In this document: one piece after another, positions 1 to 32,000 of the stretch
Layout: every line of letters begins with the position of its first letter
Position numbering within the stretch: the first letter of the stretch is position 1
Assembly: GCF_900095195.1 (NCBI RefSeq)
Contig: NZ_LT606950.1
Span: 1,221,946 to 1,253,945, forward strand
DNA from: Polynucleobacter necessarius
Lineage (GTDB): Bacteria > Pseudomonadota > Gammaproteobacteria > Burkholderiales > Burkholderiaceae
DNA: 32,000 nucleotides
Direction of reading: 5' to 3'
The notes under the pieces: model-generated
The model's database searches: none
What the model was told of the DNA's origin: nothing
What the model saw: the letters and a program-made list of their open reading frames with translations, nothing else
Program-made: the position numbers and the translations under genes

Positions 1-141
1 GTACTACCCTGGCTGATCAACCGCTTTTATCGTGATATGCCAAATTTAATGGCTTTAATTGATGCTTTAGATGCTTATTCATTAGAAACAAAACGTGCTG
101 TAACCCTACCTCTCGTTCGCGAGCTCCTACAGCCAAAATAA
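1..141 (+). CDS. hda: 3' end of Hda (DnaA-inactivating AAA+ protein), partial
   Basis: Frame 1 reads VLPWLINRFYRDMPNLMALIDALDAYSLETKRAVTLPLVRELLQPK*, with the stop at 139-141. This resembles the Hda/DnaA-family C-terminus (pattern LD..S....R.LT.P.V.E.L). The 5' end lies outside the window. Confidence 0.6.
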   Translation, partial: VLPWLINRFYRDMPNLMALIDALDAYSLETKRAVTLPLVRELLQPK

Positions 142-159
142 CTGATTGATAGTTTATTT

Positions 160-840
160 GTGACCCAGCTAGCCCTTTTTGATTTAGACCATACCCTATT
201 GCCCTGTGACAACGATTATGAATGGGGTCAATTTTTAGCACGCATTGGTGTTGTGGATAGCGAGTACTACGCGCGTCAAAATGAACGCTTCTATCAGGAC
301 TATAAAGACGGCAAACTGGATATACATGAATTTTTGCGGTTTGCCTTAAAGCCGCTGTCCGAACATTCGCGTGCGCAACTAAAAGAATGGCATGGTCAAT
401 TTATGGAAGAAGTGATTAATAGTCATCTTCGCCAAAAAGCATTAGATTTACTAAAACAACATCAAGATGCCGGGGATCTTTGTTGTGTGGTGACGGCAAC
501 TAACAGCTTTGTGACCCGCCCCATTGTTGAGCGTTTTGGCATCAAGCACCTAATTGCCACCGAACCCGCCACTCATGGGGATGATCCATCAGCCTCCTAC
601 ACAGGCGAAGTTTTGGGAATTCCGAACTTTCGCGAAGGCAAAATTCAAAATTTGCACAGCTGGCTTAGCAAACAACATCTGAGTTTGCCGAACTTGCCGC
701 GCAGTTATTTTTATTCAGACTCCATGAATGATCTGCCATTACTTGAGCAAGTAAGTCATCCGATTGCCACCAATCCAGATGACCGTCTGCGTAACGAAGC
801 TCAAAAACGCAACTGGCCAATCCTTGAATTATTTGCATAA
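160..840 (+). CDS. HAD-superfamily hydrolase, subfamily IB (phosphoserine-phosphatase-like)
   Basis: 226-aa ORF with a GTG start. It has the N-terminal DxDxT motif (FDLDHTLL) and the distal SDSxNDxPLL motif typical of HAD-IB phosphatases. Confidence 0.8.
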   Translation: MTQLALFDLDHTLLPCDNDYEWGQFLARIGVVDSEYYARQNERFYQDYKDGKLDIHEFLRFALKPLSEHSRAQLKEWHGQFMEEVINSHLRQKALDLLKQHQDAGDLCCVVTATNSFVTRPIVERFGIKHLIATEPATHGDDPSASYTGEVLGIPNFREGKIQNLHSWLSKQHLSLPNLPRSYFYSDSMNDLPLLEQVSHPIATNPDDRLRNEAQKRNWPILELFA

Positions 841-863
841 TTACCAAACTGATCAAACGTATC

Positions 864-2237
864 TTGCGGCGCGATCCAATGGATCGACATACTCATGCGA
901 CCCATTCTGGCGCCCCGAAACGAATTCCCAAAAAATCCCATCGTATTGACCCGCACCTACTGTCAAAAAACGCCGTCAAAATTACCCAAACGTTGCAGCA
1001 AGCTGGCTTTGAGGCGTTCATCGTGGGTGGTGCAGTACGCGATCTCGTCTTAGGCATCGCGCCAAAAGATTTTGATGTAGCCACCAATGCTACCCGATCA
1101 AGTACAGCGACTATTTCGGAAGGCGCGTCTGATTGGTCGCCGCTTCCAGATTGTGCATGTGACGTTTTTTGGCAAGGGACACCCAGAAATTATTGAAGTC
1201 TCAACCTTCCGAGCTTTACTCAGTAACGCTGGAGACCATGTTGCCAAGAGCGGTCGTATTTTGCGTGACAACGTATGGGGCTCACAAGGTGAAGATGCTA
1301 CGCGACGCGACTTCACCATCAATGCCATGTATTACGCCCATCAACCGAGACTGTACTCGACTACCACGGTGGTATGGTCGATATGCAAAAGAAAACCTTA
1401 CGCATGATTGGTGATCCTACAAAGCGCTATCGCGAGGATCCAGTACGGATGTTAAAAGCAATTCGGTTTGCTGCTAAAACTGGCTTTACTTTAGATGCCG
1501 ATACTCGTGCGCCGATCGCCAAGTTTGGCAAACTATTACACGATGTTCCGCCGGCCAGACTCTTTGATGAAACTCTTAAGCTTTTGATGTCTGGTTATTC
1601 ATGGTCAGCAATTCAAGGCTTAAAGGATGCCGGACTTCACCATGGATTGCCTCCATTGCTCGATCATATCCTCGATGACAACGAAGCTTCAAAGGGAGCT
1701 AATGATTTTGTGAAATTGGCGCTGGCCAACACCGATCAGCGAATTCAGTCGGGCAAGAGTGTCTCGGCAGGATTTTTATTCGCAACGCTTCTGTGGCCCG
1801 ATCTACTAAAAAATTGGCAAGCCAATATCGCCAAAGGCATGGCCAATATTCCAGCTCTTCAAGGTGCGATGGATGAGACGATTGCCACCCAAAGTAGTGG
1901 CATAACCATCCAACGTCGCTTTGAGAGCGATATGCGAGAAATTTGGTCTATGCAATCGCGCTTTGAAAAGCGGGTTGGTCGCTATCCCTATCGACTGATT
2001 GAATCGCCCCGTTTAAGGGCAAGCTATGACTTTATGCTGCTCCGTTGCGCCACAGGAGAACAAAATCCATCTTTAGGCGAGTGGTGGACCAGCTTCATCG
2101 CCGCCGATCCCGCTGGCCAGGAAGCACTTTTGGCGAGCGCCAAAAGTGAACCGGGAAATACTGCCGGCACTCCCACAAGAAGGCGTCGCCGCAGAGAACC
2201 CAAATCCCCTGCCGCACCAGAGTCTACTCCGGGCTAA
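864..2237 (+). pseudogene. pcnB: poly(A) polymerase I, split into three frames by two frameshifts
   Basis: Three overlapping ORFs (864-1196, 1087-1407, 1374-2237) join into one PcnB-like sequence. Segment 1 ends ...FIVGGAVRDLVLGIAPKDFDVATNAT, segment 2 reads PDQVQRLFRKARLIGRRFQIVHV...RRDFTINAMYY, and segment 3 reads (D)PSTETVLDYHGGMVDMQKKTLRMIGDPTKRYREDPVRMLKAIRFAAK. The frame switches at the CCC run 1093-1095 (net +1) and at about 1336 (1-bp loss, tattacg^cccatca). Read from the start, translation stops at 1194-1196. The true start may lie upstream of 864. Confidence 0.85.
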
Positions 2238-2289
2238 GCAAGTTTCGAAAAATTTCGGTAAAGTAATTCCATAACGATTTTGGAAGCAT

Positions 2290-2817
2290 ATGGCACGAGC
2301 ATTTATCGGATTTGGCGGAAATATTGGCGATACGCGTCAGCTCATTACTGACGCTATTGTTTGCCTAGCGCAACGTTCCGAATTGCATATTGTTGCAAAA
2401 AGTTGCTTCTATCAAAGCGCTCCTGTTGAAGCACTCGGCGGTGACTATATTAATGCCGTGATTGAAATCGAAACACAATTGACCCATTACGGTCTTTTGC
2501 ATGTTTGCCAAGCCATCGAACAAGAATTCAGCAGGGAACGTCCTTACGCTAATGCCTCTCGCACTCTTGACCTTGACATTTTGTCTTATGAAGGCGTTAC
2601 TCAAAATGAAACTGAGCTAATGCTTCCGCATCCAAAAATCATTGAACGCTCTTTTGTATTGCTTCCACTACTCGAAATCGCCCCCGACTTCTTTCTGCCC
2701 AATTTTGGCGAACTCAAGGCCTATCTCCCGAAAGTAGCTCATCAGCGCATTGAAAAACTCCCTTGTCGCAACTGTGATTGCGGGGGAAATGCTGTTTATA
2801 GCCAAACAGCACATTAA
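2290..2817 (+). CDS. folK: 2-amino-4-hydroxy-6-hydroxymethyldihydropteridine diphosphokinase (HPPK)
   Basis: 175-aa ORF with the HPPK pattern (IGFGGNIGD..., RTLDLDIL, LPHPKIIERSFVLLPL). It sits directly after pcnB, as in many proteobacteria. Confidence 0.85.
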   Translation: MARAFIGFGGNIGDTRQLITDAIVCLAQRSELHIVAKSCFYQSAPVEALGGDYINAVIEIETQLTHYGLLHVCQAIEQEFSRERPYANASRTLDLDILSYEGVTQNETELMLPHPKIIERSFVLLPLLEIAPDFFLPNFGELKAYLPKVAHQRIEKLPCRNCDCGGNAVYSQTAH

Positions 2818-2834
2818 TTCATTAAACTCTCGCC

Positions 2835-3134
2835 ATGGGTTACTTACAGGGCGACAAGCCAATCACAATTACTAAGCTCCCGCTATGCATGCTGAGGGTG
2901 AAAAAATTTCAATGCTAACGGCACATTCCAACTATCGGGATTGGTGCGGGCCCAGATTGCTCAGGCCAAGTATTGGTTCTGCAAGATATGCTGGGCATAA
3001 GCCCAGGCAGACCCCACAAGTTCGTGAAGAACTTTATGGAAAGTCACCAATCGATCGAGGCTGCAGTCAAAGCCTATGTGCGTGAGGTGAAATCCGGTAA
3101 GTTCCCCGGGCCTGAGCACGGCTTTGCAGGCTAA
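2835..3134 (+). pseudogene. panB: remnant of 3-methyl-2-oxobutanoate hydroxymethyltransferase (about 0.5 kb internal deletion plus a frameshift)
   Basis: The N-terminal piece MGYLQGDKPITITKLP (frame of 2835) continues as [14 protein letters not shown] in the frame of 2885, implying a 1-bp loss near 2879-2883. From about 2925 a third frame reads [69 protein letters not shown] (stop 3132-3134), which is the PanB C-terminus. The roughly 170 central codons are absent. Confidence 0.85.
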
Positions 3135-3146
3135 GACTTCCTAGCT

Positions 3147-4277
3147 CTAACTAAAGAAGCTTTTTACACCCTCAAACCAGCCTTTTTGTTGGGGACTGTG
3201 TTTATCACCTGCGGATTTGAGGCTGTCATCAAATTTCTGCAGTAATTGCTTCTGTTCATCCGTAAGCTTTACTGGGGTCTCGACCAGAACATGAACAAAG
3301 AGATCGCCCACTAAGGTTGAGCGCAACCCTTTAATTCCTTTGCTACGTAATCGGAAAGTTTTTCCGGTTTGCATTCCCTCTGGAATGGCGAGCTCTACTC
3401 GACCCGAGAGTGTAGGCACCTCGATTTCACCACCAATGGCAGCGGTTGCAAATGAGATGGGTAATTGCACATGCAGGTCACTGCCATCCCGCTCAAATAC
3501 TTTGTGAGGCTTTATGCGAACCTCAACATAAAGGTCGCCAGATGGTCCGCCATTAATGCCTGGTTCACCATTACCCACTGAGCGCACACGCATTCCATCA
3601 TCAATGCCCGCCGGGATTTTAATCTCTAGAGTTTTTTGCTCTTTGTGCTTACTGGTCCCATGACAAGTCTTGCAAGGCTTAGGAATGTATTCACCAGTTC
3701 CACGGCATTTTGGACAGGTCTGCTGCATGGAGAAAAAACCTTGCTGTACACGGACTTGACCATGACCATCGCAGGTTGAGCACCTTTCTGCTTTAGTACC
3801 CGGTTTTGCACCGGTTCCATGACAGGGCTTGCAATCGCTCCAGCTGGGCACCCGAATTTGCGTTGTGTAGCCCTCGGCTGCCTGTTCAAGCGTGATGTCC
3901 ATGCTGTAGCGAAGATCTGCGCCCTTATAGACTTGTGGGCCAGAATGACGACCCCCTTGACCAAAGATATCGCCAAAGATATCGCCAAAGGCGTCTGCAA
4001 ATCCACCGCCACCAAAGCCACCGCCGAAGCCACCACCCACTGAGGGATCCACACCAGCGTGACCGTATTGATCATAGGCAGCGCGCTTATTGGGATCGCT
4101 TAGCGTTTCGTAAGCTTCTTTTGCTTCTTTAAATTGAGCTTCGGCCGTTTTGCTATCAGGGTTGCGATCAGGGTGATACTTCATCGCCAGCTTACGATAG
4201 GCTTTTTTAAGCTCCAGATCGCTAGCACCTTTTGCTACCCCAAGTACTTCATAAAAATCGCGTTTACTTTTAGGCAC
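3147..4277 (-). CDS. dnaJ: molecular chaperone DnaJ
   Basis: 376 aa with a GTG start preceded by GAGAGGAA. It has a J-domain with HPDRNP, a G/F region, and four CxxCxG motifs ([32 protein letters not shown]). Confidence 0.95.
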
Positions 4278-4306
4278 GGCCTATTCCTCTCAACAACTTC
4301 AATGGC

Positions 4307-4331
4307 ACAAGTCGGCACGAGGCCGACTTGT
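4307..4331 (-). other. perfect 10-bp stem / 5-nt loop between dnaK and dnaJ
   Basis: ACAAGTCGGC-acgag-GCCGACTTGT, with stems at 4307-4316 and 4322-4331. No U-tract follows on the transcribed (minus) strand, so it is not a canonical terminator. Confidence 0.6.
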
Positions 4332-4378
4332 TATTTAAGGATTTCTGAAAATACGTTAACGAATAGTTGAATTCAGAA

Positions 4379-6310
4379 TTACCTCTTGTCATCAATCTCT
4401 TTAAAGTCTGCATCAACGACGTCAGCATCTGGAGCGGCTTTTTGCTCGCCACCAGGAGCTGCCCCAGCAGCCGCACCAGCCTTGGCCTGTTCAGCAGCCA
4501 TAACTTTTTCGCCCAGCCTCTGACTTGCTTTACCCAAAGCTTCGGTCTTTGCCTCAATGACAGCCTTATCGCTGCCTTTGATGGCTTCATCCAACTCTTT
4601 GAGCGCTGCTTCAATCGCTTCTTTCTCAGCTGCTTCCAAGCTTGCGCCATGCTCTTCCAAAGCCTTCTTGGTCGAGTGAGCTAAGGCATCTGCTGTATTG
4701 CGAGCAGTTACCAACTCCAATACTTTCTTGTCTTCAGCAGCATTCGCCTCAGCATCTTTCACCATGCGTCGAATTTCTTCTTCAGTCAAACCAGAGTTTG
4801 CCTTGATGGTGATCTTGTTCTCTTTGCCAGTATTTTTGTCTTTTGCGGTGACATGCAAAATACCATTGGCATCGATATCAAAGGTCACTTCAATTTGCGG
4901 CAATCCACGTGGCACAGGAGCAATACCTTCGAGGTTAAATTCGCCGAGCAATTTGTTGGCTGCAGCCATCTCGCGCTCGCCTTGGTAGCACTTGATCGTT
5001 ACTGCTGGCTGGTTATCTTCTGCTGTTGAGTAAACCTGTGAATGCTTCGTTGGAATGGTGGTGTTCTTCGGAATCATCTTGGTCATTACGCCGCCAAGGG
5101 TCTCGATACCCAATGACAATGGAGTAACGTCCAAAAGCAACACGTCCTTACGATCGCCAGACAATACCGATCCCTGAATTGCGGCACCTACAGCTACTGC
5201 CTCATCTGGATTGACGTCTTTGCGTGGCTCTTTACCAAAGATCTCTTTGACCTTCTCCTGAACCGCAGGCATACGGGTTTGACCACCAACCAAAATCACG
5301 TCATCGATATCGGAAACATTAACACCAGCGTCTTTAATCGCAGTTAGGCAAGGGCCAGCAGTGCGGCTGATCAATTCTTCAACCAAAGACTCTAACTTGG
5401 CACGAGTGAGCTTGAGGTTCAAATGCTTAGGACCGCTAGCATCAGCAGTAACGTATGGCAAATTGATTTCCGTTTGCTGTGCCGAAGACAATTCGATCTT
5501 GGCTTTTTCGGCAGCATCTTTTAAACGCTGAAGCGCTAACACATCTTTGCTCAAATCAACGCCTTGCTCTTTCTTAAACTCAACAATGATCCAGTCGATA
5601 ATGCGCTGGTCAAAGTCTTCACCACCCAAGAAAGTATCGCCGTTGGTAGAGAGCACTTCAAACTGCTTCTCACCATCTACGTTAGCAATTTCGATGATGG
5701 AAACGTCGAATGTACCGCCACCTAAGTCATAGACAGCAATCTTACGATCGGCTTTGTCTTGCTTATCTAGACCGAATGCCAATGCGGCTGCGGTAGGCTC
5801 GTTAATGATGCGCTTCACATCCAAACCGGCAATACGACCAGCATCCTTTGTAGCTTGGCGTTGGCTATCGTTAAAGTAAGCAGGAACGGTAATAACCGCC
5901 TCAGTAACTTCTTCGCCAAGGTAATCTTCCGCAGTCTTTTTCATTTTGCGCAAAATTTCAGCAGACACTTGCTGTGGCGCCATTTTCTTGTCGCGCGCCT
6001 CAACCCAAGCATCACCATTGTCTGCTTGAACAATTGCGTAAGGCATCAAACCAATATCTTTCTGCACTTCAGGATCGGTAAATTTACGACCCATCAAACG
6101 CTTCACAGCGTAGATCGTGTTTTTAGGATTGGTAACTGACTGACGTTTTGCAGGAGCACCAACCAATACCTCACCATCTTCAACGTATGCAACGATGGAT
6201 GGGGTTGTACGAGTACCTTCTGCATTCTCAATGACTTTCGGTGCATTGCTTTCTACGACTGAAACACATGAATTGGTTGTTCCTAAGTCGATTCCAATAA
6301 TCTTTCCCAT
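4379..6310 (-). CDS. dnaK: molecular chaperone DnaK (Hsp70)
   Basis: 643 aa with the Hsp70 signatures [21 protein letters not shown] and [16 protein letters not shown] Shine-Dalgarno sequence lies just upstream of the ATG. Confidence 0.97.
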
Positions 6311-6371
6311 AATGACTCCAAAAAATGAAATTACTTTGTTGTACTTCTAATGAAGTATTCCGATAGACCCT

Positions 6372-6399
6372 AGATGGGGTCTAAACAGGGAAATTCAAG
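6372..6399 (-). promoter_or_regulatory. sigma-32 (RpoH) type heat-shock promoter of dnaK
   Basis: The minus strand reads CTTGAAt-N13-CCCCATCT. The -35 is the reverse complement of 6394-6399 and the -10 is the reverse complement of 6372-6379. The E. coli-type consensus is CTTGAAA-N13/14-CCCCATNT. It lies about 60 nt upstream of the dnaK ATG. Confidence 0.75.
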
Positions 6400-6410
6400 G
6401 GGAGAAATGC

Positions 6411-6436
6411 AAAAAAGGCAGAAAACTGCCTTTTTT
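6411..6436 (-). terminator. intrinsic terminator downstream of grpE (symmetrical A6/T6 flanks)
   Basis: aaaaaaGGCAGaaaaCTGCCtttttt; the stem is GGCAG (6417-6421) / CTGCC (6426-6430) and can be extended by the A/T flanks. It sits between the grpE stop (6469) and the dnaK promoter. Confidence 0.7.
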
Positions 6437-6468
6437 AGTCTTTTTTAGAACTTTTCAGCTAATTTGAT

Positions 6469-7038
6469 CTATTTTGGGGCGCTGACGGTGACAAGGGCGG
6501 GTCTGAGTACGCGATCCGCAACGGTATACCCCCGCTGCAAGACAGACACTACCGTATTTGGCTCCCGCTCAGACGACACGGACGCAATTGCCTGGTGGTG
6601 ATGGGGATCAAACTTATCGCCCACGGCAGGATTAATTTCAGTCATACGGCCTTTTTCAAAAGCAGACAACAATTGCTTCAAGGTAATCTCTAAGCCCTCT
6701 TTGAAAGCCTTGGCATCACCCGCATCCGTATTCAACGCAGCATAAAGACTATCCGTTACAGGGACGAGATGCTCGGCAAAACTTTCAATAGCAAATTTAT
6801 GCGCTTTAGCAATATCTTCAACAGCGCGACGACGAATATTTTCGCCCTCTGCCTTGGCGCGCAAAAAGTTATCCTGCAAGTCAGACGCCTTCTGATTCAG
6901 TTCGGCAATTTCCTGTTCAGGAGTCTTGGTAGTTGGAGTTTCTGTTGCCGCATCCGCTGCTGGTTCAACTGCTGAACTCTCCTGCTCAGGAGATGAATGT
7001 TGATTTTCTTGTGTCATAGACAGTGATTCACTTTTCAA
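6469..7038 (-). CDS. grpE: nucleotide exchange factor GrpE
   Basis: 189-aa ORF with an acidic N-terminus followed by GrpE core similarity ([16 protein letters not shown]...DPHHHQAI...GY...RVLRPALV). The start is uncertain: TTG at 7038 or ATG at 7017. Confidence 0.9.
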
Positions 7039-7060
7039 TAATTAAGGCAATTGCTTTGTT

Positions 7061-7088
7061 AAGTGGGGTCAGTTTAGTCAATTTCAAG
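7061..7088 (-). promoter_or_regulatory. sigma-32 type heat-shock promoter of grpE, overlapping the hemH stop codon
   Basis: The minus strand reads CTTGAAA-N13-CCCCACTT. The -35 is the reverse complement of 7082-7088 and the -10 is the reverse complement of 7061-7068. The spacing is the same as in the dnaK promoter. Confidence 0.7.
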
Positions 7089-8175
7089 ACTGACTCTTTG
7101 CGAATTCGGCTCGCTCATTGGGTTTTGCAAGCTCTTCTGGCGATTCCGTACCTAGAGACCAACCCAACAAATGCTGATGAGCAATATCACTTAAAGCCTC
7201 ACTCCATTTGTGGTTGCTATTCAGACAAGGGATGTAGCGATAGTCCTTACCGCCTTTTTCTAAAAAGGATTTTCTTGCTTCCATGGCAATTTCTTCCAAG
7301 GTCTCCAAGCAATCTGCTGGAAAGCCTGGGCAAAAAATATCGATCCGCTGACAACCGTCTTTTGCTAATTTTTCGATGGTTGGGGCGGTATAAGGCTTTA
7401 ACCACTCCGCCTTACCAAAGCGAGATTGAAAGGTCACTATGTATTGACCTGGCTCCAAACTCAGCGCCTCGCCCAGCAAGCGACCTGTCTTTAAACACTC
7501 GCAGTGGTATGGGTCACCCTTTAGCAAATTGCGTTTTGGCAAACCATGAAAGGACATCACAAAACGATCGCCCCTCGCAAAATCTGGATAGCCATCTTTT
7601 TCCCAATTGCTCAATACTTGATCGCGTAAGGCTGTGATGTACGCTGGATTGTCGTGGTAATGTTTTACCAAACGCAACTCAGGTTGATCACGCCAATTAC
7701 TTAATACCCGAAATGCCTCATCAAAGCTAGAGGCAGTCGTTGTTGCCGAATATTGTGGGTATAAGGGCAGCAACAGTAGACGCTCCATACCCTGCGCTTT
7801 TAAGCCCTCCAATACTTCTTGAGTTGAAGGCTTGCCGTAACGCATTGCCAAATCGACCAAAACAACATGCCCCTCATTGGTAAATTTTTCACCCAACTCT
7901 TTTGCTTGCAAACGCGAGTAATGCATCAAAGGTGAACCGAGTTGCGGCAACCAAATGGAGGCGTATTTTTTAGCGGATGCACTACTGCGAATCGGCAAAA
8001 TAATGCCATTCAGAATAAACCACCAAACAAAGCGCGGAATTTCTACAACCCGAGGGTCAGACAAAAATTCTTTTAGATACGACCGAACTGCTTTTGCAGT
8101 AGGCGCAGAAGGTGTGCCTAAATTTAATAACAACACAGCTGTTTTAGGAGCGCGTAGATGTGGATTTTGATTCAA
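7084..8175 (-). CDS. hemH: ferrochelatase
   Basis: 363-aa uninterrupted ORF with the ferrochelatase pattern (LLLNLGTP..., MRYGKPS, LPLYPQYS, SFHG.P). It occupies the hrcA-hemH-grpE-dnaK context common in Burkholderiales. Confidence 0.9.
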   Translation of the reverse strand: MNQNPHLRAPKTAVLLLNLGTPSAPTAKAVRSYLKEFLSDPRVVEIPRFVWWFILNGIILPIRSSASAKKYASIWLPQLGSPLMHYSRLQAKELGEKFTNEGHVVLVDLAMRYGKPSTQEVLEGLKAQGMERLLLLPLYPQYSATTTASSFDEAFRVLSNWRDQPELRLVKHYHDNPAYITALRDQVLSNWEKDGYPDFARGDRFVMSFHGLPKRNLLKGDPYHCECLKTGRLLGEALSLEPGQYIVTFQSRFGKAEWLKPYTAPTIEKLAKDGCQRIDIFCPGFPADCLETLEEIAMEARKSFLEKGGKDYRYIPCLNSNHKWSEALSDIAHQHLLGWSLGTESPEELAKPNERAEFAKSQS

Positions 8176-8198
8176 TGTCTTGCCTCTAATAAATAAAT

Positions 8199-9212
8199 TT
8201 ATGAACTTAACGCGCCTGATAACAACTTCGAGGTAATGTCGTCAATCGGAATGACACGATCATAGGCCATACGTGTTGGGCCAATACACCTAAGGCCCGA
8301 CGACTTGGCCATCAACGCTATAGGGGGCGCTGATAACAGCCAAATCCTCATAAGGCAGAAGATCACTCTTTCCACCAATAAAAATTTGAATACCATCTGC
8401 ATGACTAGATACATCGAGTAATTGCATCAACACAGACTTTTGCTCTAAAAGGTCAAACATCTTACGAAGTTTGTCGAGATTTGAACTAAGATCGCCAACA
8501 TTCAATGGGCGACGCTCACCTGATAGAACCATATCGCCACCACTCAAATCGTAGTTTGCAACGCCACTTTGCAAAGCGAGAGCCATGAGCCCAGAAATAT
8601 TGGCTCGCAAACTATCCAAATCTGACTTGAGATGCATGCGCACCTGCTCAAAACTTTTTCCAGCAAACTGCGTATTGATGTAATTACCAGCCTCGATGAG
8701 TTGACTTGGTGTGTAGTCTTGATCGGTAGGCAAAATGCGGTTTTGCACATCGCCCTCTGGCGTCACCATGATGAGCAAAATCTTGCCCTCGCCAAGACGA
8801 AGAAACTCAATATGTTTAAAAACCTGGGCTCGTTTGGACGTCATCACGACGCCAGCAAAATGCGTAAGATTGGACAAAATTTGTGCAGCGGAATTTAAAA
8901 CCCGTTGCGGGGAATCCGGCAATAAGCCCTTTTCCACCTCCCGAGCAGCAATTTCCTCCAGCGGACGTACTGTCACCATGGTGTCCACAAAGAGACGATA
9001 GGGTAGGAATTCGGCCTGCAGAGGTATGGGGGCTAGTCACCAAACCCATCTCCTCTAGGTCAGTCATCACATTTCGGATGGTGGCTGCAGACAGATCTAA
9101 ACCCGAAAAGCGCGATAAAGTACGCGAGCCAATGGGCTGCCACTCCTCGATATAGCGCTCGATGATAGCGCTCGATGTGGGTTTTGAGTAAGGCGCGGGA
9201 ACGTTCATCCAT
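8199..9212 (-). pseudogene. hrcA: heat-inducible transcription repressor HrcA, inactivated at three sites
   Basis: The ancestral start ATG is at 9212 and gives [17 protein letters not shown] 13-bp tandem duplication (9152-9177) shifts the frame. Next comes [50 protein letters not shown], followed by a second shift at about 9000. Then [15 protein letters not shown]...YSVDGQVVG is followed by a third lesion at 8283-8298 (the sequence passes through ..LGV.. in the third frame). The C-terminus IGPTRMAYDRVIPIDDITSKLLSGALSS* follows, with the stop at 8199-8201. Confidence 0.9.
9152..9177 (-). repeat. perfect 13-bp tandem duplication inside the hrcA 5' region
   Basis: The plus strand reads ATAGCGCTCGATG twice (9152-9164 and 9165-9177). 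Removing one copy restores the canonical HrcA N-terminus [30 protein letters not shown] from the ATG at 9212. Confidence 0.95.
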
Positions 9213-9249
9213 GGTGGAAGGGATTTTATGCCTATGGTTTAATCGTTAT

Positions 9250-10155
9250 ATGTTAAGCTTATCCCCAAATTCTTCCAAGAAGCCCTTTAAGCGGGTTGCG
9301 CTTGTCGGTAAATTTCATGCCGATGGGATCGAAGAGCATTTAAAAGACCTAGCCAAGCTAGTGGCTGGCCTAGGATGTGAGATCTTCATTGAATCTGAAA
9401 CAGCTACCCACCTGGGATTAAGTGGCTACCCAATAAAAACCCCTCAAGATTTTGCTGGGGCAATTGATTTAGTCGTCGTGTTGGGCGGAGACGGCACTAT
9501 GCTCGGGATCGCGCGCCAATTAGCAGGCAGCAATGTTCCCCTAGTCGGAATCAATATGGGTCGTCTCGGGTACATGACCGATATTCCCTTTCAGTCGGTA
9601 AAAGATACATTACCCAAAATTATTGCTGGCGAATATGAAGCAGACACCAGGACGTTGCTTGAAGGTGTTGTGCTACGCGACAAGCAAGAAATTAATCGTG
9701 CACTAGCCCTAAATGATGTGGTGGTTAATCGCTCTGGCATTTCTGGAATGGTGGAATTAGCTGTTCATGTGAATGGCTCCTTTATGTATATCCAACGATC
9801 AGATGGCCTGATCATCTCAACGCCAACCGGCTCTACCGCTTATGCATTGTCTGCCGGCGGACCAATTCTGCATCCGCATGTAGCGGGAATCTTGCTTGCG
9901 CCAATTGCCCCGCACTCTTTATCCAATCGTCCGATTGTCCTGCCTCAAGACAGCCTTACCGAGATTGAAATGGTCAATGGGCTTGATGTGATTGTTAATT
10001 TTGATATGCAATCCCAAACCAATTTGCAAAGCGGTGACCGAATTCAAGTGCGCCAATCTGATAAAACGATTGCTCTCTTGCATCCAAGCAACCACAGTGA
10101 CTACAAAACTTTGCGTGAGAAATTACACTGGAACGAATACCCATCGACATTTTGA
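9250..10155 (+). CDS. nadK: NAD(+) kinase
   Basis: The ORF was trimmed to the ATG at 9250 (MLSLSPNSSKKPFKRVALVGKF...) because the upstream extension overlaps hrcA. It carries the GGDGTML motif (VVVLGGDGTMLG) and the conserved ISTPTGSTAY motif. Confidence 0.9.
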   Translation: MLSLSPNSSKKPFKRVALVGKFHADGIEEHLKDLAKLVAGLGCEIFIESETATHLGLSGYPIKTPQDFAGAIDLVVVLGGDGTMLGIARQLAGSNVPLVGINMGRLGYMTDIPFQSVKDTLPKIIAGEYEADTRTLLEGVVLRDKQEINRALALNDVVVNRSGISGMVELAVHVNGSFMYIQRSDGLIISTPTGSTAYALSAGGPILHPHVAGILLAPIAPHSLSNRPIVLPQDSLTEIEMVNGLDVIVNFDMQSQTNLQSGDRIQVRQSDKTIALLHPSNHSDYKTLREKLHWNEYPSTF

Positions 10156-10181
10156 TGTCGAGTTTCTTGCTACGCTAATAC

Positions 10182-11849
10182 ATGCTTCAAACCCTTTCCC
10201 TTCGTGACTTTGTCATTGTCGATCAACTTGAGCTCGACTTTGCTGGTGGCTTTACGGTACTGACTGGGGAGACTGGAGCTGGTAAATCGATCCTGCTGGA
10301 TGCTTTAAGTCTCGTTCTTGGGAAGCGCGCAGACAGCAGTCAAATTCGCGAGGGCAGTAATCGCGCTGAAATTTCTGCTCTTTTTCAGATTGAATCCAAT
10401 TTAATCCCTTTATTTAATCAATGGCTCGAAGAACAAGGCTTTCAAGCGGAAGAGGATGGCCAAAGTCTCTTACTCAAAAGAACTATTGACAGTAACGGAC
10501 GCAGTAGGGCATTTATCAATGGGGGCCTTGCCACACTAACTCAACTTCGTGAAGCGGGCGATCAGTTAGTAGATATCCATGGTCAGCATGCCCACCAGCT
10601 TTTGTTGAAAAGCGGCGCACAACGAGAACTCTTAGGTCGTCATGCAAGCTTACTACCGTTGGCAGGTGAAGTAGCCCAAGCTTTTAAGGCATTTAGTGAT
10701 TCGCGACGTCGCTTAGAACAAGCAGAAAATGCTGGTCAGGATATCGAGTGCGAGCGCGAACGTTTAGAGTGGCAAGTTGAGGAGCTTACTGAGCTTGCTC
10801 CGCAAGAGGATGAATGGGCAACCATACAAAATGAACATGCCAGATTAGCAAATGGCGCCAAACTGATTGGCGGGTGTCAGGAAGCCATTGACGTTTTGAG
10901 TGATGCTGACAACTCGCTGGAGTCCTCGCTGACTAAAGTCAGCAACAATATCAGCGCCCTTACCCAACATGATCCTGCACTTAGCAGCATTAGTGAGGCG
11001 CTCGAAAGCGCACAGATTCAACTAGATGAGGCAGTTCATGGTCTTAACCGCTATTTACAGAAGCTGGATTTAGACCCCGCTCGACTGGAGCAGGTAGAAG
11101 AGCGTATGCAGGCCTTGCATGGTGCCGCTAGAAAATATCGTACTGAAGCAGATGCTCTTCCGAAGTTGCTAATCGAAACCAATGAGCGACTTGAGGCACT
11201 AACGGCATCCCAAAATATTGATGCGCTTCGCAAACAGGTAGAGCAAGAGCAGGCGGCTTATCTTCAGCTTGCAAAGCAACTTTCCCAAAAGCGCAGCCAA
11301 GCCGCAACTGTCCTTGGACATCAAGTCACGCAGGCCATGCAAAACTTATCCATGGCAGGTGGCCGTCTTGAGATTGCACTCGCACCCTTACAAGAGGGCG
11401 GCTCTCACGGCTTAGAGCAAATTGAATTTTTAGTAGCAGGTCATGCAAGCAGCGCGCCGCGCTCACTAGCAAAAGTGGCATCTGGGGGTGAGCTTGCGCG
11501 CATTGGCTTAGCGATCAGCGTCATTACAAGCAAAGCATCCTTTACGCCAACCCTAATATTTGATGAAGTGGATGCAGGAATTGGTGGTGCTGTTGCTGAG
11601 ACTGTGGGCAAACTACTGCATCAACTAGGCCAATCCCACCAAATCCTTTGTGTCACCCATCTTCCGCAAGTGGCAGCCCAAGGAAATCATCACCTCAAAG
11701 TGAGCAAGTCCCAGAACGCCGATAAGACAGTCTCCCAGGTTCAGCCCCTGGGAAGGTCAGAAAGGGTTGAAGAAATCGCCCGGATGTTGGGTGGAGCGAC
11801 CATTACCGACACGACCCGCCGTCATGCTCGCGAGCTTCTAGAGCAGTAA
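10182..11849 (+). CDS. recN: DNA repair protein RecN
   Basis: 555 aa with an N-terminus of MLQTLSLRDFVIVDQLELDF, Walker A GETGAGKSIL, a long coiled-coil middle, the SMC signature SGGELARIGLAI and Walker B LIFDEVDAGIGG. Confidence 0.95.
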   Translation: MLQTLSLRDFVIVDQLELDFAGGFTVLTGETGAGKSILLDALSLVLGKRADSSQIREGSNRAEISALFQIESNLIPLFNQWLEEQGFQAEEDGQSLLLKRTIDSNGRSRAFINGGLATLTQLREAGDQLVDIHGQHAHQLLLKSGAQRELLGRHASLLPLAGEVAQAFKAFSDSRRRLEQAENAGQDIECERERLEWQVEELTELAPQEDEWATIQNEHARLANGAKLIGGCQEAIDVLSDADNSLESSLTKVSNNISALTQHDPALSSISEALESAQIQLDEAVHGLNRYLQKLDLDPARLEQVEERMQALHGAARKYRTEADALPKLLIETNERLEALTASQNIDALRKQVEQEQAAYLQLAKQLSQKRSQAATVLGHQVTQAMQNLSMAGGRLEIALAPLQEGGSHGLEQIEFLVAGHASSAPRSLAKVASGGELARIGLAISVITSKASFTPTLIFDEVDAGIGGAVAETVGKLLHQLGQSHQILCVTHLPQVAAQGNHHLKVSKSQNADKTVSQVQPLGRSERVEEIARMLGGATITDTTRRHARELLEQ

Positions 11850-11857
11850 TAAAGAAC

Positions 11858-14668
11858 TTAAACGCTGGAAGGCGCTTTAAAGATTTCTTGCCAAAAATGG
11901 AGAACACACTTTCTTGCGGCAATAAGCTCCGGCTCAACCGTCATACCAATACGCGTTTTTTCTGCCCCATCTAGACGTAAGCGGTGCTGACGCGCTCGGA
12001 GTAAACGATAGGCATCCCCCACTTCTATGGCAGCACTTTGTTGAATCAAACCAACCTCCCCTGCAATGCGCAAAAGAGCTATGTTTCCGAGGTTGCCAAT
12101 CAATTGCGGACATCGATGCGAATATGCCAGGACCAAAAATTGAACAATGAACTCAATGTCCACCATGCCACCCGCGTCGTGTTTTAAATCAAAATCCCCG
12201 CTGGTATTCGGATGACCTTCATGCACCTTGCGGCGCATATTAAGAATCTCTGCGCGCAAATGCTCGATATCGCGTTTTTGGCTAAGAACCTCTGATCGGA
12301 CCGCATCAAATTCACTGCCCACAGATAAACTACCCGCAGAAAATCGTGCGCGCGTTAAAGCCTGGTGCTCCCATACCCAAGCGGCATTGTCACCCTTGCG
12401 CATTTGATATTTTTTAAATGCATCAGTATTGGTAACCAAGAAGCCTGCAGAGCCATTCGGGCGTAAGCGCGTATCGATTTCAAACAAGCTGCCCGTTGAT
12501 GTAAACGCTGTCAGCCAATTAATCATTCTTTTAGCCAACAAGCCATAAATTTCCTGAGCATCGAAATCATTTTCTCTGGCTTGATATAAAAATACCAAAT
12601 CCAAATCTGAGGCATAGCCAAGCTCTTTACCGCCTAACTTGCCGTAAGCAATGACTGCAAATTTAGGGGCAATTTTGGGTGGTAGGTCAAATTTTTTTAC
12701 AACCGCTGGCCAGACACGCTCAATGGTTGTTTCCAAAATAAAATCCGCTAGTGCGGATAAATGATCGCTCACCTTTTCGACCGATAAAGCCTGATCTACT
12801 CCAATCCCTAGATCGGTCAGCAAAGTAATAAATGTTTCCGTGTGATGCGTAACACGCAAAATGTCCATAGCTTGCTCAGAACCACCCCCATCAGCCATGA
12901 CATCATCTAACCGCAGATTTACATTTGCTTTTACTTCCCGCCAATACTCTTCAGGCCTTTCAATTAGCACCTTTTCTGTATGCGAATTAAGTAAATAATC
13001 GAGCAAATGAGGATGCGCCGTCAGATATTGTGCGCCCCATTGAGACGCTTTTAACAGGGCTAAAACATTAATCAGAGCTTGAGGATATTCCGCCAATATC
13101 GAAAGATACGCACTACGTCTCGCGATAGCCTCGAGCAAATTAAAAAAACGTAATAACGTCTGATCTGAACCTGGGTTATCCCCCCGTTTTGCTGCTAATC
13201 TTTCTGCTGCACTTCGCATCAGGCTATTGAATATGGAGCGACTCTTTTCTGGAAGAAGTCTTTCTTTGGGGCTAGCAAGCCAAGCTTGCCAACGCAGCAA
13301 AGATTGCGGGAATACCGCACCATCTGGCTCCCAACTCTGATCTGGTGGACTAAGATCAAGCCTAGTTTCATCATTTAGTAAAAATGCTTTTTCAAACAAG
13401 CGTGCAACACTATTTTGATGATGTTCGAGCTCAGCTAGAAAGCTATTTTCGTCAGAAAAGCCCATCGTCGTCGCTAGACGCGAACGTGCAAGGTCGTCGT
13501 CGAACAAGTAATGCGTTTGCTGATCATCCCAGACTTGGATACGATGTTCTAGACGCCGCAAAAATACATACGCCGCCTCCAACGCAACCACATCTTCTTT
13601 GGGCAATATGCCGCGTTGCTGAACAAGGGTAAGAACTTCGAGAGTTGGACGAACCCGAAAGCGAGGATCCGTTCCGCCGCGCATTAATTGAAACATTTGC
13701 GCCAAGAACTCAATCTCACGAATGCCGCCGCGCCCCAATTTGATATCCCGCGAACGACCTTGATACGCAGCAGAACGCTTTTCTGCCTCTCGCTGAATTT
13801 GTGCGTGTAAATCACGAATTGAGGCAATAACACCATAGTCCAAATGTCTACGATAAACAAAGGGACGAATGAGCTGATCGAGCGCTTTCTCACAATGTTC
13901 ATAATCTGCAGACCCTGGTGACGAGGCAATCAATCTTCCCTTAATCCACGCATAACGCTCCCACTCTCTGCCTTGCACCAACAAATATTCTTCGAGCATG
14001 TCTAGGCTACAGACCAGGGGACCCGAGTCTCCATTTGGTCTTAAACGCATATCTACACGAAATACAAAACCGTTTTCATCATGCTCAGATAAAAGCTTAA
14101 TAAGGCGCTTACCCATGCGGGTAAACCACTCATGATTCGAAAGGCTCTTGGGACCGCCTTGCGTATCCCCCTCGTGCTCATACAAAAAAATCAGATCGAT
14201 ATCAGACGATAAATTAAGCTCATAACCACCAAGCTTGCCCATACCCACAACCATCAGCGGCATTTCAGAATTCGTGGTCTGACTCCAAGGGAGCCCAAAG
14301 CGCTCCTGCAAATCCTTGCGAATAAATGCGATGCAATCATTGACGGCAAACTGAGCAAAGTGGCTAAGGCCTTGAGTGACCTCATTTAGGCTCGCCAGGC
14401 CATTGAGATCCCGGAAGGCCAACCACAGCATTAAACGCTGACGCGTAAGACGTAACCGCGCCATAAACTCCGCTTCATCGGCGCCACTTAGACCATCTAA
14501 CGCAACTGTTTTTAAAAGTCGCTCGATTCCATTTGCGTCAATTTTTTCGCATCCATACGTCCTCAACCACTCACGCCATTGCGGCTGAGCTTGAAGCCAA
14601 CGTCTGGCATATTCAGAGTGCTGCTCTAAAAAAGCAATTTGCCTTGACAAATCATCCATCCCCCCCAT
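11858..14668 (-). CDS. glnE: bifunctional glutamine synthetase adenylyltransferase / adenylyl-removing enzyme
   Basis: The ORF was trimmed from 15073 to the ATG at 14668 (MGGMDDLSRQIAFLEQHSEYARRWL), giving 936 aa. It has two nucleotidyltransferase modules (GMGKLGGYELNLSSDIDLIFLY and YGKLGGKELGYASDLDLVFLY). The untrimmed extension would overlap the divergent gene. Confidence 0.9.
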   Translation of the reverse strand: MGGMDDLSRQIAFLEQHSEYARRWLQAQPQWREWLRTYGCEKIDANGIERLLKTVALDGLSGADEAEFMARLRLTRQRLMLWLAFRDLNGLASLNEVTQGLSHFAQFAVNDCIAFIRKDLQERFGLPWSQTTNSEMPLMVVGMGKLGGYELNLSSDIDLIFLYEHEGDTQGGPKSLSNHEWFTRMGKRLIKLLSEHDENGFVFRVDMRLRPNGDSGPLVCSLDMLEEYLLVQGREWERYAWIKGRLIASSPGSADYEHCEKALDQLIRPFVYRRHLDYGVIASIRDLHAQIQREAEKRSAAYQGRSRDIKLGRGGIREIEFLAQMFQLMRGGTDPRFRVRPTLEVLTLVQQRGILPKEDVVALEAAYVFLRRLEHRIQVWDDQQTHYLFDDDLARSRLATTMGFSDENSFLAELEHHQNSVARLFEKAFLLNDETRLDLSPPDQSWEPDGAVFPQSLLRWQAWLASPKERLLPEKSRSIFNSLMRSAAERLAAKRGDNPGSDQTLLRFFNLLEAIARRSAYLSILAEYPQALINVLALLKASQWGAQYLTAHPHLLDYLLNSHTEKVLIERPEEYWREVKANVNLRLDDVMADGGGSEQAMDILRVTHHTETFITLLTDLGIGVDQALSVEKVSDHLSALADFILETTIERVWPAVVKKFDLPPKIAPKFAVIAYGKLGGKELGYASDLDLVFLYQARENDFDAQEIYGLLAKRMINWLTAFTSTGSLFEIDTRLRPNGSAGFLVTNTDAFKKYQMRKGDNAAWVWEHQALTRARFSAGSLSVGSEFDAVRSEVLSQKRDIEHLRAEILNMRRKVHEGHPNTSGDFDLKHDAGGMVDIEFIVQFLVLAYSHRCPQLIGNLGNIALLRIAGEVGLIQQSAAIEVGDAYRLLRARQHRLRLDGAEKTRIGMTVEPELIAARKCVLHFWQEIFKAPSSV

Positions 14669-14738
14669 CTTAATACCGACTAAATCCTTGGATCCAGATG
14701 CTTGGCGCCTGCATTGAGGCTGACGGATAATAGAGGCC

Positions 14739-17700
14739 ATGCTGCAAAAAATCATCCCGCCTCGCCTAAAAAGCGTTTTTTCCAAACGCCCTACAGGGTT
14801 TGGCACTGACTGGTACAAGCGTATTCTGATACTAGTTAGCATCACAGCTATTCTCTTGCTGCTCATTGGGCACCTCAGCGTCCGGTTTATTGTTTGGCCG
14901 CAAATTGAAAAATCAAAGGCTTCTGTTGAAAAACTCATTGGTGCTCGGGTTGGCGTCCACGTATCCATCGACGATCTCAAAGTTTCATGGACGGGCATCA
15001 GACCCTCCTTTGAAATGGATGGCCTACGATTCAACAGTCCAGACAAAAGCAAATCATTACTGTCAATCTCCAAAATTTATGGCGAGCTCAGTTGGAAATC
15101 CTCTTATTACCTTGCGCCTTATTTTCATGAGATTCATTTTGAAAATGCTGAAATCTATGCGCAACGAAATTCAAAGGGTGATATTGCCATCGCCGGCATT
15201 TCGACTGACAGCGATAGCAATAGTTACTCCGCTGAAAACTGGCTTTTCTCACAGGATGCTATTGATGTTAGCAATGTCAACATCATTTGGGATGACCAGT
15301 TCAATAAGAAAACGCCTCAAAATATTGGCGTACAACGTTTAACCTTAAAAGATGGTATTCGTAGACACCAAGGATCAATTACTGTAAGCACCCCCTGGAA
15401 TAAGGGGCTAGCGGAAGTCAATGTTAACTTTGTACATCACCTGGGAGGTCAAGCAGGCAATTGGCATGACTGGATTGGTAACCTCTCTTGGGAAATCAAT
15501 GATCTCGATTTAAATCAAATTGCTAAGGACTTCAAAGTTAATCTCAGTAGCCTAGAGGGCAAGTTAAGCTCCAACGGCACCATAAAAATTGATAATGCCA
15601 AACCGGATGGCGGTGAGTTTTTTATCGCAGTCGATGATCTCGTCGTGCAATTATCGAAAAACGAAGATGCGATTGCTCTTGGAAGACTAGAAGCCAATCT
15701 CTTACAAGAGACAAACGATGGCTTGATTGCGGTCTCTACGAAATCTTTTGCGTGGCGTGAGATGGGTAGCCCTAAATCAGCACCACTCGATAGGCTCAGT
15801 CCGGTGACCTTCCGTTGGCGCCCACCAGGTGAGGATGGTGAAATTAAAGAATTTGGCTTTTCCTCACCCAAAATTTCTGTTGAGGACGTAGCACTATTTG
15901 CTCTAAATTTGCCACTTTCCAAAAAGGTTCATCAGTGGATCAAGGCATCGGCAGCAGAAGGCGAACTCGAAGACCTGGACATCCACTGGTCCGAAAGCAA
16001 ATCGCCATTATCTGCGCTCAATATCCCCGGGGGTTGGTTTAAGTCTAACAAATTGGATTTCAGCGTTAGCGCAAAACTCAACAACCTTAGCTTCAAGGGT
16101 ATTAATAAATCAATGCCATCGGTTACCAATCTTTCTGGCTTTGTTACTTCTACCCAAAAAGAAGGAAGTTTCTCCTTAAATTCCAAAGATCTTGGGCTCG
16201 AGGTTTACGAGTTATTAGAGGATCCAAATATTCAGCTTGACCGTGCTAATGGTCAAATTACTTGGTCCAAACAACGTGGTCACTGGAACATTAATACTAA
16301 AAAGTTGGCGCTGAGCAATCCACAAATTTCAACCACACTGAGTCTGAATTACATTTCAGGAAACCCAAAAGAAGCAGACTTTATGGCCCTAGATATGGAA
16401 TTTGATAAGGCCAACCTAAAAACAGCGTATCGCTATTTACCAGTAGGAATGGGGAAAGATGTCCGGCTCTATTTAAGCAAGGCATTTGATACGGGAGTGA
16501 TTCGCGATGGGCGTCTTCACATTAAGGGTAACCCCAACCAGGTACCGTTTTCCAATAAACAACAGGGTGAATTCAGTTTGACACTTCCCATCATTGGAGC
16601 AACATTTAGTCCCGTTCCAAACTTGTCGGTCAATCAAGGAACATGGTCAACCTTCAGTAATGTCAATGGCAATATTGAGATGACTAATGCAAACTTTGCT
16701 GTAGATATCAGCAAGGCAAACTATAAACAAATTGCTCTGGCCGACTTTCATGCTGCAATTGAAGATGTCAGCGCAAGACAGCTAATGCTGTCAGTCACTG
16801 GTAAAGCAAACGGTGAGGTGGCGCAAATGCTGGACTATTTTTATGCCTCTCCTCCTGGTAAAAGACATAGCAAGATTGAACAAAGCTTAAGAGTCAGCGG
16901 TCCAGTCAATTTAAATCTTGGGTTAAAAATTCCATTATCTGGTTCGGCCGATACCAATGTGGATTTGAAACTAACCCTTCCCGGCAATCGTGCGGAATGG
17001 AGTGGCATCCCGCCTTTTGAGAACCTAAAAGGCAATATTCGCATTACCGAAACGAATCCTGAGTTTGATACTGTTTCTGCAAATTTTCTAGGGGGCACGA
17101 TCAAGATTTCCAGTGCTGATCAACAAAACAGAGAAATATTCAACGTTACAGGAGAGGTGCAGACTCACTTTGTAAAAGACTACTTCGCAAATTCTACTCG
17201 CCCTGATTTAACCCCAATCCTAAATGCGATGAGCGGCGCCATTCAATACGATGGCAAGATCAGCTTCAATAAGCTGGGCAGCGACTCTAGCATTCGCTTT
17301 GATTTACGAAACTGTGGGTTAAATGCTCCTGCTCCCGTAAAAAAAATGGTAGGCACACCGTTATCTGGCGAGCTGAATATCAAAACTTTTGCGAGCGATA
17401 AAAGCAATCCCAATCGCGCTAGCTGGTCTGGAAAATTTGGTGATCTGTACTCTTTGCAAGGAGCGCTCGGCCGAGATGATGAAATTCGGCAAAGTATTGG
17501 TATTGGGGCTCAACCAAGCCTGCCTTCACAAGGCTTTAATCTAAATTTAGCGACTAATGAATTCAATTTAGATGCATGGCAAGATTTTTTAGAAGTCAAA
17601 AAATCGGCTCAGCCTCAATCCTTTGAAACGAATTCAAACAATGCTCAAATAACAGTTCAAGCCAAAAAAATGATCTTCCTCGATCGCTCATGGCAAGATG

Positions 17701-18851
17701 TGAATGTTGTTGCAAATCGCAAAAAAAATGTATGGGATGTACGCCTAGGCGCACCATTAATATCTGATCAGCTTCAATATCAACCTGCTAGCAAAGTAAA
17801 CCCTAGCGGGCTTTTTAGCGGGCGACTTGCAAAACTTGTCTTGCCCGACCCCATTCCAAACCCTAGCACGCAAGCAAATACCCCAAAGAAATCACTTACC
17901 CCTGAATCTATACCGAGCCTCGATATCACGATTGATAATTTTGCTTGGTCAAAAGCACAATTAGGCCAAATCAAGATTAAAACGAGTACGCTGGATAACG
18001 TACTGAAAATTCAGTCTATTCAAACAAGCAATCCGCAGGGCACCAATACTATTAGTGGTCAGTGGCGAGGCAGCACAAAAAATACGCCTGATCATAGCTC
18101 TCTGAGTATCAGCATGGATATCAAAGACGCTGGGCAAATCATTGCGCACTGGACTCCACAAAAGTCCGTTGAGGGCGGCCAAGGAAAAGTAACTGCGGAC
18201 ATAGAATGGGATGGAGCGCCTTTTAAACCGCAATTTGAAACTCTTTCTGGAAAAGCAAGTCTTAATTTAGAAAAAGGCTGCTTACTGGAAGTGAACTCTA
18301 GTGGTGCAAAACTTTTGGATGTTCTTAGCCTCCAAAGGCTATTCCGCTTTGCGACACTCGATCTACAGGGTAGCCTCGGAAATATCGTGACCAAGGGCAC
18401 CCCGTTTAGCTCGATTAGTGGCAACTTTGACATTGCTAATGGAGTCGCGCAAACCCAACAATTCAACATGAATCTTGATCAAGCGCGCGTGGCCATGAGT
18501 GGTCAAATTAATTTTCCTAAGCAGACTCAAGATTTACGAATTACTATTTTCCCAACGATTGATGCCACAGCAGGTTCACTCGCAGCTTTTGCGATTAATC
18601 CCATCGTTGGTTTAGGCGCCCTGGTTGGTCAATACCTTCTGACTAGCCAAATCAATCGTAGCCTGCAATCGGATTACCTAGTCCAAGGATCTTGGGAGAA
18701 TCCAGAAGTTATCCCGCTGGATCAAAAAGGGCAACCTGTCGATTCATCAACGCTGGATTCCATTCGTAGAAAAGAGTTGCTTAAAGAGCAAACTAAGCCT
18801 AGCCTGGATAACCCAGCCAACTCTAGCCGACCTTCAAATCCCGGTAATTAG
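14739..18851 (+). CDS. large YhdP/AsmA-like envelope protein (TIGR02099/DUF3971-type)
   Basis: 1370-aa uninterrupted ORF with a single N-terminal transmembrane helix (ILILVSITAILLLLIGHLSV). The body looks long and beta-rich, and the C-terminal region has hydrophobic segments. It is divergent from glnE, the arrangement I recall for Burkholderiales. The family call rests on architecture and context. Confidence 0.7.
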   Translation: MLQKIIPPRLKSVFSKRPTGFGTDWYKRILILVSITAILLLLIGHLSVRFIVWPQIEKSKASVEKLIGARVGVHVSIDDLKVSWTGIRPSFEMDGLRFNSPDKSKSLLSISKIYGELSWKSSYYLAPYFHEIHFENAEIYAQRNSKGDIAIAGISTDSDSNSYSAENWLFSQDAIDVSNVNIIWDDQFNKKTPQNIGVQRLTLKDGIRRHQGSITVSTPWNKGLAEVNVNFVHHLGGQAGNWHDWIGNLSWEINDLDLNQIAKDFKVNLSSLEGKLSSNGTIKIDNAKPDGGEFFIAVDDLVVQLSKNEDAIALGRLEANLLQETNDGLIAVSTKSFAWREMGSPKSAPLDRLSPVTFRWRPPGEDGEIKEFGFSSPKISVEDVALFALNLPLSKKVHQWIKASAAEGELEDLDIHWSESKSPLSALNIPGGWFKSNKLDFSVSAKLNNLSFKGINKSMPSVTNLSGFVTSTQKEGSFSLNSKDLGLEVYELLEDPNIQLDRANGQITWSKQRGHWNINTKKLALSNPQISTTLSLNYISGNPKEADFMALDMEFDKANLKTAYRYLPVGMGKDVRLYLSKAFDTGVIRDGRLHIKGNPNQVPFSNKQQGEFSLTLPIIGATFSPVPNLSVNQGTWSTFSNVNGNIEMTNANFAVDISKANYKQIALADFHAAIEDVSARQLMLSVTGKANGEVAQMLDYFYASPPGKRHSKIEQSLRVSGPVNLNLGLKIPLSGSADTNVDLKLTLPGNRAEWSGIPPFENLKGNIRITETNPEFDTVSANFLGGTIKISSADQQNREIFNVTGEVQTHFVKDYFANSTRPDLTPILNAMSGAIQYDGKISFNKLGSDSSIRFDLRNCGLNAPAPVKKMVGTPLSGELNIKTFASDKSNPNRASWSGKFGDLYSLQGALGRDDEIRQSIGIGAQPSLPSQGFNLNLATNEFNLDAWQDFLEVKKSAQPQSFETNSNNAQITVQAKKMIFLDRSWQDVNVVANRKKNVWDVRLGAPLISDQLQYQPASKVNPSGLFSGRLAKLVLPDPIPNPSTQANTPKKSLTPESIPSLDITIDNFAWSKAQLGQIKIKTSTLDNVLKIQSIQTSNPQGTNTISGQWRGSTKNTPDHSSLSISMDIKDAGQIIAHWTPQKSVEGGQGKVTADIEWDGAPFKPQFETLSGKASLNLEKGCLLEVNSSGAKLLDVLSLQRLFRFATLDLQGSLGNIVTKGTPFSSISGNFDIANGVAQTQQFNMNLDQARVAMSGQINFPKQTQDLRITIFPTIDATAGSLAAFAINPIVGLGALVGQYLLTSQINRSLQSDYLVQGSWENPEVIPLDQKGQPVDSSTLDSIRRKELLKEQTKPSLDNPANSSRPSNPGN

Positions 18852-18857
18852 ATTCTT

Positions 18858-19672
18858 ATGAGCAATTCCGCAACGCTAAAGATCGCGTCGATACAAATGG
18901 TCTCCTCTTCAGACCTACAGGAAAACTTAACTACAGCAGGTAGGCTTATTGATGCGGCAGCTAAAGATGGCGCAAGAGTTATTGCCCTTCCTGAGTACTT
19001 TTGCATAATGGGACTGAAAGACACGGATAAGGTCGATATTCGAGAGCCATTTGGTATTGGCCCCATACAAGACCAATTAGCTAATTTTGCAAAAGATAAT
19101 TCCATTTACTTGATTGCAGGAACTATTCCGCTGGAAATGCAAGAGCCTGGAAAAGTACTTAATTCCATACTGGCTTTTAATCCTGATGGTCAGCAGATCG
19201 GATGCTATGACAAGATTCATTTGTTTGGCTTTCAAACCAAGACCGAACGCTATCAGGAATCGGAAACGATAGAAGCAGGAAATCATCCAAGCGTTCTCAA
19301 GATTTTCCATGACAACTGCGGATGGACTTTTGGTCTCAGCCTTTGCTATGACCTCCGGCTCCCTGAACTCTATCGTGCCATGGGTATCGTCGATTGCCAC
19401 ATTATTCCAGCAGCCTTTACCTACACTACCGGCAAGGCGCATTGGGAAATTCTATTGCGCGCCCGCGCCATTGAAAATCAATGCTATGTCCTGTCATCGG
19501 CCCAAGGGGGGTCCCAAAAATCAACGCCGTACTTGGGGGCAGAGCCTCCTAGTTGACCCCTGTAGCAGATTTACCTGAAGGAGAGGGTTTTATTTCAGGT
19601 GTTTTAAGCAAAGAAAAAATAAACGAGGTACGCTCTCAGTTACCAGCCCTTGCTCACCGAAAGCTCTACTGA
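18858..19672 (+). pseudogene. carbon-nitrogen hydrolase (nitrilase superfamily), two frameshifts near the 3' end
   Basis: The Glu-Lys-Cys catalytic context is present (ALPEYF, YDKIHLF, GLSLCYDLRLPELY). After ...SSAQGG the homologous sequence moves to the next frame (PKNQRRTWGQSLLVDP) at the G6 run 19506-19511, consistent with a 1-bp gain. It moves again at about 19561 to VADLPEGEGFISGVLSKEKINEVRSQLPALAHRKLY* (stop 19670-19672). Confidence 0.85.
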
Positions 19673-19677
19673 ATCAC

Positions 19678-21166
19678 ATGACTGCACCCGAAGCATTATT
19701 TCCAGCGAATTGGGCAAAAGCCAAAAAACAAGCAGACCTCATCAAAGTAGCCAAATCGATTCTCCTAGAGCCGACTGGCTTATCTGAACAAGATCTTCAT
19801 CGTACTTTTGGAACTCTTTTTACTCACCATCTTGGTGATGCCGATCTTTATTTTCAACACACGCGTAGCGAGAGCTGGAGCCTTGAAGAGGGAATAGTCA
19901 AATCTGGCAGCTTCAGCATTAATCAAGGCGTTGGGGTACGAGCAATTTATAGGGATAAACAGCGTTTGCATACTCTGATGAAATCAACCTAGAAGCACTA
20001 AGCAAGGCTGCTAAAGCTACACGAGTAATCGGCCCTCAAGGCGGTAAACACGCTGTAGCAAAGAAAATATTTAGCCCGGCTTCCAACAAGCTGTACTCCG
20101 ACCTTAACCCACTTGACTCCTTACAACCCAAGGAAAAGATTGCCCTCCTTGAGGGTATTGAGCGTCGTGCAAAGGCACGCGATCCGCGCATTATTCAGGT
20201 CATGGCAAGTCTAGCTGGTGAGTTTGATGTCGTATTGGTCGCCAGAGCCAATGGCTTACTCGCGGCAGATATTCGTCCGCTAGTACGAGTTTCTGTTCAC
20301 GTCATCGCCGAACAAAATGGGCGCCGTGAATCGGGCTCATCGGGTAGTGGCGCACGCCATGACTATCTTTACTTCGATGTAGATCTGATTAATCGCTATG
20401 TTGATGAAGCCGTGGATGGGTGCACTCATTAATTTAGAGTCGCGCCCTGCGCCCGCTGGTCCGATGACGGTGGTAATGGGGTCCGGCTGGCCAGGCGTTC
20501 TTTTGCACGAAGCAGTTGGCCACGGACTTGAAGGCGACTTTAATAGCAAAGGATCTTCTGCATTTGCAGGTCGCATTGGCGAACGCGTTGCTGCCAAAGG
20601 AGTCACAGTAGTCGATGATGGCACCTTATCTGGACGCAGAGGCTCCCTCAATATTGATGATGAAGGCACTCCAACGCAATGCACCACGTTGATTGAGGAC
20701 GGGATCTTAAAAGGCTACATTCAGGATAGCTTGAATGCCAGATTCATGAAAATGCCACTTACTGGGAACGGTCGTCGTGAAAGCTTTGCCTCTCTACCAA
20801 TGCTACGCATGACCAACACATACATGCTTGCCGGCAAAGACGACCCCCAAGAAATAGTAGCAAGTATTAAGCGGGGTTTATATGCAGTCAACTTTGGTGG
20901 CGGTCAGGTCGATATCACCAGCGGTAAATTTGTCTTCTCTGCATCAGAGGCATATTGGGTAGAAAACGAAAAAATCCAATACCCCGTCAAAGGCGCCACT
21001 ATTATCGGCAGTGGTCCAGAGTCCTTAAAGCAGGTATCGATGATCGGTAACGACCTGAAATTGGATGGCGGCGTTGGTGTTTGCGGTAAGGAAGGTCAAA
21101 GTGTGCCAGTCGGGGTTGGGCAGCCAAACACTGAAGATTGATAGCCTTACCGTGGGCGCCGCCTAA
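19678..21166 (+). pseudogene. tldD: metalloprotease TldD, three single-base frameshifts
   Basis: Piece 1 ends ...GDADLYFQHTRSESWSLEEGIVKSGSFSINQGVGVRAIYRDK, with a 1-bp loss in the A-run 19957-19959. Piece 2 runs TAFAYSDEINLEAL...RYVDEAVD, with a 1-bp gain in GGGT at 20418-20421. Piece 3 runs [41 protein letters not shown]...VGQP, with a 1-bp gain in the A-run 21126-21128. Piece 4 is [12 protein letters not shown] (stop 21164-21166). Confidence 0.9.
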
Positions 21167-21196
21167 TATTGGCAAATTACGGCTTAAAATAGCCGT

Positions 21197-22321
21197 ATGA
21201 GCCAACAAAATACAAATCCCGCAAATTGGTACTCTGCTGTTGATAAAACATCGGATACCGACGATCAACGCATTGACAATATTTCAGTTCTGCCACCGCC
21301 AGAACACTTGATCCGTTTTTTTCCTATTTCTGGAACACCAACAGAAGCCCTCATCAGCAAAACTCGCAAAAAGACTCGCGACATCATTCATGGCAAAGAT
21401 GATCGTCTGCTCGTCATCATTGGGCCATGCTCAATTCATGATTCAAGAGCTGCACTAAAGTATTGCCAACGGCTTTTGGGTGAGCGTGAGCGTTTTTCCG
21501 GTGAATTAGAAATCGTGATGCGCGTTTATTTTGAAAAACCACGCACTACCGTTGGCTGGAAGGGTTTAATTAATGACCCCTACCTTGATGAGTCTTATCG
21601 CATCGAAGAAGGTTTGCGACTTGCTCGCCAAGTCTTAATGGAGATCAATCGCCTTGGTATGCCTGCAGGCAGTGAATTCTTAGATGTTATTTCTCCGCAA
21701 TACATTGCCGATCTCATCTCATGGGGCGCGATTGGTGCTCGCACGACAGAAAGTCAAGTTCATCGTGAATTAGCTTCTGGTCTCTCTGCACCGATCGGAT
21801 TTAAAAATGGTACCGATGGCAATATTAAGATTGCAACTGACGCCATTTTGGCAGCGGGTCGCCCACACCACTTTTTATCCGTTCATAAAAACGGTCAGGT
21901 ATCGGTTGTAGAAACCAAAGGCAATAAAGACTGCCACGTTATTTTGCGTGGCGGTAAAGAGCCGAACTATGAAGCAAAATTTGTTCAGGCAGCCTGCTCC
22001 AAGCTCGAGGCTGGCAAGCTTCATGGCAGTTTGATGGTTGATTTATCTCACGCCAATTCCAGCAAAAAACATGAGCGTCAAATCGTAGTTGCAGATGATG
22101 TTGCTCAACAAATTGAGTCTGGATCAAATCAGATTTTTGGCGTCATGATTGAAAGCCATCTCAATGATGGTGCTCAGAAATTTACGCCAGGCAAAGATGA
22201 CCCCAGAAAACTGGAGTATGGAAAAAGTATCACCGATGCCTGTATCAATTGGGACGATTCAGTGCAAGTACTCGAGCGTCTTGCGGCCGCAGTTAAAAAA
22301 CGCAGAAGTAAGAAAAAGTAA
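21197..22321 (+). CDS. aroG: 3-deoxy-7-phosphoheptulonate (DAHP) synthase, class I
   Basis: 374 aa, collinear with class I-alpha DAHP synthases (GPCSIHD, KPRTTVGWKGLINDP, WGAIGARTTESQVHRELASGLS, KNGTDG). The feedback-specificity isoenzyme cannot be told from the sequence. Confidence 0.92.
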   Translation: MSQQNTNPANWYSAVDKTSDTDDQRIDNISVLPPPEHLIRFFPISGTPTEALISKTRKKTRDIIHGKDDRLLVIIGPCSIHDSRAALKYCQRLLGERERFSGELEIVMRVYFEKPRTTVGWKGLINDPYLDESYRIEEGLRLARQVLMEINRLGMPAGSEFLDVISPQYIADLISWGAIGARTTESQVHRELASGLSAPIGFKNGTDGNIKIATDAILAAGRPHHFLSVHKNGQVSVVETKGNKDCHVILRGGKEPNYEAKFVQAACSKLEAGKLHGSLMVDLSHANSSKKHERQIVVADDVAQQIESGSNQIFGVMIESHLNDGAQKFTPGKDDPRKLEYGKSITDACINWDDSVQVLERLAAAVKKRRSKKK

Positions 22322-22334
22322 GGTAGGGCTCAGC

Positions 22335-22368
22335 AAAAAAGAGACTAATTTATTTAGTCTCTTTTTTT
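22335..22368. terminator. bidirectional intrinsic terminator between convergent aroG and the adenosyltransferase gene
   Basis: aaaaaaGAGACTAAtttatTTAGTCTCttttttt, with stems at 22341-22348 and 22354-22361. An A6 run lies on one side and a T7 run on the other. Confidence 0.8.
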
Positions 22369-22917
22369 CGTGCTTCCAAAGGACATCCGTTCCGCCGGCA
22401 GCACGATTCAAGATTCGTGCGATCACAAAAAGAAGGTTAGACAAGCGATTTACGTATTGCCTGGGGGAATCATACAAGGGCTCCTCCCAACCTAAACGCA
22501 CAATTGAGCGCTCTGCCCTTCGACAAACCGTTCTACAAAATATGCTTGAGCAGCAGCACGCGTACCGCCCGGCAGAATAAATTCTGTTAATGGCGGGAGT
22601 TGTTGGTTGTGCTTTTCAAGCCAGACATCCAACTGCGCAACGTGTTTTGGATTGAGCAATTTGTAATTTGGAATACAGAGTTCGCCACCTAAATCAAATA
22701 AATCGTGCTGAATCTGTAAAAAGAGAACTTTGAGCTCCTCGGCAATCGATTCTGGGATGGCTTCGGTCATCAAAACACCGATTTCTGAATTGAGCTCATC
22801 AATATCGCCCATTGCACAAATACGCAAATGATCCTTTTCAACGCGACTTCCGTCTCCAAGGCTAGTCATGCCAGCATCACCTGTTCTGGTGGTGATTTTT
22901 GATAGTCGATTACCCAT
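22361..22917 (-). pseudogene. ATP:cob(I)alamin adenosyltransferase (PduO/MMAB type), frameshifted; 3' boundary uncertain
   Basis: From the ATG at 22917 the sequence reads MGNRLSKITTRTGDAGMTSLGDGSRVEKD...IQHDLFDLGGELCIP...EFILPGGTRAAAQA. At about 22537-22546 the homologous sequence jumps frame (1-bp loss) to CRTVCRRAERSIVRLG...RQYVNRLSNLLFVIARILNRAAGGTDVLWKHEKK. That frame has no stop until 22256, so it runs through the terminator hairpin into the antisense of aroG. An A-run length change of +1 or -1 at 22362-22368 would create a stop inside the hairpin. Confidence 0.8.
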
Positions 22918-22935
22918 GAGCTTAATTATAGGTAA

Positions 22936-24453
22936 ATGGCTAAAATGAATGTCATGAATATGGTGACCACACCCCCCGATATTGCAGCAATTGGCGCCCT
23001 TCAGTCCAAACTGGTATCGGCTTTGCGCCCGATCCTTCCAGGGCATGCCTTACTCTGGGAGCCGGAGGACACGATTCCGTATGAATGTGATGGTCTTGCG
23101 GCATATCGTCGGATGCCTCTAGCGGTTGCCCTTCCAGAGACAGAAGAACAAGTCGCCAAGATTTTGAGAGTTTGTTTTGAGATGCAAATACCGGTTGTCC
23201 CACGCGGATCCAGAACGGGCTTATCGGGTGGTGCCATGCCAATTTCTCAAGGTCTAGTGCTATCACTCGCCAAACTCAAAAAAATTATCAGTATTGTTCC
23301 CTTTACGAGAACAGCCGTTGTGCAACCAGGTGTTCGCAATCTAGCTATTTCTGAAGCAGTCGCTCACCTCGGTTTGTATTACGCCCCAGATCCTTCTTCT
23401 CAAATTGCGTGCTCGATTGGCGGAAATGTTAATGAAAACTCTGGTGGCGTGCACTGTTTAAAGTATGGCTTGACCTTGCATAACGTTTTGCGAGTACGTG
23501 GCGTACTTATGAACGGCGATGTTGTCGAATTTGGCAGTCTAGCGCCAGACTCACCAGGCTTAGATTTAATGGCCATCATGATGGGCAGTGAAGGCATGTT
23601 GGCAGTGGTTACTGAAGTTACTGTGAAATTAGTTGCCAAGCCAAAACTAGCCCGCGTCATTATGGCCAACTTTGACGATATTGAAAAAGGTGGAAATGCT
23701 GTTGCCGCCATCATTGCCGCAGGCATTATTCCTGCGGGCCTGGAGATGATGGATAAAGCCGCCACTCGCGCCGTTGAAGAATTCGTACACGCTGGGTATG
23801 ACCTTGATGCTGCAGCCATGTTGCCTGGTTGTGAATCGGACGGCACACCAGAAGAGGTTGCCGAAGAAATAGAACGCATGACCAAGGTGCTCGAACAATC
23901 TGGCGCAAGCGGTATTCAGATTTCTAAAGATGAGACTGAGCGCTTAAAATTTTGGAGCGGCCGCAAAAACGCTTTCCCTGCTGCAGGTCGCTTAGCGCCA
24001 GATTACTACTGCATGGATGGAACGATTCCCCGCCGACACATTGCAACTCTGTTAAAGCGTATTCAAGGTATGGAAGAAAAATACGGTTTGGGATGTTTGA
24101 ATGTATTTCATGCAGGGGATGGCAATATGCATCCGCTCATTTTATTTAATGGCGCCGATCAGGAAGAATGGCATCGCGCGGAAGAATTCGGCACTGAAAT
24201 TTTGGAAGCCTGTGTTGAACTCGGCGGCGCCATCACTGGCGAACATGGCGTTGGAATCGAAAAAATCAACTCCATATGCGTGCAATTTGGAGGGGGTGAA
24301 CGGGAATCCTTTTGGGGTGTCAAAGCCGAATTTGATCCGGAGAAATTGCTTAACCCTGACAAGGCCACCCCAACCTTAAACCGTTGCGCAGAATATGGGC
24401 GCATGCGGATCAGTGGCGGGAAGTTACCCCATCCTGAATTGGAGCGTTTTTAA
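22936..24453 (+). CDS. glcD: glycolate oxidase subunit GlcD (FAD-linked oxidase), apparently intact
   Basis: 505 aa with a PCMH-type FAD-binding domain (VVPRGSRTGLSGGA). The C-terminal region reads FWSGRKNAFPAAGRLAPDYYCMDGTIPRR and NVFHAGDGNMHPLILF, and the protein ends LPHPELERF like GlcD. The start codon choice (22936 or a nearby downstream ATG) is uncertain. Confidence 0.88.
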   Translation: MAKMNVMNMVTTPPDIAAIGALQSKLVSALRPILPGHALLWEPEDTIPYECDGLAAYRRMPLAVALPETEEQVAKILRVCFEMQIPVVPRGSRTGLSGGAMPISQGLVLSLAKLKKIISIVPFTRTAVVQPGVRNLAISEAVAHLGLYYAPDPSSQIACSIGGNVNENSGGVHCLKYGLTLHNVLRVRGVLMNGDVVEFGSLAPDSPGLDLMAIMMGSEGMLAVVTEVTVKLVAKPKLARVIMANFDDIEKGGNAVAAIIAAGIIPAGLEMMDKAATRAVEEFVHAGYDLDAAAMLPGCESDGTPEEVAEEIERMTKVLEQSGASGIQISKDETERLKFWSGRKNAFPAAGRLAPDYYCMDGTIPRRHIATLLKRIQGMEEKYGLGCLNVFHAGDGNMHPLILFNGADQEEWHRAEEFGTEILEACVELGGAITGEHGVGIEKINSICVQFGGGERESFWGVKAEFDPEKLLNPDKATPTLNRCAEYGRMRISGGKLPHPELERF

Positions 24454-25160
24454 TGGCCGCAACCAGTTCAACTATTGAAGGATTTCGTGAGCAGATTCTT
24501 AATGCCGCTAAGAATAAAGTGCCCCTTTCTATTGAGGGTGGTGGCACTAAATCTTGGTATGGAAATCCCAACTCCTTCACAAAACTAGATACCCGCGCAT
24601 ACCTTGGTATTTTGGAATACCAACCTGAAGAGTTGGTGATCACCGCTTGTGCGGGCACTCCGCTAAAAGAGATCGAAACGGCTCTTGCAGAAAAAAATCA
24701 GGTGTTAGCTTTTGAACCGCCTCACTTTGGTGAGCATGCTACGTTTGGCGGCGCCATTGCCTCAGGATTGGCGGGTCCTGGTCGAATTAGTGTTGGCAAT
24801 TTTCGAGACTTTGTTTTAGGCACTCGTATTCTGGATGGCAAGGGACAGGACCTTTCCTTTGGCGGCAAAGTAATGAAGAACGTTGCCGGCTATGATGTAT
24901 CGCGTTTGATACCAGGATCGATGGGAACCTTATCCCTTCTCCTAGAAGCATCCGTCAAGGTATTGCCCAAGCCTGCCGCGACTTCAACACTACGTTGTCA
25001 AATTTCTCAGGCAAAAGCTTTGGAAATTCTGAACACTTGGGCTGGTCAACCTCTGCCACTATCCGCAAGCTGCTGGATTGGGGATGACCACAAAGATGGT
25101 GAGCTCACCTTTCGTCTTTCTGGCGCAGCAGCTGCAGTAAAGGCTGCGATTCCATTGATG
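24453..25160 (+). pseudogene. glcE: glycolate oxidase subunit GlcE, 3' third deleted
   Basis: The ATG overlaps the glcD stop (TAATG). The GlcE-like sequence runs through ...GGKVMKNVAGYDVSRLIPGSMGTLSLLLEASVKVLPKP...RLSGAAAAVKAAIPLM. The expected distal part (FW..LREQ...GGHAT...FDP..IFNPGRM) is missing in every frame. The junction coordinate is approximate. Confidence 0.75.
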
Positions 25161-25161
25161 A

Positions 25162-26109
25162 GCTCGCTGGTTAATGCACACGAAATTTCCCTTGAAGGAA
25201 GGCTTAACAAATCCAGCATCATTCAATTCAGCGATGGCATTGGGACGTTTTGTGCGCCCTCTGCTGCCAAGCAGCATTCAGCGCAAGATTCCGGTCACAG
25301 AGTAAAGCGTTATCGCAATCAACCGATCCATACGCTCGACCTCAAGCGCAACATACTCGCAAGATGCTGATTTTGGAAGGATGCGTTCAACCTGGCATGC
25401 TGCCAAATATCAATTCCGTTACTGCGCGTGTGTTGGATGCTCTTAAGATTCAACTCATCAGCGCTCCCAACGCCACCTGTTGCGGTGCATTGCGTTATCA
25501 CCTCAATGACCAAGATGGGGGTTTAAGCAATGCCAAACAAAATATTGATGCTTGGTGGCCACTAGTTGAACAAGGGGTTGGAGTTATTGTGATGACAGCT
25601 TCTAGCTGCGGGGTCATGGTGAAGGACTACGGTCACTTATTAGCAAATGACCCAATTTATGCCCATAAAGCAAAAAAAATTTCTGAATTAACCAAAGATA
25701 TTGCAGAAATTTTGCCAACGTTGCAAAGCAAACTAGTAGATCTCATTGGTGCAGATCAGAAACCTGGAGTGGTTTGCCACCCGCCTTGCACCCTGCAGCA
25801 TAGCCAACAAATTCTGGGCAAAGTTGAAGGTCTCTTGATAAGCTTAGGCATTAGCGTACGACTCTGTAACGATAACCATCTTTGCTGTGGCTCAGCTGGC
25901 ACATACTCCGTTACTCAACCTGAGCTCTCCGAGCGCAGCTTCGTATGAACAAGCTGACCAACTTAAATACAGCCTGCAAAGAATCTGGAGCAGAAGTTAT
26001 TGTTTCGGGAAATATTGGGTGCATTACCCATCTGCAACAAGACGAGAATCCAGTATTGCACTGGATTGAAATCGTCGATCAACTCATTCAAAAGCCCAAC
26101 AATACTTAA
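25162..26109 (+). pseudogene. glcF: glycolate oxidase Fe-S subunit GlcF, 5' third deleted plus two frameshifts
   Basis: GlcF similarity begins mid-protein in the frame of 25162 (ARWLMHTKFPLKEGLTNPASFNSAMALGRFVRPLLPSSIQRKIPVTE*). It shifts at about 25303 to KALSQ...RKMLILEGCVQPGMLPNINSVTARVLDAL...CCGA...HLCCGSAGTYSVTQPELSE. It shifts again at about 25935 (1-bp loss) to QLRMNKLTNLNTACKESGAEVIVSGNIGCITHLQQDENPVLHWIEIVDQLIQKPNNT* (stop 26107-26109). No CxxCxxCxxxCP ferredoxin motif is present in any frame. Confidence 0.8.
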
Positions 26110-26834
26110 TGAACTCAATTGTCGTCAATCTCATTCAGGTCAGAAATCGCATAGAGCTGGCAGCCCTGGCAGCAAAACGTGAGCCCGAAGAAATTGAACT
26201 GCTTGCCGTCAGTAAAACGTTTCCAGCATCCGCTGTAGAGGAGGCAATGCACGCCGGACAGTCGGCTTTTGGTGAAAACTATGTACAGGAAGGCGTCGAG
26301 AAGATTATCCAACTCGAAAAACTGCGGCCCTGGTTAGTTTGGCATTTTATTGGGCCACTACAAAGCAATAAGACCCGAGAGGTTGCCGAGCATTTTGACT
26401 GGATGCACAGCATTGATCGTCTCAAGATTGCCGAACGTCTCTCAGCACAACGCGCAGAATTTCCAGAGTTAGCGGAGTTACAACTGTGCGTTCAGGTCAA
26501 TGTCAGCGAAGAAGAAAGCAAAAGCGGTGTGCCACTCAGTGAAGCGCAAGAACTTTGCGATGCCATTAGTAAACTACCCAATGTGGTTTTACGAGGATTA
26601 ATGGCTATTCCAGCCCCAAGCCCTAATCCCCAAGTTCAACGGGATGCTTTTGCGGCGGTTCGGGACTGTTTTCAGAAGATCCAGTCTAACCGTGCCATGA
26701 ACCCTGGCTACCTATTTTTTGATACCCTTTCCATGGGTATGTCAGATGATCTAGAGGCTGCGATCACAGAAGGCAGCACAATGGTTAGAGTAGGAACTGC
26801 CATTTTTGGGAAGCGCGACAAGATTACCAAATGA
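26109..26834 (+). CDS. yggS: YggS-family pyridoxal-phosphate homeostasis protein
   Basis: 241 aa with the YggS/PROSC pattern (LLAVSKT, FGENYVQE, WHFIGPLQSNK, MGMSDD). The start overlaps the glcF stop (TAATG). Confidence 0.88.
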   Translation: MNSIVVNLIQVRNRIELAALAAKREPEEIELLAVSKTFPASAVEEAMHAGQSAFGENYVQEGVEKIIQLEKLRPWLVWHFIGPLQSNKTREVAEHFDWMHSIDRLKIAERLSAQRAEFPELAELQLCVQVNVSEEESKSGVPLSEAQELCDAISKLPNVVLRGLMAIPAPSPNPQVQRDAFAAVRDCFQKIQSNRAMNPGYLFFDTLSMGMSDDLEAAITEGSTMVRVGTAIFGKRDKITK

Positions 26835-27700
26835 GCTCACAACAAAATATGCAGAACAAAAGCAATGCCCACATTACTTTTGTAGGTGGGGGGAATATGG
26901 GGCGCGCCTTAATCAGTGGCCTTTTAAATAATGGCTTTGAGCCAAACCAAATTTCGGTAGTGGAAGCGAATGCCACAACTGCTTTAAAGCTTTATAAGGA
27001 TTTTGGCGTTCAAGGAATTGGCGCACTTGAGCAAATTGCTTTTGATTTCTCAAAAAATAATGTTGTCGTAATGGCAATTAAGCCGCAGGACTTTAATGTT
27101 GTTGCCAAAGGATTAGCCTCCAAACTTAAACATGCAACCGCACCTGGGCCACTCATCCTGAGTATTGCTGCAAGCATTCGACTCAAGGACATGAGCCGCT
27201 GGCTTGATCACACCCGCTGCGTGCGCGCAATGCCAAATACTCCCGCACTTATTGGAAAAGGGATTACTGGCCTATTTGCCGATGCCGCAGTGGATACATC
27301 GGATCGCACTCTTGCTGAAACGATTTGCAATGCCGTCGGTCAAACCGTTTGGGTATCTGATGAAAAATTAATGGATGCTGTTACTGCTGTATCTGGTAGC
27401 GGCCCAGCGTATGTGTTTGCCTTTATCAAAGCAATGCAATCCGCTGGTGAAAAGCTTGGTCTTGATGCAAAAACTGCTCGCAAACTTGCCTACGCAACAC
27501 TCGAAGGAGCCACGCAACTCGCCCATAACTCCGATGAGCATGCCGGCGTCCTGTGTGAACGCGTTACCTCCAAAGGAGGCACAACGGCTGCTGCACTGGA
27601 CATGATGCAGCAACATGGCTGGCATGAAATTCTGGAAAAGGCGATTGACGCCGCCAGTCAACGGGGTAAAACCATGGGTGACGAGTTGGGCAAAAACTAA
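26831..27700 (+). CDS. proC: pyrroline-5-carboxylate reductase
   Basis: 289 aa with an N-terminal Rossmann motif (FVGGGNMGRAL) and the C-terminal motif SKGGTTAAAL. It has a 4-nt ATGA overlap with yggS. Confidence 0.9.
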   Translation: MSSQQNMQNKSNAHITFVGGGNMGRALISGLLNNGFEPNQISVVEANATTALKLYKDFGVQGIGALEQIAFDFSKNNVVVMAIKPQDFNVVAKGLASKLKHATAPGPLILSIAASIRLKDMSRWLDHTRCVRAMPNTPALIGKGITGLFADAAVDTSDRTLAETICNAVGQTVWVSDEKLMDAVTAVSGSGPAYVFAFIKAMQSAGEKLGLDAKTARKLAYATLEGATQLAHNSDEHAGVLCERVTSKGGTTAAALDMMQQHGWHEILEKAIDAASQRGKTMGDELGKN

Positions 27701-27725
27701 TATGGTTTTGGCGCCAATCGGAAAA

Positions 27726-28589
27726 TTAATTCAGGCTAAGGCCCAATACAATCCCAAAAAATAAAAATCCGCCCAGCCAATTGTTATGACGAAATGCTAG
27801 GAAACACTCTTCCCGCTTTCGAGTAGCAACAAGTTTCATGTGGTAAATAGCGCACCCCAGTGCCATCACCCAGCCTACCAAAAAATAATTACTTAAGTCG
27901 GCAAGTTGAGCTACCCACAACTGAGTAATGAACAGAATGGCGTAACTCGTACCAATAGCGATCACATCATATTTTCCAAAAGTAATTGCTGATGTTCGCA
28001 AACCCAGACGTAGATCGTCCTCGCGATCGACCATTGCATACGCCGTGTCATAGGCTATCGCCCAAAATAGATTGCCAATAAATAGAATCCAAGCTTCTAA
28101 GGGGATAAAGTTCAATATAGCCGCATAAGCCATCGGAATACCGAAGCCAAATGCAATTCCAAGTACCGCTTGAGGCATCGCAAAAAAGCGTTTTGTGAAT
28201 GGGTAAATAAAGGCTACTATCAGCGCCAACACTGAGAGCTGCTTTGTATAAAGATTCAAGGGTTGAGTGAGCAAAAAAGCCATCAAAGCTAGTATGACTG
28301 CGACGCTAATCGCCTCCTTACCAGAGATTTTTCCGCTTGTGACTGAGCGCCCTTGGGTTCTCTGTACATAGCGATCAAAATCACGATCCGCATAATCATT
28401 CATGGCGCAGCCCGCGCTACGCATTAAGAATGTGCCCACTACAAAAATTAACAAAATTTGGGGGTCTGGAATACCACTGCTAGCTAGCCACAGAGCCCAT
28501 AGCGTTGGCCATAGCAAGAGCAGAGTGCCGATAGGCTTATCTAAGCGAATTAAATAAGCATAGGCGCGAAGACGATCACTAAAGGACAT
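27726..28589 (-). CDS. ubiA: 4-hydroxybenzoate polyprenyltransferase
   Basis: 287 aa, polytopic and hydrophobic, with the UbiA prenyltransferase motifs NDYADRDFD and a second Asp-rich box (YAMVDREDD). Confidence 0.9.
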
Positions 28590-28596
28590 TCGTAAA

Positions 28597-30663
28597 TTAT
28601 GCCTTTAGAAACTCTGCGCGAGAACCCAACCAACGCTCTAAGCGTCGCCCCACAATATCTGCATGTTCTGCCAATAAGCGATCTGCAGCCCGCTGAGCCA
28701 ATTCAATTAGCCAAGCATCGCGCTGTAAATCCACAAATCGCAACATGGCATCGCCCGATTGTTTTGCCCCCAAGAGCTCACCCGGTCCACGCAAGGATAA
28801 ATCACGCTCCGCAATCACAAATCCATCCGAGGTCTCGCGCAACGTTTGTAAACGCTCTTTAGCGGCAATGGATAAAGGTTCTGAGTACATCAAAATGCAA
28901 ACTGAATCTGTCGTTCCACGCCCAACACGCCCTCTCAATTGATGAATCTGTGCGTAACTAAAACGTTCGGCATGCTCAATCACCATTAAAGCAGCATTCG
29001 GAACATCAACCCCAACTTCAATCACGGTCGTAGCCACTAAAAGTTGGATCTCATTGGTTTTAAACGCGGCCATCACAGCAGCCTTCTCTTCTGCCTTAAG
29101 TCGTCCATGCACGAGGCCAACTTTAAATTCTGGTAAAGCCTGCGTTAGCTGTTCAAAGCTCTCAACGGCAGTTTGTAACTGCAAAGCCTCGGACCCTTCA
29201 ATTAATGGACAAACCCAATATGCTTGTAACCCTTTGGATAGCCAACTTTGCAATCCTTGAATCACTTCGTCGCGACGACCATCTTTTACAACCTTAGTTG
29301 TAATCGGCTTACGGCCTGGAGGCAATTCGTCGATAACCGATACATCCAAGTCAGCGTAATACGTCATAGCCAATGTCCGAGGTATGGGAGTAGCAGACAT
29401 CATGAGTTGGTGACAATAGAACAGCTCAGAGCCGACGCGCTGCTGGATTTCTAAGCGCTGACGAACACCAAAACGATGCTGTTCATCAATCACCGCCAAG
29501 CCTAACATAGCAAAGCGGACAGTTTCCTGAATCAGGGCATGCGTTCCAATAATTAGCTGAGCAACGCCAGTTTCAATTTGCTCTTGCGCTAAGCGTTTTT
29601 CTTTTGCTTTCAGGCTCCCGGATAACCAGACCACTTGTATGCCCAAGGGCTCAAACCACTCCATCATCTTTAAATAGTGTTGCTCGGCTAATATTTCTGT
29701 GGGGGCCATAATGGCAGCTTGAAATTCGTGCTCCATCACACGAGCCGCTGCCAATGCGGCAATTACCGTCTTCCCGCTCCCCACATCTCCTTGCAATAGA
29801 CGATTCATCGGAAAAGCCTTTGACAGGTCCGAAGCAATTTCACCCCAGACTTTTGTTTGAGAGTTTGTTAGTTCAAATGGCAATACCTTCAACAAGCGAT
29901 CTTCTAGGCTATTAAGCCTCTTACCGTCACTAAAGCTTGGAGCGTGTCGCTCTCTCCGAATTGCGTGGGCTCGCTTTAGGGAGATTTGCTGAGCCAGAAG
30001 CTCTTCAAACTGTACCCGACGCCATGCGGCGTGCGTTCGATCCAATAGGGCTTGGGTATCTGCGTCAGCTGGAGGTTGGTGAAGATACGTAATTGCTGAT
30101 TGGAGAGTTGGCCAGTCATTACTTGGCAATAATTCAGCCATCAACTTCTTTGGCAAGAATTCCGCCAAACTATCCTGCAAACTGGATTCGCGTAAGGCTT
30201 GCGTCACCGCTTTCCGAATGGCTGCCTGCGACACTCCAGCGCTAGCTGGATAGACCGGTGTCAAACTTTTTGGCAAGGGCGCATCGGGAGCAACTGCTTT
30301 GACAGCAGGGTGAACCATCTCGGGACCTTGAAAACCTTCACGCACATCTCCTCGTACGCGAAGATGTGCCCCGATTGCCATCTGCTTTTGTTGACTAGGA
30401 TAAAAATTCAGAAAGCGTAATTGCAAGATTGCAGTGTCATCCTCAATCGTGACGAGCATCTGCCGTCTTGGTCGAAAGAGCGCCTGATTACGAATCACCA
30501 CCCCTTGAGTCTGAATGGAATGAAATCGTCCTTGCACTAGGCATTCTTCGATCGTCGCCAACTCGGTCCCATCCTCATAGCGCGACGGTAGGTGCAAAGC
30601 AAGAGCCATGGGGCTGTTTAATCCCATCTTTTGGAGAGTATTTGGCGCTTGCTTCGTAGTCAT
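28597..30663 (-). CDS. recG: ATP-dependent DNA helicase RecG
   Basis: 688 aa with a wedge-domain N-terminus, Walker A GDVGSGKT, the DEQHRFG box and motif [11 protein letters not shown]. It lies 7 bp upstream of ubiA on the same strand. Confidence 0.93.
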
Positions 30664-30693
30664 CGTTAAAATCTAATACCTGATGGTAATGCT

Positions 30694-31731
30694 ATGCGAC
30701 TTTCTGACTTCAATTACGACCTTCCTGCCGAACTCATTGCCCAACATCCATTGGCCAATAGAACCGATAGTCGCCTCCTAGAGGTCAAGCTAAATGGTGT
30801 TGATCGTGCCAAGTTAACAGACCTCCAGTTTAAAGAGATTATTAACCTGATTCATCCTGGAGACCTTTTAGTCTTTAATGACACCAAGGTTATTCTAGCC
30901 CGGTTGCATGGCAAAAAAGAAACTGGCGGAAACGTTGAAATCTTGATTGAACGTATTATTGGAGATAAACAGGCTTGGGTACAAATTCGGGCATCCAAAG
31001 TCCCTAAAACAGATGCTATTGTTCATATCCACAATGCTGCTGGCGAGACCTTTCCAGTTGAAATGATTGGCTGTGACGGTCGTTTTTATGAGGTTCGTTT
31101 TCCTGAAAATGTGTTTGCATTGCTTGATCGCTTTGGTGAATTACCACTTCCCCCATACATTGAGCATCAGCCTGACAGCGAGGATGCCAAACGCTATCAA
31201 ACGGTTGTTGCCCAAAATCCCGGTGCTGTTGCTGCGCCGACTGCAGGGTTGCACTTTGATGAATCCATGCTAAAGCAACTTAGCGACCATGGAGTGAAGC
31301 AAGCTACCGTAACCTTGCATGTCGGGGCTGGCACTTTCAGCCCCGTTCGCGAAGAAGACTTATCAAAACATCGGATGCACTCTGAATGGTTTTCCATTCC
31401 TGAGAGAACCCTTCAGACGATCTCGGAGACCAAAAATCAAGGCGGGAGAATTATTGCCGTAGGCACCACCAGCTTACGAGCCCTGGAAAGCCAAGCATTA
31501 ACTGGTCAAAGTAGTGGCGAGACGAATCTCTTTATCACTCCTGGATATTCATTTAAAACGGTGGATTGCCTACTAACGAACTTTCATCTGCCAAAATCCA
31601 CTTTATTAATGTTGGTCAGCGCATTTGCAGGCATGGAAAATATTCGTGCCGCTTATCAACATGCTATCGAACAGAAATATCGCTTCTTCAGTTACGGGGA
31701 CGCCATGTTTCTTTGCCGACTTGAGAGTTGA
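30694..31731 (+). CDS. queA: S-adenosylmethionine:tRNA ribosyltransferase-isomerase
   Basis: 345 aa beginning [19 protein letters not shown], with LPLPPYI and [11 protein letters not shown], as in QueA. Confidence 0.93.
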
Positions 31732-31736
31732 TTGCT

Positions 31737-32000
31737 ATGAATAAACCTGTTCACTTTTCCATTTTGGCGCGCGACTCCCAGAGCCCCGCACGCTTGGGTC
31801 AATTAGATCTTCCTCACGGTAGTGTGCAAACCCCAATCTTTATGCCTGTAGGCACTTATGGGACCGTAAAGGCGATGACGCCACGCGATCTTCATGAAGC
31901 AAAAGCACAAATCATTCTGGGCAACACGTTTCATCTTTGGTTACGACCAGGCTTGGATGTCATCAAAAAACATGGTGGTCTGCACCGCTTTATGGGCTGG
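31737..32000 (+). CDS. tgt: tRNA-guanine transglycosylase, 5' part (runs off the window)
   Basis: From the ATG at 31737 the sequence reads [52 protein letters not shown]...[11 protein letters not shown], which is the Tgt N-terminus. It follows queA, a common operon pairing. Confidence 0.9.

Follow-up and report, generated by a model that had tools for sequence, protein, structure and literature searches.

The window, as we call the whole stretch of 32,000 nucleotides analysed here, holds broken genes next to full-length ones. Are these remains the record of a genome that is still losing genes, or do they have a more ordinary source? We conclude that the window is a segment of the chromosome of Polynucleobacter necessarius, whose reductive genome evolution is at an early stage and still going on, a reading to which we give a probability of about 0.93.

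Broken and intact genes in the window

Lesions were called by nucleotide alignment to intact orthologues, and the reference set consisted of eight free-living Polynucleobacter loci with a gene order identical to that of the window. Eight of the 25 complete genes are disrupted: pcnB, panB, hrcA, a CN-hydrolase gene, tldD, the gene for a PduO-type adenosyltransferase, glcE and glcF (Table 1). An earlier note on this DNA had called the same eight loci dead, and in the alignment to the free-living orthologues each of them is disrupted where that note had placed the damage; the start of pcnB has to be moved from 864, as given there, to 837. Its count of about 17 lesions becomes 19: one gene has lost its start codon, small indels account for 16, and the last 2 are deletions of about 0.5 and 0.8 kb. 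The 17 remaining complete genes (a HAD phosphatase gene, folK, dnaJ, dnaK, grpE, hemH, nadK, recN, glnE, yhdP, aroG, glcD, yggS, proC, ubiA, recG and queA) are equal in length to their orthologues and total 23.7 kb, which agrees with the roughly 23 kb, including yhdP, glnE, recG and dnaK, that had been described as lesion-free. For yhdP and glnE the alignments suggest frameshifting gaps in every genome, the free-living ones included; since the ORFs are intact, these gaps were dismissed as artefacts of aligning variable segments.

Table 1. Positions of the broken genes and of glcD in the window, with the lesions found in each
Feature	Position	Strand	Basis	Lesions
pcnB (poly(A) polymerase) pseudogene	837..2237	+	alignment to intact 466-aa orthologue in L004	start codon ATG to ATA at 837-839; -2 at ~1092; -1 at ~1336
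panB (ketopantoate hydroxymethyltransferase) remnant	2835..3134	+	tblastn frames 3, 2, 3; local alignments	-1 at ~2880; ~518-nt deletion at ~2925-2931
hrcA (heat-shock repressor) pseudogene	8199..9212	-	tblastn three frames; alignment with L004, L001, L002	+13 at 9166-9178; -8 at 9001; -1 at 8297; -1 at 8287
CN-hydrolase pseudogene (nitrilase-superfamily, deaminated-glutathione-amidase-like)	18858..19669	+	nucleotide alignment	-2 at 19516; -11 at 19562
tldD metalloprotease pseudogene	19678..21170	+	tblastn four frame segments; alignments	-1 at 19956; +1 at 20418; +1 at ~21126-21128; in-frame -3 at 21158
PduO-type ATP:cob(I)alamin adenosyltransferase pseudogene (pduO)	22352..22917	-	nucleotide alignment	-1 at 22540; -1 at 22369
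glcD, intact 505-aa ORF	22936..24453	+	full-length match	in-frame +3 at 23827-23829
glcE remnant, codons ~1-248 of 383	24453..25189	+	nucleotide alignment	deletion into glcF, junction 25189/25190
glcF remnant, from codon ~116 of 424	25190..26110	+	nucleotide alignment	deletion shared with glcE; -2 at 25298; +2 (GC) at ~25930-25936

In pcnB, positions 837-840 now read ATAA, the reading frame is lost from 1092 to 1336, a segment with a stop at 1194-1196, and three ORF fragments match positions 2-60, 58-133 and 146-420 of the NCBIfam pcnB profile. About 170 codons of panB are gone; what is left are codons ~1-30 and 204-272 of 272, the C-terminal 70 amino acids corresponding to profile positions 197-263, and an intact panB of 271-272 amino acids is present in L004, L019 and L020. 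The 13-nt insertion in hrcA is a perfect tandem duplication of CATCGAGCGCTAT. One deletion of about 770-790 nt spans glcE and glcF, takes out the 3' part of the former (about 135 codons) and costs the latter about 115 codons. After frame correction, HrcA (253.6 bits against TIGR00331, cut-off 197.2), TldD (641 bits against NF008006, cut-off 513), PduO, GlcE and GlcF all score above the curated NCBIfam cut-offs; uncorrected, their ORFs are fragments.

No nonsense mutation was found when the eight frame-corrected pseudogenes were aligned, an asymmetry with the metagenome-assembled genome (MAG) L002, where 5 of about 16 lesions are of this type. Gene order is fully collinear with the free-living relatives and all references, no IS element or repeat was found at the lesions, and no family of repeats in the window exceeds 25 nt; the earlier note had described the gene order as ancestral synteny. 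Its proposal of decay in situ, through small indels and deletions of medium size, with synteny kept and without IS elements, is supported by what the alignments display. Rfam and tRNA scans of the window gave no matches.

Comparison between strains

Frameshifts like these might be errors of sequencing or assembly, such as homopolymer miscalls or collapsed regions, in a genome that is in fact intact. Single-base indels make up eight of the lesions and in part stand beside short runs (A4 to A3 in tldD, A8 to A7 at 22369 in pduO), and both the lack of nonsense mutations and the state of tldD and the CN-hydrolase gene, which have no excess amino-acid change compared with the intact copies in L002, would also fit errors. 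However, only one of the 16 small indels lies at a homopolymer of at least 5 bases, and many lesions involve several bases (among them -2, +2, -8, -11, the tandem duplication of 13, -518 and about -780 nt). The lesions are also clustered: when 19 are placed at random over the 25 genes in proportion to gene length, 12.5 genes are expected to be hit, and the probability of eight or fewer is 0.004, with 23.7 kb of neighbouring genes free of lesions.

Independent assemblies were available as Logan contigs from SRR32119647 and SRR14234079, which are 98.5-99% identical to the window (about 98.7%); among the disrupted genes, this comparison covers the CN-hydrolase gene, tldD, pduO, glcE and glcF. Five lesions of the window recur in these other read sets. 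The first two frameshifts of tldD and the shortened A8 run of pduO are common to the window and L023, which belongs to the same species, and the glcE-glcF deletion, with an identical junction, and the -2 in glcF are common to the window, L023 and L024. Because these five recur, the lesions are very probably not assembly artefacts, the first of the two refuting outcomes that the earlier note had named, and we regard the error explanation as very improbable. The absence of excess amino-acid change in tldD and the CN-hydrolase gene fits a very recent death but could also reflect error. Against the error reading stand, in tldD, the two lesions that recur in another assembly and, in the CN-hydrolase gene, the state of L023: it lacks both lesions that the window has in this gene, neither of which recurs elsewhere, and it carries five different ones; the two strains broke this gene independently of each other.

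The window strain and L023 each have private lesions, those of the window strain being both in the CN-hydrolase gene, the third frameshift and the in-frame -3 of tldD, the -1 at 22540 in pduO and the +2 in glcF. Over 4.2 kb of pseudogene the two strains are separated by 14 indel events and 62 substitutions; over 10.3 kb of intact genes the figures are 107 substitutions and 1 indel, which is in frame (p=2e-5). The mismatch density of the pseudogenes (0.0147) is near the synonymous divergence between the strains (pS 0.018), as would be expected if pseudogenes evolve neutrally after inactivation. The intact genes have a pooled pN/pS of 0.35, and purifying selection on the surviving genes is weakened but real. 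Frameshift positions differ even between strains that are 1.3% apart, and decay is still ongoing and strain-specific.

The same differences between strains bear on the idea that the broken genes still work, whether by frameshifting (programmed or transcriptional) or as split subunits. Transcriptional slippage is reported in other endosymbionts, and in the window the A7 run of pduO could in principle allow it; compensating pairs in pcnB (-2, -1) and glcF (-2, +2) restore the downstream frame. Against it, the sites are not conserved, stops lie inside out-of-frame segments of 80-210 codons, panB, glcE and glcF lack the many codons given above, and pcnB has lost its start codon as well. We consider this the least probable of the alternatives, and very improbable.

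Identity of the window and its relatives

Nine proteins of the window have exact RefSeq matches, all named Polynucleobacter necessarius (taxid 576610): AroG (WP_114663045.1), DnaK (WP_114663033.1), DnaJ (WP_114663031.1), YggS (WP_114663047.1), RecG (WP_114663051.1), UbiA (WP_114663050.1), ProC (WP_114663049.1), HemH (WP_114663037.1) and QueA (WP_114663052.1). They sit on a contig of 1,550,368 bp, which is reduced compared with the 2.0-2.3 Mb of free-living genomes (PMC5018217, PMC9539572). The name P. necessarius is now limited to obligate endosymbionts of Euplotes with genomes of about 1.6 Mb and many pseudogenes (PMC5018217); Polynucleobacter symbiont genomes measure 1.5-1.9 Mb (PMC9539572), and the symbionts have been taken up repeatedly from free-living strains (PMC9539572, PMC11253213). 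The large number of pseudogenes is found within the window itself. Neighbour-joining trees built on 2,221 and 1,396 aligned residues join the window to L002 as its sister, inside the diversity of free-living Polynucleobacter; among the free-living loci L012 is the nearest. yhdP-based scans of genome and metagenome collections found no relative closer than 83%. The earlier note had guessed at the Euplotes endosymbiont lineage, and the exact matches confirm that assignment as far as sequence can. The intracellular lifestyle of the strain is presumed from its name, which was given by the depositor or RefSeq.

Another possibility is a free-living Polynucleobacter of the usual kind, its pseudogenes being normal background, or an accessory-gene region that decays whatever the lineage. 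Free-living genomes of the genus are themselves streamlined (PMC4285135), and in L001, a free-living MAG, glcF carries one -1. Apart from that one case the frames of the orthologues are intact in all eight free-living loci (L001, L004, L008, L009, L010, L012, L014 and L017), so that identical frame structures in free-living relatives, the other refuting outcome named in the earlier note, did not turn up. None of the 19 lesions occurs in these loci, and for the same genes each of them has 0-1 disrupted genes against 8 of 25 in the window. The broken genes belong to the conserved core found in all relatives, and the exact matches lie on a contig well below the free-living genome size. We hold a free-living strain or such an accessory region to be about as improbable as sequencing error.

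Elsewhere in the genus, the L002 MAG (82% identical) has intact copies of tldD and the CN-hydrolase gene and lesions of its own in hrcA, glnE, pduO, glcD, glcE and glcF; in L018 (LT606951), lesions of its own lie in pduO, glcD and glcF. The lesions in genes that are also broken in the window are different ones, which again argues against error. L002 forms a second eroding lineage, and these two other eroding lineages have broken pduO and glcF independently, together with glcD and/or glcE. At sites invariant among free-living relatives, the window and L002 have more change in dnaK, tldD, glcD and pduO, an excess that is not cleanly separable from tree position. The pseudogenes of the window are probably young, as the earlier note had held; this is supported by the corrected proteins that pass the NCBIfam cut-offs and by tldD and the CN-hydrolase gene without excess amino-acid change.

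glcD deserves separate mention. Its ORF is intact, its partner subunits are lost with glcE and glcF, and it is broken in L002 and L018. Between the two strains its pN/pS comes to 0.83; the other intact genes, pooled, have 0.35, and the difference is not significant (Fisher p=0.13). glcD may already be without constraint, and of the neighbours that had been called pristine all 17 are full length, with glcD perhaps not deserving the word.

Discussion

In an obligate cytoplasmic endosymbiont of Euplotes, genes that are dispensable in the host would lose purifying selection. Here the dispensable functions would be RNA polyadenylation, pantothenate synthesis, the HrcA repressor, a nitrilase-superfamily amidase, the TldD protease, cobalamin adenosylation and glycolate oxidase; each of them is probably dispensable, and the broken genes are presumably no longer expressed. 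Unselected genes would gather small indels of the slippage type, and now and then a deletion of several hundred bases, at a near neutral rate, with loss of DNA as the net outcome, and in genes that are still needed a weakened but real selection would purge indels.

Polynucleobacter is among the few systems with an obligate endosymbiont and free-living kin close enough to see reduction begin, and the window is a clean case, with recognisable dead genes, no mobile elements, a bias towards deletions and a weakened selection on the genes that survive. As a finding it is a correct rediscovery of what is already known, since pseudogene-rich erosion without IS elements has been published; Boscaro et al. 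2013 (PNAS 110:18590) and Boscaro et al. 2017 (Nat Ecol Evol 1:1160) reportedly described it, in parallel in separate symbiont lineages. The modest added value lies in the lesion differences within a species, in L002 as a second eroding lineage and in the repeated loss of glycolate oxidase and the PduO adenosyltransferase. It is rather doubtful, although worth stating, that the shared and private lesions of the several conspecific strains in public read sets yield a neutral indel spectrum and an order of gene death, that the loss of hrcA is perhaps favoured, and that all this is possibly unpublished. If it were true, the indel spectrum would be measured directly and with polarity, and the order of death might be, for example, glcE and glcF first and glcD next. 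The breakage of hrcA in two lineages might then be favoured, and not neutral, by de-repressing chaperones; published comparisons between lineages may lack the strain-level indel spectrum and this point on hrcA. The CIRCE operator of HrcA was not found in the window or in 17 loci, so the idea of chaperone de-repression is not tied to dnaK or grpE.

The closest known systems are P. necessarius STIR1 and other Euplotes symbionts. They share with the window the species name, a genome of about 1.55 Mb, many pseudogenes and a syntenic backbone, as well as descent from free-living Polynucleobacter and parallel loss in separate lineages (PMC5018217, PMC9539572, PMC11253213). The contig of the window measures 1,550,368 bp, compared with 1.56 Mb for STIR1 and, in three further P. 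necessarius records, 1.83, 1.91 and 1.93 Mb. For STIR1, prototrophy for all vitamins has been described (PMC5632650), whereas in the window panB is gutted.

Sodalis glossinidius, Serratia symbiotica and Mycobacterium leprae became restricted to their hosts recently and show massive pseudogenisation. Like the window, they have many genes that were inactivated by frameshifts and deletions and are still recognisable, a deletional bias and weakened purifying selection. In Serratia and Sodalis, however, erosion goes with IS proliferation and rearrangements (PMC4285135), and the window has no IS element and no repeat at its lesions and a perfect synteny. Buchnera, Ca. Kinetoplastibacterium and Ca. 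Pandoraea novymonadis resemble the window in that regulators and host-supplied pathways are lost and chaperones are kept; dnaK, dnaJ and grpE are intact here. In these ancient endosymbionts few pseudogenes remain because decay is complete (PMC5632650), whereas the remains in the window are still about 85-97% identical in protein sequence to working orthologues.

RESULTS

The window (32 kb; G+C content, ~47%) holds 25 complete genes and two truncated by its ends, hda on the left and tgt on the right. The genes, named from NCBIfam matches and from Pfam labels on orthologues in related loci, run hda', HAD histidinol-phosphatase, pcnB, folK, panB, dnaJ, dnaK, grpE, hemH, hrcA, nadK, recN, glnE, yhdP-family, CN-hydrolase, tldD, aroG, PduO-type adenosyltransferase (pduO), glcD, glcE, glcF, yggS, proC, ubiA, recG, queA, and tgt'. 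tRNA and Rfam scans of the window gave no matches. When intact reference proteins were used in tblastn searches, 17 genes (23.7 kb) each gave one full-length, single-frame match; pcnB, panB, hrcA, CN-hydrolase, tldD, pduO, glcE, and glcF gave multiple frames or missing blocks. These are the eight loci that the earlier note had called dead among undamaged neighbors, and both statements hold. Lesions are present as it described, and nucleotide alignments, from which their positions were taken, raise its count of about 17 to 19 (see the table). All 19 are indels or start-codon loss, with no nonsense codon among them and, as had been claimed, no repeat or IS element found at any of them.

Lesions and other features of the window (-n/+n, nucleotides lost/gained relative to intact orthologues; the last column refers to same-species assemblies from other read sets)
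Feature	Position	Observation	In independent assemblies
pcnB start	837-840	overlap ATGA to ATAA; one G-to-A change removes the pcnB start (ATG to ATA) and keeps the upstream HAD stop (TGA to TAA)	
pcnB	~1092; ~1336	-2; -1; 81 codons out of frame	
panB	2835-3134	-1 at ~2880 and ~518-nt deletion; codons ~1-30 and 204-272 remain	
hrcA	8199-9212	perfect 13-nt tandem duplication (9166-9178); -8; -1; -1	
nadK	9175-10155	listed 326 aa possibly too long; start 9175 or 9250 (326 or 301 aa)	
glnE	11858-15073	mechanical ORF list (1071 aa) too long; orthologue alignment gives start 14659, 934 aa	
CN-hydrolase		-2; -11	both window only
tldD	19956; 20418; 21128	-1; +1; +1	shared; shared; window only
pduO	22540	-1	window only
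pduO, A8 run		-1 (A8 to A7)	shared
glcD	22936-24453	intact ORF; private in-frame +3 (GGT) at 23827-23829	
glcE/glcF	25189/25190 (junction)	single ~770-790-nt deletion; glcE end and first ~115 glcF codons lost	shared
glcF		-2; +2	shared; window only

Nine window proteins, DnaJ (WP_114663031.1), DnaK (WP_114663033.1), HemH (WP_114663037.1), AroG (WP_114663045.1), YggS (WP_114663047.1), ProC (WP_114663049.1), UbiA (WP_114663050.1), RecG (WP_114663051.1), and QueA (WP_114663052.1), match RefSeq entries exactly, and all nine entries are named Polynucleobacter necessarius (taxid 576610; 1,550,368-bp contig). The sequence thus bears out the earlier guess of the Euplotes endosymbiont lineage. A search with the YhdP protein against species-representative genomes returned only Polynucleobacter records. 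DnaJ and AroG homologue look-ups yielded metagenome loci (L004 to L007, L010, and L011) and two cultured free-living strains, Polynucleobacter sp. AP-Melu-500A-A1 (L008) and P. hirudinilacicola (L009); L012, L014, and L017 were added from a metagenome scan. All reference loci are collinear with the window, at ~72 to 76% DNA identity. L002, also collinear, is 82% identical and belongs to a MAG that carries the label 'uncultured Polynucleobacter sp.'; it is the window's sister lineage, and the pair is nested within free-living lineages.

Random placement would spread the damage more widely. With 19 lesions placed by length over 25 genes, 12.5 genes are expected to be struck, and eight or fewer were struck in 0.4% of the simulations. 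The same genes carry no real frameshift in eight free-living loci, except for one -1 in glcF of L001 (JBGAIU010000025.1, position 20042), a lone lesion in an otherwise intact, OPERA-assembled MAG of free-living type; this lesion may reflect misassembly and not true pseudogenization. Assembly error in the window itself was addressed with independent contigs from Logan and ENA, reached via the window's YggS sequence, matched exactly, and via a close relative of QueA. These come from SRR32119647 (L022 and L023), SRR14234079 (L024), ERZ27248707 (L025), and SRR8208349 (L026) and are 98.5 to 99.3% identical to the window. Five lesions within window positions 16746 to 32000 recur in them; as assemblies from other read sets carry these shared lesions, they are real.

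That stretch was compared with L023 (Logan SRR32119647 contig _3034, positions 1 to 14960). L023 has eight private lesions; three lie in tldD, and the other five, one of them a 298-nt deletion, lie in the CN-hydrolase gene. The CN-hydrolase gene was therefore killed separately in the two strains, and since strains only ~1.3% apart have private lesions, decay is ongoing. Pseudogenes (4.2 kb compared) differ by 62 substitutions and 14 indel events, versus 107 substitutions and one in-frame indel event in intact genes (10.3 kb; Fisher P = 2e-5 for the indel contrast). The mismatch density in pseudogenes, 0.0147, is near the synonymous divergence of 0.018. The pooled pN/pS of intact genes, 0.35, is high for a bacterium, but comparisons of very close strains inflate this ratio. 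Among the private indels, eight deletions removed 327 nt and six insertions added 7 nt, which amounts to net DNA loss. At positions that do not vary among free-living relatives, tldD and the CN-hydrolase gene have changed no more than the intact L002 copies and hrcA and glcF about twice as much, indicating that the former two died very recently and the latter somewhat earlier.

DISCUSSION

The emended description reserves the name P. necessarius for obligate endosymbionts of Euplotes; their genome is ~1.6 Mb and has 'a large number of pseudogenes' (PMC5018217). Symbiont genomes range from 1.5 to 1.9 Mb, and symbionts have been acquired repeatedly and independently from free-living strains (reviewed in PMC9539572 and PMC11253213). 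L002 (CAZXSX010000001.1, SRP342105_co2_15; positions 1 to 24089) has its own frameshifts or stops in hrcA, glnE, pduO (stop at codon 6), glcD, glcE, and glcF, none of them common to the window, and intact tldD and CN-hydrolase genes; it is probably an unrecognized symbiont. Nonsense codons make up 5 of its ~16 lesions versus 0 of 19 in the window. L018 (LT606951.1, 1.93 Mb, named P. necessarius; positions 11168 to 15707) represents a distant lineage, 73% identical to the window. Its pduO is frameshifted, its glcD contains two stop codons, and its glcF is in fragments; glcE, tldD, CN-hydrolase, and glnE are intact. All three eroding lineages have thus independently broken pduO and glcF, plus glcD and/or glcE. 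The losses of pcnB, panB, and hrcA are not universal, as L019 and L020, also recorded as P. necessarius, retain all three genes intact.

In the window, glcD is an intact ORF and the genes for both partner subunits are dead. It may already be unconstrained, with a pN/pS between the window and L023 of 0.83 versus 0.35 in other intact genes; because this difference is not significant (P = 0.13), glcD is only a candidate for the next loss. In the window and in L002 (3468 to 4481), separate events broke hrcA, the gene for a heat-shock repressor, next to intact dnaK, dnaJ, and grpE; loss of the repressor might derepress chaperones. A search of the window and 17 other loci for the CIRCE operator found none, so the HrcA regulon would lie elsewhere. 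Loss of panB implies a predicted dependence on pantothenate and, with intact copies in L019 and L020, appears to be lineage specific; P. necessarius STIR1 is described as prototrophic for all vitamins (PMC5632650).

Three by-products may be new: the strain-level differences in lesions, L002 as an unlabelled second eroding lineage, and the intact, possibly unconstrained glcD. The earlier note was correct in both its observation and its interpretation as genome erosion. Pseudogene erosion such as that in the window is an already published signature of P. necessarius, reportedly described by Boscaro et al. in 2013 and 2017.

Follow-up and report, generated by a model that had tools for sequence, protein, structure and literature searches.

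Organisation of the hrcA–dnaK locus

The analysed stretch of DNA, referred to below as the window, spans 32 kb, has a G+C content of about 46%, and carries a heat-shock gene cluster in which a broken hrcA gene lies among intact neighbours. The genes considered here are listed below, with positions counted along the window.

8199–9212, minus strand: hrcA pseudogene, from ATG at 9212 to TAA at 8199, read via three frames (six-frame translation)
9250–10155, plus strand: ppnK (NAD kinase), intact, divergent neighbour of hrcA
7084–8175, minus strand: hemH (ferrochelatase), intact; 308 bits to TIGR00109, full length against the free-living relative L001
6469–7017, minus strand: grpE, intact; 182 aa, starting with the ATG at 7017
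4379–6310, minus strand: dnaK, intact, 643 aa, WP_114663033
3147–4277, minus strand: dnaJ, intact, 376 aa, WP_114663031; without a sigma-32-like promoter of its own
837–2237: pcnB, frameshifted pseudogene
2835–3131: panB, remnant pseudogene
19678–21141: tldD, pseudogene in at least three ORFs

The DnaK and DnaJ proteins (accessions above), as well as RecN (WP_114663041), YhdP (WP_114663043) and FolK (WP_114663029), are identical to NCBI entries of Polynucleobacter necessarius, and the organism is thus of the obligate-endosymbiont type that the sequence-only reading had supposed. P. necessarius is an obligate endosymbiont species of the ciliate Euplotes. The same reading had described the adjacent chaperone genes as intact, and dnaJ, dnaK and grpE are indeed uninterrupted and full length in comparison with their orthologues; recN, glnE and yhdP are full length in the window as well.

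About 19 kb of the window is collinear with the genomes of free-living Polynucleobacter at 75–80% nucleotide identity, including those represented by loci L001, L035 and L052. The order recN-ppnK-hrcA-hemH-grpE-dnaK-dnaJ is shared with L001, and the sister strain described below has it too, as do genomes LT615228 and LT606946; hrcA itself is present in all of the 80 related loci. The 5′ end of the divergent ppnK must contain or adjoin the promoter of hrcA. An Rfam scan of the window yielded no RNA family. At least four pseudogenes (hrcA, pcnB, panB, and tldD) share these 32 kb, which places the loss of hrcA within a genome-wide decay.

Lesions of the hrcA gene

For comparison, use was made of two other P. 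necessarius genomes, of six relatives with a free-living habit, and of a sister strain represented by the ENA metagenome contig L084, which was reached through a RecN protein 99% identical to that of the window. Alignment of hrcA with these sequences located the following lesions.

9152–9177: perfect 13-bp tandem duplication, ATAGCGCTCGATG twice on the plus strand, at HrcA codon 17, shifting the frame by +1
9060–9062, minus strand: first in-frame stop from the native hrcA ATG, codon 51
9000/9001: junction of an 8-bp deletion (ACCCCTAG on the plus strand in the sister strain); frame shifted and PRG of SAGRIPTPRGYR lost, winged-helix domain
8295/8296: junction of a 1-bp deletion (GGG^CC), giving an in-frame TAG; GGGACCTTAGGTGTAATTGG in the sister strain, GGGCCTTAGGTGTATTGG in the window
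8285/8286: junction of a second 1-bp deletion (GT^ATT), after which the original frame is regained for the final ~30 codons

The perfect 13-bp duplication had been noticed from the letters alone, and the two copies of ATAGCGCTCGATG are found exactly at 9152–9164 and 9165–9177, against a chance expectation of 0.03 matches. Relative to the six free-living relatives and the sister strain, the additional 13 bp are an insertion, and the duplication is likewise missing from the two other P. necessarius genomes. The same holds for the remaining three indels, none of which occurs in any of these sequences. The sequence-only reading had counted two further lesions: the one at about 9000 is the 8-bp deletion, which takes the codons for Pro-Arg-Gly out of the conserved RIPTPRGYR motif, whereas that at 8283–8298 proved to be two separate 1-bp deletions, so that the gene has suffered four indel events at three sites rather than three lesions. 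Their net effect is +3 bp; for this reason the ATG (9210–9212) and the TAA (8199–8201) stand in the same frame in the six-frame translation, with 1014 bases between them, despite the stop at codon 51 from the ATG.

When the four indels are undone, the gene encodes a protein of 336 aa that matches the hrcA equivalog model TIGR00331 over model positions 1–335 of 338 with a score of 269.1 bits (curated cut-off, 197.2 bits), and it is only in this restored form that the full-length match holds. The intact HrcA of L001, used as a tblastn query, splits over three frames in the window. Residues 2–202 of the restored protein align to HrcA of Thermotoga maritima (PDB 1STZ; E-value, 9e-18), a distant homologue to which the C-terminal half shows no alignment at the sequence level. 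According to this alignment, the duplication falls into the first helix, whereas the conserved SAGRIPTxxGxR wing of the DNA-binding domain is the site of the 8-bp deletion. No uninterrupted frame covers the winged-helix, GAF-like and dimerisation domains, and the largest remaining hrcA fragment (232 aa) is devoid of the DNA-binding domain. The frame lesions are absent from the orthologues and the restored protein passes TIGR00331, in keeping with the earlier claim that hrcA is destroyed. Thus, as judged from the interrupted frame, the stop at codon 51, and the fragment without a DNA-binding domain, hrcA of the window is an irreversibly broken, recent pseudogene of an HrcA gene, and no functional member of the family. 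Reversible phase variation by means of the 13-bp repeat was considered and rejected, since three more lesions make the gene unrecoverable.

Comparison with the sister strain

The window and the sister strain are about 99% identical, differing by 221 substitutions and 25 indels over 21.4 kb. Two Logan contigs (L207 and L208) belong to the same strain as L084, with 100% identity in the overlap; the Logan contigs that carry the sister folK end before hrcA. The sister hrcA is free of the four lesions of the window, and has a 1-bp deletion of its own that truncates the product to 305 aa. Altogether, hrcA accounts for five of the 25 indels, four being window-specific and one sister-specific. Among the genes with intact frames in both strains, a single indel was found (3 bp, in-frame, in yhdP), and the other indels are located in pseudogenes, in intergenic DNA, or in a CN-hydrolase region that has partly decayed. 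With 5 indels per kb, hrcA is about as densely hit as pseudogenes that had lost their frames before the two strains split. As the lesions are strain-specific, this comparison indicates that the ancestor shared by both strains still had an intact hrcA frame and that each lineage broke the gene independently after the split.

Substitutions may point to an earlier relaxation of constraint. Of the 12 hrcA substitutions between the two strains, eight (four in each lineage) are non-synonymous, and every one of these affects a residue that the outgroups conserve; the resulting pN/pS of 0.61, compared to 0.30 for ten intact neighbours, is not a significant difference at a total of 12 substitutions (Fisher p = 0.37). 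Both strains carry the radical replacements L12H, D203N, L234P, and E280K at positions that are invariant in 58 free-living sequences, and invariant residues have been replaced at 7 of 213 positions of HrcA vs. 25 of 1382 (p = 0.18). Taken together with the pseudogene-like indel density, the shared replacements and the substitution pattern suggest, short of proof, that constraint on hrcA may already have been relaxed in the common ancestor of both strains.

Promoters of the chaperone genes

Motifs preceding grpE and dnaK, as well as a hairpin upstream of dnaJ, were located as follows.

7061–7088, minus strand: sigma-32-like promoter of grpE, CTTGAAA-N13-CCCCACTT, one mismatch, kept across Polynucleobacter
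6372–6399, minus strand: sigma-32-like promoter of dnaK, CTTGAAT-N13-CCCCATCT, one mismatch, kept across Polynucleobacter
4307–4332, minus strand: conserved GC-rich hairpin between dnaK and dnaJ

The consensus used was CTTGAAA-N13/14-CCCCATnT, and the two promoters are to be read as consensus matches only. All three chaperone genes had been credited with consensus sigma-32 promoters; this applies to dnaK and grpE, in the form of genus-conserved sigma-32-like motifs with one mismatch each, but not to dnaJ, upstream of which no match within three mismatches was detected. Considering the missing motif and the conserved hairpin between the two genes, dnaJ is probably read through from dnaK.

No CIRCE element was found in the window, allowing up to three mismatches, and none in 85 hrcA–dnaK loci, from which it follows that the dnaK cluster is not under CIRCE control in this genus.

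The HrcA operator of groESL in free-living Polynucleobacter

In LT606946, groESL is located about 38 kb from hrcA, which by synteny corresponds to about 15 kb past the right end of the window, following queA-tgt-yajC-secDF-waaA-purB-gst-mnmA-pntAB. The operator was sought in 29 free-living sequences, comprising 19 metagenome contigs, nine NCBI assemblies, and one ENA scaffold. The 19 contigs were the low-G+C ones among 120 recovered by an unbiased metagenome scan with the 5′ coding sequence of groES, and they encode GroES identical to that of named Polynucleobacter species; the other 10 sequences have the same GroES.

All 29 sequences (29/29) harbor, roughly 135 nt ahead of groES, the operator TCAGCACTC-N9-GAGTGCTAA, and both of its arms are invariant, even though neutral sites among these free-living lineages are saturated. 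This is a 9-N9-9 inverted repeat that is one base off the CIRCE consensus TTAGCACTC-N9-GAGTGCTAA. The layout is likewise the same in 29/29: CTTGAAAT-N13/14-GACCTATATAA-TCAGCACTC-N9-GAGTGCTAA, i.e., a near-consensus promoter followed directly by the CIRCE variant, which overlaps the -10 region and the start site of a strong groESL promoter of hybrid sigma-70/sigma-32 type. In such an arrangement, binding of HrcA would occlude the promoter. The proposal that a CIRCE-type operator for HrcA is situated at groESL thus agrees with what is seen throughout the free-living sample. It is the only HrcA operator that was found in free-living Polynucleobacter, and this conservation identifies groESL as the predicted HrcA target in the genus.

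Operator and HrcA in symbiont lineages

Mutated operators were observed in two symbionts. That of the sister strain comes into view three bases into its left arm, 133 nt before the groES ATG, at the boundary of the locus; the visible part reads GAACTC-CCAATGCGC-GAGTGCTAA, with a C-to-A change in the core of the left arm. The sister groES and groEL ORFs downstream of it are intact (96 and 550 aa, respectively). In LT606946, the left arm is intact, and the right arm is GAGGGCTAA. The operator is accordingly mutated in 2/2 symbionts vs. 0/29 free-living sequences (Fisher p = 0.002, with only two symbiont operators in the comparison). Single point mutations of this kind may leave HrcA binding in place.

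LT606946 shares 94.8% nucleotide identity with a free-living MAG and 76.8% with the window. Since it is closer to the former, the two symbiont lineages are independent. The hrcA frame of LT606946 is open (340 aa), and seven of 219 invariant HrcA residues have been replaced, against seven of 1382 such residues in six proteins of the neighbourhood (p = 0.001), while the gene as a whole is still under strong purifying selection (omega of 0.08 vs. 0.05 pooled, p = 0.21). Genome LT615228, which is labelled P. necessarius, has no changes at the 219 invariant HrcA residues and no broken genes in the region. This perfect conservation means that decay of the circuit is not universal. The mutated operators modestly strengthen the idea that the whole HrcA circuit is being dismantled.

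Proposed explanation and alternatives

The reading that we prefer, with a probability of about 0.75, is that hrcA of the Euplotes-symbiotic P. necessarius underwent a recent and irreversible inactivation in the course of genome-wide pseudogenisation, that HrcA repression of groESL was lost along with it, and that relaxed selection and drift were the cause. The slippage-type 13-bp duplication, the 8-bp deletion in the wing, and the two 1-bp deletions all arose after the split from the sister strain, which is diverged by about 1%. Without HrcA, the groESL promoter of the window genome would be freed from repression, and the feedback exerted through titration of GroEL would be gone as well; expression of groESL would thereby become constitutive, and sigma-32 would be the only control left to it. 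The dnaK and grpE genes appear never to have been controlled by CIRCE, and they retain their sigma-32-type promoters. Loss of HrcA control over groESL in the window genome is plausible in view of the dead hrcA and of the mutated operators in symbionts. The inactivation of hrcA itself is ordinary genome decay. Most likely, heat-shock regulation came under weaker selection within the host and drift did the rest, and the neighbouring pseudogenes with their comparable indel densities make this the simplest explanation.

The strongest competitor, which we nevertheless regard as improbable at roughly one chance in four, is adaptive loss, whereby the damage to hrcA and to the operator was itself selected because constitutive GroESL buffers a destabilised proteome, as proposed for Buchnera. 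Such a history would be in line with the independent breakage of hrcA in two sister strains, with operator core mutations in two independent symbiont lineages and in none of the 29 free-living sequences, and with sister groES and groEL genes that have stayed intact. Repeated loss, however, is predicted equally well by relaxed constraint. Furthermore, hrcA has about the same indel density as plainly neutral neighbouring pseudogenes such as tldD, the CN-hydrolase region and panB, many unrelated genes are broken within the same 32 kb, HrcA is fully conserved in LT615228, and the selection tests (pN/pS and omega), which are underpowered, did not reach significance. Selection for more GroEL is a possible cause.

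Far less probable is compensation by an intact hrcA paralogue at another place in the genome, which would repress the regulon and render the window copy redundant: the gene occupies a conserved single-copy context (ppnK-hrcA-hemH-grpE) in all of the 80 related loci, and the operator of the sister strain is also decaying, which is unexpected under a working repressor.

Two explanations are more improbable still. Should the frame breaks be sequencing or assembly errors in a gene that is really intact, base-calling could in principle account for the two 1-bp deletions, but a perfect 13-bp duplication and an 8-bp deletion are atypical error types, the frame-breaking indels that distinguish the window from its sister are confined to pseudogenes and intergenic DNA and spare the neighbours with intact frames, and the window lineage also has radical substitutions at invariant HrcA residues; an artefact is thus highly unlikely. 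Equally hard to credit is residual activity of a fragment, either of a 130-aa ORF starting at the ATG at 9208, which owing to the duplication reads HrcA residues 13–66 in frame and which contains most of the helix-turn-helix part, or of a 232-aa ORF at 8290–8988 that covers the central domains. Both ORFs are present, but the 8-bp deletion deprives the former of the wing motif, beyond which it runs on for 64 unrelated residues, the latter is devoid of the entire DNA-binding domain and of the conserved C-terminus, DNA binding is not combined in any one product with the dimerisation and GAF-like domains of 1STZ, and the sister strain, which does not have the duplication, does not have such an ORF arrangement either.

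Relation to known systems and significance

Class I heat-shock regulation by HrcA and CIRCE, for which Bacillus subtilis is the paradigm, is widespread in bacteria, including Betaproteobacteria. The system described here resembles it in that the restored HrcA is an equivalog with the winged-helix motif, and in that the groESL promoter of the genus is overlapped by a near-CIRCE repeat. It differs in three respects: the repressor gene of the window is dead, the left arm of the genus operator is TCAGCACTC rather than TTAGCACTC, and dnaK, grpE and hrcA of Polynucleobacter have no CIRCE, whereas the hrcA-grpE-dnaK-dnaJ operon of B. subtilis is CIRCE-controlled.

Buchnera and other insect endosymbionts, with their constitutively abundant GroEL ('symbionin'), lead a comparable obligate intracellular life under drift; high GroEL is only predicted for the window genome. 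An HrcA/CIRCE system is not known from Buchnera or its enterobacterial relatives, and consequently any route to high GroEL in them is a different one. Genome-wide pseudogenisation in P. necessarius symbionts of Euplotes has reportedly been described by Boscaro and co-workers (in PNAS in 2013, and in Nature Ecology and Evolution in 2017), and the window, with its at least four pseudogenes in 32 kb, belongs to the same group of organisms and exhibits the same pattern. A search of the literature outside these two primary papers retrieved no relevant paper on hrcA in Polynucleobacter, or on hrcA in connection with endosymbiont pseudogenes. The STIR1 symbiont has been reported to contain 231–460 pseudogenes, and in obligate intracellular symbionts under drift, among them Buchnera and further insect endosymbionts, an abundance of chaperonin is regarded as a buffer against protein destabilisation (PMC4285135).

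Taken alone, the loss of hrcA adds a further pseudogene to the hundreds for which the symbiont is known, and the pseudogenisation of a regulator is here an event of a known kind. The loss nonetheless hits a regulator that has a single, well-defined target in the genus. The same circuit has been damaged in the sister strain, by an independent frameshift and an operator mutation, and LT606946 combines an operator mutation with accelerated change of HrcA. That these cases represent a repeated dismantling of the HrcA–CIRCE brake on groESL, through the repressor, the operator, or both, as an early step in the transition from free-living Polynucleobacter to Euplotes endosymbionts, is a tentative idea to which we give somewhat less than one chance in three. 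The genus offers very close pairs of symbiotic and free-living strains, which makes the loss of chaperonin repression in young endosymbionts directly testable. If repeated dismantling is true, these symbionts would have arrived at constitutive chaperonin expression by a route unlike that of insect symbionts, and would have been caught at a stage at which the mutations involved can still be placed in order.

Sister Strain in Public Sequence Data

The sister strain, a relative about 99% identical to the P. necessarius of the window, is present in three independent public sequencing runs. The contigs concerned are L083 and L084 of ENA ERZ27248707, and L208–L210, L222 and L223 of Logan SRR32119647, SRR8208349 and SRR14234079. 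In one ENA assembly, it is accompanied by a second strain, which has exactly the same DnaK as LT615228, another genome labelled P. necessarius.

Gene Decay in the Window and in the Sister Strain

The window features concerned are:

837–2237, pcnB (poly(A) polymerase) pseudogene, spread over three frames
2835–3131, remnant of panB (ketopantoate hydroxymethyltransferase)
8816–9208, minus strand, 130-aa ORF from the second ATG (9208), inside the broken hrcA
14643–14670, plus strand, sigma-32-like motif CTTGACA-N13-CCCCATCT with one mismatch
18858–19556, retained carbon-nitrogen hydrolase ORF of 232 aa
19678–21141, tldD/pmbA metallopeptidase, broken into at least three ORFs, each corresponding to one Pfam domain
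24453–25948, glycolate-oxidase subunits, a GlcE-like ORF (305 aa) and a GlcF-like ORF (232 aa)

The pcnB gene is likewise disrupted in the sister strain and, because it is broken in both, its lesion is older than the split between them. Compared with the sister strain, in which two pieces of panB survive (123 and 103 aa), the panB remnant of the window shows a further deletion of 515 bp. Four indels separate the strains in the tldD/pmbA region. The carbon-nitrogen hydrolase region decays differently in each, since the sister strain has suffered a 298-bp deletion (at window position 19133) along with further indels. The GlcE-like and GlcF-like ORFs overlap one another and both appear short, the latter containing the CCG domain only; they may represent additional pseudogenes.

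Within hrcA, the 130-aa ORF encodes HrcA residues 13–66 in the correct frame, owing to the +1 shift introduced by the 13-bp duplication, and continues as unrelated sequence past the 8-bp deletion.

Sigma-32-Like Promoter Motifs and Leaders

The sigma-32-like motif at 14643–14670 falls within the short stretch between glnE and yhdP, upstream of the 1370-aa YhdP-family gene, and two 1-bp indels (14660 and 14685) distinguish the window from the sister strain in its vicinity. At the dnaK promoter, the −10-like element of the sister strain reads TCCCATCT, where the window motif is CCCCATCT. The dnaK 5′ leader (6311–6400, minus strand) is about 30 nt shorter in both strains than in LT615228 and the free-living relative L001. 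Between dnaK and dnaJ, a GC-rich hairpin, AACAAGTCGGCCTCGTGCCGACTTGT (4307–4332, minus strand), is perfectly conserved in the window, the sister strain, LT615228 and eight alignable free-living loci. No Rfam match was found for this hairpin, which may serve as an attenuator or a processing site.

The groESL promoter region is strikingly conserved in Polynucleobacter (L206, 3400–3684; L208, 1–133; L211–L220, 800–1000). It is arranged as CTTGAAAT-N13/14-GACCTATATAA, followed by a variant of CIRCE, the HrcA operator, and a conserved 5′ leader with the end TTAGTTAACACTTACTAACATAGGAGA. The Polynucleobacter groESL promoter looks like a hybrid sigma-70/sigma-32 type.
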